64,000 bases of DNA from Candidatus Magasanikbacteria bacterium RIFCSPHIGHO2_01_FULL_41_23 (lineage in GTDB: Bacteria; Patescibacteriota; Patescibacteriia; Magasanikbacterales; UBA922). Location of the stretch: assembly GCA_001782805.1 (NCBI GenBank), contig MFPT01000002.1, positions 69,401-133,400 on the forward strand, read 5' to 3'. Below, one piece after another: positions 1 through 64,000 of this stretch. How positions within the stretch are numbered: position 1 is the stretch's first letter; the number at the start of each line of letters is the position of its first letter. The translations under genes and the position numbers were made by a program. The notes under the pieces are model-generated. The model was not told the origin of the DNA, searched no databases, and saw only the letters and a program-made list of their open reading frames with translations.

Positions 1-1
1 G

Positions 2-193
2 CTCATTGAAAAGGCGGCAGGAATTATTACTGATGAAGGCGGCATCACATCGCACGCCGCGGTGGTTTCACGCGAGTTCGGAATTCCATGTTTAGTTGGA
101 ACTCGTAGGGCTTCAAAAATTATCAAGACGGGAGACGAAATAGAATTAGACGCAAATACAGGGTGTATAAAAATTCTTTCAACACATAATTAA
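2..193 (+). CDS. C-terminal fragment of a PEP-utilizing enzyme (mobile phosphohistidine domain), truncated at window start
   Basis: Frame 2 translates to ...DEGGITSHAAVVSREFGIPCLVGTR..., the conserved PEP-utilizers motif (GGxTSHAAIxxRExGIPxVVG). Stop codon at 191-193. Confidence 0.6.
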   Translation, partial: LIEKAAGIITDEGGITSHAAVVSREFGIPCLVGTRRASKIIKTGDEIELDANTGCIKILSTHN

Positions 194-225
194 CCTAGAC
201 AAGCCTAACCTAGACGTTTTGCGTT

Positions 226-1644
226 ATGCAAATCAAACACATCCATTTCATCGGCATCTGCGGAGTGGCCATGAGCGCGCTGGCGATTGCGTTTCAAAAA
301 AAAGGATATAGGGTCACGGGTAGTGACGCGGGATTTTATCCGCCGGTTTCAACCATGCTTAAAAAAAACGGTGTAAAATTTTACGCCGGTTGGCATCCGG
401 AAAAAATGCTTGCCCTGAGCGAACGAAGTGAGTCGAAGGGTGATCCGAATTTAGTGATAGTCGGAAATGTGGCCTCATCAACCAATCCCGAATGGCTGGC
501 CGTGCAAGCAAAAAAAATTCCGTATCAATCATACCCAGAAGCCATTGCTGAATTTTTGGTTAAAAAAAATTCCATTGTCTGCGTCGGAACCTATGGCAAA
601 ACCACAACCAGCGCTTTGCTCGCTTGGATTTTTAGCCAATTAAATTTGTCACCAAGTTATATGTTCGGCGGTCTGGCGAATGGAAATTTTCCTTCTGCTC
701 AACTAGCCGACAGTGACTGGAGTATTGTGGAAGGCGATGAATACAAAAGCGCGCGCTGGGACAATGAACCAAAGTTCACGCATTACAAACCCACGCATCT
801 TTTATTGACGGCGTTATCTTGGGATCATCTGGATGTATATCCAACCGAAAAATCTTATTTTAAAATTTTTAATACTTTGGTTTCCCAATTGCCAAAATCC
901 GGTTTACTGCTGGCTTGCACTGATACCGAATCAGTAAAAAATATAATTAAGGAATCCTCAAGTCGTGTCATAACTTATGGTAAAAATTCCGACGCAGAAT
1001 ATCAGTATCATTCGGTCACGCAAAATAAAGATGGTCTGGCATTTTCCATTAAATATAAGGATGCAAATTTTTATATTTCCTGTCCCCTGCTTGGTTTGTA
1101 TCAAGCGGAAAATATTACGGGCGCGTTTGCGCTGGCCAATGAATTATTGGCTGAATCAAAAAAGATTAAGGAAACGATTGCGACTTTTCCCGGATTAAAG
1201 CGCCGTTTGGAAAAAAGATTGAGCGGAAAAATTACCGTAATTGACGACATTGCCCATTCTCCAGCCAAAGCGCAATCGGTTTTACAAAATTTGCGCAAAA
1301 TTTATTCCGGAAAAATTATCGCGGTTTTTGAACCAAATACGGGCAATCGCCAGACGGAATCTTTGGTATTATACAAAAACGCGTTTGACCAAGCCGACAC
1401 AGTTATAATCCCGCGTCTAACTAAAATTAAAACCAGTGTTGAAACAGTGACTCCGCCTGTGGACGGCGAAGCACTTGCCCAAGCAATCAAAACCACACAA
1501 CCAAATGTTTTGTATATTGATGATGATGCGAAATTGGTTAAACATTTTATTGAAATTGCAACCGACGACGATGTGATCGTATTTTTGGGATCGCACGGCT
1601 TTCGCGGCATGATTGAAGAATTAATTTCAAAATTAAAAATTTGA
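226..1644 (+). CDS. Mur ligase family protein (UDP-N-acetylmuramate-L-alanine ligase MurC / Mpl-like)
   Basis: N-terminal HFIGICGVAMSALA motif, GTYGKTTTSAL P-loop, Mur ligase middle and C-terminal domains; 472 aa. Confidence 0.8.
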   Translation: MQIKHIHFIGICGVAMSALAIAFQKKGYRVTGSDAGFYPPVSTMLKKNGVKFYAGWHPEKMLALSERSESKGDPNLVIVGNVASSTNPEWLAVQAKKIPYQSYPEAIAEFLVKKNSIVCVGTYGKTTTSALLAWIFSQLNLSPSYMFGGLANGNFPSAQLADSDWSIVEGDEYKSARWDNEPKFTHYKPTHLLLTALSWDHLDVYPTEKSYFKIFNTLVSQLPKSGLLLACTDTESVKNIIKESSSRVITYGKNSDAEYQYHSVTQNKDGLAFSIKYKDANFYISCPLLGLYQAENITGAFALANELLAESKKIKETIATFPGLKRRLEKRLSGKITVIDDIAHSPAKAQSVLQNLRKIYSGKIIAVFEPNTGNRQTESLVLYKNAFDQADTVIIPRLTKIKTSVETVTPPVDGEALAQAIKTTQPNVLYIDDDAKLVKHFIEIATDDDVIVFLGSHGFRGMIEELISKLKI

Positions 1645-1751
1645 CATACCTATTTTGGTTTGATATAATTTAATCATTAATTACTTCTTCGCCAACAAAA
1701 GGAGGCAAAGAATTAAAATTTTGAGAATTTTTTTATTCTTATATTTTAGTT

Positions 1752-2594
1752 ATGGAAAAAGATATTATTATCCGGCTACATAAAAATTTTGAAGAATGTG
1801 CGCACCGAGACGGCGATGTGGAATTTTGGTATGCGCGAGAGTTACAAGTTTTGTTAGGTTATGACAAATGGCAAAACTTTGAAACCGTAATTGAGAAAGC
1901 TAAAGCTGGCTGCACAAAGGCAAAACAACTCATAGACGATCATTTTGCTGACGTCAGTAAAACGATCCATATGCCCAAAGGTGCTAGCAAAGAAATACCA
2001 GACACCAAACTCACCCGCTACGCCTGTTACCTAATTGCCCAAAACGGCGATCCGCGCAAAGAAGAAATTGCCTTTGCAATGACTTATTTCGCAGTTCAAA
2101 CTCGCAAACAGGAAATCTTGGAAAAACGCTTAGCTGAATGGGAGCGCATCCAATCAAGAGAAAAATTAACTTTGTCAGAACGAGAATTGTCAGGTATACT
2201 TTTTGAACGTGGTGTTGATAATCAGGGATTCGCACGTATCCGCAGTCAAGGTGACAGCGCGCTTTTTGGTGGAAATACTACCAATGACATGAAGAAAAAA
2301 CTAAATGTACCGGACAAACGAGCTTTGGCTGATTTTTTACCCGATATTACTATTCAGGCCAAAGATTTGGCTACAAAAATAACGAACCACAATGTAAAGA
2401 AAGACGAATTTTTTGAAGGTGAGACCAAAATTGACAATGAGCATGTAAAAAATAATCGCAATATGCGCGACATGCTAATCAAAAACGGGATTTATCCTGA
2501 ATCGCTTCCGGCTGACGAAGATATAAAAAAGCTGGAGCGCCGGGTAAATTCAGAAGATAAAAAATTGCCCAAACAAATACAGAAATTAAAATAA
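1752..2594 (+). CDS. DNA-damage-inducible protein D (DinD)-like protein
   Basis: Segments TRYACYLIAQNGDP and TYFAVQTRKQE, plus N-terminal FEExxHxDGxxEFWxAREL, resemble the E. coli DinD family as recalled from memory. Confidence 0.55.
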   Translation: MEKDIIIRLHKNFEECAHRDGDVEFWYARELQVLLGYDKWQNFETVIEKAKAGCTKAKQLIDDHFADVSKTIHMPKGASKEIPDTKLTRYACYLIAQNGDPRKEEIAFAMTYFAVQTRKQEILEKRLAEWERIQSREKLTLSERELSGILFERGVDNQGFARIRSQGDSALFGGNTTNDMKKKLNVPDKRALADFLPDITIQAKDLATKITNHNVKKDEFFEGETKIDNEHVKNNRNMRDMLIKNGIYPESLPADEDIKKLERRVNSEDKKLPKQIQKLK

Positions 2595-2601
2595 ATTTTT
2601 T

Positions 2602-3159
2602 ATGAAAATTCCCGAACAGGCAAAATGTGTTTTTAAAGGAAAAATTTTTGATACGTATCAATGGGAGCAAACAATGTTTGATGGCTCAACTGAAACATTT
2701 GAAATGTTGAAACGCGCCACAGCCATAGAAATTATTCCCGTAAAAGATAATAAAATTTTTTATGCTGATCAGGAACAGCCGTCCAAGGGCAGATTTTTTT
2801 CACTTTTTGGCGGCCGAGTGGAAGATGGGGAAAATTGGTTAAGCGCGGCCAAACGAGAATTGCGCGAAGAAGCGGGTATGGAATCCGATGATTGGGAATT
2901 ATTAACCGTATTTGAGCCGTATACAAAAATTGATTGGGAAATCCCATTATATGTCGCGCGCAATGCGCATTTCATTGGCGCGCAAAATCTGGATGCCGGA
3001 GAAAAAATTACTGTTAAGGAATGTTTATTTGAAGAATTGCCTGATATTCTTACAGACAAAAAATTCCGCGGAAATGAGTTTGCTTTTAATTTTCTCAAAA
3101 TGAAATTTCTTGAACCGGCAAAATTTGAAGAATTCAAAAAAAAATTGGGTCTTAATTAA
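2602..3159 (+). CDS. NUDIX hydrolase
   Basis: Nudix box GGRVEDGENWLSAAKRELREEAG. Starts 8 bp after the DinD-like gene, so probably co-transcribed. Confidence 0.8.
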   Translation: MKIPEQAKCVFKGKIFDTYQWEQTMFDGSTETFEMLKRATAIEIIPVKDNKIFYADQEQPSKGRFFSLFGGRVEDGENWLSAAKRELREEAGMESDDWELLTVFEPYTKIDWEIPLYVARNAHFIGAQNLDAGEKITVKECLFEELPDILTDKKFRGNEFAFNFLKMKFLEPAKFEEFKKKLGLN

Positions 3160-3196
3160 TTTATTTTTACTCATTTTGCATAATACGGCATTCTGT

Positions 3197-3361
3197 TTAT
3201 TTTCCCTCATCCACAATTTCCGCCGTAACTTCGTCACCGGAAATATTTTCAATTCCCAACGTAATTCCGCAATCTTGACATTCAATGATGTCAGCCGGCG
3301 CCAAATTGGGATAGCGCGTGAGATTCACCTGATTTTTGCATTCTGGACAAATTAGCTTCAT
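3197..3361 (-). CDS. small zinc-ribbon protein (LysW-like fold, function unknown)
   Basis: MKLICPECKN...ECQDCGIT has two CxxC pairs. The internal ATG at 3361 is the more plausible start than the ORF-track start at 3412. Confidence 0.45.
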   Translation of the reverse strand: MKLICPECKNQVNLTRYPNLAPADIIECQDCGITLGIENISGDEVTAEIVDEGK

Positions 3362-3400
3362 ACTGTTATTATTATAAATTACTGCGTATTTATACGATAT

Positions 3401-4573
3401 ATGAAATCCCAAAAAATATCAAGCGGGTTTATCCTCGGCGCCATACTCTTAAACTTGGTTTTGGGATTGCCGACAAAAGCCACTGATTGCCCGCTGACTG
3501 CGCAAACCGCGTATAAAACCAAATTGTCATCGGCAGTTTATTATATAACCAGACAATGCACCAAACGCGTTTTTCTGAATGAAACAACCTATTTTGCGTA
3601 TTTTTCTTTGTGGAATCAAGTTAAAATTGTAAACGATACAGCGCTCGCCAATATTCCCGATGACGCACGCGGTCCAATGCGTCTAAAAACTGATGCGCCT
3701 GTTTTAACCGTTCCGACTAATCAACCAAAATCAGAGGAAAAGGAAGTGAAAACACCAAGAATACTGGAAACAAAACCAATACCAATTGTAAAATCAGACG
3801 CAGAAAACAAAATTTCAACTGAAACCAAAAATCCACATCCCGCGGTCACTGTCCCCACAAAAATAAATATAATTACTGAATTTTTGAATTGTCCAACCGA
3901 GGCTGAACGCGCTAAGAGTGAAAATGATTTTGTAATCAATTGGAATAATGATTGGAACTCATATCCATTTTCTTGTGAATATAAAAATACCAAAGCTACT
4001 CACTTGCCGTTGTATGGAACACTCAGACTCTTAAAAAATATTTCATTTACCAAACCATTGCCGTTTACTTCCGAAATCGGACTCTATGAATACCTAACGG
4101 CCACAAAACTATCACTGACACCACGGCAAAATTGCGCGGATTATTCCACTGGTTGGAATTATACAATTAATTTGGGCGGAACATTCGCGCACACGCATGC
4201 GGTAAAATCCGGATCAGCGAATTGCGAGCCAAGTACAGGAAGCGGAGCCGATCTGCTGGACGGATTTGTCTATAATCCAATTTACAAAGCCGCGACATTT
4301 GTGCATGAAGCCCATCATGCGATCAATGCCAGCACACACACGGGCAAAAACGGCGAAGATAAAGATATTAATGAAAACAGTGCTTGGGCAGCGCAATTTT
4401 ATTTTTACGCGTGGATCAATTTGTACGGCGAAAATGTTGACGCGACAACCAAACTATTGGCCAAAAACGCGGCCGCGGACATTTTGAATAATCGATTTTC
4501 GGAAAATAAATGTCCGACTGACGCGGATTTGAAAAATGTTGTCAATACGATTGTGCCAAATATTTGTAAATAA
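3401..4573 (+). CDS. secreted hypothetical protein with HExxH-like motif
   Basis: N-terminal signal peptide (hydrophobic stretch followed by a Thr/Lys-rich linker). HEAHH matches HExxH. No other family recognised. Confidence 0.5.
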   Translation: MKSQKISSGFILGAILLNLVLGLPTKATDCPLTAQTAYKTKLSSAVYYITRQCTKRVFLNETTYFAYFSLWNQVKIVNDTALANIPDDARGPMRLKTDAPVLTVPTNQPKSEEKEVKTPRILETKPIPIVKSDAENKISTETKNPHPAVTVPTKINIITEFLNCPTEAERAKSENDFVINWNNDWNSYPFSCEYKNTKATHLPLYGTLRLLKNISFTKPLPFTSEIGLYEYLTATKLSLTPRQNCADYSTGWNYTINLGGTFAHTHAVKSGSANCEPSTGSGADLLDGFVYNPIYKAATFVHEAHHAINASTHTGKNGEDKDINENSAWAAQFYFYAWINLYGENVDATTKLLAKNAAADILNNRFSENKCPTDADLKNVVNTIVPNICK

Positions 4574-4578
4574 ATATT

Positions 4579-5529
4579 ATGAAAACTCCACAAGAAAATA
4601 TTCCCGCGTTAGCCGAATCGCTTGGCCTAAAAGAATTATGGTTTAAACGCGAGGATCTTCATCATTTTGGTTCCCACAAAGGCCGTTCTATTCCTGTTAT
4701 GATGGATCACTATATTCATAAAGAAGGCAAACTAAATTTTGTCATTTCCTCATCGGGAAACGCGGCTTTGTCCGCGACATTGTATACGCGTGATCATAAT
4801 AAAAATAACCCAGATAAAAAAATAAAATTACAAATTTTTGTCGGCACGCGTGTTAATAATGCAAAACTAGCACGACTACAATCTTTGACAAACGAATCAA
4901 TTTCAATAACGCAGACTGCCAAACCAAAACAAGCCGCGTTTGCGATGGAAAAAAATGGTTCTACACATTCGGCAAGCTCAGTGCAAGCAGGCTCACCACA
5001 AGCTGGTTTTATTTTTCTACGCCAATCAACTGATAATCTGGCTTTGTTAGGCTATTATGAATTGGCCAAAGAATTGGATCACATCCCAAACTTAAAAGCG
5101 ATTTTTATTCCGACTTCTTCCGGCACAACCGCGCAAGCGCTGGCCGAATCATTCCAAAATTTAACGCAAAAACCGGAAATCCATATTGTGCAAACTACCG
5201 CTGTTCACCCGATTGCTGATAGTTTTCAAAATCCGCTTTGCCCGACTTTTGCCGAAACTAATAACGCGCCAAACACTTCAACCGCCAGCGCGATTGTTGA
5301 TCGTGTTGCGCACCGAAAATTTGCCGTTGTGGACGCAGTTCTTAAATCAGGTGGCACCGGCTGGATTGTGAATGACGATGAAATTCTCATAGCCATTGAT
5401 CTGGTAAAAAAAATCAGTGGAATTGAAATTTCTCCAAATAGCGCGCTCTCAGTCGCTGGCCTTACGCTCGCCATTCAAAACGGTAAAAAGTGGGATGGCG
5501 TTGTGGTATGTTTGATTACAGGAATGTAA
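4579..5529 (+). CDS. pyridoxal-phosphate-dependent enzyme (fold-type II, TrpB/threonine synthase-like)
   Basis: KREDLHHFGSHKGR resembles the PLP-lysine motif (..GSFKDR) of the PALP family. Gly-rich SSGTTAQA loop. 316 aa. Confidence 0.5.
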   Translation: MKTPQENIPALAESLGLKELWFKREDLHHFGSHKGRSIPVMMDHYIHKEGKLNFVISSSGNAALSATLYTRDHNKNNPDKKIKLQIFVGTRVNNAKLARLQSLTNESISITQTAKPKQAAFAMEKNGSTHSASSVQAGSPQAGFIFLRQSTDNLALLGYYELAKELDHIPNLKAIFIPTSSGTTAQALAESFQNLTQKPEIHIVQTTAVHPIADSFQNPLCPTFAETNNAPNTSTASAIVDRVAHRKFAVVDAVLKSGGTGWIVNDDEILIAIDLVKKISGIEISPNSALSVAGLTLAIQNGKKWDGVVVCLITGM

Positions 5530-5559
5530 AGTCAGATTAATTGTTTGTCACTAAAAAAA

Positions 5560-5775
5560 TTATTTATTTTTTATTCTCCATAAATCCCAAACTGCAGAAA
5601 TTACAAAAATAATTTGTAAAATAATAAAAATAAGATCCCCAATATAAATACTGTACGCTTCCAGTGCGAGCCCACCAAAAATATATAACGTATCCTGTTT
5701 TTTTCTCTCTTTAAAAATAATCCCAAGGGAAATAAGTAATAATCCAAACGCGCCGATTAATTTCATTATTTCCAT
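5560..5775 (-). CDS. small hydrophobic membrane protein (hypothetical)
   Basis: Two predicted TM helices. Directly downstream of and abutting the Nramp-like gene. Confidence 0.3.
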   Translation of the reverse strand: MEIMKLIGAFGLLLISLGIIFKERKKQDTLYIFGGLALEAYSIYIGDLIFIILQIIFVISAVWDLWRIKNK

Positions 5776-5776
5776 A

Positions 5777-7153
5777 TTAAAATAAATTTTTAAGTACAAT
5801 AAAACTAAATCCGCCGAAAAAAATAAAAATAACTCCCAAAATAATTCGGCGCCACAATGTTGGTTGAAATGCTCTCGGTAAAGTCCGATAATTTAACCAC
5901 GAAACCAAACCAATATGCACAAACATAGCCACCGCGTTCAGCACTGCTCCGGCCACGATTAATTTTTTAGGTTCGTGAATCCCGAACGCAAACAAAACAC
6001 AACCAAAAACTATTTGCGACCACAAAAAAGTCGCGTAAATCTTGGATAAATTTTTGGCATGCGAAACCCCGGTACGCAACGCCCAATTTTCCGCCATAAT
6101 TCGCGACGTGGAATCCATTACTCCCAGTTGAGTTTGGAACAACATAATTCCAGCCGCAATTAAAAACAATGTTCCCACAATGGGAAAAGTAATTGTCCCC
6201 AAAACGCGCGCTTCATTAATCACAAACATTATTCCTTGAGCGTTATTGGGCGATCCATACGCGGTGGCGTATGACAAAAGCATAAGCAAAAGCATGGCCA
6301 ATGTGCCCATTCCCCAAAAAACCAGCGCGTGCTCAGCGTTGACAAGCTTCCACCACAAACCAAATCGCTGACGATTCTCGGCAGTATCAGTCGCGGCCAC
6401 TCCGTCCAATTGAATTGGTTCACTCGCTCCCCGATGAAATAAACCGGCAATTTTTTGCGCGAACGCGCCCATGCCATAACCTTTTTCTTTAATATAAATT
6501 GATTGCGTTAAATTTAAATTTCCGCCCGCGCCAGAATAGGCGAACGCGCCTAAAAAAGTCGCCAGAATAATTCCTTCGGGCAGCCAATTATACCCATTGC
6601 CGCGGCCGATAATTCCTAAAGCCAACGCACTCCAATCAGTTTTGGTACTGACCCAAATCGCCAAAAATAAAATAAACGGCACACCAACCATAATTACGGT
6701 TTTAGTAATACGCTCCATCAATCCATACACTGTTTTGCCCAGACTTAAAATTAAACCGATACAGACCAAAAATACCGCGGCCAAAATTTTATAATCAGTC
6801 CAGCCGGCGGCGCTGGCCAAAAGTTGTGCCGAGGCCGCGATAATTCCGGGCAAACCAAAACCGAGAAAAGTGGAAAATATAAACCACAACGGTAAAATAC
6901 GAGATTGTTTGGCCAATCCTACAAAAACACTTTCACCCCGCACCAAAGCATAGCGTTCAATTTCCAGATTAATAAAAAATTGACAAGTAATTCCCAAAAC
7001 CGCTCCCCACGCAATTCCCAAACCATAATTCGCCACCAAATACGGCCACAAAATAACTTCGCCCGATCCCAATCCCAACGCTAAAATAATAAAACTGGGA
7101 CCAATCATTTTTTTTAAAGGAATCGGTTGGGGAAATTCAGTGGGATTGGACAT
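5777..7153 (-). CDS. Nramp-related (divergent) metal ion transporter family membrane protein
   Basis: About 11 predicted TM helices. N-terminal IGPSFIILALGLGSGEVILWPYLVANYG aligns with the Nramp TM1 region, with GSGE replacing DPGN. Confidence 0.5.
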   Translation of the reverse strand: MSNPTEFPQPIPLKKMIGPSFIILALGLGSGEVILWPYLVANYGLGIAWGAVLGITCQFFINLEIERYALVRGESVFVGLAKQSRILPLWFIFSTFLGFGLPGIIAASAQLLASAAGWTDYKILAAVFLVCIGLILSLGKTVYGLMERITKTVIMVGVPFILFLAIWVSTKTDWSALALGIIGRGNGYNWLPEGIILATFLGAFAYSGAGGNLNLTQSIYIKEKGYGMGAFAQKIAGLFHRGASEPIQLDGVAATDTAENRQRFGLWWKLVNAEHALVFWGMGTLAMLLLMLLSYATAYGSPNNAQGIMFVINEARVLGTITFPIVGTLFLIAAGIMLFQTQLGVMDSTSRIMAENWALRTGVSHAKNLSKIYATFLWSQIVFGCVLFAFGIHEPKKLIVAGAVLNAVAMFVHIGLVSWLNYRTLPRAFQPTLWRRIILGVIFIFFGGFSFIVLKNLF

Positions 7154-7231
7154 ATTTAAATTTATTCTAATGCCTAAGTATAGTGCACGAATTAATTAAA
7201 AGCAAACTACAATTAATTTATTTTTATATAT

Positions 7232-7945
7232 TTAAAGTTTACTTATGATACTAATAATATTTCCACCCTCCTCAATCCCCACTCGCGCGCCTTTTTTACT
7301 ATAGTATTGATCTTCAATTTTAAATCCAACCGCATTAAATAAATTCATTAATTCCGGAATCGTAAAACCGTGGTAATATCGCTCACCCAAAATCTGACCC
7401 TCTGAATTTTTCCACGGAACCATGATGTCAATTCCAATGGAATTTTTTATATCAGGCAAAATTTTCCAGCAATGCTTTTTTATATTTTCTTGCGCACTCC
7501 GAGAATGCAGATTCCAATTAGTCATAAATAGATGCCCGCCTAATTTTAAAACGCGCCGCATTTCCTGCAAACACTGAATCTGCAAATCTTCTCCCGGAAT
7601 ATGATTAAACGCGGCAATACAAAAAATATCATCAAACATTTCCGCGGAAAAATTAAGCGCGGACATTTCACCCACGACAAATTCCGCGTCTGGATATTTT
7701 TTTTTGGCCAGAGTAATTAATTCTTCGCTTTGATCAACACCGACATATTCCACTTGTTTTTTAGCGAGCATCTGATATAATCTACCATTCCCGCAACCAA
7801 GGTCTAACACGGTGTCGCTCGGTTTGGTATAATCAACCAGCGCAATAACATCAGCCCAATTATACTCGCGCGTTGCAGAAAAATGCTCGGCAATACGATT
7901 GTAAACAACGCGATTGTGTTTAATTAAATCAGTGGAATCCGACAT
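7232..7945 (-). CDS. class I SAM-dependent methyltransferase
   Basis: VLDLGCGNGRL motif I and a downstream acidic motif II; 237 aa. Its start abuts the divergent Elp3-like gene. Confidence 0.75.
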   Translation of the reverse strand: MSDSTDLIKHNRVVYNRIAEHFSATREYNWADVIALVDYTKPSDTVLDLGCGNGRLYQMLAKKQVEYVGVDQSEELITLAKKKYPDAEFVVGEMSALNFSAEMFDDIFCIAAFNHIPGEDLQIQCLQEMRRVLKLGGHLFMTNWNLHSRSAQENIKKHCWKILPDIKNSIGIDIMVPWKNSEGQILGERYYHGFTIPELMNLFNAVGFKIEDQYYSKKGARVGIEEGGNIISIISKL

Positions 7946-7947
7946 AC

Positions 7948-9654
7948 ATGAAAAATTCAATTGAAATTATTTTGCAATCAATTCTCGCGGCTCGGCTCAA
8001 AACCAAGAGCCAGTTTGACGACGCGCGCCGCATCGCGGCCAATGGTTTGAAAGTGCGTCAGCCCGGCAATCGCGCGCTCCTCGTATGCTACCAAAATTAT
8101 CTTAAAAAAACCAGAGAGAAAGCCGATCAAACATTATTACAATTAATTCGCAAAGCCAGTGTGCGCAGTCAATCCGGCATTGCGGTCGTGACTTCGCTCG
8201 TCAAACCATATATGTGTCCTGGTAAATGCGTGTATTGTCCCACGGAAGCGCGTATGCCCAAAAGTTATATTGCCACCGAACCGGCCGCGGCACGAGCGCT
8301 CGCGCTGAATTTTAATCCGTATGAGCTGATGCGCCAACGGATTATTATGCTCCAAGAAAACGGCCATCCGACAGATAAAATTGAATATATTATAAAAGGC
8401 GGCACCTGGAACGCCTATACTCTTGGTTACCAGTATTGGTATATTTTGGAATCTTTTAAAGCGTGCAATGAAATGAACAAAAATTCAAAACGTAAAAATA
8501 AAAAACCCAAACAAAAAATAAAAACAAAAAAACTTTCTGAACATTCGTCACTTAAAGATTTGCAAAATGCGCTGGCAATTGAGCAAAAGAAAAATGAAAC
8601 TGCGCAACATCGGATTATCGGTCTAACTTTGGAAACGCGTCCGGATGCGATTTCACCCAAAACAATTTGGCACATGCGCCAACAAGGCTGTACGCGCATT
8701 GAATTGGGATTACAAACTCCGGACGATAAAATTTTAGCACTAATCAAACGCGGACACACGGTTCAACAATTTCGTGATGCCATGTTTTTATTACGTCAGG
8801 CGGGATTCAAAGTTGATTTGCATTATATGCCGGATTTGCCCGGCACTACGCCCGATCATGATGTGGAAATGTACAAAGAAATTTTTGCTGATTCGGGTTT
8901 ACGACCCGACATGGTCAAGATTTATCCCAACACGGTTATCAAAAGCGCGGAATTATACCAATGGTTTCTGGATGGCCGTTATGTTCCCTATGGCGACACG
9001 CCGGCCATGACTGACGCGTTAATAAAAATGAAATTGGCCACGCCACGTTATTGTCGTATTTCGCGTTTGATTCGTGATATTCCGGCCACGGAAATTGAAG
9101 GCGGAAATAGAGTCACCAATCTGCGTGAATTGTTGGAAAAAAAAATCCATGACCAAGGAAAATTATGCGTGTGTTTGCGCTGTCGGGAAATTTCGCGACA
9201 AATTAAAAATTTACCAAAAAATACCAGACCGCGACTTTTTATTGATAGGTATGAAACGATTGGCGGCACAGAATATTTTTTAAGTTTTGAAGATAAAAAA
9301 CGCGTGGCGGTTTTTGGATTTCTGCGTTTAAGAATTCCCAAAAAAATAACAAATAATTCATATCAAATAAAAAATAATACTAAACAATTAGACGAGGTTT
9401 TACCCGTTACCAAAGATACGGCGTTTATTCGTGAACTCCATGTCTACGGCCAAATGGTGGAAATTGGCAAGCAAACCAAAAATGCCAGTCAACACACTGG
9501 TCTGGGCAAAAAATTAATGATCGCGGCGGAAAAAATTGCGCGGCAAAATAATTTTAAAAAAATAACTGTAATTTCCGGTGTTGGTGTGCGCGATTATTAC
9601 CGACATTTGGGATATCGATTAAAGGATACATATTTGACGAAAAGTTTAAAATAA
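7948..9654 (+). CDS. Elp3-like radical SAM / GNAT acetyltransferase (tRNA uridine-34 modification family)
   Basis: CPGKCVYCP radical-SAM cysteine cluster, conserved Elp3 core (IIKGGTWNAY, TLETRPD), C-terminal GNAT region. Contains a Lys-rich low-complexity insert. Confidence 0.75.
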   Translation: MKNSIEIILQSILAARLKTKSQFDDARRIAANGLKVRQPGNRALLVCYQNYLKKTREKADQTLLQLIRKASVRSQSGIAVVTSLVKPYMCPGKCVYCPTEARMPKSYIATEPAAARALALNFNPYELMRQRIIMLQENGHPTDKIEYIIKGGTWNAYTLGYQYWYILESFKACNEMNKNSKRKNKKPKQKIKTKKLSEHSSLKDLQNALAIEQKKNETAQHRIIGLTLETRPDAISPKTIWHMRQQGCTRIELGLQTPDDKILALIKRGHTVQQFRDAMFLLRQAGFKVDLHYMPDLPGTTPDHDVEMYKEIFADSGLRPDMVKIYPNTVIKSAELYQWFLDGRYVPYGDTPAMTDALIKMKLATPRYCRISRLIRDIPATEIEGGNRVTNLRELLEKKIHDQGKLCVCLRCREISRQIKNLPKNTRPRLFIDRYETIGGTEYFLSFEDKKRVAVFGFLRLRIPKKITNNSYQIKNNTKQLDEVLPVTKDTAFIRELHVYGQMVEIGKQTKNASQHTGLGKKLMIAAEKIARQNNFKKITVISGVGVRDYYRHLGYRLKDTYLTKSLK

Positions 9655-10914
9655 AAAACTCCAAAAAAGCCCAATTGATGCCCCGCCCATAATGAGCGTA
9701 ATAACCCAACCTAAAATATTTGACGCGCGCGAATTAACATATTCCCCCATTATTTTTTTATTGTTGGCAATGCGCAAAATCACGATCATGAGAATCGGCG
9801 CAATCGCGCCATTCACCACCGCCGTATAATACAGCATTTTGAAAGGCGGAATCTTGGTAAAATTCACCAACAATCCCACGACTGTGGCAATCATAATTAC
9901 CATATAAAATCCATGAGCATCGGAAAATTTCCGATACAAACCTTCTTTCCAATTGAAACTTTCGCTGACCGCGTACGAAGCCGAGCCAGCCAAAATCGGC
10001 ACGGCCAAAAGTCCGGTGCCAATAATTCCAACGGTAAATAACAAGTAGGCAAAGTTTCCCGCCAAAGGTTTCAAAGCCAATGCCGCATCGGCCGCAGTTT
10101 GAATATCAGCGATACCGTGCACACCAAGCGTGGTAGCGGCAGTGGCAATAATAAAAAAAGTAATGAGATTGGAAAAAAACATCCCAAAAAAAGTATCCAA
10201 TCGCATTCGACGGACATCACAATGCCTAATTTTTGGTTTGCCCGCGCCAAAATCTTTAATTTTATTGTGCGCGACTTCTTCTTCCACTTCTTCACCGGTT
10301 TGCCAAAAAAATAAATACGGAGAAATAGTTGTTCCCAACAAGGCAATGATATTTAATAAATATTCGCGCGTAAACGAAATATGCGGTACTAATGTGGCGA
10401 ACAGTATTGTCCCCCAATCCATTTTGACGACAAACGCCGTGGCAATATAGGCCAAAAGTGATAAGGCAAAATACTTTAAATATTTTAGGTATACTTTATA
10501 CGAAACAAAAATTTCCAAAAATAAAATCGTGAAGGTAAAAATTAAAATTAAAATGGAAAAAGAAACGCGTGGAAATAACAATTGTGCGGCCGCGGCCATG
10601 GCACCCAAATCAGCCCCGATATTTATGGTGTTGGCGATCAATAACAAACTAACTGAAAAAAATAAAAGTTTTTTACTGAAATGATTGCGGATTACGCCGG
10701 CCAATCCTTGACCGGTCACGAGTCCTATCCGACCGCACATTTCTTGCACCACGGTCATGAAGGGAAAAGTATAAAGGGCTGTCCATAATTGGGTCAATCC
10801 AAATTGGGCGCCGGTTTGGGTATACGTCGCGATTCCCGATGGATCATCATCGGACGCTCCGGTGATAAATCCCGGACCGAGTTTTTTTAAAAAATGTTTG
10901 ATTTTTTGGTTCAT
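9646..10914 (-). CDS. mntH: Nramp family divalent metal cation transporter (MntH-like)
   Basis: GPGFITGASDDDPSGIATYTQTGAQFG matches the Nramp TM1 consensus (GPGFL..DPGN..T..GA.FG). About 11 TM helices. Confidence 0.65.
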   Translation of the reverse strand: MNQKIKHFLKKLGPGFITGASDDDPSGIATYTQTGAQFGLTQLWTALYTFPFMTVVQEMCGRIGLVTGQGLAGVIRNHFSKKLLFFSVSLLLIANTINIGADLGAMAAAAQLLFPRVSFSILILIFTFTILFLEIFVSYKVYLKYLKYFALSLLAYIATAFVVKMDWGTILFATLVPHISFTREYLLNIIALLGTTISPYLFFWQTGEEVEEEVAHNKIKDFGAGKPKIRHCDVRRMRLDTFFGMFFSNLITFFIIATAATTLGVHGIADIQTAADAALALKPLAGNFAYLLFTVGIIGTGLLAVPILAGSASYAVSESFNWKEGLYRKFSDAHGFYMVIMIATVVGLLVNFTKIPPFKMLYYTAVVNGAIAPILMIVILRIANNKKIMGEYVNSRASNILGWVITLIMGGASIGLFWSFLF

Positions 10915-10978
10915 ATAAATTAAAAATTGCAGTGTTTACAGGATAATGATACCATAATGAAGATAACAAAGAAATCAT

Positions 10979-11380
10979 ATGTATCTCCCCTCAAACACCA
11001 TTATCGCGGCCGGACCGGTCATTATTGAAGATGGCCAAGTTTTGTTGAATCGCGAACGCAAGTCCGATGGCACAGCCAGCGAATGGTGGATGTTTCCTGG
11101 TGGCGGAGCTGAGGATTTTGACATTAGCTTGGAAGAAGTTTGTCGTCGTGAAGCTAAAGAAGAAATGGGAATTGATATTGAAATTATTAAACCATTGCGC
11201 ACACTTTTGGTAAAACGACCAGATAAAGAAGGACTGGCGATTCTTGTTCACTATTTAGCCAAACGTATCGGTGAAATTCAGCCCGGACTGGAAACGTTGG
11301 AGTGGGCTTGGTTTCCCTTAAATGAATTGCCGGAAAAATCCGCGCCAAATGTTGTTAAAATTATAAAAGATTTTTTATGA
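10979..11380 (+). CDS. NUDIX hydrolase
   Basis: Nudix box GGGAEDFDISLEEVCRREAKEEMG; 133 aa. Confidence 0.8.
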   Translation: MYLPSNTIIAAGPVIIEDGQVLLNRERKSDGTASEWWMFPGGGAEDFDISLEEVCRREAKEEMGIDIEIIKPLRTLLVKRPDKEGLAILVHYLAKRIGEIQPGLETLEWAWFPLNELPEKSAPNVVKIIKDFL

Positions 11381-11651
11381 TTTTTGAGTCGCTGGAATTT
11401 AAATAAATTCGTTCGGTGTCAATCATCCCAACCGCGCCGCTCATTAGGTTGTCATCATGTCAGTCAGCGCCGCTCACTCGCAGATAAACTCACTGAATGG
11501 CTCGCTCACTACATTGTCCGCTCGGCTTTGATTATTTACAGTATTACATCAGCCTCGCGTCCAAATCCCGACATGTCGGGACTGACTGACATGAATGCCA
11601 ACCTCACTAATGTCAATGTGAAAAATTCGGTCTACTGAATAAGTAAACTGG

Positions 11652-11709
11652 AGCGAGATCTTTTTCTCGATGCCCGAGCTCGGTCGAGTGGTCGAGAAAA
11701 AGATCTCGC
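11652..11709 (+). terminator. perfect 18-bp stem hairpin immediately upstream of MITE copy A
   Basis: gcgagatctttttctcga ... tcgagaaaaagatctcgc with a 22-nt GC-rich loop. Confidence 0.5.
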
Positions 11710-11712
11710 GAA

Positions 11713-11824
11713 GTTTGCTTAAGACTTAGAAAGCTGAGTATAATGACTTGTTGAGAATGCATAATCCGTCAGACTATCAGTTGAACAAAAGGATATCGTC
11801 GAATTTTGCTTAAGAGTTAGAAAA
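11713..11824 (+). repeat. MITE-like promoter-bearing repeat, copy A (partly degenerate), upstream of glyA
   Basis: Shares the about 55-nt core gctgagtataatgacttgttgagaatgcataatccgtcagactatcagttgaa with copies B-D, in reverse complement. Flanked by direct repeats ttgcttaagaNttagaaa. Confidence 0.7.
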
Positions 11825-11849
11825 AATGAAGTTTATTTAAAAAATTTAT

Positions 11850-13121
11850 ATGTCCCTCCAAACCCAAGACCCTGACATCTACAATTTAATCCAAAAAGAA
11901 ATCGCCCGCCAAAGCGAAGGCTTGGAAATGATTCCATCCGAAAATCACACTTCCGGCGCAGTCTTGGAAGCTCTCGGATCTCGTCTCACCGACAAATACT
12001 CCGAAGGCTATCCGGGACAGCGCTATTATGGGGGTTGTGAAAATGTGGATGTAGTGGAAAATCTGGCGCGCTACCGTGCCAAGGAATTATTCGGCGCCAC
12101 GCACGCCAATGTCCAGCCTCATTCCGGCTGTCCAGCCAACCTTGCTGTGTATTTTGCCTTACTAAACCCAGGTGATACGGTACTTGGCTTGAATCTACAA
12201 CACGGCGGACACATGACTCATGGCTTGAAATTAAATTTTTCCGGTACGATTTACCATAGTGTCCAGTATACTTGTCGTCCGGACGGCTACATTGATCACG
12301 ATCAAATGCGCGCATTGGCCTTGGAACACAAACCAAAAATGATTATCGGTGGCGGAAGCGCCTATTCACGAATTTATGAATGGGCTAAATACAAAGAAAT
12401 TGCCGATGAAGTGGGCGCATTTTTACTCGCAGACATGAGTCATGTCGCCGGACTGGTGGCCGGAGGCGTATATCCGAATCCGGTCGGTATCGCTGATGTG
12501 GTTACCACGACCACGCACAAAACTTTGCGCGGTCCACGTGGTGCGATTATTCTTGCTAATGGTTTGCCCGCCACACCACTCAAAAAAGTGGAACGGACAA
12601 AAGAAAATATTCCGACTCTAATTGATCGTGCCATTATTCCCGGAATTCAAGGCGGTCCGCACAATCACCAAACCGCCGGCATTGCCGTGGCGCTCAAAGA
12701 AGCAATGCAACCGGAATTCAAGGTGTATGCGCAACAAATTTTGACCAACGCAAAATTATTGGCAGACGAACTAATGCAACGCGGTTATTCCATTGTCACC
12801 GGAGGCACGGAATCGCATTTGATGCTGATTGATTTGACCAATAAAAATTTAACCGGAAAAATTGCCGAAGCCACACTTGGAAAAGCGGGTATTACGGTCA
12901 ACAAAAATACCATTCCCTTTGATCCGCGTCCCCCATTTGACCCTTCCGGCATTCGTCTCGGCACACCGGCCTTGACCACGCGGGGCATGAAAGAAGCGGA
13001 AATGAAAATAATTGCCGGTTTTATTGACCGTGCGCTTGGGAATGCGGAAAATGAGATTGAACTTGCCAAAATTCGAGGAGAGGTGATGGAGATGTGTAAA
13101 TCATTTCCGTTGCCCATATAA
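11850..13121 (+). CDS. glyA: serine hydroxymethyltransferase
   Basis: Full-length SHMT with PLP-lysine region TTTTHKTLRGPRGA and other conserved blocks. Confidence 0.95.
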   Translation: MSLQTQDPDIYNLIQKEIARQSEGLEMIPSENHTSGAVLEALGSRLTDKYSEGYPGQRYYGGCENVDVVENLARYRAKELFGATHANVQPHSGCPANLAVYFALLNPGDTVLGLNLQHGGHMTHGLKLNFSGTIYHSVQYTCRPDGYIDHDQMRALALEHKPKMIIGGGSAYSRIYEWAKYKEIADEVGAFLLADMSHVAGLVAGGVYPNPVGIADVVTTTTHKTLRGPRGAIILANGLPATPLKKVERTKENIPTLIDRAIIPGIQGGPHNHQTAGIAVALKEAMQPEFKVYAQQILTNAKLLADELMQRGYSIVTGGTESHLMLIDLTNKNLTGKIAEATLGKAGITVNKNTIPFDPRPPFDPSGIRLGTPALTTRGMKEAEMKIIAGFIDRALGNAENEIELAKIRGEVMEMCKSFPLPI

Positions 13122-13142
13122 GATCTATCAATTGAACAAGAT

Positions 13143-14153
13143 ATGGCAAATAAAAATAATTCCGTTGGGATAATTATCTATGAAGGTGCGGATGGAGCAC
13201 CTAGTATTGATGTACGTGTTGAAAATGAAACCGTATGGCTTACGCAGGCCCAACTTGCGGAGCTATTCAATACATCTCGCCCCAATATCACGATGCATAT
13301 TAAAAACATCTTTGATGAAGGTGAATTGAGTGAGGTTTCAGTATGTAAGGATTTCTTACACACTGCTACTGATGGCAAGAAATATAACACCAAATCTTAT
13401 AACCTCGATCTTATAATTTCTCTTGGATACAGGATAAAATCTGATATTGCCACTCGCTTTCGCCAATGGGCAACCGAACGTCTTCGTGAGTACCTCATCA
13501 AAGGCTTTACGATGAATGACGAGTTTCTCAAAGAAAATGGCGGGGGCAAATATTGGTATGAACTGCTTGATCGTATTCGTGATATTCGTAGTAGTGAAAA
13601 AGTTTTATATCGTCAGGTGCTCGACCTGTACGCCACGAGTATTGATTACAATCCCAAAGCCTTGGAATCTATTAAGTTTTTTAAGATTGTACAAAATAAA
13701 CTGCACTACGCTGCCCACGGGAACACTGCTGCTGAGGTGATTGTTGCACGAGCAAACGCCGGTAAGCCATTTATGGGTTTGCTGAGTTTTTCAGATGGAG
13801 GGGTAAGTAAAAAAGATATTGCTATTGCAAAAAATTACCTTGATGAGAAAGAGTTAAAAGTGTTGAACAATATTGTCTCTGCGTTTTTTGACTTGGCAGA
13901 AGTGAGAGCAATGGAACATGAGCCAATGTATATGAAAGATTGGATTGCCCAACTCGATAAATTGATTGGTGTATTTGACAAAAAAGTCCTGACGGAGGCT
14001 GGTTCTGTGAGCCATAGTGAGGCGCTGAAAAAAGCTGAAGTGGAGTATAAAAAATTTCAAGCCAAAACGCTTTCTCCCGTCGAAAAAGCCTATCTGGAAA
14101 ATATTAAATTGCTGGAAAAAAAGGTAGAGAAAAAAATAAAAGATAAAAATTAG
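13143..14153 (+). CDS. RhuM family (virulence-associated / DNA-binding) protein
   Basis: N-terminal ETVWLTQAQLAELFNTSRPNITMHIKNIFDEGEL matches the RhuM family signature. Codon usage visibly differs from its neighbours. Confidence 0.65.
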   Translation: MANKNNSVGIIIYEGADGAPSIDVRVENETVWLTQAQLAELFNTSRPNITMHIKNIFDEGELSEVSVCKDFLHTATDGKKYNTKSYNLDLIISLGYRIKSDIATRFRQWATERLREYLIKGFTMNDEFLKENGGGKYWYELLDRIRDIRSSEKVLYRQVLDLYATSIDYNPKALESIKFFKIVQNKLHYAAHGNTAAEVIVARANAGKPFMGLLSFSDGGVSKKDIAIAKNYLDEKELKVLNNIVSAFFDLAEVRAMEHEPMYMKDWIAQLDKLIGVFDKKVLTEAGSVSHSEALKKAEVEYKKFQAKTLSPVEKAYLENIKLLEKKVEKKIKDKN

Positions 14154-14201
14154 TAATTAATTCAGATATGCCGTAACGTTCAAGGACTTATTGAATTACA
14201 A

Positions 14202-14633
14202 ATGGCAAAATTCATATCTAAATCAAATACCGAAACCATTTCTATTGCCAAAAAATTCGCCGGCATTCTTCTTGGCGGTGAAGTCATCACTCTGTCCGGC
14301 GAATTGGGAACAGGCAAAACCGTCTTTGTCAAAGGTTTGGCACAAGCATTGGGAGTGACGAAGGAAATTGTCAGTCCGACTTTTGCGATTATGAATATGC
14401 TGCCGGCAAACAAAAACAAAATAAAAGCACTGGTCCATGTGGATACTTATCGTTTGAAAAATGAAAAAGAGTTGAAGGAAATCGGATTCGGTGATTACCT
14501 GGGCGCGTCCGATACGGTCTGCGTAATTGAATGGCCGGAACTGGCGAAGGGATTACTACCAAAAAAAATAATCTCCGTTACAATTACACACGGAGATAAT
14601 CAGAATGTACGAAACATCACAATCAAAAAATAA
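14202..14633 (+). CDS. tsaE: tRNA threonylcarbamoyladenosine biosynthesis ATPase TsaE
   Basis: SGELGTGKTVFVKG P-loop and VSPTF motif typical of YjeE/TsaE; 143 aa. Confidence 0.8.
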   Translation: MAKFISKSNTETISIAKKFAGILLGGEVITLSGELGTGKTVFVKGLAQALGVTKEIVSPTFAIMNMLPANKNKIKALVHVDTYRLKNEKELKEIGFGDYLGASDTVCVIEWPELAKGLLPKKIISVTITHGDNQNVRNITIKK

Positions 14634-14670
14634 TCCATCCACTTCAGACTTCGGAGCATCCTTGAATTTT

Positions 14671-15762
14671 TTATTTCACCCCAAAAAAAGCCTGATAAAC
14701 CTTCAACGCCATCCACTCCTTAAATTTTCGCCACCGACCGCGCGCGACCCATTGCTTATCTTCCAAAATTTTCGCGTCGTCAATCCATTCCAACACAATT
14801 TCTTTTATTTTTTTGACAAATTTAGGATCGCGCGTCAAAAGATTGGCTTCGTGATTGTAAAAAAAACTGTTTTGATCAATGTTACTGCTCCCCACCATCG
14901 TCCAATCATCGTCCACAATCAGTCCTTTACCATGCATCATTTTGTTCAAAAAATGAATCCGCACACCGGCGCGACGCATGATGCCAAACCAGGTAAACGC
15001 GGCCGCGGTCGCGATCCGCAAATCGCTGCGAAATGGAATTAGCAGATCAACGCGCACTCCCCTTTTTTTTGCTTGCCACAAAGCCTTCAAAAAACCCAAA
15101 TCCGGAAAATAATAGGGAGAAAATAAAATCACCCGTTCACGCGCCTTGTACAGCGCGCGCAGATATTGATCCCGTACCCGCGAGCCTTTCGTATTCGGCT
15201 CATCGTAAATGATATCAAACTCATCATGCATCACTCGAAAGCGATATTTCAGCAAATGCCGAACCGCATTTTTATCGCCACCGCAAATAATATATGATTT
15301 TGCAAATGAACGCAAAAGCGATCGAACGACTTTTCCCTCCAGTCGAACATGGATATCCAGCCAATCGCGCATGGAATGATTAACATTGACTCCCCCGATA
15401 AAACCAACAGTTTCGTCCACAATCAAAATTTTGCGATGAGTACGCGAGGAAAAAATTCCCCACCACACCAAATGTCGCCGTTTTTTATCTTCAAAAAGTC
15501 GAATGTCAATGCCCAAAGCACGCAATTCAGCAATTTTTTTATTTGATATGGCGAGACTACCCCAATAATCAAAAATTAATTTGATATCTACTCCCGCCTT
15601 CGCTTTTTCAATTAAAATCGCCAAAAATTCCCGACCGATTTCATCATCGGTAAACAAATAAACTTCCCAATATATGGAACGCGTAGCCGCGCGCAAAGAC
15701 GTAGCCATGGCCGTCCAAGCTTCTTTGGTGGTGGAATAAATTTGATAATTTGATGTTGCCAC
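14671..15762 (-). CDS. cls: phospholipase D family protein (cardiolipin synthase-like)
   Basis: Two HKD motifs: HRKILIVD and HGKGLIVDDDWTMVGSSNID. Confidence 0.8.
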   Translation of the reverse strand: MATSNYQIYSTTKEAWTAMATSLRAATRSIYWEVYLFTDDEIGREFLAILIEKAKAGVDIKLIFDYWGSLAISNKKIAELRALGIDIRLFEDKKRRHLVWWGIFSSRTHRKILIVDETVGFIGGVNVNHSMRDWLDIHVRLEGKVVRSLLRSFAKSYIICGGDKNAVRHLLKYRFRVMHDEFDIIYDEPNTKGSRVRDQYLRALYKARERVILFSPYYFPDLGFLKALWQAKKRGVRVDLLIPFRSDLRIATAAAFTWFGIMRRAGVRIHFLNKMMHGKGLIVDDDWTMVGSSNIDQNSFFYNHEANLLTRDPKFVKKIKEIVLEWIDDAKILEDKQWVARGRWRKFKEWMALKVYQAFFGVK

Positions 15763-15783
15763 AATTATTGATTGTGAGAATGA

Positions 15784-17415
15784 TTATTTTTTAGCCGCTT
15801 TTATAAATTCCCGAAACAGAGGATGCGGGCGCATGGGACGCGATTTGAATTCCGGATGAAATTGCGTGCCCACAAAAAAAGGATGATCAGATAACTCAAC
15901 AATTTCCACCAAATCAGTTTCCGGATTTATTCCTACCACTTGCAATCCGGCCGCATCCATTTCCGCGCGATAGGCATTATTAAATTCATAACGATGCCGA
16001 TGACGCTCGGAAATCAAATCCATTTCGTAAGCTTTTTGCGTTTTGGTTCCCTGCCGAAGCGCGCAATCATACGCTCCCAAGCGCATGGTTCCTCCATATT
16101 TATTAGTGCGTACATTTTTGGCCTGCACCGGATTGATGAATATAATCGGATCCGTTGTTTGTGGATTGACTTCCACTGTATTCGCGTCTTTTTTCCCCAA
16201 AACATTACGCGCAAATTCTATAGTCGCGAGTTGCATACCATAACACAAACCCAAAAAAGGAATTTTATGTTCTCGCGCGTATTGGATGGCGCGAATAATT
16301 CCTTCAATTCCCCGCGTGCCAAATCCGCCCGGCACAATAACCCCATCATATCTGGAAAGTTTTTTAATACTATTTTCATCGCGTTCAAATTCTTCAGAAT
16401 CAATCCAATCTAAAATTGGTTTACGATCATTGAACCATGCCGCGTGTTTGATTGATTCAATGACCGAATGATACGAATCAGCCAATGTATAATCTCCCGT
16501 GCCAAAATATTTTCCCACCACGGCAATTTTTACTTCACGCGTGGAAGATTGAATTCTTTTGAGAAAATCCTGCCATGGCTTAAGATTACTTGGTCTGGTT
16601 TTAAGATTAAGAATTTTTAATAATTTATTGCCTAAATTTTGCTCCTCCAAAGTCAAAGGGATTTGATAAATTGAGGGAACATCGGGCGCGGAAATACAAT
16701 GCTCCGGCTTGACGCCGCAAAAAACCGCCAATTTTTCCAAACGCGGTTTGTCCAGCGCATATTCGCCACGCGCGATAATCACATCCGAATTTATGCCCAC
16801 GCTATTGAGCGCTCGCGCCGCGTGTTGTGTTGGTTTGGTTTTCATTTCTCCCAAATGCGAGGGAATGGGTAAATAACTGACCAAAACAAACGCCACATCC
16901 GCGGGATTGGCCAGCTTCATCATGCGCGCCGCTTCCAAAAATAAAATATTTTCATATTCCCCCACTGTTCCGCCCACTTCAATTATCGTTATTTCGGCGC
17001 GATGATTTTTCGCCGCGGTGGCAATGCGCCTAATTACTTCTTTGGGAACATCCGGCACCACTTGTACGCATTTTCCCTTATATTTCATCGCACGTTCATT
17101 TTCAATGACGGTCAAATACACTCGACCAGTAGTCATATAACTGTTGGAATCAAGATCAACATCCAAAAATCGCTCGTAATTCCCCATATCCTGATCGGTT
17201 TCATCCCGATCATCAGTCACAAACACTTCACCGTGTTCAATGGGGTTCATCGTGCCTGCATCGACATTAACATAAGGATCAATTTTCAGAGCAGTCACGC
17301 GCATTCCTTTGGCTTTAAAAATTGCACCGAGAGAGGCAGTGGTCACGCCTTTTCCTACTCCGGACAAAACACCGCCGACCACGAAAATAAACTTAGGATG
17401 ATGTGATTTTGACAT
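15784..17415 (-). CDS. pyrG: CTP synthase
   Basis: N-terminal FVVGGVLSGVGKG and C-terminal glutamine amidotransferase domain (GLCYGMQ); 543 aa. Confidence 0.95.
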   Translation of the reverse strand: MSKSHHPKFIFVVGGVLSGVGKGVTTASLGAIFKAKGMRVTALKIDPYVNVDAGTMNPIEHGEVFVTDDRDETDQDMGNYERFLDVDLDSNSYMTTGRVYLTVIENERAMKYKGKCVQVVPDVPKEVIRRIATAAKNHRAEITIIEVGGTVGEYENILFLEAARMMKLANPADVAFVLVSYLPIPSHLGEMKTKPTQHAARALNSVGINSDVIIARGEYALDKPRLEKLAVFCGVKPEHCISAPDVPSIYQIPLTLEEQNLGNKLLKILNLKTRPSNLKPWQDFLKRIQSSTREVKIAVVGKYFGTGDYTLADSYHSVIESIKHAAWFNDRKPILDWIDSEEFERDENSIKKLSRYDGVIVPGGFGTRGIEGIIRAIQYAREHKIPFLGLCYGMQLATIEFARNVLGKKDANTVEVNPQTTDPIIFINPVQAKNVRTNKYGGTMRLGAYDCALRQGTKTQKAYEMDLISERHRHRYEFNNAYRAEMDAAGLQVVGINPETDLVEIVELSDHPFFVGTQFHPEFKSRPMRPHPLFREFIKAAKK

Positions 17416-17569
17416 ATAAATTTGTTATTTTTTATGGCACAATTATACCATGTTTCAAAAAATAAGAAACCATCGCAGGAAGGGTTTAAATGTCAGAAAA
17501 TGACACAGAAAATGAGGTCTTGAAAAAATGGCTAAGATACGGTACTATAGAGATTATCTATAAATTTTT

Positions 17570-18421
17570 ATGAAATCAGGTTTTGCTATTCTTATCGGTC
17601 GATCAAACGTGGGCAAGTCCACACTCATGAACACATTGGTAGGAACCAAAATTTCCGCGACCAGTTTTCGCGCCCAAATGACCCGTGATATTATTCATGG
17701 CGTGGTAAATAGTCCTGAAGGACAAGCGGTTTTTATTGACACACCGGGAATTTTTAAGGATAAAAAAAGCTCATTAAGCGGCAAATTAGTCAATAAAGCC
17801 GAAACCGCAATCGAGGGAGTGGACGTTATTATTTATGTAGTAGATCCCACGCGCGAAATTGGACCGGAAGAACGCGCGACGTTTGGCATCATCAGGCATT
17901 TACAAATTCCCAAAATTTTAGTTATCAATAAAAGTGATTTACCTTTGGATGAACGCAAATACCAGGCTGATTACGAAGCCATGGGACGAGATGTGAGTGC
18001 GGTTTATTCTTTGTCAGCCTTGCGCGCCCGCCATATTGAACCACTAAAAGAAAAAATAATCAGTCTTTTGCCCGAAGGCGAGCCAATGTATCCCGAAGGA
18101 CAGTTAACTAATGTCGATAATCACTTTTGGGTGGCTGAGCTTATTCGGGAAAAAGTTTTTTCCGTGTTGGATAAAGAAGTACCCTATTCAATTACGGTAA
18201 AAACTGAATCAATTGAGGAAAAAGAAGGGGTGATGGTTATAAGCGCAAAAATTTTAACTGATGAAGAGCGCTACAAACGGATTATTATTGGCACGCGTGG
18301 TGCGCGAATTAAGGAAATCGGTCAACTTGCTCGCCGCGAATTGGAACAAGCACTCGGCACAAAAATATTTTTGGAGCTGGAAGTAGAAGTGGATAAACAC
18401 TGGATAGAACGGGTGGAATAG
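17570..18421 (+). CDS. era: GTPase Era
   Basis: G1 GRSNVGKST, G3 DTPG, G4 NKSD, C-terminal KH domain; 283 aa. Confidence 0.9.
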   Translation: MKSGFAILIGRSNVGKSTLMNTLVGTKISATSFRAQMTRDIIHGVVNSPEGQAVFIDTPGIFKDKKSSLSGKLVNKAETAIEGVDVIIYVVDPTREIGPEERATFGIIRHLQIPKILVINKSDLPLDERKYQADYEAMGRDVSAVYSLSALRARHIEPLKEKIISLLPEGEPMYPEGQLTNVDNHFWVAELIREKVFSVLDKEVPYSITVKTESIEEKEGVMVISAKILTDEERYKRIIIGTRGARIKEIGQLARRELEQALGTKIFLELEVEVDKHWIERVE

Positions 18422-18485
18422 CAATTGACAGCCGAATTTTAAATGATATACTAAATTATACCATTTATTTATTTTAAGGAGGAAT

Positions 18486-18893
18486 ATGTCAAAAGATACT
18501 ATAACCAAGTCAGAAATCACTACCATCCAGAGTGATATTAAAGTTATTAAAAAATCCGTTTGCCAAGTAGAAAAAAAAATTGATGGTTTGGAAAAGCGAT
18601 TTGACGTGCTAGAAACACGAGTTAGCGTTGTGGAGACTAAACTTGATTTTGTTATTGATGAAGTCGGCGTTTTGAAGGAAGATATGGAATATGTTAAAGA
18701 TTTTCTGGCGAACGAGGTAATGACCAAGCAGGACAAAAATGAAATTATGTCGACTTTAGATGTATTGGTCGGTTTTTATAAAAAATCAGAACAGGAACAA
18801 ACACTCCAAACCTACCGAATTCGAGAACATACAGAAATATTAGAAAAACATGATAAAGAGATTAAAAATCTGCAATTGGCTGTTGCCACATAA
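18486..18893 (+). CDS. coiled-coil hypothetical protein
   Basis: Strong RBS (AAGGAGG 6 nt upstream). Heptad-repeat sequence. Stop codon 3 bp before the next gene. Confidence 0.45.
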   Translation: MSKDTITKSEITTIQSDIKVIKKSVCQVEKKIDGLEKRFDVLETRVSVVETKLDFVIDEVGVLKEDMEYVKDFLANEVMTKQDKNEIMSTLDVLVGFYKKSEQEQTLQTYRIREHTEILEKHDKEIKNLQLAVAT

Positions 18894-18896
18894 TCT

Positions 18897-19592
18897 ATGG
18901 CCAGCTTCTCCTCCAATCCTGGAAAAAATATTGTCATTGAAGTAGCGGGGATACAGTACGAACGGTATCCAATAAAAACCCATGTTATAAAGATCAAGGA
19001 AAATTTGACCGAAATTTTAAAACAATATGTTGCTCCGCATCTCCAGCCAGGAGACTTAATTTTCATCAGTGAAAAAATCGTGGCAATTTCTCAAGGACGT
19101 TCATATCCGATTGCGGAAATTAAAGTGAGTAAAATTGCCACATTCTTATCAGGCAAGGTATACAAATCTCCGTATGGAATTGGCCTGGGTAGTCCTTGGA
19201 CAATGCAACTGGCATTGAACGAAGTGGGATATGGACGAATTGGTTTGGGAATTCTCGTTCATCTTTTGTTTAAACCGTTTGGTATCAAAGGAATGTTTTA
19301 TCGCGTTGTTGGTCGAACAGTTGCCGCGATTGATGGCCCCTGCGATTATACGCTTCCGCCGTACAACAAATACGCCAAGCTGGGACCAAAAGATCCGGAT
19401 AAAGTCGCTCAACAATTAAAAAATTACATTGGCCACGATGTTGTAATAATCGACGCCAATGATTTGGGAGTGAATATTTTAGGAAGTTCAACAAAAAATA
19501 TCCAGCGAGAAACTTTAGCTGCTATTTTCAAAGATAATCCTTTGGGACAAACCAGTGAACAAACACCGATTGCGATTGTACGAAAAATTTAA
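18897..19592 (+). CDS. CofE/F420-0 gamma-glutamyl ligase-like domain protein
   Basis: PGDLIFISEKIVAISQGR resembles the PF01996 core (GDxVxVxxKxVSKAEGR); 231 aa. Family assignment is tentative. Confidence 0.35.
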   Translation: MASFSSNPGKNIVIEVAGIQYERYPIKTHVIKIKENLTEILKQYVAPHLQPGDLIFISEKIVAISQGRSYPIAEIKVSKIATFLSGKVYKSPYGIGLGSPWTMQLALNEVGYGRIGLGILVHLLFKPFGIKGMFYRVVGRTVAAIDGPCDYTLPPYNKYAKLGPKDPDKVAQQLKNYIGHDVVIIDANDLGVNILGSSTKNIQRETLAAIFKDNPLGQTSEQTPIAIVRKI

Positions 19593-19601
19593 AATAAAAA
19601 A

Positions 19602-19841
19602 TCAAAGATTCTTTAAAAAATTCTCTAATAACTCTTCTCCGCCCATTTTTTTTAATTCTTTCAAAATTGCTTTTTGACAATGAATCACATTGTGGCGCGG
19701 GACAGTAATAAAAGGAGGATTACTGTTCAAAATTGGACTTAAAAATTTATCATGAGAGCCCGAAGAATTTTTATTTAAAATAAAACCGATTCGAGTAAGT
19801 GCTCGAATACATTGCAGACGATTAAAATTATTCCCTCCCAT
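19602..19841 (-). CDS. hicA: HicA family toxin (type II TA mRNA interferase)
   Basis: SGSHDKF...ITVPRHNVIHCQKAILKELKKMG matches the HicA/YcfA signature (GSHxxF...TVPxH..K...GTL..ILKQ). Confidence 0.65.
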   Translation of the reverse strand: MGGNNFNRLQCIRALTRIGFILNKNSSGSHDKFLSPILNSNPPFITVPRHNVIHCQKAILKELKKMGGEELLENFLKNL

Positions 19842-19862
19842 AACCCCTCCTTAATAATTAGA

Positions 19863-20147
19863 TTAGACGGTATTACAAATTAAACGTGAAGAACTTTCAA
19901 ATTTTGATTCTATGTGATTATTTGGAACATCAAAATAAGTTAAGAGAGCATCTTCAATCATATAAAGGAGTTCCTGTTTATCTTTCCCCTCTGTTATAAG
20001 TCCGGGCAAATCAGTCGATGTGGCAACAAACCAGCCCTCAGGTGTTTTTTCAATTTGAAATAAGAAAAATTCAGGTAATTTATAATTAACTGATTTCTCA
20101 ATCGCTTCTTTTATATTTTTTAAATTGAAATTAATTTGTAACAACAT
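19863..20147 (-). CDS. hicB: HicB family antitoxin (UPF0150 N-terminal domain)
   Basis: GWFVATSTDLPGLITEGKDKQELLYMIEDAL matches the HicB motif DLPGCxTQGxTxEEAxxN. Immediately upstream of hicA on the same strand. Confidence 0.6.
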   Translation of the reverse strand: MLLQINFNLKNIKEAIEKSVNYKLPEFFLFQIEKTPEGWFVATSTDLPGLITEGKDKQELLYMIEDALLTYFDVPNNHIESKFESSSRLICNTV

Positions 20148-20235
20148 ATATTTTTATACTATCAGAAAAAAATATCATTGTCAAAAATATCTGTGAAAAA
20201 TTAGTTTAAACCAACTTTATTCTATTTCTATTTAA

Positions 20236-21057
20236 TTATCCTCCAGCCTTAATAACTTCAGTACTTGTTAGGACAGACCATCCTTCACCATTTTTATATG
20301 CAACACCTAATCTAGTTATTATGTATTCGGGTTGAGGACCACCTGCTGTGGTTCCGGCTATTTGCATCCAGACTCTCCGATATTCCGCATTTAAATTTTG
20401 GAGGTCAGAACTACGTATAGTACGTCTATCTGGTTTTAAGAAATAATCAATTTCGTCACAGAGGAGATTGCGATCAGCCTCACTAAGACTCCCGACATTT
20501 GTACCTGAAACTACAGTTGTAAAACCTTCCATACCATCACCATCCTCTGTAGGATTCGGAGATCTAGCAATTAAGGCTCTATCAATTCTATAATTACTGC
20601 GTGCACCCATTTTATAAAGACGATCAAGTAATACTTGGAATCTTTCCCAAAGCTGCTTTGTTTCCTCAGATGTTGGATAATCTACAGTAATTGTTTTTAT
20701 TAACTGATCAGCTATTAACCTTAACTTTTCAGGAGTAATTTCATATAATTTATCATTTTGAAGTTGACCTAATATGGTTTTGACAATTCCCGCAGGAGAA
20801 GGATCTAACTTTTCTACAGATGCTTCTTGTGCGACAGGAATTTCTTCAGCTGTTGATGTATTATCTGTTGAACCAGACAACTCCTCTGTGTGTCTTTTAC
20901 CATATTTTTCATAAATCATGTCAGCCAATGCCAACTGGATTACTCCTATCTGTCTAGGGGTGTCTGTATCTCTAAAACCCCGTTCAAGATCCTCAAATCG
21001 GATCTCAGCGATTTCCTTAGGAGGAAAATCTATCATACGTCTTTCGGCCATATACAT
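20236..21057 (-). CDS. hypothetical protein with atypical composition
   Basis: 273-aa ORF with no recognisable motif. More balanced base composition than its neighbours. A G9 tract lies about 35 nt upstream of the start. Confidence 0.45.
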   Translation of the reverse strand: MYMAERRMIDFPPKEIAEIRFEDLERGFRDTDTPRQIGVIQLALADMIYEKYGKRHTEELSGSTDNTSTAEEIPVAQEASVEKLDPSPAGIVKTILGQLQNDKLYEITPEKLRLIADQLIKTITVDYPTSEETKQLWERFQVLLDRLYKMGARSNYRIDRALIARSPNPTEDGDGMEGFTTVVSGTNVGSLSEADRNLLCDEIDYFLKPDRRTIRSSDLQNLNAEYRRVWMQIAGTTAGGPQPEYIITRLGVAYKNGEGWSVLTSTEVIKAGG

Positions 21058-21087
21058 AAATAATAAATAAATTACTTATTAAGTATG

Positions 21088-21096
21088 CCCCCCCCC
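21088..21096 (-). promoter_or_regulatory. homopolymeric G9 tract (C9 on the + strand) about 35 nt upstream of the hypothetical gene 20236..21057
   Basis: Directly visible as ccccccccc at 21088-21096. Confidence 0.6.
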
Positions 21097-21113
21097 ACTT
21101 GCTTCTGTCAAAT

Positions 21114-21587
21114 TTAGGTTTTATTCTTTTTAAGCAATCCCATGGCCACTCCTGCTTCCCCCCAAAAATACCCATGGTTATTTTCTCCCACAGAACGATC
21201 AATGGCTTGTTTTTCAATCTGACAAGTAAGCACGCCAAAAATTACAGGCACTCCTGTTTCAAGTCCAAGACGCATTATTCCTTGACTCACGGCTTGAGCG
21301 ATATATTCATCATGCCGTGTTTCGCCTTTTATTAAACAACCAAGAACAATTACCACGTCAACTCTCTTTTCTTTAATAATTTTCTGCGCACTAAAAGGCA
21401 ATTCAAATGAGCCGGGAACTTCCAAAACAAAAATATTTTTCTTGTTCACTCCGGCATTGGACAATGATTTCAAACAGCCGGCCAACAAATTATCCGTTAT
21501 ACTATTGTTCCACTGTGCTTTTACAATTCCAATTCTTAATTTATTGCCGTTCAATTTTTTATGTTCGATTATTTTTTTTGAGATCAT
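21114..21587 (-). CDS. ribH: 6,7-dimethyl-8-ribityllumazine synthase
   Basis: Conserved lumazine synthase blocks (GIVKAQWN, VPGSFELP, GCLIKGET, HGYFW). Confidence 0.9.
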   Translation of the reverse strand: MISKKIIEHKKLNGNKLRIGIVKAQWNNSITDNLLAGCLKSLSNAGVNKKNIFVLEVPGSFELPFSAQKIIKEKRVDVVIVLGCLIKGETRHDEYIAQAVSQGIMRLGLETGVPVIFGVLTCQIEKQAIDRSVGENNHGYFWGEAGVAMGLLKKNKT

Positions 21588-21625
21588 ATTATTTTTTTAA
21601 TTTAAATCGTAATTAATTTCGTTTT

Positions 21626-21812
21626 TCCTAAGTCTTAATCAAACTCCTTTTTCTAAGTCTTAATCAAACTTCACTGATCCTCTTTTTTTCAACTGATAGT
21701 CTAACGGATTATGCATTCTCAACAAGTTAGTATACTCAGCTTTCAGAAAAAGAGGATTCAGTTCCAGTTTGATTATTAGTATATTGGATGTTTCGCTGTT
21801 GCATATGTTGAA
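21626..21812 (-). repeat. MITE-like repeat, copy B (intact, about 28-bp terminal inverted repeats), upstream of ribH
   Basis: 21657-21778 is nearly identical to 55747-55862. TIRs are taatcaaacttcactgatcctcttttt / aaaaagaggattcagttccagtttgatta. The left end carries an 18-bp tandem duplication. Confidence 0.75.
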
Positions 21813-21830
21813 TTAAATAAACAGTGCGTT

Positions 21831-21935
21831 GATTAAAATAAAAATGGAACGGATGTAGCTTTTTTGAGTCCGTCCCGGTCGGGCGGATCTCAGAAAAAGA
21901 TACGCAGTGAATTTTTATTTTAATTTCCTGACGTG
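21831..21935. repeat. about 100-nt long-hairpin repeat element (copy 1), between ribE and MITE copy B
   Basis: Ends taaaataaaaatgga ... gaatttttattttaatttcct are inverted repeats. Internal gctttttt / aaaaagata arms. Homologous to 50090-50190. Confidence 0.65.
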
Positions 21936-21947
21936 TTTATCGAATCG

Positions 21948-22535
21948 TTATTTCTTTAAAAACTTTTCAACATATTTCCCGATCACATCAACCTCCACAT
22001 TCACCAATTGCCCAACCGCAATATTTTTCCATGTTGTCCGTGCCATTGTTTCTTTAATCAAAGAAACTGTTACCAAATTCCCTTGCAATCGCGCCACAGT
22101 TAAACTAATTCCATCGAAAGTAATCGATCCATGAAGAATAACATATTTTTTTAATTTTGCCGGCAATTTAACGCCAACTAAAGTGGTTTTACCATCAAAT
22201 TCAACAAATACCACCGATGCAAGCGCATCAACATGACCTTGAACCATATGTCCGCCCAGCCGATCGCCCACGCGCAAAGCTAATTCCAAATTAAAATGAT
22301 CATTTTTTTTAAGCTTTACCAAAGTAGTCTTACGCTTTGTCTCCGGCATCACTTCAAACATCAAGTCGAACTTTAATTTCTTAACCAAAGTCAGGCAGAC
22401 GCCGCTGATAGAAACACTATCGCCCACTCTAATATGTCCAATCTTATTTTTTGGTTTAAGGCTAATATACGCACGCTCTTTTTTCTCAATTAAGCCAGTT
22501 ACAAGACCAACGGTTTGTACAATTCCCGTAAACAT
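21948..22535 (-). CDS. ribE: riboflavin synthase alpha subunit
   Basis: MFTGIVQ start, two lumazine-binding repeats (GDSVSISGVCLT / HGSITFDGISLT). The internal ATG at 22535 is the preferred start. Confidence 0.85.
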   Translation of the reverse strand: MFTGIVQTVGLVTGLIEKKERAYISLKPKNKIGHIRVGDSVSISGVCLTLVKKLKFDLMFEVMPETKRKTTLVKLKKNDHFNLELALRVGDRLGGHMVQGHVDALASVVFVEFDGKTTLVGVKLPAKLKKYVILHGSITFDGISLTVARLQGNLVTVSLIKETMARTTWKNIAVGQLVNVEVDVIGKYVEKFLKK

Positions 22536-22536
22536 A

Positions 22537-22902
22537 TTATTTTTTTCGTGCTGTTCGTTCGGCAAAAAATTCATTGACCAAACGGACATCAATCGCAATT
22601 TTTTCTTTTAACTCATCGACTGAATCATAGTGCTCTAACTGGCTCACTTTTTGAATAGGCGAAACACGAATCTCTTCACCATAAAAATCCGGTCCCGTAT
22701 AATTAATAAAATAAACCTCAACCTTCCACGGATTATCATTAATTACGAGAGCACCATAATAAACTGAATCCCGCAATACCGCTTCGGCCGCATACACGCC
22801 AACGGCAAATTTTACCTCTGTCGGATGAACATTAAGATTGGCCGTAGGATAACCCAGACCTCTGCCAAATCCATCACCCTGAACTACAATCCCGCGCAAC
22901 AT
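22537..22902 (-). CDS. riboflavin kinase (stand-alone RibF C-terminal domain)
   Basis: GFGRGLGYPTANL motif of the riboflavin kinase domain; 121 aa. Confidence 0.75.
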   Translation of the reverse strand: MLRGIVVQGDGFGRGLGYPTANLNVHPTEVKFAVGVYAAEAVLRDSVYYGALVINDNPWKVEVYFINYTGPDFYGEEIRVSPIQKVSQLEHYDSVDELKEKIAIDVRLVNEFFAERTARKK

Positions 22903-22903
22903 A

Positions 22904-24169
22904 TTATTTATTAAGTTTTTCCAGAGCCGCTTTTAAACCCTTGTCGATAAACGCATCAGACGAAGACGCAGTCATGCCCGGTTTTTGTTCAAACATTTTT
23001 TCAATGATCGTGTCCGGCTCAATTCCCTTGCCGTCAATTTCACGATTCAGCGGAGTCAGCCACTTGGCAATGGTTAACTTAAGAGCGGAGCCATCGGGCA
23101 ATGGTTCCACATCTTGCACCGAACCTTTGCCAAAAGTTTTTTTGCCCAATAATGTCGCGACTTTATAATCTTGCAATGCTCCGGCCACAATTTCCGCGGC
23201 CGAAGCCGTGCCTTCATCAACCAAGATTATCGTGGGAATAGCGCCGAATACATATGGACCACTCGTGCGAATATCACGCATTTGGGCATCGGAAGAACGT
23301 TCACGCAAAACTACTTTGTTGTCCAACCAAGCGCTAGCCACATAGACTGATTGATCCAAAATTCCGCCCGGATTACTCCGCAAATCCAAGACAATTCCCT
23401 GTGGTCGATTAAGCGTTCGGCGAATATCGCGCACCACGGCATCAAATTCCTGACTGGTTTTATCATTAAAATAACCAATCCGAATATAGGCGATATTCTT
23501 TTCTTCTTGTTTCCACGTCACACTAGGAACAATAATTGCCGCTCGCACAACAGAAACATCGTGCGTTTGTTTCGCTCCACTCGACAAAATAGTTAATTTA
23601 ACACTACTGGCTTTTGGGCCACGAATTTTCCCCACTGCTTCGCTCAGCGACAAGCCAAATGTTTCTTTATCATCAATCGCCACAATTACATCTTGCGGTT
23701 TTATTCCCGCGCGTTCAGCGGGCGAACCGGGAATTGGAGCAACCACAATAATTTGATCTTTTTGCATGCCGACTTCCATCCCCACACCTTCAAATTCACC
23801 GGACAATTCTTTCACAAATTCTTCGGCTTTAACCGGAGGAAAATACATTGAATACGGATCACCCAATCCGTTAACCATGCCTTGAATCGACGCGTAAAAA
23901 ATTTTTACATCGTCAACCGGCTGACCAACATATTTTTTCTTAATTTTATTCCAAACATCCCAATATTGATCAAAACTAACTTGAGGCGAACGAGTCCGAC
24001 TATAAAGATCAATCACGCGACTAATTTCCACTTTTTGACCGCTTCCCGTAATTTGCTCGCGCACTAAGCGTGATGTTCCTAACCACCAACCAGCCACAAA
24101 ACCAACCACAATAAGACAAAAAGTTTTTATATAGCGAGACAGGGCAGTCGTATTAGAATGAGATAACAT
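22904..24169 (-). CDS. ctpA: C-terminal processing peptidase (S41 family)
   Basis: PDZ domain plus the S41 catalytic region LDLRSNPGG; N-terminal TM anchor. Confidence 0.85.
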   Translation of the reverse strand: MLSHSNTTALSRYIKTFCLIVVGFVAGWWLGTSRLVREQITGSGQKVEISRVIDLYSRTRSPQVSFDQYWDVWNKIKKKYVGQPVDDVKIFYASIQGMVNGLGDPYSMYFPPVKAEEFVKELSGEFEGVGMEVGMQKDQIIVVAPIPGSPAERAGIKPQDVIVAIDDKETFGLSLSEAVGKIRGPKASSVKLTILSSGAKQTHDVSVVRAAIIVPSVTWKQEEKNIAYIRIGYFNDKTSQEFDAVVRDIRRTLNRPQGIVLDLRSNPGGILDQSVYVASAWLDNKVVLRERSSDAQMRDIRTSGPYVFGAIPTIILVDEGTASAAEIVAGALQDYKVATLLGKKTFGKGSVQDVEPLPDGSALKLTIAKWLTPLNREIDGKGIEPDTIIEKMFEQKPGMTASSSDAFIDKGLKAALEKLNK

Positions 24170-24170
24170 A

Positions 24171-25457
24171 TTATGATTGTGAACGAATTATTTTGGCTCC
24201 AAGACTCTGTAAAGTGGTTTCAATCATTGGATATCCGCGATCAATGTGCTCGACTGCTTCTACAGTAGTATTCCCATGAGCGATGAGGCCGGCCGCCACA
24301 TGAGCCATGCCTGCCCGCAAATCAGGGGCAAATAATTTTCCACCACGCAAAATGCTTGATCCATTCACAATCACGCGATGCGGATCGGCAATCACAATAT
24401 TCGCGCCCAGACCATTTAAATAATCCGCAAAAAACATTCTGCCCGGATACATTTTTTCAAAAAACAACATTGAACCTTTTACTTGAGTGGCGAGTACGAT
24501 CATCAAACTCATCATATCACTGGGAAAACAGGGCCATGGTTGGGAATAAATTCCTTTGGTTCTTGCCCAAACCGGATCAGTAATTTTTTTAGTTTGTCGA
24601 CTAGGCACAATTAAAACATTCTCTTGAAAATGCCAACGCGCGCCCAGCTTACCAAAAAAATATTCAAACGGTTTTATATCGGCCGCTGACACATTGCGAA
24701 TTTTAAGTTCTCCGCCCGTTATAATCGCGAGTACGATCATAGTTCCGATATAAATAAAATCCGGCGGCGTTGTTACCGTGGTGCCGGCTATTTTTTTTAC
24801 TCCTTCAATTATAAGTCTATTGGTTCCCGCCCCTTGAATTTTTGCACCCATTGAATTTAACATTTCCGCCAGTGCTCGGACATGCGGTTCAGCCGCCGCA
24901 TTATCCACCGTGGTTGTGCCCGACGTCAAAACCGCGGCCAGCATAACATTTTCTGTTGCCGTTACACTAGGTTCATACAAAAAAACCGATTGCCCGCGCA
25001 ATCGTCCTTTAAGGCAAAAAATATCGTCTGACAGAAAAGAAATATGAGCGCCGAGTTGGGATAAACCATCAAAATGCGCGTTCATTTCCCGCGGACCGAT
25101 TTTATCTCCGCCCGGTAAAGTGCTGGTGACTGTTCCAAAGCGCGCTAACAATGGCCCCAAAAGCGTATTGCTTGCCCGCAGTTTTTTCGCCAGTTCAGAT
25201 TTAATTACTGTTTTTTTAACACTAGCCGCGTTAATTTCCAATATTTTATTTTTTTTATCATGAATAACAGTCGCGCCCAAATCCTGTAAAATTTCCGCCA
25301 TAACCAAAACATCACTGATTGCCGGAACATTATTAATGATTACGGTTTCAGTGGTCAAGAGCGCAGCCGCCATCATTTTTAAGACTGCGTTTTTATTGCC
25401 GATTGGTTCGATTTCTCCATTGAGCGGTTGTCCGCCTTCAATCACGAATTTTGCCAT
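24171..25457 (-). CDS. murA: UDP-N-acetylglucosamine 1-carboxyvinyltransferase
   Basis: Full-length EPSP-synthase-fold MurA. Start at MAKFVIEGG (internal ATG). Confidence 0.9.
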   Translation of the reverse strand: MAKFVIEGGQPLNGEIEPIGNKNAVLKMMAAALLTTETVIINNVPAISDVLVMAEILQDLGATVIHDKKNKILEINAASVKKTVIKSELAKKLRASNTLLGPLLARFGTVTSTLPGGDKIGPREMNAHFDGLSQLGAHISFLSDDIFCLKGRLRGQSVFLYEPSVTATENVMLAAVLTSGTTTVDNAAAEPHVRALAEMLNSMGAKIQGAGTNRLIIEGVKKIAGTTVTTPPDFIYIGTMIVLAIITGGELKIRNVSAADIKPFEYFFGKLGARWHFQENVLIVPSRQTKKITDPVWARTKGIYSQPWPCFPSDMMSLMIVLATQVKGSMLFFEKMYPGRMFFADYLNGLGANIVIADPHRVIVNGSSILRGGKLFAPDLRAGMAHVAAGLIAHGNTTVEAVEHIDRGYPMIETTLQSLGAKIIRSQS

Positions 25458-25520
25458 AGTGTGGACAGATACAAATAATCTAGTATAATCATACTGCATT
25501 TATCCTCATTTGGCAATTGT

Positions 25521-26849
25521 ATGAAAACCCGTTCAAACGATCCGCTAATAACGCATCTAACCCAGTTTAAAAGACGTTTTATCATGATTTGTTTAATCAC
25601 TGTTTTTTTTGTTTTGTCACCCATGATTATTATGTACACGGCCGGCCTGCGCTTTAATTTTCAAACCAAAAAGCTAGAATCAACCGGAGCTTTAAATATT
25701 GATATAGAGCCCAAAAATGCTGATATATTGATAAATGATATTCGAATTACCCAAAGTATGCCGATCCGTCTAACCAGTTTAGTGCCCGGCACTTATCGAG
25801 TGAGCATCAGCCAAACGGGATTTCATTCATTAAAGAAAGATTTTTCCGTTCATTCGGGTGAAACAACGTATCTTAAAGATACTAATTTATTTAAAGTAAC
25901 TGAGCCGCAAAAAATCGCGAGACTTGATAATCCAATTACTAAGCTGTGGTTGAATGACTCGACAATTCCATTGATATACGGCTACTACAATGTGAGTAGC
26001 ACCCAATTCATGTTCAAAATATCCGGATCAGATTATTCGGAAACACCGTTGGCGTCTGAGGCAAATTTTTCTTGTTCGGCCAGCAAACGATATTGTGCCA
26101 TATTTACAAAAGCAGAAAATACCTTGACCATAATTGATACGCTTAATTCCGCCAATCAGCGTATAGTTACTGTGGCATCCAGTTCAAATCAGTTATTATG
26201 GAATCATTTTTACAAAAGTCCGCTTTTGTTTATTGGAACGAACAAAAAAATTACTCAACTGAATTCCAATTATTCTCTGACTGAACTAGCCGCACGTAAT
26301 GCTTCGATATGGTTTGTCGCGGATAATCAAACAGCCTGGATTTATAGTAGCGGAACAATTCAAAATCTGAACGATCCCAAACAAAACTTTAGTTTTAGCC
26401 ATAATCAATCATTAGAAGAAATTATTGATATCAGGAATGATTTTGCTTTGTTAAAAACAAGCAAAGATATTTTTTTGATTAAAAATCCGGGACAAACCAA
26501 TCAGACAGAAAAAAATATCGGAGCCGGAAAATGGGAGTATCATGCCCCAACCAAGGAATGGCGTCTGGTTTCGCCATGGGAAATTACGAGCATCTACAAC
26601 AATGGCGCGAGTACGGTTTTGTATCGAAGCGACTCAACAATTCAGTCAGCGCATTCATTGGACAAAAATGGCTTAATTTTAATTGTGGCGAATAATAAAT
26701 TAATTGCTTTTAATCCGGGCTATTATCTTAGTCAGGAATTGGCGGAATTTGAAACGATTGAAGCAGTTGATACTGACGAAAATGAGCGAATAATCGCCGT
26801 TGCCGGCACTTGGCGAGGTGAACGCGGGATATATACACTAGCGTATTAA
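25521..26849 (+). CDS. membrane-anchored hypothetical protein (possible PEGA-like domain)
   Basis: N-terminal TM helix. The rest of the 442-aa ORF has no clear family. Confidence 0.4.
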   Translation: MKTRSNDPLITHLTQFKRRFIMICLITVFFVLSPMIIMYTAGLRFNFQTKKLESTGALNIDIEPKNADILINDIRITQSMPIRLTSLVPGTYRVSISQTGFHSLKKDFSVHSGETTYLKDTNLFKVTEPQKIARLDNPITKLWLNDSTIPLIYGYYNVSSTQFMFKISGSDYSETPLASEANFSCSASKRYCAIFTKAENTLTIIDTLNSANQRIVTVASSSNQLLWNHFYKSPLLFIGTNKKITQLNSNYSLTELAARNASIWFVADNQTAWIYSSGTIQNLNDPKQNFSFSHNQSLEEIIDIRNDFALLKTSKDIFLIKNPGQTNQTEKNIGAGKWEYHAPTKEWRLVSPWEITSIYNNGASTVLYRSDSTIQSAHSLDKNGLILIVANNKLIAFNPGYYLSQELAEFETIEAVDTDENERIIAVAGTWRGERGIYTLAY

Positions 26850-27926
26850 TTATAATTCCACGATGGATTTGTCGCCCAAAATTAGCATGCTTGCTTCAGT
26901 CGCGCGCCGACGAATAGTGACTTTTTTACCAATTAAGCTGTGGGAAATATTTTCTTCACAATCAATGGCGCAATTGTCAAGGACAATGCTTTTGGTAATT
27001 TGGATGCCACTAAGCTCAGTCCCTTGCCCGACTGTTACGTAGGGACCAATTGTGCAATTTTCCAATACACAATTTTCACCAATAATAACCGGACCAATTA
27101 AGCGTACGCGATCGCCAACACGCGCGCCAATGCCAATGTGCACCACGCCCGAAATTTCGGCTGATCCAACTAATTCATCCGGCAATTCCCGTGATTCAAT
27201 TTTATCCAAAAGCAGTTGATTAACCAGCAGAAGATCTTCGTGCTTACCTGTATCTTTCCACCATCCGGTAATTTCTTTATGTCCAACACGACGACCGTCT
27301 TTCAAAAATAAAGAATGAATACTGGAAATTTCGTATTCGCCACGCGCGCTCTTGGTAATTTTATTGAATGCCTCAAAAAATAATTTTGGACCATATAAAT
27401 AAATTCCCGTAACCGCAAAATTATTCGGCGGATTGGCTGGTTTTTCATGCACATCAATCAGTTTTCCGGCCGAGTCAAAAATCGGCACACCAAAACGTTC
27501 CGGATCCGATACTTGTGACAGCGCGAGCAAACAATCAAAATCACCGCGATTAAATTCTTCCACCAATGGCTTTAAACTGCCCAATAAAATATTATCGGAC
27601 AAATAAAATAAAAAGGGTTCATCGCCAATAAATTGTTTGGCTTCGTTCACGACATGCGCAATTCCTTGCGGACCGCCCTTTTGTTCAAAAAATTTTATGC
27701 TAATCCCCCAATGCCCGCCATCACCGATATATTGCTCAAGTTCGGTTTCACCGGGATTCACATTAATAAAAATTTCTGTAATGCCGGCTTCGACCACTTT
27801 ATCAATGGCATGAAAAATCATGGGTTTATTTGCCAATGGCAAAAGATGTTTGTTAATGGTGGTTGTTATGGGATAGAGACGTGTCGCGCGACCACCTCCG
27901 GTTAAAATTGCTTTGCGTATTTTCAT
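26850..27926 (-). CDS. rmlA: glucose-1-phosphate thymidylyltransferase-like sugar nucleotidyltransferase (long form with LbH domain)
   Basis: AILTGGGRATRLYPIT nucleotidyltransferase motif and a C-terminal left-handed beta-helix hexapeptide region. Confidence 0.75.
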   Translation of the reverse strand: MKIRKAILTGGGRATRLYPITTTINKHLLPLANKPMIFHAIDKVVEAGITEIFINVNPGETELEQYIGDGGHWGISIKFFEQKGGPQGIAHVVNEAKQFIGDEPFLFYLSDNILLGSLKPLVEEFNRGDFDCLLALSQVSDPERFGVPIFDSAGKLIDVHEKPANPPNNFAVTGIYLYGPKLFFEAFNKITKSARGEYEISSIHSLFLKDGRRVGHKEITGWWKDTGKHEDLLLVNQLLLDKIESRELPDELVGSAEISGVVHIGIGARVGDRVRLIGPVIIGENCVLENCTIGPYVTVGQGTELSGIQITKSIVLDNCAIDCEENISHSLIGKKVTIRRRATEASMLILGDKSIVEL

Positions 27927-27949
27927 ATTATTGTACGAGCGATAAACTT

Positions 27950-29044
27950 TTACCACCAAATTAAAGTTTTAACAATCAGCCAATAATACGCCGTCATAAT
28001 AGGATTGCCAACATAATTGACGATTGGATTATCAGTCGATTTGTCTTGAAAATAAATTCCCGATGTGGCCAAATTAAGCAAATCACGATCGCGAATTTTC
28101 CGCATTGCCTGGATATGAGTGCGTTTCTTGAACCACAATTGCCAGCTCGATTTTTTAAGCCAATACGCATACACTTTTTTGCGCTCGTTCCACCAACCGC
28201 CTTTAAGGGCAAATAAAACTAATCCTAATTCAAGAATTAAAGCCATGGGCAACAGTAAAATTAAAGTTGGCCAACGAAAAAACATGAGCATGGTTCCATA
28301 ACGATTGCGTTCCATCCAAAAAAACTTGGAGATACTTCGGCTGAATTGATATTTATGATAAAAAACCGAATCGCGAACCAAGACTATTTTGTACCCAACC
28401 ATACGTAAACGAAATGACCATTCCAAATCTTCGTGATACATCCAAAAATCTTCATCCCACATCCCATACTGACGAATAGTAGCGGTACGAATAAGAAGGG
28501 CTGCTCCGCTCGCGTACGCGATTAATTTTTGCGGCGGCAAATTCAAATCTTTTAACTTATGCCGATATTCATTGCAAAAACCAAAACCCAAATAATGAAA
28601 CGCATTGCCCATACTATTAACCAACTCAGTTTCCGGATGCAAAAGCATGAGAGATTGCGCCGCGCCAATTTTGGGATTATTTTCCATTACTTGGACGATC
28701 GGCTCCAAACAATTGGCGGCCATAAAGCCGTCATTGTTATGGAAATACACATAATCAAAACCATTGTCCAAAGCCCAACGCGCACCCACATTATTGCCGG
28801 AACCAAAACCAAAATTTTCTTTTTGAGCTAAAAGTGTAACATGAGGAATTTCCCCGCCGGAAAGTGGGAAAATATTTTCTTCAATATATTTGACTGACGG
28901 CCCAAACTCCGGATGCGGATTGTCAACAATCACAAACTCCACTCGATCATGCGGATAGGTTAATTTTTTCAAGGATGAAACCACATCATCAATATATGGC
29001 TCGCAATGAAAAGATAAATAAATGATCGCGATTTTTGGTTGCAT
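27950..29044 (-). CDS. glycosyltransferase family 2
   Basis: N-terminal GT-A fold with IVDN and DxD motifs. C-terminal TM segments. Confidence 0.7.
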   Translation of the reverse strand: MQPKIAIIYLSFHCEPYIDDVVSSLKKLTYPHDRVEFVIVDNPHPEFGPSVKYIEENIFPLSGGEIPHVTLLAQKENFGFGSGNNVGARWALDNGFDYVYFHNNDGFMAANCLEPIVQVMENNPKIGAAQSLMLLHPETELVNSMGNAFHYLGFGFCNEYRHKLKDLNLPPQKLIAYASGAALLIRTATIRQYGMWDEDFWMYHEDLEWSFRLRMVGYKIVLVRDSVFYHKYQFSRSISKFFWMERNRYGTMLMFFRWPTLILLLPMALILELGLVLFALKGGWWNERKKVYAYWLKKSSWQLWFKKRTHIQAMRKIRDRDLLNLATSGIYFQDKSTDNPIVNYVGNPIMTAYYWLIVKTLIWW

Positions 29045-29050
29045 ATAAAA

Positions 29051-29911
29051 TTATAATCGATAACGGCCACGCCATTTCCACAGATACCGAAACCAGCTGT
29101 TCAAATGAATACGCGCGTTCTTATTTTTGAGGAGAGCTTTAATAATCCCCGGCACTTTGGCTGAGTCACGCGCGTGCGCATGCTTAATTACAATATCATG
29201 AACATAATAAACCGGCCAATGATGCTCCCACATTGTCCGACACCAATCACAATCTTCCAAATATGCCAGATACCGTTCATCAAACCAACCGATTTCATTC
29301 ACCACTGTCTGGCGCACAATCAAAGCCGCGCCCAAAACCCAATCCACCGGCTTGGTGGAATTATGATCAAAATCTTTCAAAAGTAAACGATCGGTGTAAC
29401 GTCTAACCCAAGCATATTTTTGATCCCAATTAATTTGTTTAAGTGGTTTAATTAAAATTGACGGCCAGTCAAAACGATAACAAGAGTACTGCAATGAGCC
29501 ATCCATATTCACCAATTTAGGACCAATGCAGCCAATCTTAGGATGTTCATCCATAAAACGAATTAACCGCTCAATCGTGCGGCTGTTTTCGGGAATTATC
29601 GTATCACGATTTAAAGCAAAATAATACCGGGCTGATGTCGCTTTAAAACCAATCGTATTTCCGCGGCCAAAACCAACATTGCCACCACAATCAATATAAT
29701 TGACATCGGGAAATTCAACGTTTAAAGCTTCTTTAATACCATCACTGTTTTCCGAATTATCAGCCACGGTAATTTGAACTAGATACGGACAATCAACCAG
29801 ATCGCGTTCAATGGAATTAATCGCGTTCAAAATATCGTCCTTCATGTGCAAATTAACAAAGACGATAGTTATGTCTTTTTTGGCATCCACCATTTTCTCA
29901 TTTGTTTCCAT
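29051..29911 (-). CDS. glycosyltransferase family 2
   Basis: ITVADNSEN and other GT2 motifs. Confidence 0.65.
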   Translation of the reverse strand: METNEKMVDAKKDITIVFVNLHMKDDILNAINSIERDLVDCPYLVQITVADNSENSDGIKEALNVEFPDVNYIDCGGNVGFGRGNTIGFKATSARYYFALNRDTIIPENSRTIERLIRFMDEHPKIGCIGPKLVNMDGSLQYSCYRFDWPSILIKPLKQINWDQKYAWVRRYTDRLLLKDFDHNSTKPVDWVLGAALIVRQTVVNEIGWFDERYLAYLEDCDWCRTMWEHHWPVYYVHDIVIKHAHARDSAKVPGIIKALLKNKNARIHLNSWFRYLWKWRGRYRL

Positions 29912-30909
29912 GGGATTTTTTTATTAAAGTGAATCTGTTTTTTTTTGGTTTGTAGATTTTGACGATTTTTCCATACCTCTAACAAACCGTCAATAACGCG
30001 TGGTTCAAACAACAAAAACCACCCAAACTTCTTTAATTCATACCACAAAATCCACGGAAAATCAAGCAGCCAATTTTGCCAGTATTCATTTTTATACAAG
30101 GTCATGAGGTGGTTTTTGTAGCTGTGATACTGTATCCAACTTGATTGTTCTTTCTTATTTTTGACCGCCGCCGCATCAGATAATTCAAGCGGACCAGCCG
30201 CGGAACGATCGTGGTACGCGACTGAATCAGTCGTTACTCCTGCCCCATATCCAGCCGCTTGCAAACGGAATGCCAAATCGACATCTTCTTTGTATGAACC
30301 GTATAAACTATCAAAAAATTCTTGTTTGGAAAAAGTCACTTCATTAATTGCCTGGCGACGAAATAAAGGCATTGTACCGGAAACCCCAAAAACTAATTTT
30401 ATTTTTTTTTCATCTGAATTTTTCCATTCTTCGCCCGATTGAATCTCAACCACGCGCCGATTACGCCAAACTTTTAGGCCAAGCGAATCAATCGTATTGC
30501 TTAAGCTGGCATCAATTCCCTGATTTATCTTAAAAAAATCCCATTTCATTAACCGCGGACTCACGACTGCGAGTTCTTGATTACTCGCGATTGCGATCAT
30601 TAATTTTTCCAAGCAATCCGGCTCCAAATACAAATCCTGATTTAATAAGACAAAATATTCACTGTTTGTTTCAGCATATAGTTGATTGTGCCCGCCCGCA
30701 AAACCATTATTCTTAGCATTTACGATTAAGCGGCTTTGAGCAGGAAAATTGATCAATTCTTTTTGAATTGATTCGACGGTATTGTCAGTTGAATTATTAT
30801 CGAGTATAAATAGTGTCCAATTTTTATTGGTCTGATTTTTTAATGACGCCAACAAAAACGGAATGTATTTCGCTCCGTTCCAGGTAACCAGATGAACTGA
30901 TAATTTCAT
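29869..30909 (-). CDS. glycosyltransferase family 2
   Basis: LVTWNGAKYIPFLLASLKNQT...ILDNNSTDNT GT2 signature. Start at the internal ATG (MKLSVHL). Confidence 0.7.
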   Translation of the reverse strand: MKLSVHLVTWNGAKYIPFLLASLKNQTNKNWTLFILDNNSTDNTVESIQKELINFPAQSRLIVNAKNNGFAGGHNQLYAETNSEYFVLLNQDLYLEPDCLEKLMIAIASNQELAVVSPRLMKWDFFKINQGIDASLSNTIDSLGLKVWRNRRVVEIQSGEEWKNSDEKKIKLVFGVSGTMPLFRRQAINEVTFSKQEFFDSLYGSYKEDVDLAFRLQAAGYGAGVTTDSVAYHDRSAAGPLELSDAAAVKNKKEQSSWIQYHSYKNHLMTLYKNEYWQNWLLDFPWILWYELKKFGWFLLFEPRVIDGLLEVWKNRQNLQTKKKQIHFNKKIPWKQMRKWWMPKKT

Positions 30910-31781
30910 ACTATATATTTGCGACGTACTTTTTCCGCAAGCCAAATCAAAGCAATTCCAAATGGTCGTACCAACGCAATCCATATCCAAATATACCACG
31001 GTTCCCATTTTTTAAAATAAATCAACATACTAGCGCTAAACTGTTTCTGTTTCCATAAAGTCGTACGCTTTTTAAAACTTTGTCCCACATAATCCACAGC
31101 CGAAATTATTGGTGTATACATCACTTCATATCCGAGCCTTTTTACTTCACGACAAATATCAACGTCTTCAAACCAAATAAAATAACGCGGATCAAACGCC
31201 CAGCCTAATTTTTCCACGATTTCACGACGCATCAACATAAACGAACCCTGCACTGAATCAACGAGCTGTTCTTTTTCCGGATTAAAATCCGCCATTAAAT
31301 AATGGTCCAAAATTTTTGGAGATAGATGAGGAATTTTTAACATGACAGCCAACTGGTCGACCAATGTCGGAAAACGACGTGGGCCAGTGGCTTGATTATA
31401 CTGCCCTTTTTCATTGGTTAATTTCGGACTAACAATTCCTACTTGAGGTTTGTCTTTCATCCATTCCAATAAAGATCGCAAACTAGCTGGCTCCAACCGC
31501 ATATCCGGATTCAAAAAAAGCAGATAGTCACCTTTAGCCATGGCCACACCCTCATTATTTGCCGCACTAAAGCCAACATTTTCTTTATTTTCTATAATGC
31601 AAAGCTGTAAATCATTTTCATTATATTTTGATTGTAACAACTCCACTGTTCCATCAGTGGAGCCGTTATCAATTATAATATGTTCGTAGTCCAAATCAGC
31701 GACCGCGGCATTTACTGACTGAATCTGGTCATCAATATTTTTTATTGAATTCCACGTTACGGTTATTATCGAAAGGTTCAT
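30906..31781 (-). CDS. glycosyltransferase family 2
   Basis: IITVTWNS...IIIDNGSTDGT GT2 signature. Overlaps the next gene by 4 nt. Confidence 0.7.
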   Translation of the reverse strand: MNLSIITVTWNSIKNIDDQIQSVNAAVADLDYEHIIIDNGSTDGTVELLQSKYNENDLQLCIIENKENVGFSAANNEGVAMAKGDYLLFLNPDMRLEPASLRSLLEWMKDKPQVGIVSPKLTNEKGQYNQATGPRRFPTLVDQLAVMLKIPHLSPKILDHYLMADFNPEKEQLVDSVQGSFMLMRREIVEKLGWAFDPRYFIWFEDVDICREVKRLGYEVMYTPIISAVDYVGQSFKKRTTLWKQKQFSASMLIYFKKWEPWYIWIWIALVRPFGIALIWLAEKVRRKYIV

Positions 31782-31889
31782 ATGATTTTTTACCCAAAAT
31801 AGTAAGCATCTGCCCATCTTTTATCACATAGACGACAACTGCCTTAATAAGTTGGGTTTCTTCTGCCATACTTCCTATGTAATTAAACG

Positions 31890-32480
31890 TTACGCCAAAC
31901 TAAAATTCCAAAATTCTTCGTGTTTCATCACAACATTAGTTAAAGCAGTAATATCTTCGTGAGTGCGTTTTTCCAGACTGTCAACTCTGCCTTCAAGGCG
32001 GTTAATATCCAGTCTTAATCGTGATTCAACTGAAGTAATCCGTTCTTGCAAGCTTTCTTCCACCATGTCTATTTTCGCGTCAAGACCAAAAATTATATTT
32101 GTGACATTTTCTTCGAGCGTCTTTATATCTTCTTTGGTCGCAAAATTCTTTAGGTCTTCTTTTGTGGCAAAATTTTTTAAATCATCTTTAGTGGCAAATT
32201 GAGTGGCAAATTCTTTTAAATCATCTTTAGTGGCAAAATTCCGAGCGTCTTCTTTTGTGAGAAAATCTTTGGCATCTTCCTTAGTAAGGAAACTTTTGGC
32301 ATCTTCTTTTGTCAAAAAACTTTTTGCGTCATCCTTGGTAAGAAAAAAAGTGGCGTCTTGTTTAGTTAAAAAATTGGCAACAAAAAATTCTTTAAAATCA
32401 ATTAAAAAACTCATTATCTCTTTGGGAGTAATCTCCTTGGTTGGCATATTAGAAAAAATAATCCCGATAGTGAAGCACAT
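31890..32480 (-). CDS. tandem nonapeptide-repeat protein with C-terminal coiled coil
   Basis: About ten FLTKEDAKS / FATKDDLKN repeats encoded by 27-bp tandem DNA repeats, followed by a coiled-coil tail. Start codon uncertain. Confidence 0.5.
   Translation of the reverse strand: MCFTIGIIFSNMPTKEITPKEIMSFLIDFKEFFVANFLTKQDATFFLTKDDAKSFLTKEDAKSFLTKEDAKDFLTKEDARNFATKDDLKEFATQFATKDDLKNFATKEDLKNFATKEDIKTLEENVTNIIFGLDAKIDMVEESLQERITSVESRLRLDINRLEGRVDSLEKRTHEDITALTNVVMKHEEFWNFSLA
32135..32385. repeat. 27-bp tandem repeat array (about 9-10 units) inside the repeat-protein CDS
   Basis: Direct reading shows repeated units such as tctttagtggcaaaatt...; both strands give periodic repeat ORFs. Confidence 0.8.
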
Positions 32481-32561
32481 CGGGGACGAATATCAAGTAC
32501 TCTTAATTATGAGTATAACACCTGAATTTTAGGCTGTCAAAAATTAAAGAATCCGCCTAAT

Positions 32562-33410
32562 TTAAGCTAAATACTCCTTCAAAGCCAACTGCCAACTGCG
32601 TTGCGCCGGCAATTTAGTGTTAATAAGTTGTGAATAATTCGGACGTTTGGCTGGCCGAGGATACGCCGTGCTCGGCACTGGATTAACAATTATAGCCAAA
32701 TTTTTCAAACGAAAAATTTCTTTAGCCCATCCGTGCCAAGTACAAACACCACTATTTGCGCCATGATAAATTCCCGGCTGACCACTTATTACCGATTTGG
32801 TAAAACGCGCCACATCAGACACATACGTTGGACTACTCAATTCTTCATCAACCAAATCAAGAAAAGTTTTACCACCTTCGGTCGCTAAATAAATCATCGT
32901 ATCCACAAAACTTTTTTTTCCTCCATCACTAATCGCCGGCTTACCAAATAATTTGGACAGACGAATAATATAATATTTTCCACCAGCTTCTGTAACTAGT
33001 GCTTCGCCTTTCGCTTTTGTTTCCCCATATTTATTAATCGGCGCGATAGGATCGTTTTCAGTATATCCATTTTGATTGATTCCCGCAAAAACATAATCCG
33101 AAGAATAATGCACAAAAATAATTTCCCGATCCCGACACAAACGTGCCAAATTTCCGGCCGCGGACGCGTTAATTTTTAACGCGCTGTCATACAATTCTTT
33201 GGACTCTTCAATTTTATCAACCGCGTTAATCGCAACGGCGTTTATTACCAAATTCGGTTTTAATTCTTCAATTTCTTTTTTTGTTGAGTCAAAATCAGTA
33301 ATATCCAATTCTTTTTTATCGTACGCGATTACTTCGTGCTTGTCCGCCAAAAATTCACGAACCAATTCCTGCCCCAACATTCCACGCGCTCCTAAAACTA
33401 AAACTTTCAT
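32562..33410 (-). CDS. rmlD: dTDP-4-dehydrorhamnose reductase
   Basis: MKVLVLGARGMLG Rossmann start and RmlD-like length and blocks. Confidence 0.8.
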   Translation of the reverse strand: MKVLVLGARGMLGQELVREFLADKHEVIAYDKKELDITDFDSTKKEIEELKPNLVINAVAINAVDKIEESKELYDSALKINASAAGNLARLCRDREIIFVHYSSDYVFAGINQNGYTENDPIAPINKYGETKAKGEALVTEAGGKYYIIRLSKLFGKPAISDGGKKSFVDTMIYLATEGGKTFLDLVDEELSSPTYVSDVARFTKSVISGQPGIYHGANSGVCTWHGWAKEIFRLKNLAIIVNPVPSTAYPRPAKRPNYSQLINTKLPAQRSWQLALKEYLA

Positions 33411-33432
33411 AGCGAGTAAACTCTAATAAATA

Positions 33433-33849
33433 TTATTTCAAATGTTCGCCGCGTATTTTTAAATATTCTTCGTAATTTTCCAAATAATCACCACGATCCG
33501 GATTGTAATTAGTGGAAGTGAGCGCGATCATCATGCAGTCTGCGCTGGCGTTTTTAAATCCATGCCACACATAATTCGGGACATAGATTGCCGTGTTTGG
33601 TCCTTCCAAACGCATCTCTTCTTTTCCCTTTCCGCTATCAATAATCGCGGTAATTGCTCCTCTTGCTACGAAAAAAAATTCTTCTTCAACATAATGACAA
33701 TGCTCGCCCGTTTGTTTATCCGGCTTGATATCGGAAAAATAATACATGCGCTTAACATCAAACGGAATCACATCTTTAAATTCAACCGGCGTTAAATTAA
33801 AATCGCGATTGGTGAAAGTTTTTAAATCTATTTTTTGAAATTGTTTCAT
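33433..33849 (-). CDS. cupin-fold sugar 3,4-ketoisomerase / epimerase-like protein (FdtA/WxcM-like)
   Basis: 138-aa cupin with a His-containing core (HCHYVEEEFFFVARG). Sits between rmlD and rmlB. Confidence 0.55.
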   Translation of the reverse strand: MKQFQKIDLKTFTNRDFNLTPVEFKDVIPFDVKRMYYFSDIKPDKQTGEHCHYVEEEFFFVARGAITAIIDSGKGKEEMRLEGPNTAIYVPNYVWHGFKNASADCMMIALTSTNYNPDRGDYLENYEEYLKIRGEHLK

Positions 33850-33877
33850 ACTTCGGTAAAAACTCAGTATAAATAAA

Positions 33878-34933
33878 TTAGGCCGCGCTTGTCATTTGCG
33901 CATTTGATTTTTCCAATCCTTCCTGAAAAATATTCATTTCCGCGCGTTTTTTATCCCACAAATTTTCCACCCAATCCGTATTATTTTTATACCAATTAAC
34001 GGTTTCCGTCAATCCGCGCGTAAATTCAGCTCGCGTATATTCCGGTTTCCAACCCAAAGCCATAATTTTACTGGCATCAATGGCATAACGGCGATCATGT
34101 CCGGGACGATCCGTCACATATTCAATTTTTTCTTCCCCAAACCCCATTATTTCCAAAATCATTTTGGTAATTTCCAAATTACTGCGTTCATTGTCTGAAC
34201 CGATATTATAAACCTCGCCCGCCACACCCTGATGCAATAGTAAATCCAAAGCCGTCGCATGATCACGCACGTGGATCCAATCGCGGACATTTAAACCATC
34301 GCCATATACGGGCACACGCTCGCCTTTTAATAATTTAAAAATAAAAAATGGAATTACTTTTTCCGGAAATTGATACGGGCCATAATTGTTGGAACAATGC
34401 GTTACGATCACCGGAGTTTTATGCGTCACAAAATAAGCATTGCACATCAAATCGCCTCCCGCCTTGGCCGCGGCATATGGCATGTTGGGCCAAATCGGCG
34501 TGCTTTCCGTAAAAAAACGATCTTCATCAAGCGCGAGCGATCCATAGACTTCATCCGTGGAAACATTGACGAATTTTTCTACATTATTTATTCGCACCGC
34601 ATCCAAAATCATTTGCACGCCCAAAGTATTCGTCAAAACAAATTCTTTCGCTCCGCCATGAATGGAACGATCAACGTGCGTTTCCGCCGCAAAATTTATG
34701 ACATGAGTAATTTTATATTTTTTCATCACCTCATTCAGCGCGTCCAAATCCGTAATATCGCCGCGCACAAAAGTATAACGCGGATCATTTTCCACGACGC
34801 GATGATTGGCCAAATTTCCAGCGTACGTTAATTTATCAAAATTTATAATTTTGTAATCCGGATATTTGGCCAAAAAATAATGGATAAAGTTACTCCCAAT
34901 AAATCCCGCGCCGCCACATACCAGTATATTCAT
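33878..34933 (-). CDS. rmlB: dTDP-glucose 4,6-dehydratase
   Basis: MNILVCGGAGFIGSNF start and a YAAAK-type active site (YAAAKAGGD). Confidence 0.9.
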   Translation of the reverse strand: MNILVCGGAGFIGSNFIHYFLAKYPDYKIINFDKLTYAGNLANHRVVENDPRYTFVRGDITDLDALNEVMKKYKITHVINFAAETHVDRSIHGGAKEFVLTNTLGVQMILDAVRINNVEKFVNVSTDEVYGSLALDEDRFFTESTPIWPNMPYAAAKAGGDLMCNAYFVTHKTPVIVTHCSNNYGPYQFPEKVIPFFIFKLLKGERVPVYGDGLNVRDWIHVRDHATALDLLLHQGVAGEVYNIGSDNERSNLEITKMILEIMGFGEEKIEYVTDRPGHDRRYAIDASKIMALGWKPEYTRAEFTRGLTETVNWYKNNTDWVENLWDKKRAEMNIFQEGLEKSNAQMTSAA

Positions 34934-34951
34934 ATACTTTTATATTACTTT

Positions 34952-35692
34952 TTAAGCCGCTCTTTTTAAAATAAATTTATTTTCTTCGGATAACATTTCT
35001 TGCAATCCAAGTTTTACGGCATTCCTCTTAATAAATTCAGCGGCAAAATTATCAGCGTAACTTTCGTAAGGACTGGTTCTATAGGCAATTTCTTGAGCGC
35101 GTTGCAATTCGCTTAATGTTTTAATTCCCAAAAGATTAATACTTTTCCTCAAAGAAGGGAAAACAGAAAAAAATTCTTCTAAACTTTTACACCCGCTTAT
35201 TTCACTTTGTAATTCTGCTGGATCAAGTCCAGTCACGGGCAATAATAACAAATTTGCCTCATAATGTTCGCGCCACTCTTGAATTCCGCCATACTTCTCA
35301 TAATTTTTTATATAATCAGTCGCATGACCCAATTCATGGGCGATAATAAACAATCTTAAAAGTCTCGGTGTCATATTTTCAAATGAAAGTGCTAACATAC
35401 TTGCCGACATTTCAATCGAAGTCTGACGATTTTTCATCAATGCAACCATGTGATTAGTTTGTTCAGTTACAATAAATATTGTAGGAACAAATTTACCTTC
35501 GCCTAACTCAATTACATCAAAAAAACCTCCGGTATTTGGTTCCTCATCTGGTGAAATAAAATTAATTTCAACCTGAGATAAAAGGGGTTGTTCTTCTGCC
35601 ATACGCCTTAAAAAAGTTACCATGAGACTATCAACGTCTATTTCTCTTTGTACTAAAAAATCTTTCAAGGTAAGTCGATTCAATTTTTCCAT
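34952..35692 (-). CDS. hypothetical protein with HExxH zinc-peptidase-like motif
   Basis: IAHELGHA motif. A G8 tract lies in the RBS region immediately upstream. Atypical composition. Confidence 0.45.
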   Translation of the reverse strand: MEKLNRLTLKDFLVQREIDVDSLMVTFLRRMAEEQPLLSQVEINFISPDEEPNTGGFFDVIELGEGKFVPTIFIVTEQTNHMVALMKNRQTSIEMSASMLALSFENMTPRLLRLFIIAHELGHATDYIKNYEKYGGIQEWREHYEANLLLLPVTGLDPAELQSEISGCKSLEEFFSVFPSLRKSINLLGIKTLSELQRAQEIAYRTSPYESYADNFAAEFIKRNAVKLGLQEMLSEENKFILKRAA

Positions 35693-35702
35693 TTCTTTTG
35701 AA

Positions 35703-35710
35703 CCCCCCCC
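35703..35710 (-). promoter_or_regulatory. homopolymeric G8 tract overlapping the RBS of the HExxH hypothetical gene
   Basis: The minus strand reads taatgagggggggggttcaaaagaaATG. The tract sits within about 12 nt of the start codon. Confidence 0.6.
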
Positions 35711-35771
35711 TCATTAGAATGTTCTTTCGAACCATCCATATTAAAAATCTAAAAAAAATAACTTTATTATG

Positions 35772-36308
35772 CTAAGTAATAAATTGATGCCGCACCAAAC
35801 TCCACGCCGCCATCGTTTCACCATCCCAGATATCATTGCGTCGAATCATGGCCTCAACTTCATCAGGATAGCGCGCAATTATTTCCATACTTTCCGTTTC
35901 ATCTGGTTTGGAAACTCCGGCTTCGCCCACTTGCGCCATAAAAATATGCATCCGATCTTTAATCAAACCTTTTGATGGTTCAAATTCACCAACCAAAATT
36001 AATTCTTCTGCATCATAACCTGTTTCTTCTTTTAATTCAAGATTCGCGGCCTGAGTTAGCGTCATCCCATTTTTTATTCCACCACCGGGAAATTCTATGC
36101 TATGCCTATCGGTCAAATACCGATATTGACGCACTAACACGATTCTACCATCAGGCAAAACCGGCACAATCATCACACCACCCCGAGATTCAAGATAATA
36201 ATAATCCCCAGCTTTACCATTGGAAAATTTAAATTCATCATGTTTATATTCACACCACGGATTTTTATGAATTGTTTCTTCGGATATTTTTTTTATTTTA
36301 CGAGACAT
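35772..36308 (-). CDS. NUDIX hydrolase (ADP-ribose pyrophosphatase-like)
   Basis: Nudix box GGGIKNGMTLTQAANLELKEETG. Confidence 0.8.
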   Translation of the reverse strand: MSRKIKKISEETIHKNPWCEYKHDEFKFSNGKAGDYYYLESRGGVMIVPVLPDGRIVLVRQYRYLTDRHSIEFPGGGIKNGMTLTQAANLELKEETGYDAEELILVGEFEPSKGLIKDRMHIFMAQVGEAGVSKPDETESMEIIARYPDEVEAMIRRNDIWDGETMAAWSLVRHQFIT

Positions 36309-36323
36309 ACTTTAACACTAACA

Positions 36324-36725
36324 TTAACCAAACCTTTTATAAATTTCCGCCACATTAATTCCGTCATTTTTCTTCACCACCGAATGCATACTCCCTCCGC
36401 CATCACCATTCCACCGCGGAAAAATATGCACATGCCAATGCGGCACAGCTTGACCGCCAGCATCGCCATGATTCCAGCCAACAGTAAAACCTTCCGGTTG
36501 TAAAACCGTTTGCAACCGCTCCATAATTTTTTTAATCGCTCTGTGCAATTCCGCAATCATAACTTCATCATAATCAAAAATAGTTTCACCGTGTTTTTTA
36601 GGAATCACGACCGTATGTCCCACCGCATGTGGAAAAATATCCAAAAACGCCAAAATCGTCTCATCCTCATACAACGTGTAATTGGGAATTTCCTTGTCCA
36701 CGATTTTACAAAAAATGCAATCCAT
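36324..36725 (-). CDS. HIT family hydrolase
   Basis: Histidine triad HWHVHIFPR (HxHxHxx). Confidence 0.85.
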   Translation of the reverse strand: MDCIFCKIVDKEIPNYTLYEDETILAFLDIFPHAVGHTVVIPKKHGETIFDYDEVMIAELHRAIKKIMERLQTVLQPEGFTVGWNHGDAGGQAVPHWHVHIFPRWNGDGGGSMHSVVKKNDGINVAEIYKRFG

Positions 36726-36736
36726 ATATCCGTATC

Positions 36737-38404
36737 TTACTTCTTCTCTCCCAAATTTTCAACCCGCTTCACCGGGCGAAGTTCCAGATTATCCCAAACC
36801 GCGATTGGCTCAGACAAAGTCAATTCGGTCGATCGCCACTTTGTTTCCATTTCAGCTTTATCTTTTTGACTTAATTCAATGTCATACCAATACAAAGGAA
36901 AGCCGAGCATGGCCAGTTTTGCCATGGCTTGTATTTCTTCCTCACCTTGCCAATTTACCAATACACGTCGTCCGGGAAAAAGATATTTGTCTCCGTAGCG
37001 AGTTACTACAATCGCGGAACTTGGCGTTGCTTCGTATATTCTACTGCGCCAATCATAATATCCAGCCACGGTATTTTTAATTTCCGCCAAACCCTCAAAA
37101 CGTAAAAAAACCGCTTTAAAGGAAAAAAGCGCGAGCGCAAAAAAAATCATTATTGCGCATAATTGACCAGTTTTAGTCAGAGTCCATAATTTTTTTAATA
37201 AAAAAGCCACAAACGGCAATGACAAAACATATAACGGCAAAAAATAACGCGTCTGTGAACTCCCAATGGAAACTAGACCAGCCAAATTATCCGCAAAATT
37301 CCACGATCCATAATACAATAAAATTAAAAATACCACGCCTCCAAAAACTATTGAATAATATCGCCAAATTTTTTGACGTTCATACAAAGTCAGTCCGAAA
37401 CCGATGATCGCAGCCACAGTCCACGGCGCGATTAATTTAAAACCATAGTTATATATGGTTTTTAAAATAATAAGCGGATGCCAACCAAAAGGCAAAAAAA
37501 TCGCATTTAACAAAGGAATTCCTTGTGGACCACTCGTGATTAATCCGCCCGCGCCATTTAACTGTGGTCGAACATATCCACTCGCGAACAGATTTCCATA
37601 AAAAGCATTTTGCGTTACAAAAAATAATACACCAACTACACTCATACCAATTATCCCTGACAAAATTCCCGAAATATTTAATTTTGGTTTAAGGAAAATA
37701 AATAAACTAGTGAATAAAAAAAGTGTCCATAACCATTCAGTCGGACGAATATATAATGCCAATCCCCAAAAAAAAGTGAACAAAAAAAGTTGTACTGATT
37801 TATTTTTATATTTTATTAAAAAATACGTCGCAACTAAAAATAATGTCACAAATAATGTCATGTGTTGCAATGGTCGACTGGCATAATACCACCATGGCGG
37901 CAAAAAAAATAAACCAATCGCCGATAAAAACGCCAATGATCTGTCGTCAAATAAACGACGAATAATTCCGTATAAAAAAAGTGGAGCAGTAACTGCCGAG
38001 AGTGGAGTAATCATCACCACGAAATAATTAAATAAACTGCCATCATTAAAAAAAGTAATTGCTTTCATTGCGAAAGCGAGCAAAACGATAAATCCCGGAA
38101 AGCCAATCGGCATTAATTCTCCATTCACGACCGTCATACTCCGCGGGTGCAATTGATTAAGCGCCACGCCGGACAATGCTTCCTCCATGCCAATTTTATG
38201 ATGCAAAACCCATTGGCGAATAAACAAATAATTCGCCATTTCATCCGGTTGATTAAAAATCAGATAAGCCGATTCCTGCGTGGCGACATCAGCCGACAAA
38301 GGCTGAGCATAAAAGTCCCAATACAAAAATTGATAAACAACAAAAAATCCGGCCGCCAATAGCACCAAGACAACTTCAAAAATATATTTTTTAAACCAAG
38401 CCAT
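36737..38404 (-). CDS. GT-C superfamily membrane glycosyltransferase (PMT/ArnT-like)
   Basis: 555 aa, about 11-13 TM helices. Conserved acidic loop after TM1 typical of GT39/GT83 dolichyl/undecaprenyl-phosphate sugar transferases. Confidence 0.55.
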   Translation of the reverse strand: MAWFKKYIFEVVLVLLAAGFFVVYQFLYWDFYAQPLSADVATQESAYLIFNQPDEMANYLFIRQWVLHHKIGMEEALSGVALNQLHPRSMTVVNGELMPIGFPGFIVLLAFAMKAITFFNDGSLFNYFVVMITPLSAVTAPLFLYGIIRRLFDDRSLAFLSAIGLFFLPPWWYYASRPLQHMTLFVTLFLVATYFLIKYKNKSVQLFLFTFFWGLALYIRPTEWLWTLFLFTSLFIFLKPKLNISGILSGIIGMSVVGVLFFVTQNAFYGNLFASGYVRPQLNGAGGLITSGPQGIPLLNAIFLPFGWHPLIILKTIYNYGFKLIAPWTVAAIIGFGLTLYERQKIWRYYSIVFGGVVFLILLYYGSWNFADNLAGLVSIGSSQTRYFLPLYVLSLPFVAFLLKKLWTLTKTGQLCAIMIFFALALFSFKAVFLRFEGLAEIKNTVAGYYDWRSRIYEATPSSAIVVTRYGDKYLFPGRRVLVNWQGEEEIQAMAKLAMLGFPLYWYDIELSQKDKAEMETKWRSTELTLSEPIAVWDNLELRPVKRVENLGEKK

Positions 38405-38471
38405 ATTGCGTCTGCGTATAGCTTTGATACAATACCTGCAATTATAGATAATTAACGCTAAAAATTCCAGT

Positions 38472-40493
38472 ATGACGATTTTATTCCCGCTCTTGGTTTT
38501 ATTCTACTATATTGCGTTAGTATACGCTCTTCGCCGTCGCACCGGTTTTGATACGGCGAGTGTCTTGGTTAGTATCTTTTGTCTGCAATCTTTAAGCGGA
38601 TCAATTTTTTATCTTTTTGATAAAGTTTCCCCTCTTTCCATCGCCATGACCGCAACCATTCCTCTGATTCTTTTTTTAATAAAAAATAAACAACTGGCAG
38701 AAAAAGACAATTCTACAAAATCACCGCGCTTTTTGTGTATTTCCTATCTCCTTATTATAATTTTGGAATTCGGCATTATGGCCAATTTATTTTTGAACCA
38801 AACGACTGAACCAAGTCCATCGCCATGGCTTTTGGTGGGATCATCTTTTTTCTTTTTGTATTTTGTCACAATGCTTTTGGTTTTAATAACTACATGGCTA
38901 TCGCCCAACGCAAACTGGCGTCTCAATCTGACATCCCTCCATCTATTGATTACCTATAGTGTCGTCGCTATTATGTATCCGCTCGGATTTGGTTTTGATG
39001 GTCAGATTCATCGCGTTACCGAAGAATGGATAAAACTGCACGGCTTTATCGCGCCCAAATTACCGCTGTATATTGGCCAATACACGTTTGTGGTTTTTTT
39101 AAGTCATCTCACTAAAATTTCCACCAGTCTAATTGATGTTTGGTTGATTCCCATTGCGACGGCGTTTATTTTACCGCGGATTATTTCCGATTCATTAACT
39201 AAATTTTTTAGTATTCCCGAAAAGATTGCCATCAGCTTACTGTGGCTTCTGCCGTTTATTTATTTCTTCGCGTTATTTTTGACTACGCCTTTTAATGTTT
39301 TGGTTTTATTAACGATTATCGTAATTTTTTCCGGTCTGGTCTATACAAAAACAAACAAGCCGCGCGATTTTTTAGTGGCCGGCTTATCGGCTTTAGCTGG
39401 ACTTTTTATTCATCCACTTTTGGGCGCGCCTTTGGCTGTTTTTACTGTTGGACTTTTTCTTAATCAAAAAATAATCCAGACAAGTCGGGACAATAAAATA
39501 CAAAAAATATTTTTGTCCACGTATGGTTTGGTGATGACTTTTTTGGTTCCGGGATTATTCATGGCCTTTATTTATATAACACGACATATTGTTCCCACGA
39601 TTTCCAATCCGCTCACCAAAATTAATTTATTTTTAAATTATGGACGGTCGCCATTTTGGTATACATCGCATTCACTGTGGTATTGGGAAATTTTGTATCG
39701 GTGGGAATGGTTGATTCCGGTCGTGGTGTTGGCGTTATCCGGGTATGGTTTGTACAAATTTCGGGAGCGCATTAATTGGATGTACGCTACAACCGCAATT
39801 GCACTTTTCTTAAGCGCGTTTTTCTTGCGCAGCTGGGTGGTTTTTCCCGATGTTCACGCGCTGGAACAAGGCGATTACCCGTTGCGTTTACTCAAAAGTG
39901 GTTTGCTGTTTATTCTGCCGTGGGGAATGGTCGGTTCATATTATCTCGGAAACAATTTATTTAATAAAATATACACGACTAAAGTAATACGACGATTGAC
40001 ATTATTATTTTTTATGATCGCGGCCGGATTTTTAACTATTTCTTTTTATTTAAGTTATCCGCAATGGAATCAAAAAGTTAAATTTCCCGGCTACAATGTT
40101 TCCGCAGCTGACATTGAGGGCGTGCATTGGATTAAAGATGATGCTAGTACCAATGATTATATTGTTTTATCCAATCCAATTACGGCCGCGGCCGCGCTCA
40201 AAGAATTCAGTTTTGCGCGCTACTTCCCCACTGCGCACGGCGAACTATTTTATTATTCAATCCCCAGCGGTGGCGTGTTATACAATTTTTATACGGAAAT
40301 GTGGACTAACGGCCAAAAACGCAGCACCATAGAACGAGCCATGGATTTAATGGGAGTAAAGCGCGCCTATTTTGTCATCCCCTCTTATTGGACAAAATTT
40401 GATTCCATTGTGGCTGGTGCGAAGAAATCCGCGGATTGGTGGGAAGAGATTGATGGGGGGAAGATGTTTGTTTTTGGGTATGAGAAAAAATAG
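38472..40493 (+). CDS. large polytopic membrane protein (possible second GT-C/YfhO-like glycan-assembly protein)
   Basis: 673 aa with many TM helices and a C-terminal soluble domain. Divergent from the GT-C gene. Confidence 0.4.
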   Translation: MTILFPLLVLFYYIALVYALRRRTGFDTASVLVSIFCLQSLSGSIFYLFDKVSPLSIAMTATIPLILFLIKNKQLAEKDNSTKSPRFLCISYLLIIILEFGIMANLFLNQTTEPSPSPWLLVGSSFFFLYFVTMLLVLITTWLSPNANWRLNLTSLHLLITYSVVAIMYPLGFGFDGQIHRVTEEWIKLHGFIAPKLPLYIGQYTFVVFLSHLTKISTSLIDVWLIPIATAFILPRIISDSLTKFFSIPEKIAISLLWLLPFIYFFALFLTTPFNVLVLLTIIVIFSGLVYTKTNKPRDFLVAGLSALAGLFIHPLLGAPLAVFTVGLFLNQKIIQTSRDNKIQKIFLSTYGLVMTFLVPGLFMAFIYITRHIVPTISNPLTKINLFLNYGRSPFWYTSHSLWYWEILYRWEWLIPVVVLALSGYGLYKFRERINWMYATTAIALFLSAFFLRSWVVFPDVHALEQGDYPLRLLKSGLLFILPWGMVGSYYLGNNLFNKIYTTKVIRRLTLLFFMIAAGFLTISFYLSYPQWNQKVKFPGYNVSAADIEGVHWIKDDASTNDYIVLSNPITAAAALKEFSFARYFPTAHGELFYYSIPSGGVLYNFYTEMWTNGQKRSTIERAMDLMGVKRAYFVIPSYWTKFDSIVAGAKKSADWWEEIDGGKMFVFGYEKK

Positions 40494-40552
40494 CTTAATT
40501 TGTTAACAGGCCACCAGTTAATTGTTATGTTACGCAAAACTATTTATACAAA

Positions 40553-41812
40553 TTATTTTTGATACAAATGAATCAACTTACCAATATATTCTCCCAACGA
40601 CAACCCAGTCAAAGATTTTGTTGTCTGTTTACCCATCTCGGCCACTTTCGCTTGATTATTCAAACACCATTCCAATTTATTTTTCAATTCCGCCACATCG
40701 CCGGCCGGAAATGTCAGTCCGTTTTCCCCTTGCCGAATTAATTCGGCAATCCCCTCTATATCACTCGCCAACACCGGAACCGCGGCCGCGAAACTTTCAA
40801 AAATAACGGTTGGTGAATTTTCATAACACAATGACGGCACAACCGTCATATTCATGCGTGCAAAAATCGCGGGCAATTCGCGCCGATCCAAACGGCCGTA
40901 CATTTTAATTCTTTTGTCGTTTTTCGCCAAATCCGTAATTAAATTAAGTTTTGCTCCGCCACCCACAATATGCAATTCCGCTCCGGAATTTTCCAACTCA
41001 CGGAACGCTTCAACTAATTCTGCCACACCCTTATGACTTTCAATTTGACCGACATAGAGGAATCGAAATTGATTATCAGTGGTCTGAAAACTTTTTTTAA
41101 ATTTATCCTGACTTGTTCCGTTTACCCCGAGTGTAATCGAGGGAAGCAAAGTCGAGGAAGATCTGTCTAGGGACAAAACTTCAGGAAATGTTAACGGATT
41201 ACGCAACACTTCCACACGCGAACGCGAAAAAAATTCGCGCGACAAATAAAAATCCCGTAAAAATTGCGACGGCGAGATAACGGTTTCCGGTGAACCAAAA
41301 AGAATTCGCATTAATGCCGTGTATATTTTGCTCGGCCAACCCACATAGCGCCACGAATGTTCACGTTGTTTTAAAATCATCCCGCTCGGTTCAACCAACT
41401 GCACATCATGCACAGTGTGAATATGGCGAATATTCAAAATGCGAATGATCGCCGGCAGTAAAAAACTCAAACCCATTAAATTATGCGTATGCACAACATC
41501 GGGTTTTTCTTGACGCAAATTTTTTTTTATTTGCCACGCCACCTGAACATTAAAAATATCCACCACGTGCCACAAAAATCGCGCGCATATTCCATGCTCA
41601 TTCGCACTGGTATAGAAAAAAATATTCAACGGATGAATCCGATAAATAGTTAATTTATTATGATGTTCAATTTTAGACATCAACGGAGTACTCGTAATAA
41701 CCACAACCTCGTGATGCATATCTAACAAGCCTTCCACTGTTTTCACCACCACCTGTTCCGCTCCACCTCTATCATAAGGCGGATATATATTATTGATGAC
41801 CGCGACTTTCAT
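40553..41812 (-). CDS. glycosyltransferase family 4 (GT-B)
   Basis: N-terminal YPPYDRGGAEQ and a C-terminal Glyco_trans_1 domain. Confidence 0.75.
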   Translation of the reverse strand: MKVAVINNIYPPYDRGGAEQVVVKTVEGLLDMHHEVVVITSTPLMSKIEHHNKLTIYRIHPLNIFFYTSANEHGICARFLWHVVDIFNVQVAWQIKKNLRQEKPDVVHTHNLMGLSFLLPAIIRILNIRHIHTVHDVQLVEPSGMILKQREHSWRYVGWPSKIYTALMRILFGSPETVISPSQFLRDFYLSREFFSRSRVEVLRNPLTFPEVLSLDRSSSTLLPSITLGVNGTSQDKFKKSFQTTDNQFRFLYVGQIESHKGVAELVEAFRELENSGAELHIVGGGAKLNLITDLAKNDKRIKMYGRLDRRELPAIFARMNMTVVPSLCYENSPTVIFESFAAAVPVLASDIEGIAELIRQGENGLTFPAGDVAELKNKLEWCLNNQAKVAEMGKQTTKSLTGLSLGEYIGKLIHLYQK

Positions 41813-41830
41813 AAAACTACAATTACTCCG

Positions 41831-43099
41831 TTATCTGACAATTCTAGAATCCATTTGTTTTTCATCACGTAGAAAAAATAAAGCCAAAATAAATACAAAC
41901 AAATTCAGCGCGGAAAAAACCTTAAACGCAAAATCAAAACCTCCAGGCATACTTAAAAAAATTCCGCCAAATAACGGCCCTAATAAAAAACCAATGCTTA
42001 GTGTGATTTCCATAATACTGACCGAATATCCGCGATATTCTTTACCTAAATTTTTTTCAGTTAATGATTCGTACATTCCTTCCACTGCTGGCAAGGCGAT
42101 TGTAAATAATCCTAGGCTGGTAATAAAAATTAAAACACCGGATATCAAAAGTTGATCAAATATCTGTAACAAAAAAATGGAAATTGTACTTATTGCCAAT
42201 CCAATAAATATAAATTTTTTTCTACCAAAAGTATCTTCCCATTTGCCAAAACTCCGTTCAAACAATATCATAGGCAACGTATAAATCGCCAGTAAAATCC
42301 CGCCAATTATAAACTCATCAAAAAAATATCCAGTAAATTTTTTGGCAAATATGGGTTCAAAAACAAAGAAAAAACCATCAAACAAATGAACAAACGTTAA
42401 CAGGAAAATTAAAAACAATCCTTGTTTACCAATACTCTTCAATTCAAAAATAATGTCAGTATAACTTTTGGTAAAGGAAATTTTTTCTAAAGGCATTTTT
42501 CTTTCCTTTTTTTGAGCAAAAATCACAATGGCTAAAATGAGTAAAAGTCCCAAACAAAGATAAGGAATATTTTTAAGATTTAAACTGACAACAAAGCCAG
42601 CAATAATCGCTCCAATCAATAGACCAAAAGAATATAAAGATTCAAGAAACGATATATGAGTTGAACGATCTGTTTCCGTGGAGTTATCAAAAACATTCTT
42701 ATATGAAGTAATGCTAAAAAGATCAAACGCTATACCATAAATATTCGTGGCTAAAAAAAGCAGGAAAACAATACTTCCTGAATTAAGAAACAATATAATA
42801 TTCGCGCAAAATAAAAAAATAGAGACTAACAATAGAGTTTTTGGAGGGAATTTTTTTTGAATTTGCCCCAAAAACGGATCAATAAAAAAAGAAATAAACG
42901 AACTGCCACTTAAAATTATTCCAATGGTAAAAAAACTCAAATGTAATGATTCTAAATACAACGGCACAAAAAACTCAAACAAGGCAAAGGCAATTGCCCA
43001 AACCAAAAAGAAAACCGAAATCTGCATTACTTTGTAATGTCTGTCCCTTTTATAATTTCGAATAAACCGACTAAATACAATCATACTAAAATTCTGCAA
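41831..43099 (-). CDS. MFS transporter
   Basis: 12 predicted TM helices in a 6+6 arrangement with a central loop. Confidence 0.6.
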   Translation of the reverse strand: MQNFSMIVFSRFIRNYKRDRHYKVMQISVFFLVWAIAFALFEFFVPLYLESLHLSFFTIGIILSGSSFISFFIDPFLGQIQKKFPPKTLLLVSIFLFCANIILFLNSGSIVFLLFLATNIYGIAFDLFSITSYKNVFDNSTETDRSTHISFLESLYSFGLLIGAIIAGFVVSLNLKNIPYLCLGLLLILAIVIFAQKKERKMPLEKISFTKSYTDIIFELKSIGKQGLFLIFLLTFVHLFDGFFFVFEPIFAKKFTGYFFDEFIIGGILLAIYTLPMILFERSFGKWEDTFGRKKFIFIGLAISTISIFLLQIFDQLLISGVLIFITSLGLFTIALPAVEGMYESLTEKNLGKEYRGYSVSIMEITLSIGFLLGPLFGGIFLSMPGGFDFAFKVFSALNLFVFILALFFLRDEKQMDSRIVR

Positions 43100-43165
43100 G
43101 CTCTAAAGTTATTAACAAGATGTTAACAAGATATTAACCAATGGTATATTGCCCAAAAATTCACA

Positions 43166-45952
43166 TTGCTCTATTATATAGAAACTAGTCAATTAACTCA
43201 AATTAAACTTGTGACTGATTTTACTCAAGTAGAGAAAATTCCACCCCAAAATCTGGAAGCCGAGATGTCGCTTTTGGGCGCGATTTTAATTGATAAAGAA
43301 GCTTTGCTTAAAATTGCGGATATTTTGGAACCGGATGATTTTTATAAACCCGCACATGCCGAAGTATATCAAGCCATTCTTGATCTGTATGCCAAAAGCG
43401 AGCCCGTGGATATTTTAACATTATCAAATCGTTTGGAAGAACGTGGAGTTTTGGAAAAAATCGGTGGCCGAAGTTTTGTCGTCAGTCTAGCCAACACTGT
43501 TCCCACGGCTTCGCATGTTAAACATTACGCGGATATTGTCGCCCGCAAAGCCACGTTACGCAAACTCATTGGCGCGGCCAGTGAAATTTCTCGTTTGGGT
43601 TTTACGGAAGATTCCGATGAAATTGAAATGCTCCTTGATAAAGCCCAACAGCATGTCTTTAGCGTAACGCAAAAACATATTAAACAAACCTTCACGCCCA
43701 TTCGCGGAATTTTAAGCGAAGCCTTTGATCGGATTGATGAATTGCATCGCGACAAAGGCAAATTGCGCGGCGTGCCCACCGGATTTCGGGAATTGGACAA
43801 TATCTTGGCCGGTTTGCAAAAATCCGATTTGATTATTTTAGCGGCGCGGCCATCGGTCGGAAAAACTTCACTCGCGCTCGACATTGCGCGTCACGTAGCG
43901 ATTCGCGAAAAAGTGCCCGTGGGAATTTTTTCTTTGGAAATGAGCAAAGAACAATTTGTGGATCGTCTGCTGTGTGCCGAAGCCGGCGTGGATTTATGGA
44001 AAATGCGCACAGGCAATCTTTCTGATCGGCCAGATAGTGATGATTTTCCGCGCATTGGTCATGCCATGGGTGTTTTGTCCGAAGCCCCCATTTATATAGA
44101 TGATTTTCCGGGCAACAATGTAATGCAAATTCGCACCAAAGCGCGTCGTCTCAAATCCGAACATGGTCTTGGTCTTATTATTATTGATTACATGCAGTTA
44201 ATGGAATCGCATAATAATAAATACTCGGAAAATCGTGTCCAAGAAGTTTCTGAAATGAGCCGTAATTTAAAAGGGATTGCGCGTGAACTAAATGTGCCGG
44301 TTTTGGCATTGTCGCAATTATCTCGTGCGGTGGAACAAACCAAACCAGCCATTCCCAAATTGTCGCACTTACGTGAATCAGGATGTTTAACCGGAGACAC
44401 GATTATCATTCGGGCTGATACTGGCGAACCAGTCCGGCTCATTGATATTGTCACCGGTAAGATTCCAACCCCTTTACCTATATTTGCCCTCGACGAGAAC
44501 TGGAAAATCTCCCCACAAATAATGACTAAAGCCTTTTCCTCTGGTCAAAAAAAGGTATTTGAAATGCGTTTGCGAAGCGGGCGCACCATTCGCGCCTCAG
44601 CCAATCATCCATTCCGTACACTTGGAGGCTGGACAAACTTAGAAGATTTATGTCCTGGTATGCGTATTGCAGTCCCTCGTGTTTTGACACCACAAAAACC
44701 CACCAATCTTATGAACTTGGATGAGCTCGCATTACTGGCACATCTCTTGGGCGACGGATGCACAGTACCACGACAGCCAATTCATTATACCAGTGCTGAT
44801 CCGGAAAATTTAGCGGTAGTAGAGCAAACCGCTATAAAATTATTTAACATAAAACCGCGTCGAGTCAAGCAAAAAAATTGGTGGCATGTGTATCTTCCTT
44901 CACCCTACCACCTCACTCATGGAAAACATCATCCCATTACTAACTGGTTTTCGCAGTTAGGTATCGGTCTACGACACTCTTATAAAAAGGAAATACCACT
45001 TCAAGTATTCCAATCAGACAGCTCCCATATCGCGCACTTCCTCCGCCATCTATGGGCCACTGACGGTAATATTTCCTGGAAATTTATACTAGGTAGAAAA
45101 CCAGCCGGAGCAATTTATTACTCTAGCACTAGCACGGTGTTGGCAAGACAAGTCCAGCATTTACTTACTCGTTTAGGTATATTCTCAACATTACGCCTCG
45201 TGCCGCAAGGCGATCATCGACCAGCGCACCAAGTTCATGTCCAAGGAAGTACCAATCAAAAAACATTTCTTTCAGTGGTTGGTTCGGCAGGCAGTCGTGG
45301 TGATATTGTACCGGCTATGCTTACCGCCCTTCAAGAAATAACAGCAAACCCAAACCGTGACACTATTCCTCACGAGATCTGGAATAGTACCATTGAAGAA
45401 GCGAGAACCGAAGCCAATATCAGTTGGAGAGAATTATACCGCCAACTAGACAATTCTTATGCTGGTACCGTTAAGCAAAATTCTGTGGGTAGAGAACGAC
45501 TCGGTCGAATCGCAGTGGCCCTCAAAAGCAAACCATTGCAACTACTCGCCGACTCTAGTATTTTTTGGGACGAAATTGAATCCATCGTATCTCAAGGTAT
45601 GGAAGAAGTGTACGATGCCACCGTACCCAGATTTCACAATTTTGTCGCCAATGACATTATTGTCCATAATAGTATCGAACAAGACGCGGATGTGGTATTA
45701 TTCATCTATCGCAAAGCCGCGGATCGCAATTATCGTTTGGAAGATATTCCGCCGGATGAACGTCATCTGGGAGAAATTCACGTGGCCAAACATCGCAATG
45801 GTCCCACTGGCATGGCTAAAGTTTTTTTTGATGAAACGCGCGCGAGTTATCGTAATTTAGATACGCGGTATGTTCCGCCAACAGGCGGAGGACAATCGCA
45901 TGCTCCAGCCAATCTACCCAAACCAGGATCAGTCAATGTGCCAAGTTTTTAA
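43166..45952 (+). CDS. dnaB: replicative DNA helicase DnaB, interrupted by an in-frame intein
   Basis: Conserved DnaB N-terminal domain, Walker A ARPSVGKTSLAL, Walker B IIIDYMQL. The helicase sequence ...HLRESG / SIEQDADVV... is split by a 429-aa insertion. Confidence 0.9.
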   Translation: MLYYIETSQLTQIKLVTDFTQVEKIPPQNLEAEMSLLGAILIDKEALLKIADILEPDDFYKPAHAEVYQAILDLYAKSEPVDILTLSNRLEERGVLEKIGGRSFVVSLANTVPTASHVKHYADIVARKATLRKLIGAASEISRLGFTEDSDEIEMLLDKAQQHVFSVTQKHIKQTFTPIRGILSEAFDRIDELHRDKGKLRGVPTGFRELDNILAGLQKSDLIILAARPSVGKTSLALDIARHVAIREKVPVGIFSLEMSKEQFVDRLLCAEAGVDLWKMRTGNLSDRPDSDDFPRIGHAMGVLSEAPIYIDDFPGNNVMQIRTKARRLKSEHGLGLIIIDYMQLMESHNNKYSENRVQEVSEMSRNLKGIARELNVPVLALSQLSRAVEQTKPAIPKLSHLRESGCLTGDTIIIRADTGEPVRLIDIVTGKIPTPLPIFALDENWKISPQIMTKAFSSGQKKVFEMRLRSGRTIRASANHPFRTLGGWTNLEDLCPGMRIAVPRVLTPQKPTNLMNLDELALLAHLLGDGCTVPRQPIHYTSADPENLAVVEQTAIKLFNIKPRRVKQKNWWHVYLPSPYHLTHGKHHPITNWFSQLGIGLRHSYKKEIPLQVFQSDSSHIAHFLRHLWATDGNISWKFILGRKPAGAIYYSSTSTVLARQVQHLLTRLGIFSTLRLVPQGDHRPAHQVHVQGSTNQKTFLSVVGSAGSRGDIVPAMLTALQEITANPNRDTIPHEIWNSTIEEARTEANISWRELYRQLDNSYAGTVKQNSVGRERLGRIAVALKSKPLQLLADSSIFWDEIESIVSQGMEEVYDATVPRFHNFVANDIIVHNSIEQDADVVLFIYRKAADRNYRLEDIPPDERHLGEIHVAKHRNGPTGMAKVFFDETRASYRNLDTRYVPPTGGGQSHAPANLPKPGSVNVPSF
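44384..45670 (+). mobile_element. DnaB intein with LAGLIDADG-type homing endonuclease domain
   Basis: Begins with Cys (CLTGDTII) and ends ...IVHN followed by Ser. LLAHLLGDGC is a LAGLIDADG block. Sits at the canonical DnaB intein site between RESG and SIEQDAD. 1287 nt and in frame. Confidence 0.85.
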
Positions 45953-45996
45953 TTTAAAAATGAGAAAATATATATTTTCTAAAAATTTAATAAAAT

Positions 45997-46299
45997 ATGT
46001 TTAATAAATTAAAACAATTCAAAGATTTACGCGACAAAGCCAAAGATTTGCAAAATACACTGTCCAAAGAATCAGTTACTGTTGAGGCTGTTGGCGGAAA
46101 AATAAAACTCACGATGGACGGTAATTTAACACTGGCTAAAATTTTCATTGATCCAGAATTATTATCGCCCAGTAAAAAAGAAAAATTGGAAGCAGGCGTA
46201 AAAGAAGCACACGCTGACGCCATGAAAAAAATGCAGCGCATCATGGCCATGAAAATGAAAGACATGGGTGGACTGCCGAATATTCCGGGATTAAATTAA
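45997..46299 (+). CDS. ybaB: YbaB/EbfC family nucleoid-associated protein
   Basis: 100-aa protein with the conserved MQKMQ..M region, upstream of recR. Confidence 0.8.
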   Translation: MFNKLKQFKDLRDKAKDLQNTLSKESVTVEAVGGKIKLTMDGNLTLAKIFIDPELLSPSKKEKLEAGVKEAHADAMKKMQRIMAMKMKDMGGLPNIPGLN

Positions 46300-46300
46300 T

Positions 46301-46903
46301 GTGTACTCCAAGCCAATCGAAAATTTAGTGCGCGCGTTTATGCGCTTGCCGTCAGTCGGTCGTAGAACTGCCGAACGTTTTGTCTTTTATTTATTAAAAG
46401 CCGGCAAAAAAGATCCGGCGGAATTGGCGCTCGCAATTAAAACCTTAATTGCTTCGGTTAAAAGTTGCGCGATTTGTTTTGATTTTTCCGATCGTTCGCC
46501 TTGTGTGATTTGCGCTGATAAAAATCGCGACACCACTGTAATTTGTGTCGTAGCCGAACCGCAGGATGTGCAAGCAGTGGAAAGAATCGGTTCGTATCGC
46601 GGACACTATCACATTCTACGCGGACTAGTGCCGTTGGATGCAATCGCAGTTGATGAATCAATTTTAAAAATTCCCGAATTAATAACACGCGTGGAAAAGC
46701 AATTAATTAGCGAAGTAATTATCGCGCTCAATCCGGATTTGCCCGGCGAAACGACAGCCATGTATATTGAAAAATTACTGAAAGAAAAAAACGCTCAATT
46801 AAAAATCACTCGTCTCGCGCGCGGTCTCCCTATGGGCAGTGATTTGCAATATGCCGATGAAATAACTTTGGCGAGCGCGTTGAAAAATAGAACTACAGTA
46901 TAG
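46301..46903 (+). CDS. recR: recombination protein RecR
   Basis: N-terminal HhH (LPSVGRRTAERF), C4 zinc finger (CAICFDFSDRSPCVIC), Toprim domain. Confidence 0.9.
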   Translation: MYSKPIENLVRAFMRLPSVGRRTAERFVFYLLKAGKKDPAELALAIKTLIASVKSCAICFDFSDRSPCVICADKNRDTTVICVVAEPQDVQAVERIGSYRGHYHILRGLVPLDAIAVDESILKIPELITRVEKQLISEVIIALNPDLPGETTAMYIEKLLKEKNAQLKITRLARGLPMGSDLQYADEITLASALKNRTTV

Positions 46904-47055
46904 GTATGAATGATAAATTTACGATCTTTAACAAACAAACTACTACGATTGGTAGTAAAATTATGCTAAATTATTTAAACAATAAAGTCAATAAATGCCA
47001 TCAATCGTAAAATAAAAAATCCCCCGCCATTCGAAAGATTTTTTATGTCAGAATT

Positions 47056-47553
47056 TTATTGGTAACTTTTTACCGGAGCTGTTTTTGGCTGATTGAATTT
47101 CATCCCCCGTTTCATCTGTGGCCTAATTTTCATTTTTTCGCCCATTTTATTTTTCATTTCTTGCATAACAGTAAACCGCGCGTCAGCTTGAGCTTGGGTA
47201 ATATAACCCTTGTTTACCAAACTCTGCAATTCTAATTTAATTTTCGCTTCGGCCGCCGATTGCATTTTTGTTTTTAATTGTTCTTGCGTAATGCCTTTTT
47301 CCAATGCAATGTCTTGAATATTTTTTCCTTGCACCCAATATGTTTTCATTTCGTCAACCGAAATTCCCAGCAAAGACGCGTTTTGATTCATTTGTTCAGC
47401 CCATTTATCCGGGTCGGCCACACCTCCACCAAACCCTCTAAACCCGTGTAACCCTTTTGCTCCCATACCTGACGCGGAAACCGATCCGACTCCAATCAGA
47501 CCGGCAAGCACGAAGGCAGGAATAACCAAAAGATATTTTTTCTGAAACTTCAT
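47056..47553 (-). CDS. secreted LTXXQ-motif protein (Spy/CpxP-like periplasmic stress chaperone family)
   Basis: Signal peptide. ITQEQL and ITQAQA LTXXQ-like motifs. Downstream of the ECF sigma / anti-sigma pair on the same strand. Confidence 0.45.
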   Translation of the reverse strand: MKFQKKYLLVIPAFVLAGLIGVGSVSASGMGAKGLHGFRGFGGGVADPDKWAEQMNQNASLLGISVDEMKTYWVQGKNIQDIALEKGITQEQLKTKMQSAAEAKIKLELQSLVNKGYITQAQADARFTVMQEMKNKMGEKMKIRPQMKRGMKFNQPKTAPVKSYQ

Positions 47554-47611
47554 AGAAATAAAAGTTAATAAATTAATCAGCTGATATATTTAATACAAAT
47601 GATTTGATTTT

Positions 47612-48352
47612 TTATTTCACTTTTGGAACGAATTCCGGTATTGATCGGCGGATATGCGGCCGCAACACACGCAAATCCTTTGGCCGAGCCAGCTTAATAT
47701 GGCTGGCAAAAAATTCCACTCCTTGCCACTGTCCAACCGCGATAATAAAAACTCCCAGCTCTGGCTGGCGTAAATCGCGTCGCCAATTGACATTTGACGT
47801 GTTAACCATAATATCCGACCGTGGACTGCGCACAATTAAAATATTTTCCCTAACCGCAACCACTTGTCCGGCAATGCCTCTGCCGTGTTCGCCCAATCTA
47901 AAATGCATGAATGATTTCATGTATCGTTTGCTCGATATTTTTTCTCCCAAATTTGCGAAAGCAAAAATTGAACCACTGAAAAAAATTATCACCAGCACGA
48001 TAATGGACAATTTCCCAAACGAATACGCGTACGCACGTCCGGTCAAACTCAACAATCTGCCGGCCAAAAAAATCAAGAGAATGAGTGTAATAACGGGCTG
48101 AAACGGAAACGATTCCAGAAAAGCCCAAATACCCGAATTTCCAAATTCCAAATAATTTCGCGAGTCAGCGGAAACAAAATAAAATAATACAACGGTAAAT
48201 GCCAATGCCGCGAGCAAAACCGTTAAAACCACAGCGCTGCCCAAGCCTAATTTTTCCGACAAAAATAAATAGCGGGAACGAAGTTTTACTTTGCCGCTTT
48301 TAATATCAGCTATGATTATGTTCTCCAGATTGTGCATCTTTTTTTCTTCCAT
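47612..48352 (-). CDS. membrane protein, putative anti-sigma factor
   Basis: Immediately downstream of the ECF sigma gene (3-bp gap). Cytoplasmic N-terminus, several TM helices, C-terminal extracytoplasmic domain. Assignment is by position only. Confidence 0.4.
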   Translation of the reverse strand: MEEKKMHNLENIIIADIKSGKVKLRSRYLFLSEKLGLGSAVVLTVLLAALAFTVVLFYFVSADSRNYLEFGNSGIWAFLESFPFQPVITLILLIFLAGRLLSLTGRAYAYSFGKLSIIVLVIIFFSGSIFAFANLGEKISSKRYMKSFMHFRLGEHGRGIAGQVVAVRENILIVRSPRSDIMVNTSNVNWRRDLRQPELGVFIIAVGQWQGVEFFASHIKLARPKDLRVLRPHIRRSIPEFVPKVK

Positions 48353-48355
48353 ATA

Positions 48356-48907
48356 TTATTCCTGCATAATTATCTTGAGTTTTGTCTTGCCGCGAGCAAT
48401 CAGAGTCCCAACCGTGCTCACCGGCACATGCAAAATGTCACTGATTTCTTCGTATGACTTTTCTTCAAAAAAATAAAGAACAACTGGCTCGCGATATTTT
48501 TCTTTTAATTTTTGCAACGCGCGACGGATGCGTAAGGCTCCTTCTTTTTTATCTATGGAAATGCCCAGTTCCAAACGGTCATCAGCTATTTCCCATTCAC
48601 CTTCATCCAAGATCAAGGCCTCGCGCTTGAATTTTTTGCAATGATTAATGGCTTCATTATGCGCGATGCGGTAAATCCAGGATGAAAATGATCGATTGGC
48701 GTCAAAATCGAATAAATTACGATAGGCTTTAATGAATACATCCTGAAGAATATCCTCATTCGCGGTTTCACTTGTCGTAAATCGGCGGATATAACGAGTC
48801 AATTTGGCTTGATATCGTCTAATGATTTCACCATAAAGTTCGGATTCACCGTTTCGCACCAAAACTAATATTGCTTCGTCGCTCTGATTGTTGCTCGTTT
48901 CAGGCAT
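48356..48907 (-). CDS. RNA polymerase sigma-70 factor, ECF subfamily
   Basis: Region 2 (DVFIKAYRNLFDFD...FSSWIYRIAHNEAINHCKK) and region 4 HTH (SYEEISDILHVPVSTVGTLIARGK). Confidence 0.85.
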   Translation of the reverse strand: MPETSNNQSDEAILVLVRNGESELYGEIIRRYQAKLTRYIRRFTTSETANEDILQDVFIKAYRNLFDFDANRSFSSWIYRIAHNEAINHCKKFKREALILDEGEWEIADDRLELGISIDKKEGALRIRRALQKLKEKYREPVVLYFFEEKSYEEISDILHVPVSTVGTLIARGKTKLKIIMQE

Positions 48908-49052
48908 ATTCTATAGTACACTCCTTTGGCTGATTTATTTCAAATAAACTTAAAGAATCCATCCAAAAGAACCTATTCTTATTGACAAAAAATGATAAAA
49001 TAATTATTCTTACGAACAGTCTAGCGCAATCAACAGCGCTACGAGGTTAGAA

Positions 49053-49961
49053 ATGGACGGAATTCCGGTTTTGGACATGTCTGAGTTCGGGGCTCATCCC
49101 GAACAGGACAAGCGTATCGCCGACTTGATCGGCGAGAACGCGAGAACGCTCAGCTTCATGGCCATCACTGGCCACGGAGTCGAAAACTCGCTCATCAACG
49201 ACGCGTTCGAGGCCATGCGCCAGGTCTTTCAGACCGGCATGACCGAGACGGAACGTCTCCACTACGAGTTCCCCGAGATCGGGCGTCAGGTGGGCTACAC
49301 GCCACCCGACACCGAACAATCGGTGGGACACGCGCTCAAGAACCGCATGCGCTTCTGGCACGTCATGGATCCCAAGTGCGGAATCCGGAACGTGTTCCCC
49401 AGCGAGGTTCTGGAGTTCGAGCGTGTCATGCTGGATCTGCATGCTGCGCTCAAGGGATTCGCGGCCAAAGTGCTCCGAGCCGTGGCCATCCATCTCGGCC
49501 GCGACCCCGAGTTCTTCGTCCGCTGGATCGAGGATGGCGCGAACCTGCTCCGCCCCATCCACTACCCGGCCCTGAACGGCGATGAGAATGTGGAACGCTC
49601 GGGCTCTCACACCGACATCAACCTCATCACCATCCTCGCGCCGGCCACTGTTCCAGGTCTCCGAGTAATGGGACCGGACGGCCAGTGGATCGACGCCAAC
49701 AACCCGCCCGGCACGCTCATCGTCAACTTCGGGGACATGATGCACATGCACACGTTCGGCGAGTTGAAGACGACTCTCCACGAAGTGCACAATCCGGGAA
49801 CCGCGTGCCCGGATCGGTACTCCATCCCCATCTTCATCCACCCGAACGGTCGGCGCATGCTCGTGGGTACCCAAGCCTACCTGCTCCGTCGCCTTCGTCA
49901 GATCAAGCTCATCGGAGAGCTCCCGCCGAACCAGATCGACTACCAGGACATCGAGTCCTAG
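49053..49961 (+). CDS. 2-oxoglutarate/Fe(II)-dependent oxygenase (isopenicillin N synthase-like superfamily), GC-rich foreign gene
   Basis: HTD...H facial triad (SGSHTDINL ... HEVHNPG). About 62% GC against about 38% flanks. ORFs on the other strands of this region are composition artefacts. Confidence 0.7.
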   Translation: MDGIPVLDMSEFGAHPEQDKRIADLIGENARTLSFMAITGHGVENSLINDAFEAMRQVFQTGMTETERLHYEFPEIGRQVGYTPPDTEQSVGHALKNRMRFWHVMDPKCGIRNVFPSEVLEFERVMLDLHAALKGFAAKVLRAVAIHLGRDPEFFVRWIEDGANLLRPIHYPALNGDENVERSGSHTDINLITILAPATVPGLRVMGPDGQWIDANNPPGTLIVNFGDMMHMHTFGELKTTLHEVHNPGTACPDRYSIPIFIHPNGRRMLVGTQAYLLRRLRQIKLIGELPPNQIDYQDIES

Positions 49962-50089
49962 TAGCGCCCACCCCCCAATCCCACCAATCGGGCGACAACC
50001 AAAACTATGTCACCCAACCCTTATTTCTAAAGTTTGGAAATAGAGGTTGGAGGAAACGACATAGTTTTTGTTTTATTAAAATGTATTTA

Positions 50090-50190
50090 CTAAAATAAAA
50101 ATGGACTGGATATAACTTTTTTGGGCACGGAATTTATGACGTGATCCAGAAAAAGTTATGCAAGGAATTTTTATTTTAATTTCCTTAATG
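50090..50190. repeat. about 100-nt long-hairpin repeat element (copy 2), between the GC-rich oxygenase gene and rplU
   Basis: Same conserved ends as copy 1. Central stem differs but stays partly complementary (ataactttttt / aaaaagttat). Confidence 0.65.
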
Positions 50191-50197
50191 TATTATT

Positions 50198-50231
50198 AAA
50201 AAAATCCTCGTTTGATGCAAGGATTTTTTAT
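50198..50231 (-). terminator. Rho-independent terminator downstream of rplU
   Basis: aaaaaaatcctcg..caaggatttttt hairpin with flanking A/T runs, so possibly bidirectional. Confidence 0.5.
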
Positions 50232-50242
50232 TATATTTTATT

Positions 50243-50554
50243 TTAAACTTTGATAACTTTCACTTTGGTGAAATGCTGCCGATGACCAATCGTTCTCTTA
50301 TAACGAACTTTGCGTTTATATTTAACCACTAAAATTTTCTTAGCACGCCCTTGTTCCGCCACAATGGCCTCAACCGTAACACCCTCCAAATACGGAGCGC
50401 CAATTTTAACATCCGTCCCATCATCTTCAGCCGTCAGCATTACTTTATCAAAAATAATAATACCGTTAACTTCGGCCGGAAGTTTTTCCACTTTTAAGGC
50501 ATCGCCACTTTTAACCAAATATTGCTTACCACCTGTTTCAATAACTGCGAACAT
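50243..50554 (-). CDS. rplU: 50S ribosomal protein L21
   Basis: MFAVIETGGKQYLVKSGDALKVEKL is the canonical L21 N-terminus; 103 aa. Confidence 0.9.
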   Translation of the reverse strand: MFAVIETGGKQYLVKSGDALKVEKLPAEVNGIIIFDKVMLTAEDDGTDVKIGAPYLEGVTVEAIVAEQGRAKKILVVKYKRKVRYKRTIGHRQHFTKVKVIKV

Positions 50555-50628
50555 ATAAATAAATTAAGCCAAATAAATCTAAAATTAGGAATGAGCGGAT
50601 TATACGCAAATGCTTCAAAATTGTCAAG

Positions 50629-51108
50629 CTAAGGATCCCCAACAATTTCCAATCTATCTCCAATCTTCAAATCATATTTTTCAACCCATCCAGCCTCCAA
50701 TTCCAAAACCAAATTGGCTGACTTACGTGGAATATAACGTCGCAGTTCTGTTTCTTTAATATCTAGTTCAGTTGGAACATTGGGCGCAATATCCACCACT
50801 TCGCCGTTCAAAAACCACACGATATCAATGGGAAAAAGCGTATCGCGCATCACAAATCCGTATTTGTTGGGAACGGCAAACACAAATAACATTCCATCAT
50901 AAGGAGCAAGTGCTGTTCTGCCACCAAGACCTTTGTAATGCCGATACGGATTATCTGCCACCAAAACTTTCAGTGACGTATCTTTTAAAATTACCGTTGT
51001 CTTAGGCCAATAAAATTTATAAGCTTGGACACTAATAAAACCAATTAAAAAAATTACTACAATAATTTTGAAATGTCGAATTGAACGTTCTTTATTTATT
51101 TCTGACAT
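50629..51108 (-). CDS. DUF192 domain protein (membrane-anchored)
   Basis: N-terminal TM helix, then the DUF192 core (FPIDIVWFLNGEVVDI...). Confidence 0.6.
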   Translation of the reverse strand: MSEINKERSIRHFKIIVVIFLIGFISVQAYKFYWPKTTVILKDTSLKVLVADNPYRHYKGLGGRTALAPYDGMLFVFAVPNKYGFVMRDTLFPIDIVWFLNGEVVDIAPNVPTELDIKETELRRYIPRKSANLVLELEAGWVEKYDLKIGDRLEIVGDP

Positions 51109-51150
51109 ATTTCAATAATATTTACTCCAATTCATAAAAAAATAGTCTTT

Positions 51151-51330
51151 ACTCCCTCGTAATCAAACTCCGTTTTCTAAGTCTAAAGCAAAATTCAACG
51201 ATATCCTTTTGTTCAACTGATAGTCTAACGGATTATGCATTCTAAACAAGTCATTATACTCAGCTTTCAGCAAAAGTATATTCGTCTCCATTTTGCTTAT
51301 TAGTATATTGGATGTTTGGGTGTTGCATTA
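51151..51330 (-). repeat. MITE-like repeat, copy C (degenerate ends), upstream of DUF192 gene
   Basis: Same core as copy B (caactgatagtctaacggattatgcattctaaacaagtcattatactcagctttc) and the same downstream block attagtatattggatgttt. Confidence 0.7.
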
Positions 51331-51344
51331 GGTGTTGCCTTTGT

Positions 51345-51535
51345 GGGTAATTTCAGTAGTGGGTAATTTTATTTTTCAGTAATGTGTATGAGCATCCTTT
51401 CTACTGGCTTGGTTAGAGTAGATTAGATGTCAATAAAGCATAGACTGGGAGGGTAAAAGAATAGCGAGTTTTACTGAAAAAGAAAATTATCTACTACTGA
51501 AATTCATGTTGATTTAAATTGAGTTGATTTATTTT
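51345..51535. repeat. degenerate long-hairpin element upstream of MITE copy C
   Basis: Long-range inverted repeats tttcagtagt / actactgaaa and ttttcagtaatg / ttactgaaaa. Ends with ttttaatttcct, as in the other hairpin elements. Confidence 0.4.
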
Positions 51536-51542
51536 AATTTCC

Positions 51543-52586
51543 TCAAAGTATTTGGGATTTATTTTTATTCCGTTTTGACAAAAAAGTAGACAGGCCAAAC
51601 ATAATCGCGCCCAGAATCACAAAAGCCAACAATTTATACCGATTCGACAAAAACAACGCCGATAAACCAAACACCAAAGCGATGCTATACATTACCAGCA
51701 CCGCCTCACGTTGAGTTAGACCGGAATTTAATAATTTAAAATGCAAATGTTCACTGTCTCCGACAAAAATCGGCTTACCCTTATACCAGCGTTCAAAAAT
51801 TACCCGCGCCACATCCAAAGCCGGCAAACCCAAAACCAACAACGTTGTAATAATTTTGCTACCGGAAATAACCGCGATAATGGCCAACAAATAACCGGTC
51901 AATAAACTGCCGCCCTCACCCAAAAAAATTTTAGCCGGATGAAAATTCCAAACCAAAAATCCCATACATGAACCGGCCAGAAGCAATGCCAAAAAACTAA
52001 CCTCGGGCTGAAACCATGCCGACTGTTGCGTTAAAAAATAAATAATAATCGCGCCAATCGCCACCATCCCTGATACCAAACCATCCAAACCATCCAAAAA
52101 TTTGGTCGTAAACATCATGCCCATTAACCAAAAAAATAAAATAATATCAGCCCCGGCAAACCATTGACTTAGATTGATTGAACCACCAAGCGGATTAGTG
52201 ATTGCTGTCGGTCCCATACCAACATACACCAAAATTAAACTGGCGATAATTGGACAAATTATTTGCACACTGGGTGGCAATTGATATTTATCATCAAACC
52301 AACCGCCAATCATCAGAATGCTTGCGCCAAGCCACACTGCCACAATATGATAAAAAGGAATTTCAACAAAAATAACCAAACGAATGACGATTGACAAAAA
52401 TAACAAACCAAAAAAAGTCAGATAAATTACCCAACCACCACCCAAAGGAATAGCGCGATCATGAATTTTTCTCCCTTGTTTTTGCGGTCGATCGATTATG
52501 CCAAAACGTCTCATTGCCCAAGCCACAAACGGAGACAAAATACAGGCCACAATCCCAGCCATCCACAAAGTTGCTAAACGAATCAT
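51543..52586 (-). CDS. glycosyltransferase family 4 polyprenyl-phosphate sugar-1-phosphate transferase (WecA/TagO/MraY family)
   Basis: 10-11 TM helices. DRPQKQGRKIHDRAIPLGGG resembles the WecA N-terminal motif. DDKYQ-type cytoplasmic loops. Confidence 0.7.
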   Translation of the reverse strand: MIRLATLWMAGIVACILSPFVAWAMRRFGIIDRPQKQGRKIHDRAIPLGGGWVIYLTFFGLLFLSIVIRLVIFVEIPFYHIVAVWLGASILMIGGWFDDKYQLPPSVQIICPIIASLILVYVGMGPTAITNPLGGSINLSQWFAGADIILFFWLMGMMFTTKFLDGLDGLVSGMVAIGAIIIYFLTQQSAWFQPEVSFLALLLAGSCMGFLVWNFHPAKIFLGEGGSLLTGYLLAIIAVISGSKIITTLLVLGLPALDVARVIFERWYKGKPIFVGDSEHLHFKLLNSGLTQREAVLVMYSIALVFGLSALFLSNRYKLLAFVILGAIMFGLSTFLSKRNKNKSQIL

Positions 52587-52609
52587 ATTATTTTTTTGAT
52601 ACTATCATT

Positions 52610-55369
52610 TCAAGTCGGCAAAGGCAATCCAGCGCGTTCAATTGAAATTTTTGCATTTTCTCCAACAACAATGATATCACGTCGTTGCAATTTCCCACTC
52701 AAAATTAATTCAGCCAATTGGTCTTCCACATGTTCTTGAATCGCGCGACGCATCGGACGCGCGCCAAATTCCGGATCATATCCAATTTGGGACAATGCCT
52801 CGAGTCCGGCATCTTCCACGCGCAAATCAATCCCTCGCGCTTCCAAATCTTTGGCCACGCGCTTTAACATAAAGCCGGCAATTTGTTTAATTTCTTCCCG
52901 ATTCAATGGCGTAAATACTATAATACCATCAAAGCGATTCAAAAATTCCGGCCGATAATAATTTTTTAATTCCGAGCGTAATAATTTTTCCCGAATCTGA
53001 TCAGTCGGTGTTCCCGCCCGCACTGCTTCTTGAATAAAAGTAGTTCCCGCATTTGATGTCGCGATAATAATCGTATTGGTAAAATCAATCACGCGACCAA
53101 TACTATCAGTCAAACGTCCGTCATCAAAGACTTGCAAAAATAAATTCAACACATTGGGATCGGCTTTTTCCAACTCATCCAACAAAATTAAAGAAAATGG
53201 TTTTTCACGCACAGCTTCGGTCAAAAGTCCGGTGCCTTGTTGACCAATCTGACCAATCAAACGATAAATTCCGCTTTTGTCCTGATATTCACTCATGTCC
53301 ACGCGAATCATTCGGTCTTCGCGGCCAAAATAGACATCAGCGATTGTTTTGGCCAATTCAGTTTTACCAACTCCGGTCGGACCTAAAAATAAAAAATTCG
53401 CGATTGGCCGGCCTTTGGAACGAATTTCCGCTCGCGCTCGACGAAGTGCGCTTGCCACCATAACCACGGCTTCGTTTTGTCCCACCACCCGTTTATGCAT
53501 TTCGGTTTCCAGACGCAACAGTTTACTGGATTCATCTTCGCTAATACTCGTTGCGGGAATCCCGGTTTTTTGTCCAATCACAGCCGCTACATCATCGGTC
53601 GTAACCAATGGTTTTGCCGGATGTTTGCTATGAGCCAAACTCGCGCTTTCGGAAAATAAAGTCAATGCACTTTCGGGCAAATACTGATCATGCAAATAAC
53701 GATTGGCATGTTGAACACAACGCGCCAGCGCATCATAGGAAAAAAATACATTATGCTTATACTCCACCTGTCCGGCCTTTGATTCCAAAACTTGAATCGC
53801 TTGATTTTCATCCATTATGGAAATTTCCACTTTGGCAAAAATAGAGCTTAATTCAGAATTGGCAATATGTTTGTGATAGGCATCAGGTTGAGTCGTGGCC
53901 AAAGTTAAAAAATGGCCGCCACTTAAATATTCAGCCAAAGTTCCGGCCACATTCATACCTGATTCTTGTTGCGCATCTTCCCCACCGATCAAATCAGTGA
54001 CATTATTGATTACCAAAATAATATTCCGCGCGCGCGCCAGCTCATTCATAATTTTAATCAATCGTTCCTGCGCTCCGGAAACAGTCGTCCCGGCCAAAAG
54101 CGATGAAGTAGAAACTTGGACGAGTCGTTTATCTTTTAAACGATCCGGCACACGATCTTGCACCATACGTTCGGCAATCCCTTCAATGATACTCATTTTC
54201 CCCACTCCGGGAGAGCCCACCAAAAGCACACTCTGTTGTCCACCTTCAATGATTCTAAAAATTGCGTCAATTTCATTATCGCGCGCCACGCACGGATACA
54301 AATATCCCAATTGTGCTTTAAGCGTTAAATCCTCGCTAAAACTATTTAAAAACGGAGTAGCCACCGCAGTCATGGCTCGGTCAATCCCATGAGTATCCCG
54401 ATGCGCCGAGGCTTGGCGTAACGCCAAATAATCTTCGCGTAATTGTTCACGAATTCGTACCCAAGCCACGACATTGTCCAGTTTAACACTGTCAATATTC
54501 AAATCATATAAAATTTCTTGCAAAGCCGGCCACGCCCGAACCGTTGCCAAAAGCAAAGCGCTTTCCCGGACATGCGAATCATGAGTTTTGGCCGAAATTT
54601 CGTACGCCGCAAATAAAATTTGCTCAAAAATATCGGACATGACCGGCTCAATAGTATTTTTTGTTTTTGTTATTTCAAAAGTAGAAACTCTGACTTTAAC
54701 TGTTTCCGGTGAAATCCCCAGACGAATAAACATGTTACCCACCATTGGTTGATCGATTAAAGCCAAAAATAGATGTTTTGGTTCAATCATTGCTGACTTT
54801 TCTGTCACTGCCAACTTAAAAGCGGTATCAAGTGTGTGTTTGGCAGTGACGGTAAACGTTTCCGAAATATTTAATGATCTAACTTTTGGTATTTTTTTTA
54901 ATTGCTCCCAATCTAATTGGACAATTTCTGGCGCTTCATCGTTGGTATAATTTCGTAATAAGGCAATTGGCTTATTTGATTGAACAATCCGATACCACAC
55001 ATAACTGAACGCGCCAATGCCTAACCAAAAAAATGATTTGGTCCACAAATGTCGCCGCGACCAAAAATCAAATGAAAATAAATCCAACCAAAAATCCATT
55101 CGATAAATATCCCAAAAAAATAAACCAACAAATCCCAGACCAAAAATCAAAGCGGTCATGATTTGAAAAGCATTTAAAAAATCTCGACCGCGACGAAGCG
55201 CGATATCATAAGCTGACAATGGCCAAGTCCAATACCAAAATTCATTATACAAAAAAAATCCACGCCCACGTCCCAGACAAAACGAACATTTGAATAAACC
55301 TTTAAGACCGGTTGCACTACAGTTCGCACACCGGATAACATTAAATTTTTCGTTTTGAGAAAATTGCAT
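52610..55369 (-). CDS. membrane-anchored ClpB/ClpC-like AAA+ ATPase with N-terminal DnaJ-type zinc finger
   Basis: N-terminal CxxC..CxxCxGxG, about 3 TM helices, two Clp_N repeats. D1 has GSPGVGKMS (Lys followed by Met) and VINN in place of DE. D2 is canonical (GPTGVGKTELAK, LLDELEKA, GARPMRR). No IGF loop and no long M-domain. Confidence 0.75.
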   Translation of the reverse strand: MQFSQNEKFNVIRCANCSATGLKGLFKCSFCLGRGRGFFLYNEFWYWTWPLSAYDIALRRGRDFLNAFQIMTALIFGLGFVGLFFWDIYRMDFWLDLFSFDFWSRRHLWTKSFFWLGIGAFSYVWYRIVQSNKPIALLRNYTNDEAPEIVQLDWEQLKKIPKVRSLNISETFTVTAKHTLDTAFKLAVTEKSAMIEPKHLFLALIDQPMVGNMFIRLGISPETVKVRVSTFEITKTKNTIEPVMSDIFEQILFAAYEISAKTHDSHVRESALLLATVRAWPALQEILYDLNIDSVKLDNVVAWVRIREQLREDYLALRQASAHRDTHGIDRAMTAVATPFLNSFSEDLTLKAQLGYLYPCVARDNEIDAIFRIIEGGQQSVLLVGSPGVGKMSIIEGIAERMVQDRVPDRLKDKRLVQVSTSSLLAGTTVSGAQERLIKIMNELARARNIILVINNVTDLIGGEDAQQESGMNVAGTLAEYLSGGHFLTLATTQPDAYHKHIANSELSSIFAKVEISIMDENQAIQVLESKAGQVEYKHNVFFSYDALARCVQHANRYLHDQYLPESALTLFSESASLAHSKHPAKPLVTTDDVAAVIGQKTGIPATSISEDESSKLLRLETEMHKRVVGQNEAVVMVASALRRARAEIRSKGRPIANFLFLGPTGVGKTELAKTIADVYFGREDRMIRVDMSEYQDKSGIYRLIGQIGQQGTGLLTEAVREKPFSLILLDELEKADPNVLNLFLQVFDDGRLTDSIGRVIDFTNTIIIATSNAGTTFIQEAVRAGTPTDQIREKLLRSELKNYYRPEFLNRFDGIIVFTPLNREEIKQIAGFMLKRVAKDLEARGIDLRVEDAGLEALSQIGYDPEFGARPMRRAIQEHVEDQLAELILSGKLQRRDIIVVGENAKISIERAGLPLPT

Positions 55370-55370
55370 A

Positions 55371-55730
55371 TTAGGGACTGAAGCTGGAAATGATCAGCAT
55401 ATAAATCACAAATACGGGCATAACTAACCACAATAAAAATAAAACCAAAACTACAAAAAACCAAACTAATAAACATAACGTGCGGCCAATCACATTGGTC
55501 AAACGCACGATAAAACTGATCAGTCTTCCCTGCCAATCATGCTGACCAAACATCGGCACAAAAACATTTTTGAGCCACAATCTTGGAGCCAATAAATTAT
55601 TGGCCGCAGACAACAAATTTAGACACGCGCGCAAGGTGTGCATCATGCCGCTGGTATACCACCAAAAGGGAAAATAAAAAATATCGAAAATAAATTCGAT
55701 GAATAATCTTTGTAAAACTAGAAGATGCAT
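55371..55730 (-). CDS. small membrane protein (hypothetical)
   Basis: 119 aa, about 3 TM helices. Ends 1 bp before the Clp ATPase gene, so probably co-transcribed. Confidence 0.4.
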   Translation of the reverse strand: MHLLVLQRLFIEFIFDIFYFPFWWYTSGMMHTLRACLNLLSAANNLLAPRLWLKNVFVPMFGQHDWQGRLISFIVRLTNVIGRTLCLLVWFFVVLVLFLLWLVMPVFVIYMLIISSFSP

Positions 55731-55746
55731 ACGTTTTTACTAACTC

Positions 55747-55900
55747 GTAATCAAACTTCACTGATCCTCTTTTTTTCAACTGATAGTCTAACGGATTATG
55801 CATTCTCAGTAAGTCAATATACTCAGCTTTCAGAAAAAGAGGATTCAGTTCCAGTTTGATTCAAAGATTAATTGAATGTTTTGGTGTTGCACTCGTGAGA
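55747..55900 (-). repeat. MITE-like repeat, copy D (intact), upstream of membrane-protein/Clp operon
   Basis: Nearly identical to copy B over about 115 nt, including both terminal inverted repeats. Confidence 0.75.
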
Positions 55901-55927
55901 TTGGTATTAGTATACCATTTTTTAAAA

Positions 55928-55963
55928 ATAAAAAAATCCCGAAATGATCGGGACTTTATTTTA
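55928..55963 (-). terminator. Rho-independent terminator after ftsL-like gene
   Basis: tcccga aatga tcggga stem-loop flanked by A/T runs. Confidence 0.5.
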
Positions 55964-56302
55964 TCGTTTGGCGACGATCGCGGATTCAACCGACGCATAT
56001 TCAACCTGATCAACCGGTACATATCCTTTGTCAGCCAATTCATCATTCAAGCGCGTAATTGATTGTGCTTCGGCCAAAAAAACATCCAATTGGCGATTGT
56101 CAACTTGAAGTGTTTTGATTTGCTTGTTTAATTGACTAACGGCATATCCACTGGCAGTAACCTGATTGGTTTGAAACACATAAAAAAAAGCGGCGGCCAC
56201 AACCACACTAATAAATGCCACGCGAACAGGCAATTTTTGAGTAATGGATTCAATTTTTAACCACCAAGAATCTGGAGTGTGCCGACGAGAGTGGTAATAC
56301 AT
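55961..56302 (-). CDS. ftsL: FtsL-like cell division protein
   Basis: Single TM helix plus coiled coil. Sits downstream of rsmH in the mraZ-rsmH-ftsL order. Confidence 0.5.
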   Translation of the reverse strand: MYYHSRRHTPDSWWLKIESITQKLPVRVAFISVVVAAAFFYVFQTNQVTASGYAVSQLNKQIKTLQVDNRQLDVFLAEAQSITRLNDELADKGYVPVDQVEYASVESAIVAKR

Positions 56303-56331
56303 AGTGACAGGCTCGTATTAACAATTAATAA

Positions 56332-57237
56332 TTAATTTTTTTGGATAACACGAAGTTTGGCTGATCGCGCGCGCGGATTTGCTTTATATTCTTCTTCGCC
56401 ACATACAATTGGTTTTTTGGTAATAATCGTTGCGCTATTTTTTTGTTCCAAATCTTTAAAATAATGTTTGACTATTCTGTCTTCCAACGAATGAAAAGTG
56501 ATAACTGCCAATCGTCCGCCTGAAGCTAGGACTTTTATGGCTTGGGGTAAAACTTCTTCTATGACTTCCAATTCCCGATTAACCGCGATGCGCAAAGCCT
56601 GAAATATTTTTGTGGCCGGATGTAGTCCTCCAATCCAAGGAATTTCTTTATCGGTTTTTAATTTTTTCCGATATGTTGCTAAAATTATTTCCGTCAATTG
56701 TCCGGTTTGTTTAATTGGCTCGCCTTGGCGATACGAAATTATCGCGCTCACTATTTCTTTACTTAAATTTTCTTCGCCATATTCCCGAAAAATTTGTTCC
56801 AGTTCATTAGCATCAAATGTATTAACAATTTCCGTGGCTGTAATTTCTTCCCTACCACTATACGTCATGTTCAATGGTTCATCAGTCAAAAAACTGAATC
56901 CTCGACCGCGCTCGGCGAATTGCGGACTGGACCAACCCAGATCAAGCAGAATTCCCTTAATTTCACCAATCGGATTTTCCGCGACAATTTTTTCCAGCTC
57001 GGAAAAATTTCCCCGCACAAACGTAACTCTGTTCGCGAACGAATACAGATATTGCTTGGCGCGTAACAATGATTCCGGATCCGCGTCAATCGCCAATAAT
57101 TGCCCGTTTGGCGCAGTCGCTTCCAGAATTTTTTCACTATGTCCGCCATCACCAACTGTACAATCAATGACATTATCATTAGACTTAAGTTGTAAAGATT
57201 CCAAAACCTCATTCAGTAATACCGGAATATGGCGCAT
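56332..57237 (-). CDS. rsmH: 16S rRNA (cytosine1402-N4)-methyltransferase
   Basis: MRHIPVLLNEVLE start and DCTVGDGGHS SAM motif. Confidence 0.9.
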   Translation of the reverse strand: MRHIPVLLNEVLESLQLKSNDNVIDCTVGDGGHSEKILEATAPNGQLLAIDADPESLLRAKQYLYSFANRVTFVRGNFSELEKIVAENPIGEIKGILLDLGWSSPQFAERGRGFSFLTDEPLNMTYSGREEITATEIVNTFDANELEQIFREYGEENLSKEIVSAIISYRQGEPIKQTGQLTEIILATYRKKLKTDKEIPWIGGLHPATKIFQALRIAVNRELEVIEEVLPQAIKVLASGGRLAVITFHSLEDRIVKHYFKDLEQKNSATIITKKPIVCGEEEYKANPRARSAKLRVIQKN

Positions 57238-57246
57238 ACAATTATT

Positions 57247-57678
57247 CTAAACTCCCAATTGACCCATCTGCTCGGCAATCGTGGTACTTTCGGCTTCCGT
57301 GCGTTTGGTGTATTCACTCCATTTGCCCGCGTCCCACAGTTCCAGCCGATTGTACAAACCAGCTACGACCACATCTTTTTTGAGCGTGGCGTACGAACGC
57401 AAATACTCGGGCAAAATTATGCGACCTTGTTTATCCACTTCCACATCCATAGCACCAGCCAGCATTAAACGCGCGAACGCTCGTGTGTTGGCTTGAGCAA
57501 ATGGCAGATTGGCCAATTTTTCTGCCAGTTTTGCCCACTCAACTTTGGTGTACAAAAACAAGCAGTTATCCAAACCACGCGTGACAAACGCTCCTTTGGC
57601 CAAAGCATTCCGAAATTTTTTCGGAACTGACAGCCGACCCTTATCATCGAGGCTATGTGAATATTCGCCGATAAACAT
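57247..57678 (-). CDS. mraZ: transcriptional regulator MraZ
   Basis: MFIGEYSHSLDDKGRLSVP start and two MraZ repeats. Confidence 0.9.
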   Translation of the reverse strand: MFIGEYSHSLDDKGRLSVPKKFRNALAKGAFVTRGLDNCLFLYTKVEWAKLAEKLANLPFAQANTRAFARLMLAGAMDVEVDKQGRIILPEYLRSYATLKKDVVVAGLYNRLELWDAGKWSEYTKRTEAESTTIAEQMGQLGV

Positions 57679-57810
57679 ATTTGGGGATTAATTAGGAATA
57701 CAAGCATTTTTCCCACTTTTCCCCACTTGTTTCCATTATATACCACAATAAAACACACAACAATCCCTTTATCCCCTATTTATCCACACCTCGACTCACT
57801 CCGTTCGCTC

Positions 57811-57893
57811 GGGTGGAAACAAAAAATCACCCGACGCCAATTAAAATTCCAATTCATTGGAGTTTTAAGGAGGTTGCGGGTGGTTTTTTGACT
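57811..57893. repeat. about 80-bp direct repeat R1 (hairpin-forming), left flank of NYN / GC-rich-ORF cassette
   Basis: aaaaaatcacccgacgcc ... aggagg..cgggtggtttttt is homologous to 59056-59131. Confidence 0.6.
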
Positions 57894-57989
57894 TTATACT
57901 TTTTATTGTTATAATTAATGTATAGGAGGGAGTCAAAATTATTTTTTGTAACTCCTTTGACGGAGTTTTTATTTTTGATTAAAAAATTT

Positions 57990-58478
57990 ATGATACAAAA
58001 AGGAGGGAATAATTTTGCGTTTATTGATAGTCAAAATGTTTATCAAGGTACTAAAGAACTTGGTTGGCGTTTAGATTGGCATCGATTCAGGATATATTTA
58101 CGAGAAAAATATGAAGTCAGCCGAGCGTATTTATTTTTAGGTTATATTCCAAAAAATGAAAAAATGTATAAATGGCTGGAAAATGCCGACTTTGTTTTAT
58201 GTTTCAAAAAAGTAACTAATGTACACGGTGAAATAAAAGGAAATGTTGATGTTAATTTAACATTGAAGGCAATTCTGGAGAAAGATAATTATGACCAAGC
58301 AATTTTAGTAACGAGTGATGGAGATTTCTATCCGTTAGTTGAATATCTTACAAGCATTAATAAACTTTACACAATTCTGAGTCCTTGCGAAACAACTTGT
58401 TCAAAATTACTAAAAGAATCTGCGAAAAAAAGAATTTATTTTATGCAGAGATTAAAAGATAAAATTGGTCAAAAATGA
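57990..58478 (+). CDS. NYN domain (LabA/PIN-like) protein
   Basis: FAFIDSQNVY...VDVNLTL...ILVTSDGDFYPLV are the NYN acidic motifs. Start at the internal ATG. About 30% GC. Confidence 0.6.
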   Translation: MIQKGGNNFAFIDSQNVYQGTKELGWRLDWHRFRIYLREKYEVSRAYLFLGYIPKNEKMYKWLENADFVLCFKKVTNVHGEIKGNVDVNLTLKAILEKDNYDQAILVTSDGDFYPLVEYLTSINKLYTILSPCETTCSKLLKESAKKRIYFMQRLKDKIGQK

Positions 58479-58710
58479 AAAAGCACCTCTGTGGGAAAGA
58501 CCGCATAGAAGTGCCTTTTCGTCGTATGTGCCCCGGCAGGGGTAAGTGAGAGAGGACTGCTTAAAGACGAAACAATAAGAAGGACTCACTCGTAATATGT
58601 ATTTACACAATACAATAAAGAAAACTATTTGTCAAATTTAAAAAACACCAAAAAACTTATTGACATCATCACCTAAAAAATATACGCTTAAATCAAACTG
58701 GGAGGAGTTT

Positions 58711-59040
58711 ATGTCACAAAGAAATCGAGGGGTGGAACTCAACTTCTGGGGAGATATGTCGTTTTCTGTTGGTGCGGAATGCACTGACATGAATCCGTTC
58801 CTGCAAGCCTTGGTTTTGGCGCAACATGGAATGACTTTGGAGGACATTAAACCGCCAAAGAAAAGCCCTGAAGAACGGATTGAGACTGTCTTCATTGAAG
58901 GTCTCACGGATGATGAGCTGAGGATCATCAAACAACTGTTCGATGAAGGTCGACATAATAACTTGACCGGACGCATGATTCTCTCTGCCTACCGCGCCGG
59001 ACGCAGGGACGAGAAGGAGGACAACAGACGTCGGTCATGA
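58711..59040 (+). CDS. hypothetical 109-aa protein, GC-rich (about 50%) foreign-looking gene
   Basis: GGGAGGAG RBS 4 nt before the ATG. Composition differs sharply from its flanks. No recognisable motif. Confidence 0.45.
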   Translation: MSQRNRGVELNFWGDMSFSVGAECTDMNPFLQALVLAQHGMTLEDIKPPKKSPEERIETVFIEGLTDDELRIIKQLFDEGRHNNLTGRMILSAYRAGRRDEKEDNRRRS

Positions 59041-59055
59041 AGATGACGCAAGGCT

Positions 59056-59131
59056 AAGGAGGAAAAAACCACCCGACGCCTGTTGAGATTCTAAATAATT
59101 AGAGTTTCAGCAGGAGGATAACGGGTGATTT
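59056..59131. repeat. about 80-bp direct repeat R2 (hairpin-forming, terminator-like), right flank of NYN / GC-rich-ORF cassette
   Basis: aaaaaaccacccgacgcc ... aggagg..cgggtgattttttt. The A-run/stem/T-run geometry suggests a bidirectional terminator between convergent genes. Confidence 0.6.
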
Positions 59132-59134
59132 TTT

Positions 59135-59776
59135 TTATGGACGAAAACCGGTTTTGATTAAATTTTGAATAGGCAAAAATAATGGCTGTGGCAATTCATC
59201 CCAGGCAAACCAATTCCAACATTCCAATTTTTGCGGTTCCATATTTACCACTTCACCGGCATCATAATCTGCAACAACATAAATAGTAATATAGTGCTTA
59301 TCTTCAGTTTCAAATACATCATTGGTCGCGGTGATAAAACGAATATTTTTGATGGTAATACCGACTTCTTCCATAGTTTCTCGTTTCGCGCAGTCTTCGT
59401 ATGATTCACCAAATTCAAGATGTCCGCCTGGAAAACCCCATGTTCCGTTTCCGTGAGCATTTTTTCTTTGTCCAAGTAAAACTTTACTATCTTTTACGAT
59501 AATTACACCTAATCCGACTTTTGGTCTTTTTAGTTGTTGCTCTGTATTAATTTCTTCAATAAATAAAAATCGCGGCCGATTTCCCCATTCCCATTCCACA
59601 TTTTCCAAAAACACTTCAGCCGGACGGACCATAAATTTGCAATCCAGCGGAGTATCGTAAAGCGCTTCGTACAACACCATGCCTCCCCCATCCCAATCTT
59701 CGGAATTTTTGACGACTTTATGAACACGATACAAATTGCCTTTGTAATGACGATAGATTCCTGATTTTATTTCCAT
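59135..59776 (-). CDS. DUF1653-NUDIX hydrolase fusion protein
   Basis: N-terminal YRHYKGNLYRV (DUF1653-like). C-terminal Nudix box GFPGGHLEFGESYEDCAKRETMEEVG. Confidence 0.65.
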   Translation of the reverse strand: MEIKSGIYRHYKGNLYRVHKVVKNSEDWDGGGMVLYEALYDTPLDCKFMVRPAEVFLENVEWEWGNRPRFLFIEEINTEQQLKRPKVGLGVIIVKDSKVLLGQRKNAHGNGTWGFPGGHLEFGESYEDCAKRETMEEVGITIKNIRFITATNDVFETEDKHYITIYVVADYDAGEVVNMEPQKLECWNWFAWDELPQPLFLPIQNLIKTGFRP

Positions 59777-59806
59777 AACACAAAGTGAGTTTTTTTGATT
59801 TCAACT

Positions 59807-61183
59807 TTATTTTAATTTTCGCAAACTGCGTTGAAACGTAATCGCGAACCGATGCGCTTCATCGCGCACGCTAATCAGAAGTGCTTGATTTTGACTTACC
59901 CATTGTACAACAGCTCGTTCTTTATTGCCACTTGTTCCGAGCGGACTTGTGGTGAGCGAAGTTGAACCAGTCGAGGGAAAATAAAAATCATTACGTTTAC
60001 GCTCCGGACCTTTGGCAATGCCGACCACGGGAATGGCGATTTTTAATTCTTGCAAAATTTTCACCACGCGATTAACTTGTGGCGCGCCACCATCAATTAA
60101 AAAAATATTCGGATATGGCCATTCCGTATGATGCAGGCGCCGACGAATCACTTCATCCAAACAATCCACATCACTTTGGCCAACGACCGTGCGAATTTTA
60201 AATTTACGATATTGTGATTTGAGCGGTTCGCGAGAATTGAATACGACCATACTTCCCACTTTTCCGGTTGTGCCTAAATTGGAAATATCATAGCCTTCAA
60301 TACGAATATTTTTTGTTTCATTTTTTTGTTCCAAATCAAAAAAATTAAATGGCTTGTCCTGACTTGTACCGAGCGAAGTCGAGGTAGCCATGTCGAAGGA
60401 AAAAAAATCTTTGTTAATGAGCGCCACATCTTGAATTGCGTTAAGCGCGCGCAATTGATTACGCAAACGTCCCGCCTCTTCATATTCTTGCGAAGTGCTG
60501 GCCTGTTTCATAGCGCGTTCAAACGTCCGAATCACACTTTGTTTTTTTCCGTCTAAAAATAAAACCAACGGCCGAATTACTTTTTTATTATATTCACGTG
60601 CGCTGATTTCATTCGTGCAAACACCCAAACATTGACCGAGTTGATAATAAAAACATGGTTTGATCGCTTTTAATTTTTGGGTTTTGAATAATGAATTTTT
60701 CTGACAAGTGGAAAAATAAAACAAACGCCGCAAAATTTTCATTACTTCGCGTGTGTTTAATCCTGGATACGGACCAAATACTGCGCGAAATTCTTTTTTA
60801 TTTTGGTGCAATTCGTGCTGTCGTAATGTGCCGACTAGCGGATACGCGTCATTGCTAATCGTAATATAATTCCAGCTCTTATTATCTTTGCCCAGCACAT
60901 TATATTTAGGCTGAAATTTTTTAATGTAGACTGCTTCCAAAATCACTGCCTCCAAAACCGAATCAGTTGTTTTCCATTTGATATCCGCGATTTCATGAAG
61001 CATCTGTTCAATCGGACGAATTGTTTTTTTACCGATAAAATAACTGCGCACTCTATTTTTGAGCGATGTGGCTTTGCCCACATAAATCAATTCACCGTTT
61101 GCATGATAATACAGATAAATGCCAGCTAGGTCAGGAACAATTTTAATACAATCTAAAATTTTTCTGGAAATGGGAAAATTCAT
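59807..61183 (-). CDS. uvrC: UvrC-like excinuclease (GIY-YIG plus RNase H-like endonuclease domains; lacks C-terminal HhH)
   Basis: GIY-YIG (GIYLYYHANGELIYVGKATSLKNR..Y), central Cys-containing UvrC region, endonuclease domain (EGYDISN..GKVGSMVVF ... RDEAHRFAITF). 458 aa is short for UvrC. Confidence 0.7.
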   Translation of the reverse strand: MNFPISRKILDCIKIVPDLAGIYLYYHANGELIYVGKATSLKNRVRSYFIGKKTIRPIEQMLHEIADIKWKTTDSVLEAVILEAVYIKKFQPKYNVLGKDNKSWNYITISNDAYPLVGTLRQHELHQNKKEFRAVFGPYPGLNTREVMKILRRLFYFSTCQKNSLFKTQKLKAIKPCFYYQLGQCLGVCTNEISAREYNKKVIRPLVLFLDGKKQSVIRTFERAMKQASTSQEYEEAGRLRNQLRALNAIQDVALINKDFFSFDMATSTSLGTSQDKPFNFFDLEQKNETKNIRIEGYDISNLGTTGKVGSMVVFNSREPLKSQYRKFKIRTVVGQSDVDCLDEVIRRRLHHTEWPYPNIFLIDGGAPQVNRVVKILQELKIAIPVVGIAKGPERKRNDFYFPSTGSTSLTTSPLGTSGNKERAVVQWVSQNQALLISVRDEAHRFAITFQRSLRKLK

Positions 61184-61418
61184 AAAATTGCAAAATTACC
61201 TCCATTCATCTCATCATTTAATATCATAAAAACTATCTTGTCAAAAAAAGCAACTTTTATTCCGAACAAATATTATCCACAGCCATAACTGGACATTAAC
61301 AAAATTACTGGTATATTTCTTATATATGAAGTTAACAAGCGCCAATCACAATTCTTATTTTGCATGGTATTGGATCCCCCATAACGCTTGGTGCGATTAG
61401 TTTTTTTATAAAAGTTTA

Positions 61419-61459
61419 AAAAAATCGTCCCGAGCATAGTCGAAGGACGATTTTTTATT
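61419..61459. terminator. bidirectional Rho-independent terminator-like hairpin
   Basis: aaaaaaatcgtcc..ggacgattttttatt: a GC stem flanked by an A-run and a T-run. Confidence 0.45.
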
Positions 61460-61539
61460 GTAAAGAGAATTTTTTTAGTCTCAACAGCACAGGGTTGTCG
61501 GGACAAAAGATAGTTCTTTTGGAAAAGGAGTGGGAAAAG

Positions 61540-62067
61540 ATGAAAGGAATCACAGTTTCCTTGCCGGTTCAGATTGGAATCGGCCTCGGGATTGAATACT
61601 TCGGAATGGTCCCGGTTGAACCACAAGTTCAGCTGGACTCAATACGAGTTTATCCTGTTAGTGAGAATGGTGAGTCCGGACGGGTGACTCATTCCAACCG
61701 GATCGTGGTTGATCCGAATGATCAGAACTACGTTGCAGTGGTGAAGGCCATTCACAAGGTTCGTGATCGAAAGGATTTGAACTTCGGCCATGTGATCAAA
61801 GTCGCGTTGCCGAATCCAATCGGTTACTCGACCGGAGAGAAGATCATGTTCGTGGTCGTTCGTGAAGTAAGCTTTACGACCCGCGTCTGCCATGACATCA
61901 AGAACCGAGATGGTGTATCGGGCAAACATGCTGATGAAACCGTCCGGATGGCGATGCGACCGCGATCCAAATGCGCCAACTGGCACGCAATCGTGGATGC
62001 CTTGGCTAAAACGCTTCCGCAAGGAAACAAGACAGACAAAGGAGAAGCAGGCTATGCATCTCTCTGA
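61540..62067 (+). CDS. hypothetical 175-aa protein, GC-rich (about 52%) foreign-looking gene
   Basis: AAAGGAG RBS. Clear compositional shift from its flanks. No motif recognised. Confidence 0.45.
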   Translation: MKGITVSLPVQIGIGLGIEYFGMVPVEPQVQLDSIRVYPVSENGESGRVTHSNRIVVDPNDQNYVAVVKAIHKVRDRKDLNFGHVIKVALPNPIGYSTGEKIMFVVVREVSFTTRVCHDIKNRDGVSGKHADETVRMAMRPRSKCANWHAIVDALAKTLPQGNKTDKGEAGYASL

Positions 62068-62278
62068 AATTCTCCCGCCAGGTCTCCTCTCCGGAGACAA
62101 TAACAGTATCTTTCTGTCATGCCGGTGTCCTACCTGCAACAAAAAGCATCTGCCCGGCCAACTCAGGTTGATCGTCGCCGGAGCCCAACGCGGACTCATT
62201 GTCTGCGCGCATCACACTGATCCAGTCGCCGCGATCGAAATCGATCACGAGCTGCGCTGGTACATCGGTGTGATATGA
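62054..62278 (+). CDS. hypothetical 74-aa Cys/His-rich protein (possible zinc-binding), overlaps the previous gene by 14 nt
   Basis: AGGAGAAG RBS. CRCPTC...CAHH motif. Same GC-rich block. The overlap suggests translational coupling. Confidence 0.35.
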
Positions 62279-62330
62279 CGGTTTGGTGTTTCCCGTTCAA
62301 AACACCAGTTCCAACGCGCACCGATATGTT

Positions 62331-63602
62331 ATGGATGCGCTGAGAATTAAAAATATGAATTTATTTTTTAAAACAAGTTATGACGCTAACCACGCTGGTT
62401 ATTTTGGTGAATTTGGCGCCAGCTTTGTACCTGAGTTATTATCTCCTGCCCTAAAAAAATTAACAATTGAATATGAAAAAATAAAAATCGATCCTATTTT
62501 TAAAAAAGAATTAATGGATTTATACCAAAACTATTCCGGCCGTCCCACACCATTATATTTCGCGGAAAATTTAAGCAAAGAATTGGGCGGCGCGAAAATT
62601 TATTTAAAAAATGAAGGATTAAATCACACGGGCGCACATAAAATAAATCATTGTTTGGGTCAAGCCTTGCTGGCCAAACGAATGGGTAAAACCAGATTGA
62701 TTGCTGAAACCGGCGCCGGCCAACACGGGCTGGCGACAGCAACCGTAGCCGCGAAATTTGGTTTTAAATGCACGGTTTATATGGGCGCTGTTGACGTCGA
62801 ACGTCAGAGGCCAAATGTACTGTGGATGGAACAATTAGGTGCGGAAGTAATTCCGGTTGAGTATGGGAGCCAACGACTCAAAGACGCGGTCATGGCAGCA
62901 CTTCAAGACTGGATCACGCATGTGGATGACAGTTATTATTTGCTTGGTTCAGTGCTCGGGCCGCATCCATATCCATCAATGGTACGCGATTTTCAAAGTA
63001 TTGTTGGTTTGGAAGTGAAAGAACAAATTCAAAAAAAAGAAGGCCGTTTGCCGGATTATCTAATTGCCTGTGTTGGTGGTGGCAGTAACGCGATTGGTTT
63101 GTTTAATGCCTTTTTAGATGATAAAAATGTTCAAATGATCGGCGTTGAAGCCGGAGGAAAAGGAATTGAAAAAATCGGCGAACACGCTGCGCGTTTGCAA
63201 GGAACACAGCGAAAAGGCGTAGTGGAGGGATTCAAATCATTTTTTCTGACTGATGCTGATGGGCAAGTCCAACCAACACACAGTATTTCCGCAGGATTGG
63301 ATTACGCGGGTATCGGTCCCCAACATGCGCATTTATTTGACCAAAAACGCGTGATATACCACTACGCCACTGACGGCGAGGTAGTTTCCGCGTTTCAAAA
63401 ATTGACCAAAACTGAAGGTATTTTCCCCGCACTGGAATCAGCGCACGCAGTTGCGGAAGCGATCAAGTTGGCGCCAACATTATCAAAAGATAAAATAATT
63501 GTCGTAAATATTTCCGGACGCGGCGACAAAGATATTTTTACGATTGGAAAAATAATGGGTGATGAAAAATGGAAAACATATTTACGAACCATTTCAGAAT
63601 AA
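62331..63602 (+). CDS. trpB: tryptophan synthase beta chain
   Basis: [13 protein letters not shown]-terminus, PLP-lysine [17 protein letters not shown]. The start could be TTG 62283, ATG 62331 or ATG 62355. Confidence 0.9.
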
Positions 63603-63605
63603 CCA

Positions 63606-64000
63606 TATGCAAAAATTGAAATTGATGACGCATGCCGTGATTGGATACCCGACACTGGCAAAAACTCGCGAGCTTATAAAAGTTATGGCCGCGAGCGATG
63701 TTGATTACATTGAATTACAAATCCCTTTTTCCGATCCATTGGGAGATGGTCCAGTCATTCGGCGCGCAAACACCGTGGCTCTGCAACAAAAAACCAGAGT
63801 TGAAGATGCCTTTATTTTGGTCACGCAATTACGAACAGAGGATAAAATTGCGACTCCATTTTTTTTCATGACATACTTTAATATAATTTTTTCATATGAT
63901 CCTGAAAAATTTTGCGCGCGTGCAGCGAGTTGTGGCGTCCAAGGCTTGATTGTCCCGGATTATAATCCTGATTTAGATACACGGGAAAAATTACAAAGCA
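63606..64000 (+). CDS. trpA: tryptophan synthase alpha chain (truncated by window end)
   Basis: ELQIPFSDPLGDGPVI is the TrpA active-site region. Starts 3 bp after trpB. Confidence 0.85.

Follow-up and report, generated by a model that had tools for sequence, protein, structure and literature searches.

The window analysed here, a stretch of 64,000 nt from a Candidatus Magasanikbacteria genome, holds four intergenic copies of a repeated element, referred to as copies A to D. The host is an uncultivated groundwater bacterium. The cores of the four copies lie at 11729-11826 on the plus strand (A) and at 21648-21744 (B), 51173-51268 (C), and 55734-55831 (D) on the minus strand, and the genes downstream of them are glyA (A), ribH (B), a DUF192 gene (C), and a 119-aa ORF followed by ClpB (D). 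An earlier note on this DNA had described four copies with a shared core of about 55 nt; the four copies were recovered and are 85-95% identical, but the stretch that they share is ~100 nt long. Specifically, in a repeat search within the window, the core of copy A matched that of copy C with 95% identity over 96 nt, that of copy B with 87% over 97 nt, and that of copy D with 85% over 98 nt. Copies B and D, which had been called near-identical, are indeed closely alike (89.8% identity over 157 nt), and a direct alignment of copies B, C, and D extends over 242 nt with 64-76% identity.

Arrangement of the copies in the window

Copy A (11722-11826, plus strand) consists of the core, a 3' arm, and a first tandem unit, has no 5' arm of its own, and carries the -10-like hexamer TATAAT at 11739-11744; a degenerate second unit (GAAGTTTATTTAAAAAA..., 11827-11849, plus strand) reaches the glyA ATG at 11850. 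Where its 5' arm would be expected stands a complete core-less member of the same family, termed H (11640-11721, plus strand), with an outer stem TAAGTAAACT/AGTTTGCTTA, a perfect 18-bp inner stem (11653-11670/11692-11709), and a GC-rich apical loop, which folds with -47.5 kcal/mol (z -8.2); the covariance model matches copy A at 11682-11836 with 88 bits. Located 5' of this foldback is the U module (11396-11650, plus strand), a repeat of ~240 nt that is 80-91% identical to at least seven other copies in the same genome (L002/L005 5605-5850, L003 1421-1655, L004 173-404, L005 11342-11614, L006 333-581, L008 7912-8147, and L093 3240-3445). An 84-aa ORF upstream of copy A (MARSLHCPL..., with a conserved C-terminus) was considered as a gene and rejected because its frame is not maintained from copy to copy and in-frame stops interrupt it in several of them; therefore, U is non-coding. 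U can form two alternative closing stems, and covariation lent no support to its internal structure.

Copy B (21618-21790, minus strand) lies within the rib gene cluster and is a complete foldback with type ii arms, the hexamer TATACT at 21729-21734, and two tandem units (21668->21646 and 21643->21621) that precede the ribH ATG at 21587; it scores 176 bits against the covariance model (21637-21790) and folds with -43.5 kcal/mol (z -5.4). Upstream of it, after the ribE stop codon, is the palindrome P1 (21831-21935, minus strand; arms TTAAAATAAAAAT/ATTTTTATTTTAA, GC-rich apex), which folds with -29.1 kcal/mol (z -3.9). A second P1 palindrome (50086-50185, minus strand; z -5.2) lies downstream of rplU as a related module with no adjoining core and is 84-90% identical to 21829-21929. 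Copy C (51140-51314, minus strand) is a complete foldback with type i arms, core, and units, followed by the DUF192 ATG at 51108; it scores 172 bits (51161-51314; fold z -3.2). It is preceded by the V hairpin (51345-51510, minus strand), the 34-nt arms of which (51349-51382/51471-51504) are 91% complementary and enclose an 88-nt loop (-42.8 kcal/mol, z -5.3); the V module also precedes a copy in L007. Copy D (55724-55877, minus strand) is again a complete foldback with type ii arms (168 bits, fold z -4.7), and the 119-aa ORF/ClpB pair downstream starts at the ATG at 55730. Upstream of it lies an ordinary intrinsic terminator of the upstream FtsL-like gene (55933-55957, minus strand; a 10-bp stem with 4 G-C pairs and a T-run), outside the repeat, and between terminator and copy there is an extended -10 promoter-like motif, TGGTATACT (55909-55917, minus strand), which shares the TGnTAnAAT form with the other apparent promoters in this genome.

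According to the earlier note, each copy is preceded by a strong hairpin or terminator. As a description this order is correct, and all four hairpins are real, but they are four different things and not one conserved feature, i.e. a core-less family member (A), the palindromic repeats P1 and V (B and C), and an ordinary terminator (D). Likewise, the hairpins upstream of copies A, B, and C have no T-run and do not qualify as intrinsic terminators; only that of copy D, which is canonical, does.

Anatomy of the foldback family

The foldback is composed of two imperfect inverted arms of ~30 nt enclosing either the conserved core of ~55 nt or a GC-rich loop and measures 130-155 nt. The outer ~20 nt of the arm (TTTGMTTAMGAnTTAG) are repeated one to four times in tandem on the gene-proximal side with a period of 24-27 bp and occur once, inverted, on the distal side, where the ~240-nt U module or other palindromes (P1, V) may precede the element; composites reach up to ~450 nt. 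The terminal inverted repeats previously proposed are present in copies B, C, and D, where they are imperfect and ~30 nt long, and not in copy A, and the 5' arm is absent from 3 of the 10 core-bearing copies that we found in total (see below). In an RNAalifold analysis of seven two-armed copies, 35 pairs were predicted with 98.4% of cells paired, compared to 31-46% when the partners were slid. Between arm types i and ii, eight pairs are changed on both sides and none is broken. The core-less copies have a third self-complementary arm type and are still matched by the covariance model built from core-bearing copies (L008 7820-7941 with 54 bits and L093 3081-3225 with 50 bits). Modules are reshuffled among copies: the copy in L006 joins an H-type 5' side to a type ii 3' arm, and U is found both with and without a foldback.

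In the alignment of core-bearing copies, the core contains a 32-nt block with almost no variation, a near-invariance that is partly biased because the copies outside the window were retrieved with an exact pattern taken from this block. Small stems with series of G-C, G.U, and A-U pairs occur at alignment columns 63-88 and in the H stem of the window, L004, and L008. In all 12 foldbacks compared, folding is more stable on the sense strand of the element than on the antisense strand, an advantage inherited from a few G.U pairs; this bias is not decisive for a function as RNA because the two copies lying antisense to the adjacent genes show it as well and the P1 and V hairpins show the opposite. 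Judged from its sequence, the family is non-coding, the foldback being shorter than ~600 bp and devoid of conserved coding capacity; an 18-aa ORF in the core (MHNPLDYQL...) was dismissed as a gene, with its stop, length, and frame varying among copies.

Dispersal in the genome and orientation relative to genes

Counting copies beyond the window added six loci of the same genome (GCA_001784325.1, Candidatus Magasanikbacteria, CPR), giving 10 core-bearing copies, and the association with gene 5' ends was kept in all ten. The assignment of these loci to the same genome is based on their proteins being in the NCBI MAG accession set of the window and on the locus-tag prefix A2821_ in four of the six. 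The dispersed family thus comprises at least 10 core-bearing and at least 3 core-less loci, which are 85-99% identical and have unrelated flanks; copies at unrelated loci can be near-identical (L001 and L003, 99%; L001 and L004, 98%). Assembly ends fall within the element in four independent assemblies, and the breaks that metagenome assemblies of this organism have at these points are explained by the repeat. Among near-identical strains, identical copies were present in all, with no presence/absence polymorphism. No exact match to the element was found among GTDB species representatives and IMG/VR, no blastn or covariance-model match in at least 80 Patescibacteria loci (including 80 glyA loci and the rib loci of relatives), and no similar DNA in plasmid and phage collections; in the literature we found no account of such repeats in Magasanikbacteria or CPR.

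The orientation reported in the earlier note holds, both for the window, in which all four copies lie upstream of a co-oriented ORF, and for the family: all ten core-bearing copies are situated between co-directional genes, are co-oriented with both of them, and lie 71-160 nt from the ATG. The two core-less copies that stand alone (L093 3075-3445 and L008 7790-8170) point opposite to the genes on both sides. How many units a copy has and how far it lies from the ATG are freely variable. Outside the window, the downstream genes encode a TraD-like protein, a GT2 glycosyltransferase, acetolactate synthase, a LamG-like protein, a PfkB kinase, and a putative GalU-type protein assigned by reading. 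A riboswitch or regulon was rejected because the ten downstream genes have no common pathway. An orientation linked to replication was also rejected: copy A is on the plus strand and copies B-D are on the minus strand with no change in the sign of the GC skew between them, which argues that orientation follows the local genes and not the replication arm.

Comparison with relatives

The spacer between ribE and ribH is 361 nt here and 1 nt in a relative (L100); in the closest relative (L101), an unidentified upstream gene ends 1 nt before ribH, and in L099 flavokinase and ribH are separated by 8 nt. Similarly, the NUDIX-glyA spacer is 469 nt here compared to 70 nt in L009, with the first ~30 nt past the stop codon alignable. 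By this comparison, the element represents DNA inserted relative to related genomes, the nearest element-free relatives being so distant (56-84% amino-acid identity) that gradual spacer growth looks the same at base resolution.

The proposal that the element is a MITE is supported in that it is dispersed, non-coding, bounded by inverted arms, and inserted. On the other hand, a MITE would also be expected to have a target-site duplication and a cognate transposase, and our search recovered neither: no direct repeat could be discerned where the arms of B, C, D, L001, L003, and L007 end, with no close empty site available for comparison, and no transposase or integrase Pfam family is present among the called genes in about 80 kb around the window. 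The outer borders are blurred by the arms running into the tandem units and the tail of U, and no target-site duplication was definable.

Comparison with known repeat families

Correia and BOX elements are known to combine inverted arms, modularity, promoter-like boxes, and hairpins targeted by RNase III (PMC2649163, PMC3049150, PMC10969869). As in the element described here, Correia elements (CREE/NEMIS) of Neisseria are non-coding sequences of ~100-150 nt with inverted arms of ~26-30 nt around a conserved core, lie in many copies just 5' of genes, and carry promoter-like boxes; their transcripts form hairpins that are bound or cleaved by RNase III (PMC2649163, PMC10969869). However, Correia promoters arise at the ends of the elements, which are found in both orientations, whereas the present element carries its -10-like box apically and has a strictly fixed orientation. 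Moreover, on direct reading no WATCAANNNNTTR match, TA duplication, or IHF site is recognisable, and the element resides in a CPR bacterium whose genome is very small. As judged from the element's own sequence, the resemblance is one of function and architecture only. BOX elements of Streptococcus pneumoniae (boxA-boxB(n)-boxC) are likewise modular composites with terminal modules that pair, a short tandem module in variable number, and stem-loops predicted upon transcription, and their effects on downstream genes depend on orientation (PMC3049150). They differ in that the reiterated boxB lies between the paired ends, whereas the unit described here corresponds to the outer part of the 3' arm, outside the hairpin; the sequences are not similar, and neither the target-site duplications nor the similarity to ISSpn2 ends known for BOX was found.

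ERIC/IRU and BIME/REP sequences are imperfect palindromes in transcribed intergenic regions, often within operons, BIMEs being mosaics of several motif types and the effects of ERIC on mRNA being orientation-dependent (PMC3049150, PMC2229807). They share with the present family that they are imperfect palindromes between genes; however, REP units are far shorter (20-40 nt) and linked to RAYT transposases, ERIC occurs in both orientations, and none of these sequences is similar to the element. Finally, integron attC sites such as the Vibrio cholerae repeats resemble the element as highly similar imperfect palindromes of ~120 nt in one orientation with co-directional genes, but they form a cassette array, whereas the copies in the window are 5-30 kb apart among core housekeeping genes. 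On direct reading, the attC R''/R' sites (RYYYAAC/GTTRRRY) are matched at no more than six of seven positions in one arm type and are absent from the other, and no integrase is annotated nearby. We conclude that the element is a new, lineage-restricted intergenic repeat of the MITE-like, Correia, and BOX kind.

Alternative explanations for the repeat and its polarity

A chance similarity or an assembly artefact is refuted. AT-rich intergenic DNA does yield short spurious repeats, and the window contains many small families of this type; however, the matches described here extend over ~100 nt at 85-95% identity, a 22-nt core pattern occurs four times in the real sequence and not once in 100 shuffles, and the identical sequence was recovered in independent NCBI, ENA, JGI, and Logan assemblies. 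The earlier note proposed, as one reading, a portable promoter cassette, in which the TATAAT-like hexamer of the core would act as the functional -10 for the downstream gene and the upstream hairpins would insulate it against read-through. The hexamers are present as claimed (TATAAT, TATACT, TATAAT, and TATATT in the window, with TTGCTT-18 nt-TATAAT in copy A), and all ten copies have one (TATAAT, TATATT, TATACT, or TATGAT), which varies at positions 4 and 5 only, T1, A2, T3, and T6 always being kept. This reading would also account for the ten core-bearing copies all being aimed at a start codon 71-160 nt away while core-less copies are not locked in orientation; an element inserted into the 1-nt ribE-ribH spacer seen in the relative L100 would create a need for new expression signals; a TTG lies 18 nt 5' of the hexamer in A, L004, and L006; and promoters are known from Correia elements and other MITEs (PMC10969869). 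However, no -35 was found: a scan for -35/-10 sigma-70 sites with 16-18 nt spacing gave no site in any of the four window regions, and even the best two-hexamer case, copy A, has 3/6 in TTGCTT. The apparent promoters of this genome have the form TGnTAnAAT, whereas the element has TGAGTATAAT; because the core reads CTGAGTATAAT, its TG is 2 nt from the hexamer and not 1, so that it is one base out of register for an extended -10. In addition, the hexamer falls in one of the most variable parts of the core, is placed apically in the conserved hairpin, and follows hairpins three of four of which have no T-run to insulate it. An extended -10 lies upstream of the whole element in copy D (55917-55909), L003, L004, and possibly A, and between element and ATG in L001 and L006; because of these canonical motifs, the internal hexamer would not be needed in D, L001, L003, L004, and L006. 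Bacteroidetes-type promoters (-33 TTTG/-7 TAnnTTTG) formed by the units were rejected, as the host belongs to Patescibacteria with TGnTAnAAT and the units read RRRTTTG, and on direct reading no convincing match was seen to sigma-54, IHF, CtsR, CIRCE, LexA, or integron attC motifs. The sequence evidence for a promoter in the element is therefore weak, a promoter cassette is unlikely, and we infer that the element is not primarily one.

Could the element act instead as RNA, as a conserved cis-acting leader, i.e. a structured 5'-UTR or intercistronic regulator such as a protein-binding site or a sensor, recruited before many genes? Its orientation is locked to the sense strand, the hairpin is preserved via eight compensated positions, the small stems have G-C, G.U, and A-U series, the 32-nt core block is almost invariant, and D, L003, and L004 have a promoter 5' of the element. 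Such a leader would be new, given that no Rfam 15 match at gathering score was obtained in the whole window; permissive Rfam searches with A, B, and L003 gave only sub-threshold miRNA, snoRNA, and other chance matches, and ARAGORN found no tRNA or tmRNA. We consider it quite improbable, however: an identity of 85-99% between copies is more in keeping with recent spread than with a functional RNA of long standing, the downstream genes belong to no common pathway, and the element is absent from every related genome examined. Moreover, three of ten copies are unable to form the hairpin because their 5' arm is missing, all eight compensations derive from one division into two arm types, ascertainment accounts for part of the invariance of the core block, and in L001 and L006 the nearest promoter is downstream of the element. 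The pairing itself does not prove folding at the RNA level because a mechanism acting on DNA would also keep the arms complementary. A further reading is an array of protein-binding sites on the DNA, with unit and core as putative operator or architectural sites for a regulator, nucleoid protein, or recombinase acting on an adjacent promoter. The unit is reiterated with a period of 24-27 bp and once inverted, both arms co-vary as expected if a single protein reads both, and the arrays in L001 and L006 are directly upstream of an extended -10 promoter. Nevertheless, this appears very improbable: 24-27 bp do not correspond to integral helical turns, unit number and distance to the ATG are freely variable, no candidate protein was identified, and transposase-binding ends predict the same features.

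Discussion

We suggest, with a probability of roughly 55%, that the repeat is a lineage-restricted, modular, non-coding foldback family, MITE-like and resembling Correia and BOX elements, that has colonised the spacers before unrelated housekeeping genes in one Candidatus Magasanikbacteria genome. Such a family may have spread by transposition or by hairpin-mediated recombination, together with gene conversion, and copies may have survived only in spacers between co-directional genes. There, the element would be transcribed as part of a 5' leader or an intercistronic RNA and form an imperfect hairpin of ~30 bp, which, by analogy, would be a processing or stability element of the kind that serves as an RNase III substrate. 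The core would confer polarity and be tolerated only when aimed at the downstream gene, and the likeliest cause of this polarity would be a directional activity, either a weak -10-only promoter or a motif in the sense-strand RNA.

A more far-reaching possibility, which we regard as doubtful, is that the core and its hairpin frame together form a portable module for directional expression, as a -10-only promoter or as a structured leader RNA of a new kind, and that this streamlined CPR genome has spread it to restart or tune the expression of housekeeping genes. If so, these would include genes that were formerly translationally coupled, such as ribE and ribH, and a selfish repeat would have been domesticated as a standard "gene front end" in a host whose promoters and leaders are otherwise uncharacterised. 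If the foldback family is only a tolerated MITE, it would be an ordinary addition to a well-known class.

The genomes of CPR/Patescibacteria are small and compact, and few dispersed repeats are thought to occur in them. The presence here of a mosaic foldback family, which occurs about once per 10-15 kb and has split a ribE-ribH pair 1 nt apart in a relative, shows that small mobile or recombining DNA continues to remodel genomes of this type. Through its strict polarity, with defined sequences and junctions, the core offers a concrete handle on the signals for transcription and mRNA processing in an uncultivated lineage.

A dispersed repeat family in a Magasanikbacteria genome

A repeat search in the window paired copy A (11729-11826, +) with copy C (51173-51268, −; 96 nt, 95% identity), copy B (21648-21744, −; 97 nt, 87% identity) and copy D (55734-55831, −; 98 nt, 85% identity), and a direct alignment among the three minus-strand copies spanned 242 nt. 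The 22-nt core pattern occurred four times in the window vs. never in 100 shuffles. These data bear out the four dispersed copies reported in an earlier note on this sequence as well as the existence of a shared core, although its length came to ~100 nt, about double the ~55 nt estimated there. The flanking genes were also as described, i.e. NUDIX then glyA (A), ribE then ribH (B), family-4 glycosyltransferase then DUF192 (C), and FtsL-like then a 119-aa ORF and ClpB (D). We conclude that the repeat is real and that its earlier description was largely correct.

The earlier note suggested counting copies in further genome sequence. An exact-pattern scan of JGI metagenomes matched eight contigs representing six further loci (L002 is the same as L005, and L006 overlaps L008), giving ten core-bearing copies in total. 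Because proteins beside the further copies have NCBI accessions of the same MAG set as glyA in the window (Candidatus Magasanikbacteria, Patescibacteria/CPR, from Rifle groundwater), and four of the adjoining proteins share the locus-tag prefix A2821_, we assign all copies to one genome or species. The exact core pattern had no match in IMG/VR or among GTDB species representatives; because the latter apparently lack the host species, although the MAG is in NCBI, this absence refers to other species only. The element also had no match in at least 80 loci of other Patescibacteria (blastn; covariance model), and nothing similar was found in plasmid and phage DNA. Near-identical strains carry identical copies, and four independent assemblies break off within the element, as would be expected at a repeat.

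Inverted arms, exchangeable cargo and variable upstream modules

Comparison of B, C, D and the copies on contigs L001-L004, L006-L008 and L093 revealed a modular element. In B, C, D and the copies on L001, L002, L003 and L007 we found a pair of imperfect inverted arms of ~30 nt, in agreement with the earlier claim of such arms; RNAalifold gave 35 pairs with 98.4% of cells paired vs. 31-46% when the partners were slid. Eight arm pairs were altered on both sides and none was broken; because all eight compensations separate arm type ii (B, D) from type i (the other five copies), they represent one evolutionary split rather than eight. The arms enclose either a ~55-nt core or a GC-rich loop. Specifically, the hairpin at 11640-11721 upstream of copy A (−47.5 kcal/mol, z −8.2) is a complete core-less family member (H), and a covariance model derived from the core-bearing copies recognised the equivalent core-less copies on L008 and L093 with scores of 54 and 50 bits. 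Copy A thus consists of a core-less foldback and, behind it, a core without its own 5' arm, a layout also found in L004 and in L006, which joins a copy-A-like 5' side to a type ii 3' arm. A tandem unit of ~20 nt, corresponding to the outermost part of the arm (RRRTTTGMTTAMGAnTTAGnAAA), is present one to four times on the gene-proximal side with a period of 24-27 nt; the distal side has a single inverted and slightly shorter copy.

A hairpin lies upstream of each copy, as the earlier note stated, but it is not a single conserved feature, being a core-less member, the palindrome P1, the hairpin V or an ordinary terminator; the modules ahead of the foldback likewise vary between U, P1, V or merely the neighbour's terminator (55933-55957 for D). 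Module U (11396-11650; ~240 nt) has at least eight copies (elsewhere L003 1421-1655; L004 173-404; L005 5605-5850 and 11342-11614; L006 333-581; L008 7912-8147; L093 3240-3445) and can be closed by either of two stems that exclude each other, CATGTCAGTCAG/CTGACTGACATG or TGGCAATCATCCC/GGGATGATTGCCA; a 16-nt palindrome, TCCCGACATGTCGGGA, is optional. U is found both next to a foldback and without one, pointing either way with respect to genes; its internal structure had no covariation support, and a coding function was rejected since reading frames vary among copies and some contain stop codons. P1 (~100 nt; 21831-21935 and 50086-50185) lies directly 3' of the ribE and rplU stop codons and has arms TTAAAATAAAAAT/ATTTTTATTTTAA, a GC-rich apex and no T-run. 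V (51345-51510, and L007 1715-1900 in the same genome) has 34-nt arms, 91% complementary, and an 88-nt loop.

The region holds other features. A 27-nt tandem repeat has nine in-frame copies (32095-32366) inside a 196-aa ORF (31890-32480, −). Two similar ~70-nt intergenic hairpins (57815-57890 and 59057-59134; AAAAAAyCACCCGACGCC ... GGGTGrTTTTTT; 80% identity over 45 nt) flank an NYN-domain gene region and may represent terminators or a pair of small RNAs. At 43166-45952, precomputed Pfam matches indicate a DnaB helicase split by an intein that carries a LAGLIDADG homing-endonuclease domain. A restriction-modification pair (L095 5049-6790, ~0.4-2.1 kb past the right end of the window), RE_Eco47II and a cytosine DNA methylase with a MerR/HTH domain, adjoins a UvrA-like gene.

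The element is inserted relative to related genomes

P1 and copy B occupy a 361-nt ribE-ribH gap in the window, vs. 1 nt in relative L100 (ribH 63% identical). In the closest relative (L101; 69%) the gene upstream of ribH likewise ends 1 nt before it, and in one more distant Magasanikbacteria relative (L099) the flavokinase-ribH gap is 8 nt. Similarly, the NUDIX-glyA spacer measures 70 nt in L009 (glyA 84% identical) vs. 469 nt in the window, with the first ~30 nt past the stop codon still alignable. These comparisons show the element to be inserted DNA relative to the relatives' loci. Because near-identical strains carry identical copies, no empty site is close enough to set borders. No target-site duplication was readable at the copies. 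Size, inverted arms, copy number, non-coding nature and insertion are those of a MITE, as the earlier note proposed, but neither a target-site duplication nor a cognate transposase was found (no transposase or integrase among called genes in ~80 kb around the copies); the assignment is incomplete.

Fixed orientation of the core and the promoter question

Each of the ten core-bearing copies is flanked by co-directional genes and shares their orientation (two-sided sign test ~0.002), with 71-160 nt from core to ATG, confirming the constant orientation noted earlier. The two core-less copies that stand alone (L093 3075-3445; L008 7790-8170) run opposite to both adjacent genes (10:0 vs. 0:2; Fisher's exact test ~0.015, with small numbers). 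Because of these two copies, the constraint seems to belong to the core rather than the arms. Replication arm was rejected as the setter of orientation because GC skew does not change sign between A (+) and B-D (−); orientation tracks local genes. No common pathway was found among the genes downstream of core-bearing copies.

The core hexamer (TATAAT, TATATT, TATACT or TATGAT) keeps T1, A2, T3 and T6 in all copies, which favours a promoter; its location in the core's most variable stretch and the hairpin's apical part speaks against one. Most genes of the genome are without a Shine-Dalgarno sequence, and its apparent promoters are extended −10 motifs, TGnTAnAAT, without a clear −35 (1661, 38425, 43142, 48993, 57907 and 61309, +; 17450 and 55917, −). 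No copy in the window passed a two-hexamer promoter scan and, because the core reads CTGAGTATAAT, its TG is shifted by one base relative to TGnTAnAAT. A canonical extended −10 (TGGTATACT, 55917-55909) lies between the terminator and copy D, and in L003 and L004 such a motif directly precedes the entire composite; the one for A may lie inside the last part of the NUDIX gene. In L001 and L006, 7 nt separate the end of the motif from the ATG, which suggests leaderless mRNAs. By these positions, the likely promoter precedes the element in some copies and follows it in others, a pattern more in keeping with a tolerated insertion than with an integral promoter. The earlier proposal that the core bears a promoter is weak.

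As for an RNA-level role, the sense strand folds 1.5-11 kcal/mol better than the antisense strand in 12/12 foldbacks. Two small stems show G-C/G·U/A-U series (alignment columns 63-88, and the stem of H as compared between the window, L004 and L008). The strand asymmetry, however, is inherited from a few pairs; it persists in two copies antisense to their neighbours and is reversed for P1, which folds better on the antisense strand, and V. As a sign of RNA-level folding it is suggestive only. A 32-nt core block is near-invariant, partly by ascertainment because the extra copies were retrieved by an exact pattern from this block. In the Rfam search proposed earlier, the element matched no known RNA family.

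Discussion

The evidence best supports a mosaic family of MITE-like foldback repeats that is restricted to one lineage. Its members may have spread by transposition or recombination, would be co-transcribed with the downstream gene, and could fold into a ~30-bp hairpin acting on processing or stability. Directional activity of the core, whether as a weak promoter consisting of a −10 alone or as a motif on the sense strand, might be the reason for its fixed orientation. In architecture and likely behaviour, the closest counterparts appear to be the Correia elements of Neisseria, with inverted arms, a core, promoter-like boxes and mRNA hairpins targeted by RNase III (PMC2649163, PMC10969869); the present family shares the arms, core and promoter-like boxes. 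With the BOX elements of pneumococci, which are modular, contain a sub-unit reiterated in tandem and have effects that depend on orientation (PMC3049150), it shares modularity and a reiterated unit. Nothing here goes beyond the known behaviour of Correia, BOX or ERIC elements. Dispersed mosaic repeats that separate closely spaced genes are nevertheless a surprise in a streamlined CPR genome.

Follow-up and report, generated by a model that had tools for sequence, protein, structure and literature searches.

Repeat elements in the window

The analysed window is a 64-kb stretch of a Ca. Magasanikbacteria contig in which long palindromic repeats lie next to protein-coding genes (Table 1). Two of these repeats, copies A and B, represent the element referred to here as family 2, which is ~113 nt long and contains no open reading frame of meaningful length. 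The hairpin proper of copy A occupies positions 21831-21925. Copy B lies where rplU (reverse strand, ending at 50243) and the gene for a 2OG-Fe(II) oxygenase (forward strand, ending at 49961) converge. An earlier sequence-only reading of this DNA had described repeats at 21831-21935 and 50090-50190 with common ends, sited at gene 3′ ends or between convergent genes. Both copies exist, TAAAATAAAAATGGA and GAATTTTTATTTTAATTTCCT are exactly common to them, and each lies just past stop codons or between convergent genes.

Table 1. Palindromic repeats and neighbouring hairpins in the window
Feature	Position	Strand	Context
Family-1 copy	11599..11852	+	upstream of glyA; contains perfect hairpin 11652-11709
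Family-1 copy	21636..21814	-	upstream of ribH; long imperfect palindrome AATCAAACTGGA...GAAGTTTGATT
Family-2 copy A	21825..21937	+	profile envelope; between ribE stop (21948) and family-1 copy, upstream of ribH
Separate hairpin followed by T-run	49997..50067	+	downstream of 2OG-Fe(II) oxygenase gene; terminator-like by eye; not family 2
Family-2 copy B	50082..50194	+	profile-detected; hairpin about 50090-50180
Short hairpin between A-run and T-run	50198..50235	.	directly after rplU stop; adjoins family-2 copy B
Family-1 copy	51154..51333	-	upstream of DUF192 gene
Family-3 long hairpin	51345..51543	-	arms 51349-51382 / 51471-51504, 91% complementary
Family-1 copy	55730..55903	-	upstream of 119-aa ORF

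According to the profile search, the window contains only these two full copies of family 2. Six further full copies were found on other contigs of the same species (Rifle MAGs, groundwater), giving eight in ~142 kb: two in the window, one in L057, two in L059/L039, two in L061/L036 and one in L037. All contigs counted belong to the same MAG set, and the count is a lower bound (at least 8 loci). At the unrelated loci ribE/ribH, trxB/PMT_2 and adk the copies are 100% identical even in the loop, which indicates recent copying of these three; copy A has its identical counterparts in L039/L059 and L032/L057. Copy B is identical across six strain contigs. No presence/absence polymorphism was detected at either window copy among the strain contigs, which are identical there.

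The genes adjoining family 2 are unrelated in function (ribE, rplU, adk, alaS, trxB, xerD/tRNA and pilins). That the two window copies represent a coincidental or segmental duplication without consequence, as their number in 64 kb might suggest, can practically be dismissed. The 19-mer end has a chance expectation of 0.33 in the window, and this value together with six more copies in unrelated flanks, three identical elements and compensatory variation excludes chance.

Secondary structure and covariation

Copies A and B form interrupted hairpins of ~45 bp whose outer stem, 13 bp of A/T, is invariant. Their two ends are inverted relative to each other, as had been proposed: in copy A, TTAAAATAAAAAT (21833-21845) pairs with ATTTTTATTTTAA (21911-21923). 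This 13-bp perfect terminal repeat is unchanged in 6 of 8 copies, the exceptions being L039b, with one compensated base change, and L036b, with a truncated right end. On both strands, both copies folded much better than shuffled sequences (z from −4.0 to −5.0; 0 of 200 shuffles as good).

The inner arms vary between copies yet remain complementary, an observation of the sequence-only reading that the alignment upheld. Three rows of this alignment are identical elements, leaving six independent variants. Stem cells were paired in 97.4% of cases versus 90.1% in shuffles (0/500 as high), compensatory double changes occurred in nine pairs (3/500 shuffles), and the covariation score was 0.233 compared to 0.106 in shuffles (0/500). 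The signal was lost when the partners were slid by 1-3 columns. Sequence is conserved in the A/T-rich ends and in the inner stem CTTTTTTG...CAGAAAAAG, and the remaining stem is kept as base pairing only.

The two strands of the element are not equivalent. In each of the six variants the TTAAAATAAAAATGGA-first strand is the better-folding one, by 4-9 kcal/mol, owing to conserved G.U/G.T wobbles, and it is the C-rich strand by GC skew in all eight copies; this uniform orientation is suggestive, but no more. Relative to the flanking genes, orientation is mixed, with five of eight copies pointing one way, and the better-folding strand is antisense to these genes in 5/8 copies.

Significant stem covariation and strand-asymmetric G.U wobbles would also suit a multi-copy structured small RNA gene or a cis-regulatory RNA. 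We consider such an origin very unlikely. Rfam 15 gave 0 matches at the gathering score in the whole window and only chance-level ones at E ≤ 10 in the interval 21560-21960, no promoter-like site accompanies the element, its neighbours are functionally unrelated with mixed gene orientation, and it is absent from relatives. Old RNA paralogues would, moreover, not be expected to include three 100% identical copies.

Family 2 also recalls single-strand-folded recombination sites, either integron attC-like or those of tyrosine recombinases, in that its ends are conserved, its centre varies and its folding is strand-specific. One copy is located between a Phage_integrase-family gene and a tRNA-Arg gene. 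Such a recombinase neighbour is present at only one of the eight copies, however. The aligned ends lack the R''/R' cores (RYYYAAC / GTTRRRY), the surroundings of the window copies contain neither an integron integrase nor a cassette array, and the copies adjoin housekeeping genes in conserved order, so that this explanation appears slightly less probable still than an RNA gene.

Insertion sites

In two relatives, L048 and L049, the order CtpB-flavokinase-ribE-ribH is kept, the ribE stop and the ribH start are 1 nt apart (TAATATG), and neither family 1 nor family 2 is detectable. The corresponding spacer of the window measures 361 nt and consists of family 2 plus family 1. Since the two genes are 1 nt apart in both syntenic relatives, the 361-nt block represents an insertion; the relatives compared are distant (RibH 60-63% identity), and what they lack is a two-family composite, not just family 2. 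Every family-2 copy begins 0-18 nt past a stop codon, and five of the eight separate co-directional genes, such as ribE-ribH, which in relatives form operons or are tightly linked. Family 2 has multiplied by insertion into very short spacers following stop codons.

A target-site duplication could not be defined. The flanks (left ..TGTATTGAT, right TAATGTATT) are alike between copies and not duplicated within a copy. The short sequences to the left of the copies resemble each other (TTGAT, TTCAT, TGGAT, TTTAC). Copy B has an 8-nt direct repeat, AATGTATT, on its two sides; this motif is also found beside other copies, and other copies have no repeat. At the ribE/ribH block, AAATAA is a candidate repeat whose A/T-richness makes it hard to assess. 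The gene tables of the examined loci (~142 kb) contained no transposase Pfam families (DDE, Y1/RAYT).

The sequence-only reading had offered a second MITE family as one interpretation. With at least eight copies, three of them identical in three contexts, an empty ribE-ribH site and compensatory changes, this interpretation is supported: like MITEs, family 2 is short and non-coding, has terminal inverted repeats, and occurs as dispersed copies, one of whose sites, ribE-ribH, is empty in the two relatives as far as the composite block shows.

Associated repeat families and possible transcriptional signals

Family 2 often adjoins two other palindromic families, 1 and 3, in composite blocks. The distance between family-1 and family-2 elements at copy A is 17-26 nt. 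The family-3 hairpin of the window overlaps the stop codon of an MraY-like gene and continues straight into family 1, which family 3 always precedes. Homologues of family 3 were found in the same genome at L036 5564-5767 (82% identity) and at L057 9625-9800 and 18920-19080. The segment 51345-51535 had been taken for a degenerate third copy of family 2; it is a real long hairpin, but the eight-copy profile misses it and its resemblance to that family is limited to the 16-nt tail TTTATTTTAATTTCCT.

The sequence-only reading had also noted an arm motif of family 2 in the perfect hairpin 11652-11709. When a common arm motif, TCTTTTTC / GAAAAAGA, was examined across all hairpin families, 5 of 11 GAAAAAGA sites in the window lay inside repeats, a suggestive, though not decisive, sign of common ancestry. 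The hairpin 11652-11709 is not a diverged family-2 copy: the profile match reached only E = 0.43, and in alignment the hairpin forms the core of a short version of family 1. More short-form copies are present at L036 5453-5545 and L057 16351-16492. The small palindrome CCGACANGTCGG, considered as a REP-like unit, is not dispersed. A short hairpin at about 55928-55965, flanked by an A-run and a T-run, precedes the family-1 copy at 55730..55903.

The arrangement of families 1 and 2 around genes invites a transcriptional explanation. Nine of ten family-1 copies are directed towards the start of a downstream gene, and in three cases (DUF192-rplU, adk and two pilin genes) one gene block has family 1 at its 5′ end and family 2 at its 3′ end; the bracketed blocks are window 51333..50082, L057 9799..10782 and L036 5588..3827. 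Family 2 itself is symmetrical, either strand reading as A-tract, hairpin and T-tract, and, as noted, closely follows stop codons. It could accordingly be a dedicated bidirectional intrinsic terminator or a hairpin protecting RNA 3′ ends, repeated through duplication or gene conversion, with family 1 as the matching promoter or leader module. We regard this as the less likely explanation, though one with an appreciable chance of being correct.

Several features do not fit it. A gap of 5-9 nt separates the strong stem from the T-run, and the terminator consensus scan gave no call within family 1 or family 2, including copies A and B. Copy B, moreover, adjoins the hairpin at 50198..50235, which by eye looks like a conventional bidirectional terminator, apparently that of rplU itself; neither this hairpin nor the one at 49997..50067 was called in the scan. 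A terminator would also be out of place between the linked co-directional genes described above, and in 5/8 copies the better-folding strand is antisense to its neighbours. In family 1, a TATAnT motif is conserved by eye without a consistent −35 element, and the sigma-70 promoter consensus scan gave no hit in either family 1 or family 2. In the absence of a conserved sigma-70-like promoter in family 1, ribH would rely on read-through. Finally, a terminator module would still have had to be inserted at an ancestrally empty site.

Database and literature searches

The tRNA/tmRNA scan of the window found none. Among 185k GTDB species genomes, the 20-mer AATTTTTATTTTAATTTCCT matched 30 loci, all of which lack the left end and match by chance or in coding sequence, from which it seems that the source species is absent from the collection scanned. 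A scan of IMG/VR for family 2 returned 0 matches. The literature search revealed no report of MITE- or REPIN-type repeats in CPR/Patescibacteria. Family 2 is thus miniature mobile DNA of a well-known type, while the family itself has no match in the databases and literature searched.

Comparison with known elements

REPINs of Pseudomonas fluorescens SBW25, mobilised by RAYT transposases, have conserved inverted ends and a less conserved spacer in which compensatory changes keep the hairpin (PMC3116915). Family 2 resembles them as a multi-copy, non-coding, extragenic hairpin of ~100 nt with the same pattern of ends, spacer and compensatory changes, without an obvious target-site duplication and sometimes clustered with other repeats. 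It differs in that its arms are A/T-rich and not G+C-rich REP palindromes of 20-40 bp, its only self-palindrome being the A5/T6 run, in that no RAYT (Y1 transposase) was found in the ~142 kb examined, and in that its host is a CPR bacterium whereas REPINs reside in a proteobacterium. The REP palindrome carries a GTAG or CGTC tag (PMC3733652); family 2 has no conserved end tag of this type.

Other points of comparison are Correia elements (CREE/NEMIS) of Neisseria, ERIC/IRU, RUP and the RPEs of Rickettsia, all 100-160-bp sequences with terminal inverted repeats and without ORFs, situated near genes. Correia-type repeats are co-transcribed, form long hairpins and can be terminators, promoters or RNase III targets; Correia elements also contain an IHF site and duplicate a TA target. 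Family 2 is likewise a small ORF-less element with terminal inverted repeats and a long hairpin close to genes. Its sequence is unrelated, however, no target duplication is evident, and its copy number so far is much lower (tens, by extrapolation, versus hundreds).

Intrinsic terminators have a G+C-rich stem, usually of 5-15 bp, with a U-run within 0-2 nt. The A-tract, hairpin and T-tract of family 2 right after stop codons or between convergent genes are reminiscent of such Rho-independent signals, whereas its ~45-bp stem with internal loops, the wider gap before the T-run and the near-identical sequence at unrelated genes, inserted within ancestral operons, are not.

Palindrome-associated elements derived from IS200/IS605 transpose as single strands and carry two different subterminal hairpins. 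Strand-asymmetric hairpin DNA, the absence of a target duplication, alike left sequences and a single replication-strand orientation are common to these elements and family 2. In contrast, family 2 consists of one long palindrome, no TnpA was found, and its better-folding strand is the C-rich strand by skew, not the lagging-strand template.

Proposed origin and significance

Taken together, these data make it probable that family 2 belongs to the MITE/REPIN kind of dispersed palindromic repeats, being non-coding and lineage-specific, in one Ca. Magasanikbacteria species. Having no coding capacity, the element would need to be mobilised in trans, probably as a single-strand hairpin. Ends and inner stem conserved in sequence, with the remaining stem maintained by pairing only, form the pattern expected under selection by a protein that mobilises the element as a folded strand, an idea put forward for REPINs. 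In a transcript, the A-tract, long hairpin and U-tract would probably function as a partial bidirectional terminator, an RNA 3′-end stabiliser or an RNase III site. An effect on termination or RNA processing is possible.

A more far-reaching version, doubtful at present, can also be formulated. A putative, possibly domesticated transposase may copy a REPIN-like family 2 in the form of a folded single strand, with the orientation of the element locked to the replication strand (8/8). In this streamlined CPR genome, family 2 may form with families 3 and 1 portable hairpin-plus-leader cassettes that have broken up ancestral operons (ribE|ribH, secY..|adk|..map). If correct, no such system would have been described before in the Candidate Phyla Radiation.

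Small size and dense packing characterise the genomes of CPR/Patescibacteria; the species studied here has three or more interrelated families of palindromic repeats. Within gene orders that are contiguous in relatives, they widen spacers of 1-66 nt to 360-470 nt. Should the elements act in transcript termination or processing, the operons concerned would be rewired; if they are mobilised as single strands, an unrecognised transposase would be expected in the lineage. The repeats also account for contig breaks in Rifle assemblies and are usable as strain markers. Metagenome contigs L045, L046, L041 and L032 terminate at repeats, as expected of multi-copy DNA.

Conserved ends and fold of the repeat

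The hairpins that the sequence-only reading had placed at 21831-21935 and 50090-50190 were both present. Their common ends, TAAAATAAAAATGGA and ATTTTTATTTTAATTTCCT, were exact in the two copies (0.33 occurrences of the shared-end 19-mer are expected in the window) and formed the proposed inverted repeats, TTAAAATAAAAAT / ATTTTTATTTTAA, with a perfect outer stem of 13 bp. Boundaries of this repeat, family 2, were set by a profile made from all copies (see table); a profile search of the window revealed no other full copy. On each strand, both copies adopt a single long, interrupted hairpin, with free energies of -39.5 (+) and -29.1 (-) kcal/mol at 21825-21937 (copy A) and -27.9 (+) and -22.5 (-) kcal/mol at 50082-50194 (copy B). 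Their z-scores were -4.0 to -5.0, and none of 200 shuffles was as stable.

Exact protein matches assigned the window to Rifle groundwater MAGs of Candidatus Magasanikbacteria, namely ENA contig k141_2517225 (131.7 kb), NCBI GCA_001782895.1 and GCA_001784325.1. Copy A lies between the minus-strand genes for riboflavin synthase (ribE) and lumazine synthase (ribH). Along that strand, the ribE stop is followed by 18 nt, family 2, a gap of 17-26 nt, a copy of the first repeat family (family 1) and the ribH start. Copy B is flanked by a convergent 2OG-Fe(II) oxygenase gene and rplU, and adjoins a short hairpin between A- and T-runs; this neighbour already resembles an rplU terminator. In a comparison with L031 and L032, the window and contig L031 differ once across 20,474 bases, by one extra T at 21929/21930, exactly at the right boundary of copy A (TTTCCT/GACG versus TTTCCTT/GACG).

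Stem conservation and strand orientation

The family-2 alignment contained eight rows and six distinct variants, three rows being identical elements. RNAalifold predicted 34 pairs. Paired cells reached 97.4% versus 90.1% in shuffles (0/500 as high), two-sided changes occurred at nine pairs (3/500 shuffles), and the covariation score was 0.233 versus 0.106 (0/500). Shifting the 3' partners by 1-3 columns reduced pairing to 36-54% and removed nearly all double changes. The outer stem and CTTTTTTG...CAGAAAAAG were sequence-invariant; the apical 20-25 nt varied freely. Because of conserved T.G wobbles, which are inherited and do not represent independent events, the TTAAAATAAAAATGGA-first strand gained 4-9 kcal/mol of stability over the other strand in each of the six variants.

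Relative to flanking genes, five of eight copies were AGGAAATT-first and three were opposite. By GC skew, which is confounded with gene direction here, the better-folding strand was the C-rich one in 8/8 copies (window, L037, L057, L059, L061), the skew being weak (-0.02 to -0.05) around the two L059 copies. Should this skew-linked orientation hold up, it would suggest that a replication-linked mechanism acting on a single strand is at work.

Distribution of the repeat families

Additional copies, whose absence had been set beforehand as the refutation test, were found. One metagenome scan with a two-ended pattern gave three real loci and one chance match, and profile searches, run on those loci and on additional contigs from the species, brought the total to eight loci in ~142 kb. 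The ribE/ribH, trxB and adk copies were 100% identical, including the loop, with unrelated flanks.

Repeat copies in the window and in other contigs of the same species from Rifle groundwater (L-handles)
Family	Contig	Position (strand)	Context
2	window	21825-21937	ribE / ribH
2	window	50082-50194	2OG oxygenase / rplU
2	L057	10671-10782	3' of adk, within secY-adk-map region
2	L059 (=L039)	10951-11065	3' of trxB
2	L059 (=L039)	15864-15971	tyrosine-recombinase gene / tRNA-Arg
2	L061 (=L036)	11469-11581	pilin gene / pilin gene
2	L061 (=L036)	13139-13251	20-nt insertion, one end truncated
2	L037	7256-7367	alaS / gtrA
3	window	51345-51543	
3 (homologue)	L036	5564-5767	
3 (homologue)	L057	9625-9800	
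3 (homologue)	L057	18920-19080	
3 (probable)	L061	367-553	
1	window	11599-11852 (+)	
1	window	21636-21814 (-)	
1	window	51154-51333 (-)	
1	window	55730-55903 (-)	
1	L057	9799-9987	
1	L057	16351-16492 (-)	short form
1	L057	16501-16682	
1	L057	19074-19230	
1	L061	553-745	
1	L061	9820-9965	

The third copy proposed earlier, at 51345-51535, did not belong to family 2: the profile was blank there and only a 16-nt tail was common. It is a genuine long hairpin (34-nt arms, 91% complementary) of a separate family 3, comprising 150-190-nt hairpins with ATTTCAGTAGTAGGTAATTTTCTTTTCAGTAA... In every case family 3 lay directly upstream of a family-1 copy, so the two behave as a single composite repeat of ~350-400 nt.

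Family 1 consists of imperfect palindromes of 150-250 nt, each with one or two GAAGTTTGATTAAGACTTAG boxes after it. Its long and short forms are set apart by a 57-nt core; the short form, whose core is the perfect hairpin at 11652-11709, recurs at L036 5453-5545 and L057 16351-16492. Nine of ten copies face the start codon of unrelated genes (glyA, ribH, DUF192, adk, recO, rsmB, pilin). TA always precedes that codon (TATG), and AATATG occurs in 3/6 aligned copies.

A 169-nt hairpin (41-nt arms, 90% complementary) was also observed directly 3' of a PMT_2 gene at L039 5963-6131 (L059 about 12651-12819). Its arm TTAAATTAGCTAAAATTTTTGAGT bears a loose likeness to that of family 2, so it may represent a fourth related family. 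Copies of families 1, 2 and 3 lie between some of ~13 consecutive T4SS_pilin-domain genes at L061 1677-12469. Comparison of L032 1-1650 (JGI contig C687J35504_10001249) with L057 and the window showed the adk region (family 1-adk-family 2) fused to an NTP-transferase gene at window position 27907, whereas the NCBI assembly has adk within the ribosomal-protein/secY cluster. The join reflects either a rearranged strain or a chimeric assembly.

Insertion into ancestral gene spacers

Two syntenic relatives, L048 and L049 (RibH identity 63% and 60%), retain the CtpB-flavokinase-ribE-ribH order, and in each a single base separates the ribE stop from the ribH start (TAATATG). The window spacer is 361 nt, and both genes are intact. 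Similarly, the NUDIX-glyA spacer is 470 nt in the window versus 66 nt in L049. Families 1 and 2 were undetectable in both relatives and in GTDB species genomes or IMG/VR, which together with the short spacers marks the repeat blocks as lineage-specific insertions. No target-site duplication was definable for them, and none of the gene tables examined contained a transposase.

The enlarged NUDIX-glyA spacer also holds a long-range inverted repeat at 11447-11602 (GGTTGTCATCATGTCAGTCAG ... CTGACTGACATGAATGCCAACC), overlapping a doubtful 84-aa ORF (11384-11638). Folding of 11381-11650 gave a z-score of -3.3.

Possible host role and relation to known elements

Structured terminators had been one of two earlier readings. 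The A-tract / hairpin / T-tract symmetry of family 2, its location 3' of stop codons, and three gene blocks bracketed by family 1 (5') and family 2 (3') suggest a terminator. Against a dedicated one, the T-run is separated from the strong stem by 5-9 nt, a consensus terminator scan gave nothing at family 2, copy B would be redundant beside the neighbouring terminator-like hairpin, and several copies separate genes expected to be co-transcribed. Family 1 also had no conserved promoter of the sigma-70 type, even though a perfect TTGACA-17-TATAAT promoter upstream of rplU (50599-50627, minus strand) shows that canonical sigma-70 promoters are in use in this organism. An effect of family 2 as a partial terminator, stabiliser or RNase III site is plausible.

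The other reading, a second MITE family, is supported in a broad sense. The architecture of family 2 matches that published for REPINs, in which conserved inverted ends surround a more variable spacer and compensatory changes maintain the hairpin (PMC3116915). It differs from REPINs in having neither the G+C-rich REP palindrome nor a GTAG/CGTC tag, and none of the loci examined yielded a RAYT; we therefore regard family 2 as REPIN-like in its working without counting it among the REPINs. Family 2 also resembles palindromic repeats of the Correia/ERIC type. It is not an Rfam family, and attC core sites are absent from it. The literature searched contained no MITE or REPIN described in CPR bacteria. 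The significance of these repeats lies mainly in their CPR host, in the three nested families of palindromes that split ancestral operons, and in the possible replication-strand bias.

Other genes in the window

The plus-strand gene at 43166-45952 encodes a 928-aa DnaB with a LAGLIDADG-domain intein. Comparison with L042 926-2365 and L043 72-2408 showed an intein-less 479-aa DnaB in another strain contig, where the neighbouring glycosyltransferase is identical, and a 778-aa form in a third contig. Public annotation of 49047-49961 gives a minus-strand ORF of 275 aa that has no Pfam match. On the plus strand, an overlapping ORF of 302 aa matches 2OG-Fe(II) oxygenase (E=1.4e-16) and DIOX_N, and the deposited call therefore probably has the wrong strand. 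The minus-strand ORF 31890-32480, which encodes a 196-aa protein of unknown function, contains about ten tandem units of 27 nt (9-aa repeats) at 32095-32366.

Follow-up and report, generated by a model that had tools for sequence, protein, structure and literature searches.

The locus and its proposed transcription unit

On the plus strand of the window (the whole stretch of DNA that was analysed, 64 kb in length), positions 49053–49961 hold a GC-rich coding sequence of 302 amino acids for a 2OG/Fe(II)-dependent oxygenase with DIOX_N and 2OG-FeII_Oxy domains. Its GC content is 0.61 (GC1/2/3 = 0.63/0.39/0.82), whereas the 59 other open reading frames (ORFs) of at least 100 aa in the window have a GC of 0.404 ± 0.037 and a GC3 of 0.377 ± 0.061, making it an outlier at z = 5.6 for GC and 7.2 for GC3. 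This is the atypical composition looked for in a recent genomic island. Base composition rises from 0.38–0.40 before the island to 0.59–0.64 at ~49050–50000 and falls to 0.25–0.31 after it, and only one of the 1-kb bins of the window, that of the island, exceeds 0.50 GC. The first-pass annotation had described an abrupt compositional jump confined to one ORF, and both the single-gene island (61% GC against 40% for the other ORFs) and the jump are borne out by these values. It had also noted open frames, and many were indeed found open across the island; an antisense ORF of 275 aa at 49047–49874 was rejected as a real gene, being a codon-in-phase by-product that stays open because the oxygenase gene contains no TTA, CTA or TCA codons.

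At fourfold sites of the oxygenase gene C and G are both enriched and A and T both depleted, a codon usage of high-GC style that led us to reject strand-specific nucleotide sparing (e.g. of U only); tRNA-driven codon preference is unlikely, because G-ending codons are enriched as strongly as C-ending ones. The change in GC is razor-sharp at the start codon, the spacers separating adjoining GC-rich genes at relatives' loci are AT-rich, and GC-richness runs ~40 nt beyond the stop codon in the window and in several relatives. A local, neutral GC-biased process acting without selection, such as GC-biased gene conversion in a recombination-prone cassette, would fit the enrichment at all three codon positions and in those ~40 nt of 3′ UTR, the joint enrichment of G and C with no tRNA-style preference, and the indels, inversion and relocation described below, which mark the cassette as recombinationally active. 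The sharp change at the start codon and the AT-rich spacers argue against it, since a tract-based process should not respect gene borders, and to our knowledge reports of biased gene conversion in bacteria describe effects far smaller than a shift of ~0.45 in GC3; we therefore consider such a process quite improbable.

The gene occupies a slot between an ECF-type sigma-70 family gene (48356–48907, minus strand; Sigma70_r2 and r4_2) on the left and rplU (50243–50554, minus strand; ribosomal protein L21, Ribosomal_L21p, E 5.5e-35) on the right, Pfam-type domains confirming the flanking genes as first annotated. The module of sigma gene, 246-aa gene and 165-aa gene that flanks the oxygenase also occurs at L098 (L numbers denote loci other than the window), and rplU also adjoins the oxygenase at L001, L002, L004 and L098. 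An expectation that rpmA should follow rplU proved not to be relevant: recR comes after rplU in L010, a relative without the island at this position, and an E. coli L27 query found no match anywhere in the window.

Upstream of the coding sequence lies a sigma-70-type promoter-like site (48982–49010, plus strand; TTGACA, 17 nt, TATTCT; 10/12 in a consensus scan), and a canonical TTGACA is found at the equivalent position in every clade member examined. The DNA alignment of the window to L001 and L002 starts at this putative promoter, at window position 48981. In the 5′ leader, a hairpin read from the sequence and folded (49022–49041, plus strand; TAGCGC, 8-nt loop, GCGCTA) has a folding energy of −9.6 kcal/mol, against −5.7 ± 2.2 for shuffles, and is followed directly by a GAGG Shine-Dalgarno motif (49043–49046, plus strand). 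Most clade loci have a GC-stem hairpin at the equivalent position; the form GCGC-UGAAAUAYU-GCGC is common to seven of them, and L011 carries the compensated pair GCGG/CCGC.

Downstream, a GC-rich 3′ tail (49962–49997, plus strand) with a small stem in the predicted fold (GCGCC ... GGCGC) leads into a long imperfect hairpin and then UUUUUGUUUU (49997–50077, plus strand). The arms of this hairpin (49997–50011 and 50058–50072) are 93% complementary and are followed by a U run, and the 131-nt segment that spans it (49955–50085) folds at −37.1 kcal/mol (z = −3.9). The inverted-repeat hairpin annotated downstream of the oxygenase is thus real, at 49997–50072, and probably represents the intrinsic terminator of the oxygenase transcript. 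The ‘long-hairpin repeat’ reported beside it also exists, but as an element separate from the island (50087–50187 and 21832–21932, ~80% identical). The terminator-like hairpin was considered as a repeated or mobile end and rejected, having no second copy in the window or at any locus. In a subclade (L005, L007, L011, L019, L020 and L021) a different 3′ UTR element, of 115–125 nt with an AT loop, is conserved, and its sense strand shows G-U pairing and compensatory substitutions, as is typical of RNA. It was rejected as a general cassette end, since nhmmer placed it solely after the oxygenase and once per locus; in the window nhmmer found none. Rfam searches of the window flanks and L011 returned nothing beyond chance miRNA-like hairpin matches. 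The best reading of the island is as one autonomous transcription unit of ~1.1–1.2 kb, running from promoter to terminator.

The enzyme and its relatives

Matches to PF03171 (2OG-FeII_Oxy; E 1e-16, 61.1 bits against a cut-off of 23) and PF14226 (DIOX_N; E 3e-11, 44.3 bits against a cut-off of 27.3) agree with the initial assignment to the 2OG-Fe(II) oxygenases with an HxD...H triad. That iron triad, H186-x-D188...H243, and R255-x-S257, which binds the 2OG C5 carboxylate, are invariant in alignments of 9 and of 21 sequences. Judged by these sequence features, the ORF encodes a complete 2OG/Fe(II) oxygenase. An AlphaFold2 model (pLDDT 93.3, pTM 0.92) has a predicted double-stranded beta-helix fold, and a Foldseek search of the PDB gave 351 matches at E ≤ 1e-3, of which the best 50 are all 2OG/IPNS-type oxygenases (TM 0.67–0.80). 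The closest structures are 3oox, the thymine-7-hydroxylase T7H of N. crassa (TM 0.78–0.80) and an ancestral EFE, and profile E-values rank 3oox (7e-53) and the EFE-like enzyme (6e-43) ahead of T7H (6e-36). The original label, isopenicillin-N-synthase-like, is accordingly apt at the level of superfamily and COG; as IPNS proper it does not stand (E ~2e-12, against 7e-53 to 3oox). NCBIfam holds no family for the protein.

A uridine-phosphorylase-like (Udp-like) gene or a PRK08202-type purine-nucleoside-phosphorylase (PNP) gene adjoins the oxygenase at 6 of 13 distinct loci; in the window the oxygenase stands by itself, with no phosphorylase partner. On the strength of this recurrent adjacency to two non-orthologous nucleoside phosphorylases, together with the T7H-like fold, the most likely substrate of the enzyme is a nucleobase or nucleoside, oxidised as part of salvage.

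DNA was fetched for 12 further distinct relatives (47–72% aa identity), giving 13 distinct contexts with the window, and all 12 lie in Magasanikbacteria-like CPR contigs. In 11 of them the oxygenase has a GC of 0.55–0.64 and a GC3 of 0.66–0.86, and the rest of the contig, computed with neighbouring GC-rich genes set aside, a GC of 0.30–0.47. The exception is L018, where the oxygenase GC3 of 0.57 is close to that of the host (~0.55) and the copy looks ameliorated, so that high GC is not universal in the clade. Among 17 homologues at 29–43% identity, 16 fall within ~0.04 of the GC of their contig, the other being L070 at +0.09. When 1.84 billion representatives were searched exhaustively with HMMER, two clusters came up at 53–58% identity, one at 47%, and then nothing above 41%. 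The best reading is that the oxygenase gene forms a small clade confined to Magasanikbacteria-like CPR/Patescibacteria.

The amino-acid composition of the oxygenase is itself GC-shifted (GC1 0.61–0.68 and GARP 0.27–0.31, against 0.47 and 0.22 for window proteins) and resembles that of homologues from genomes of 51–58% GC; the nearest outgroups with fetched DNA, at 35–39% identity, lie in contigs of 54–58% GC. Of the foreign origin first proposed, the part that survives is a GC-rich ancestry; its two specific forms, a recent transfer or an assembly chimera, fail on the evidence that follows.

Divergence, mobility and the persistence of base composition

The gene sits at a syntenic position in three pairs of genomes: window/L001, L005/L020 and L011/L021. 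Between the window and L001 the oxygenase is 72% identical at the protein level, beside 80% for rplU, 66% for ClpB, 62% for GT4 and 61% for DUF192, and the DNA alignment crosses the junction of promoter and coding sequence. The corresponding values are 57% for the oxygenase and 55–76% for host genes between the window and L098, 86% and 63–95% in L005/L020, and 82% and 53–91% in L011/L021; across five pairs the oxygenase protein has diverged 0.7–1.2 times as much as the host proteins. Fourfold sites of the oxygenase are largely randomised between window and L001 (0.49 identity, against a chance expectation of 0.32) and are at chance identity in distant clade pairs. In host genes the fourfold sites are mostly or completely randomised, the excess identity being 0.01–0.09 in window/L001 (large genes), ~0.17 in L011/L021 and ~0.30 in L005/L020. 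In all three syntenic pairs the synonymous identity of the oxygenase is consistently somewhat above that of host genes, which fits a constraint on synonymous sites and also later exchange between lineages.

A recent single transfer into this genome from a donor of high GC (an actinobacterium or a proteobacterium, for example) would explain the extreme contrast limited to one gene, the high-GC-style codon usage and the GC-shifted amino-acid composition. A recent island would also be absent from the same locus in relatives or have a near-identical donor; instead, orthologues at 57–72% identity sit at the same locus in L001, L002 and L004 and in L098, with synonymous sites near saturation, and flanking host genes of the window and L001 are 61–80% identical. 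The protein search for a donor lineage found no near-identical sequence among ~15 billion proteins: the best match, at 72%, is itself in another CPR genome, the next tier, outside the clade, reaches at most 41%, and an exact-sequence look-up of the window protein had no match on record. The promoter region is moreover AT-rich, native in style and conserved with relatives, and we regard such a transfer as highly improbable.

The abrupt change in composition, taken alone, is also what an assembly or binning chimera would produce, with a GC-rich fragment of another organism spliced into a CPR contig. Against this, the same junction of AT-rich promoter and GC-rich CDS and the gene order beside rplU are seen again in independent assemblies that come from other samples (L001, L002, L004 and L098), with four or more assemblies of a 72%-identical orthologue besides L098; the copies are 57–72% identical as proteins, so they are not one sequence re-assembled. 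An analogous structure is present at all other clade loci, and the borders coincide with predicted functional signals (promoter, start codon and terminator). We practically discount a chimera.

The position of the unit varies between relatives. The oxygenase is inverted between the window and L098 and lies elsewhere in L005, L007, L010 and L011; the neighbourhoods of L005 and L007 differ, their shared homology being limited to ~1.16–1.18 kb from position −78 to the terminator. L005 differs from L020, and L011 from L021, by a clean segment of ~1 kb, present in one and absent from the other, that carries the GC-rich gene for the Udp-like protein or the PNP. Next to the cassette of L005/L020 lies a tRNA gene, and such genes are classical hotspots of integration. 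No tRNA gene was found in the window, no recombinase among the eight genes flanking its oxygenase, and no convincing terminal repeats or target duplications around the island or at the Udp/PNP indel junctions; the mobility signature of a recent island is thus missing from the window borders. An 11-nt inverted repeat that brackets the coding sequence (49036–49046 and 49957–49967) was treated as chance, as 25 pairs of this kind occur within 1.45 kb.

Both non-orthologous phosphorylases found next to the oxygenase are GC-rich. The Udp-like gene was also sampled at five loci of four oxygenase-free CPR genomes and is GC-elevated at all five, by 0.06–0.17; it is carried by Parcubacteria SG8_24, a CPR genome of 60% GC, and GC-rich CPR reservoirs therefore exist. 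The JGI gene call at L010 9022–9912 is antisense to a Udp-like gene. Neighbouring salvage genes for cytidine deaminase (L099) and adenosine deaminase (L101) are not GC-elevated.

These data bear on the main rival to the reading we favour, namely recurrent horizontal replacement, in which an accessory cassette, with or without a phosphorylase, would circulate among CPR bacteria from a poorly sampled GC-rich reservoir such as GC-rich Patescibacteria, every copy being GC-rich since it is younger than its own amelioration time. Differences in position, orientation and partner gene between fairly close relatives agree with it, as do the slight excess of synonymous identity in the syntenic pairs, the occurrence of the Udp-like partner in a 60% GC genome and its elevated GC where no oxygenase is present, and the tRNA gene beside the L005/L020 cassette. 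Across 13 distinct contexts and ~15 billion proteins, however, not one clade member has GC-rich surroundings, phage and plasmid collections searched for vehicles gave only matches of at most 33% identity, and the junctions examined revealed no integrase, transposase, terminal repeat or target duplication. Divergence follows host divergence in five genome pairs, and the AT-rich promoter, the leader hairpin and the subclade 3′ UTR are conserved with the coding sequence over 40–45% protein divergence, which indicates that the unit diversified inside AT-rich genomes. On balance we judge recurrent replacement unlikely, if still a serious contender.

The composition has also outlasted what simple decay would allow. 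In the syntenic pairs, the GC at fourfold sites (GC4) is 0.69–0.89 for the oxygenase and mostly 0.24–0.55 for host genes. Under a resampling model of F81 type, an excess in composition falls with the square root of the excess in identity. Starting from an ancestral GC4 as high as 1.0, this model would leave no more than ~0.61–0.66 in L011/L021, where 0.80–0.89 is observed, and no more than ~0.54–0.65 in window/L001, where 0.73–0.77 is observed; the model is crude and the samples of fourfold sites are small (n ~90–130). Polarised synonymous changes in the oxygenase have a ratio of S>W to W>S of ~2:1 when pooled and ~1:1 in L011, L021 and L020, whereas ~8:1 would be expected under the host mutational bias; polarisation used three taxa, and L007 was left out because its triplet is unrooted. 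In the lineages of the window, L001 and L005, S>W changes exceed W>S changes by 3–6:1, on small counts, and slow decay may be under way there.

We therefore favour, with moderate confidence, an anciently acquired oxygenase cassette related to nucleosides or nucleobases, whose GC-rich coding composition would be actively maintained. The ancestral gene probably came from a GC-rich lineage in the distant past, most likely together with a uridine-phosphorylase-like gene with which it formed a divergent pair. Inheritance afterwards would have been mostly vertical, in step with host genes, with occasional relocation, inversion or separation from the partner, the window lineage being left with the oxygenase alone. 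The coding GC would have escaped amelioration, GC3 being held at ~0.7–0.85 by a force acting on the coding sequence, for which selection on nucleotide or codon composition and a GC-biased process are candidates. Given the inversion at L098 and the shifted sites in L005, L007, L010 and L011, there may have been independent insertions, and hence more horizontal transfer than assumed here.

A more speculative proposal, to which we give a small chance, is that selection acts on the GC-rich composition as such, the oxygenase, uridine-phosphorylase-like and purine-nucleoside-phosphorylase genes being kept poor in A and T(U) in AT-rich Patescibacteria, perhaps so that their mRNAs would still be made, or would survive, when A/U nucleotides are scarce or AU-targeting RNases are active. 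It is hinted at by the way the anomaly follows function, in both phosphorylases beside the oxygenase and in the five further Udp-like loci, and by its restriction to coding sequence and its resistance to amelioration. The compositionally normal deaminase genes that adjoin some of these loci, and the L018 oxygenase, speak against it.

Compositional outliers are routinely taken as recent transfers or mis-assemblies, with amelioration used as a clock. Here an oxygenase keeps a ‘foreign’ GC3 of ~0.8 in genomes of ~38–40% GC despite turned-over host synonymous sites, and its nucleoside-phosphorylase partners behave likewise. The hosts are unable to make nucleotides de novo. If the maintenance is selective, the cassette would make it possible to study, in a natural setting, how selection acts on the nucleotide composition of single genes in reduced, salvage-dependent symbionts; if it instead reflects constant cassette traffic, it would point to a hidden exchange network among CPR bacteria that includes GC-rich lineages. 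In practical terms, such genes in CPR MAGs should not be filtered away as contamination, and gene callers choose the wrong strand in such islands, as at L010. The locus also flags an uncharacterised oxygenase subfamily tied to nucleoside salvage. In the literature we found nothing relevant on GC-rich islands in CPR or on the pairing of oxygenase and phosphorylase.

Comparison with known systems

Under the amelioration model of Lawrence and Ochman, acquired DNA reportedly decays towards host composition at the rate of synonymous substitution. The oxygenase resembles the genes treated by that model, and genomic islets, in being an accessory gene of atypical composition with a patchy and positionally variable distribution, and its amino-acid composition, as in islets, points to a GC-rich source. 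It departs from the model in that it keeps its GC3 even though synonymous sites of host genes have reached saturation between carriers, and from islets in that the window borders have no integrase, direct repeats or tRNA. Were composition itself the trait, it would be comparable, at the level of nucleotides, to the ‘element sparing’ of assimilation enzymes, or could be regarded as a composition-coded regulon.

Like integron and other promoterless cassettes, the unit is a ~1-kb single-gene entity with a structured 3′ hairpin that is present, absent or rearranged between relatives. Unlike an integron cassette, it has its own conserved TTGACA promoter, it is not part of a cassette array, and no integrase (intI) was found among the eight flanking genes scanned; unlike attC, its 3′ structure is gene-specific and RNA-like, with G-U pairing and compensatory substitutions in the sense strand.

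For the enzyme, the closest match in both sequence and structure is Caulobacter CC_0200 (3oox), with the bacterial ‘iron/ascorbate oxidoreductases’ of COG3491 (PcbC-like): its profile E-value of 7e-53 is joined by a Foldseek E of 3e-27, the same length and the same motifs. Identity is only ~29%, however, these proteins have no assigned function and are at the normal composition of their hosts, and a gap separates the CPR clade from all other proteins, identity outside the clade being at most 47%. N. crassa T7H (PDB 5c3p–5c3s; PMC4787775) shares the DIOX_N/2OG-FeII_Oxy fold and a nucleobase-salvage context. Its H214/D216/H271 and R286/S288 align to H186/D188/H243 and R255/S257 of the oxygenase. 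In T7H, Phe292 and Tyr217 form the aromatic pair that sandwiches the substrate, together with Arg190 (PMC4787775); Arg190 and the stacking Phe292 are conserved in the oxygenase as R167 and F261, whereas Tyr217 is replaced by Ile189 and overall identity is only 24–28%. R167 and F261 are not diagnostic of thymine specificity, since 3oox and the EFE-like enzyme have them too. Among the genes called next to the oxygenase, none was noted as an iso-orotate decarboxylase; the neighbour is instead a nucleoside phosphorylase.

The GC-rich island and its flanking elements

Measured in 300-nt windows, GC content rises from 0.38–0.40 to 0.61–0.63 at ~49.05–50.0 kb and falls to 0.29 thereafter; this is the sole 1-kb bin above 0.50 GC in the 64-kb window. 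The abrupt jump confined to one ORF, reported in the first-pass annotation, is thus real and sharp: the oxygenase ORF (49053–49961, +; 302 aa, GC 0.61, GC1/2/3 of 0.63/0.39/0.82) is an outlier by 5.6 SD in GC and 7.2 SD in GC3 relative to the 59 remaining ORFs of 100 aa or more (mean GC 0.404 ± 0.037, mean GC3 0.377 ± 0.061). The second-highest GC3 in the window, at 61495–62067 (+), is only mildly elevated (GC 0.50, GC3 0.55). The flanking genes are those described previously, an ECF-type sigma factor (48356–48907, −) and rplU (50243–50554, −), and many frames are open across the island, as had also been noted. A 275-aa antisense ORF was rejected as a gene; its phase matches the sense codons, making it a by-product of GC-rich codon usage.

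Upstream of the oxygenase lies a sigma-70-type promoter-like site, TTGACA-17-TATTCT (48982–49010), followed by a 5′ leader hairpin with a 6-bp GC stem (49022–49041) that precedes a GAGG Shine-Dalgarno motif (49043–49046). The stop codon is followed by a GC-rich stretch of ~40 bases with a small stem, and then by the inverted-repeat hairpin that had been noticed after the gene. This long hairpin (49997–50072, then UUUUUGUUUU) is a plausible intrinsic terminator; the 131-nt segment that includes it folds at −37 kcal/mol (z = −3.9). The island flanks matched no Rfam family. The neighbouring ‘long-hairpin repeat’ of the first-pass annotation exists in two ~80% identical copies (50087–50187 and 21832–21932), but is a distinct element, independent of the island: both copies of this ~100-nt structured intergenic repeat are bounded by TAAAATAAAAATGGA ... 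GAATTTTTATTTTAATTTCC, their differences preserve the stem, and the repeat is missing from the corresponding spacer of L002, a relative's contig. The rplU terminator (50199–50229) comes after it.

Residence, distribution and persistent composition

The island had been read as either a recent horizontal transfer or an assembly chimera. An orthologue of 72% identity occupies the same site, adjoining rplU-DUF192-GT4-ClpB, in contigs L001, L002 and L004 (three ENA samples and one Logan run), and the window aligns with L001 and L002 at the nucleotide level from 70 bp 5′ of the start codon, through the compositional boundary and into coding sequence. On a further contig, L098, the slot order is again DUF192-rplU-[oxygenase]-sigma-246aa-165aa, which together with the boundary-spanning alignment rules out a chimera. 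A recent transfer is rejected as well, since the orthologue at this slot is only 57–72% identical, a divergence comparable to that of host genes: 72% against 61–80% for host proteins in L001, and 57% against 55–76% in L098. For two closer syntenic pairs, the values are 86% against 63–95% (L005/L020) and 82% against 53–91% (L011/L021). These comparisons indicate that the oxygenase has been resident in these lineages since their split. A donor lineage did not emerge from protein homology, where the best match was 72%, in CPR-like contigs. What stands of the earlier interpretation is the island itself and a plausible foreign source, suggested by its GC-shifted amino acid composition, but not a recent one.

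The exact window protein is absent from a collection of ~15 billion proteins, in which only eight clusters fall at 53–72% identity, and when 1.84 billion representatives were scanned exhaustively with HMMER, two fell at 53–58%, one at 47% and the rest at or below 41%, a steep identity gap around the clade. The contigs fetched for the clade (L001–L022, L097 and L098) share CPR-like gene content, with Candidatus Magasanikbacteria named in GTDB titles. The oxygenase is of 55–64% GC (GC3 0.66–0.86) in all but one of the 12 further distinct genes, and the remaining DNA of those contigs is of 30–47% GC when neighbouring GC-rich genes are set aside. The sole member without the anomaly (L018 6588–7493; GC 0.53, GC3 0.57) lies on a contig of ~0.49 GC with a large neighbour of GC3 0.55, and its GC1 is still 0.63. 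Control homologues (29–43% identity) were within ~0.04 of contig GC in 16 of 17 cases, the other being +0.09, and this held for contigs of 28% as of 58% GC, so the anomaly belongs to the clade and not to the window contig.

Nor does this composition appear to ameliorate. Fourfold sites of distant clade members are no more identical than base composition predicts. Between the window and L001, excess fourfold identity in large host genes is 0.09 (ClpB) and 0.01 (GT4), with oxygenase GC4 of 0.77/0.73 versus 0.24–0.54 in host genes; for L011/L021, host excess is ~0.17 and oxygenase GC4 is 0.89/0.80 versus ~0.3–0.47 in most host genes. A rough calculation with a simple resampling model, which takes the gene and the surrounding genes to evolve at equal rates, lets the excess in identity fall off as exp(-2ut) and that in composition as exp(-ut); even an ancestral GC4 of 1.0 then predicts ~0.61–0.66 (L011/L021) and ~0.54–0.65 (window/L001), which the observed oxygenase values exceed by 3–6 standard errors. 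If the slower synonymous clock of the oxygenase itself is used instead, the test loses strength among the closest pairs but keeps it among deeper ones; in window/L098 the oxygenase has an excess identity of 0.08 and GC4 of 0.85/0.77. The ratio of polarised synonymous changes from G/C to A/T over the reverse is ~2:1 overall and ~1:1 in three lineages, against ~8:1 expected from host bias. Changes to A/T predominate in the window and L001 lineages, and slow erosion is possible there.

Several processes could hold the composition. Fourfold sites are enriched in both G and C and depleted in both A and T, which argues against tRNA-driven codon choice or the sparing of one nucleotide. Biased gene conversion, or another process acting on tracts, is difficult to reconcile with the sharp GC boundary at the start codon and the AT-rich spacers between adjacent GC-rich genes. 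Selection might act on the composition of the coding sequence or mRNA, favouring for instance transcript stability or expression when A/U is short. The cytidine deaminase gene (L099) and the adenosine deaminase gene (L101) that neighbour a uridine-phosphorylase-like gene show no GC elevation, nor does the L018 oxygenase.

The cassette, its partner genes and its origin

The TTGACA promoter is present in every clade member examined and the leader hairpin in most. Within the 42 nt examined in relatives (−48 to −7 relative to ATG), the GC-stem hairpin was found in L002, L005, L007, L011, L018–L021 and L098, besides the window; GCGC-UGAAAUAYU-GCGC is common to seven loci and L011 has a compensated GCGG/CCGC, although the energies are modest and the significance is uncertain. 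A subclade also carries a 3′ UTR element of 115–125 nt directly after the stop codon (L005 10917–11031, L007 10942–11057, L011 10922–11043, L019 2423–2545, L020 5857–5972 and L021 10449–10572), with two hairpins, one a nested GC hairpin and the other long with a conserved 4-nt bulge, then a separate terminator. Six of its 43 predicted pairs show compensatory changes, several are G-U pairs on the sense strand, and its conservation is far above that of oxygenase synonymous sites. Rfam yielded no match to the element, the window lacks it and, in a search of ~100 loci, it was seen solely after the oxygenase. The conservation of promoter, leader and 3′ UTR speaks for AT-rich genomes as the setting in which the unit diversified.

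L005 and L007 encode 82%-identical proteins in unrelated neighbourhoods, and share only ~1.16–1.18 kb of DNA, from −78 (the −35 box) to the terminator. L005 differs from the syntenic L020 by a clean ~1.0-kb segment with a GC-rich uridine-phosphorylase-like (Udp-like) gene, beside a tRNA gene; by eye, a tRNA-like gene end (GTGGGTGATAAAGGATTCGAACC...; L005 ~12100–12160, L020 ~6060–6120) adjoins the oxygenase/Udp-like cassettes and could be an integration hotspot. L011 and L021 differ by a ~1.04-kb segment with a GC-rich purine-nucleoside phosphorylase (PNP; PRK08202, 303 bits, cut-off 218), which in L011 lies immediately upstream of the oxygenase −35 box. In L010, the rplU slot lacks the oxygenase, which is 8 kb off beside a Udp-like gene, and in L098 its orientation is inverted relative to the window. 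Of note given this inversion, the window CDS is precisely bracketed by an 11-nt inverted repeat with one mismatch (GCGCTACGAGG / CCTAGTAGCGC; 49036–49046 and 49957–49967), whose arms fall at the Shine-Dalgarno region and the stop codon; with 25 such pairs in 1.45 kb, this one is probably chance. Cassette junctions yielded neither a recombinase nor terminal repeats or target duplications, and the 64-kb window has no gene for Udp, PNP or a tRNA.

A nucleoside phosphorylase, of two non-orthologous types, adjoins the oxygenase in 6 of 13 distinct loci. A divergent arrangement of Udp-like gene and oxygenase is seen in L002, L010, L016 and L097 (the 47% outgroup), and so is probably ancestral. In L010, the public JGI annotation places a 296-aa ‘hypothetical’ without Pfam hits at 9022–9912 (+), in the antisense frame of the true Udp-like gene (~9133–9810, −); gene callers are led astray by islands of high GC in AT-rich genomes. 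A longest-ORF heuristic likewise chose antisense frames in L007, L010, L011 and L016. Other GC-rich genes in relatives, including 136-aa and 360-aa proteins without a family match and an SDR oxidoreductase, suggest that the set of non-ameliorated genes may be larger. Such genes lie at L007 7059–7469 (−), L010 11166–11957 (+) and, together with the same GC-rich Udp-like/oxygenase pair, L016 7244–8326 (+) and 12253–12663 (−); L016 (CAZMHV010000001.1, 324.7 kb, 43.5% GC) is titled ‘uncultured Gammaproteobacteria’, a label that may be wrong.

Clade oxygenases have GC1 of 0.61–0.68 and GARP of 0.27–0.31 (0.47 and 0.22 for window proteins; GARP 0.16–0.21 for homologues from AT-rich genomes), like homologues of 51–58% GC genomes, and the nearest outgroups with DNA (35–39% identity) lie on contigs of 54–58% GC. 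Ancient acquisition from a GC-rich lineage would be the simplest origin. A GC-rich CPR reservoir stays alive as a rival explanation: members of the Udp-like family are found widely among Patescibacteria, and the gene is GC-elevated by +0.06 to +0.17 in all five further loci sampled (four distinct genomes), including, with no adjacent oxygenase, L099 6001–6810 (+0.11 versus contig GC), L101 6001–6783 (+0.17), L103 6001–6777 (+0.06) and L105 6001–6798 (+0.16). L103 and L104 are from Parcubacteria SG8_24, a CPR genome of ~60% GC. The conserved promoter, leader and 3′ UTR weigh against such a reservoir. The oxygenase unit is best read as an old, self-contained CPR cassette with a persistently non-ameliorated GC-rich CDS.

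Predicted function and relation to known systems

The DIOX_N and 2OG-FeII_Oxy domains exceed Pfam cut-offs, and the iron triad (H186, D188, H243) and 2OG-binding R255/S257 are invariant in clade alignments, bearing out the first-pass call of a 2OG/Fe(II) oxygenase; its isopenicillin-N-synthase-like label holds for the superfamily, but true IPNS is only distantly related (E ~1e-12). A confident AlphaFold2 model (pLDDT 93.3) matches the functionally unassigned Caulobacter CC_0200 (3oox), N. crassa thymine-7-hydroxylase (T7H; TM 0.78–0.80), an ancestral ethylene-forming enzyme (EFE) and a Pseudomonas IPNS-like protein. Of the T7H residues Arg190, stacking Phe292 and Tyr217 (PMC4787775), the first two correspond to R167 and F261, a pair also found in 3oox and the EFE-like enzyme, whereas Tyr217 is replaced by Ile189. 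Taken together, the fold matches, conserved residues and phosphorylase adjacency make oxidation of a nucleobase or nucleoside in salvage our leading, though tentative, candidate role. Such a role would be sensible in CPR bacteria, which are not known to synthesise nucleotides de novo.

In conclusion, we found no description of a GC-rich oxygenase cassette in the literature. The oxygenase is a new member of the known 2OG/Fe(II) superfamily, and the evolutionary behaviour of its cassette is an unusual form of the genomic-islet theme.
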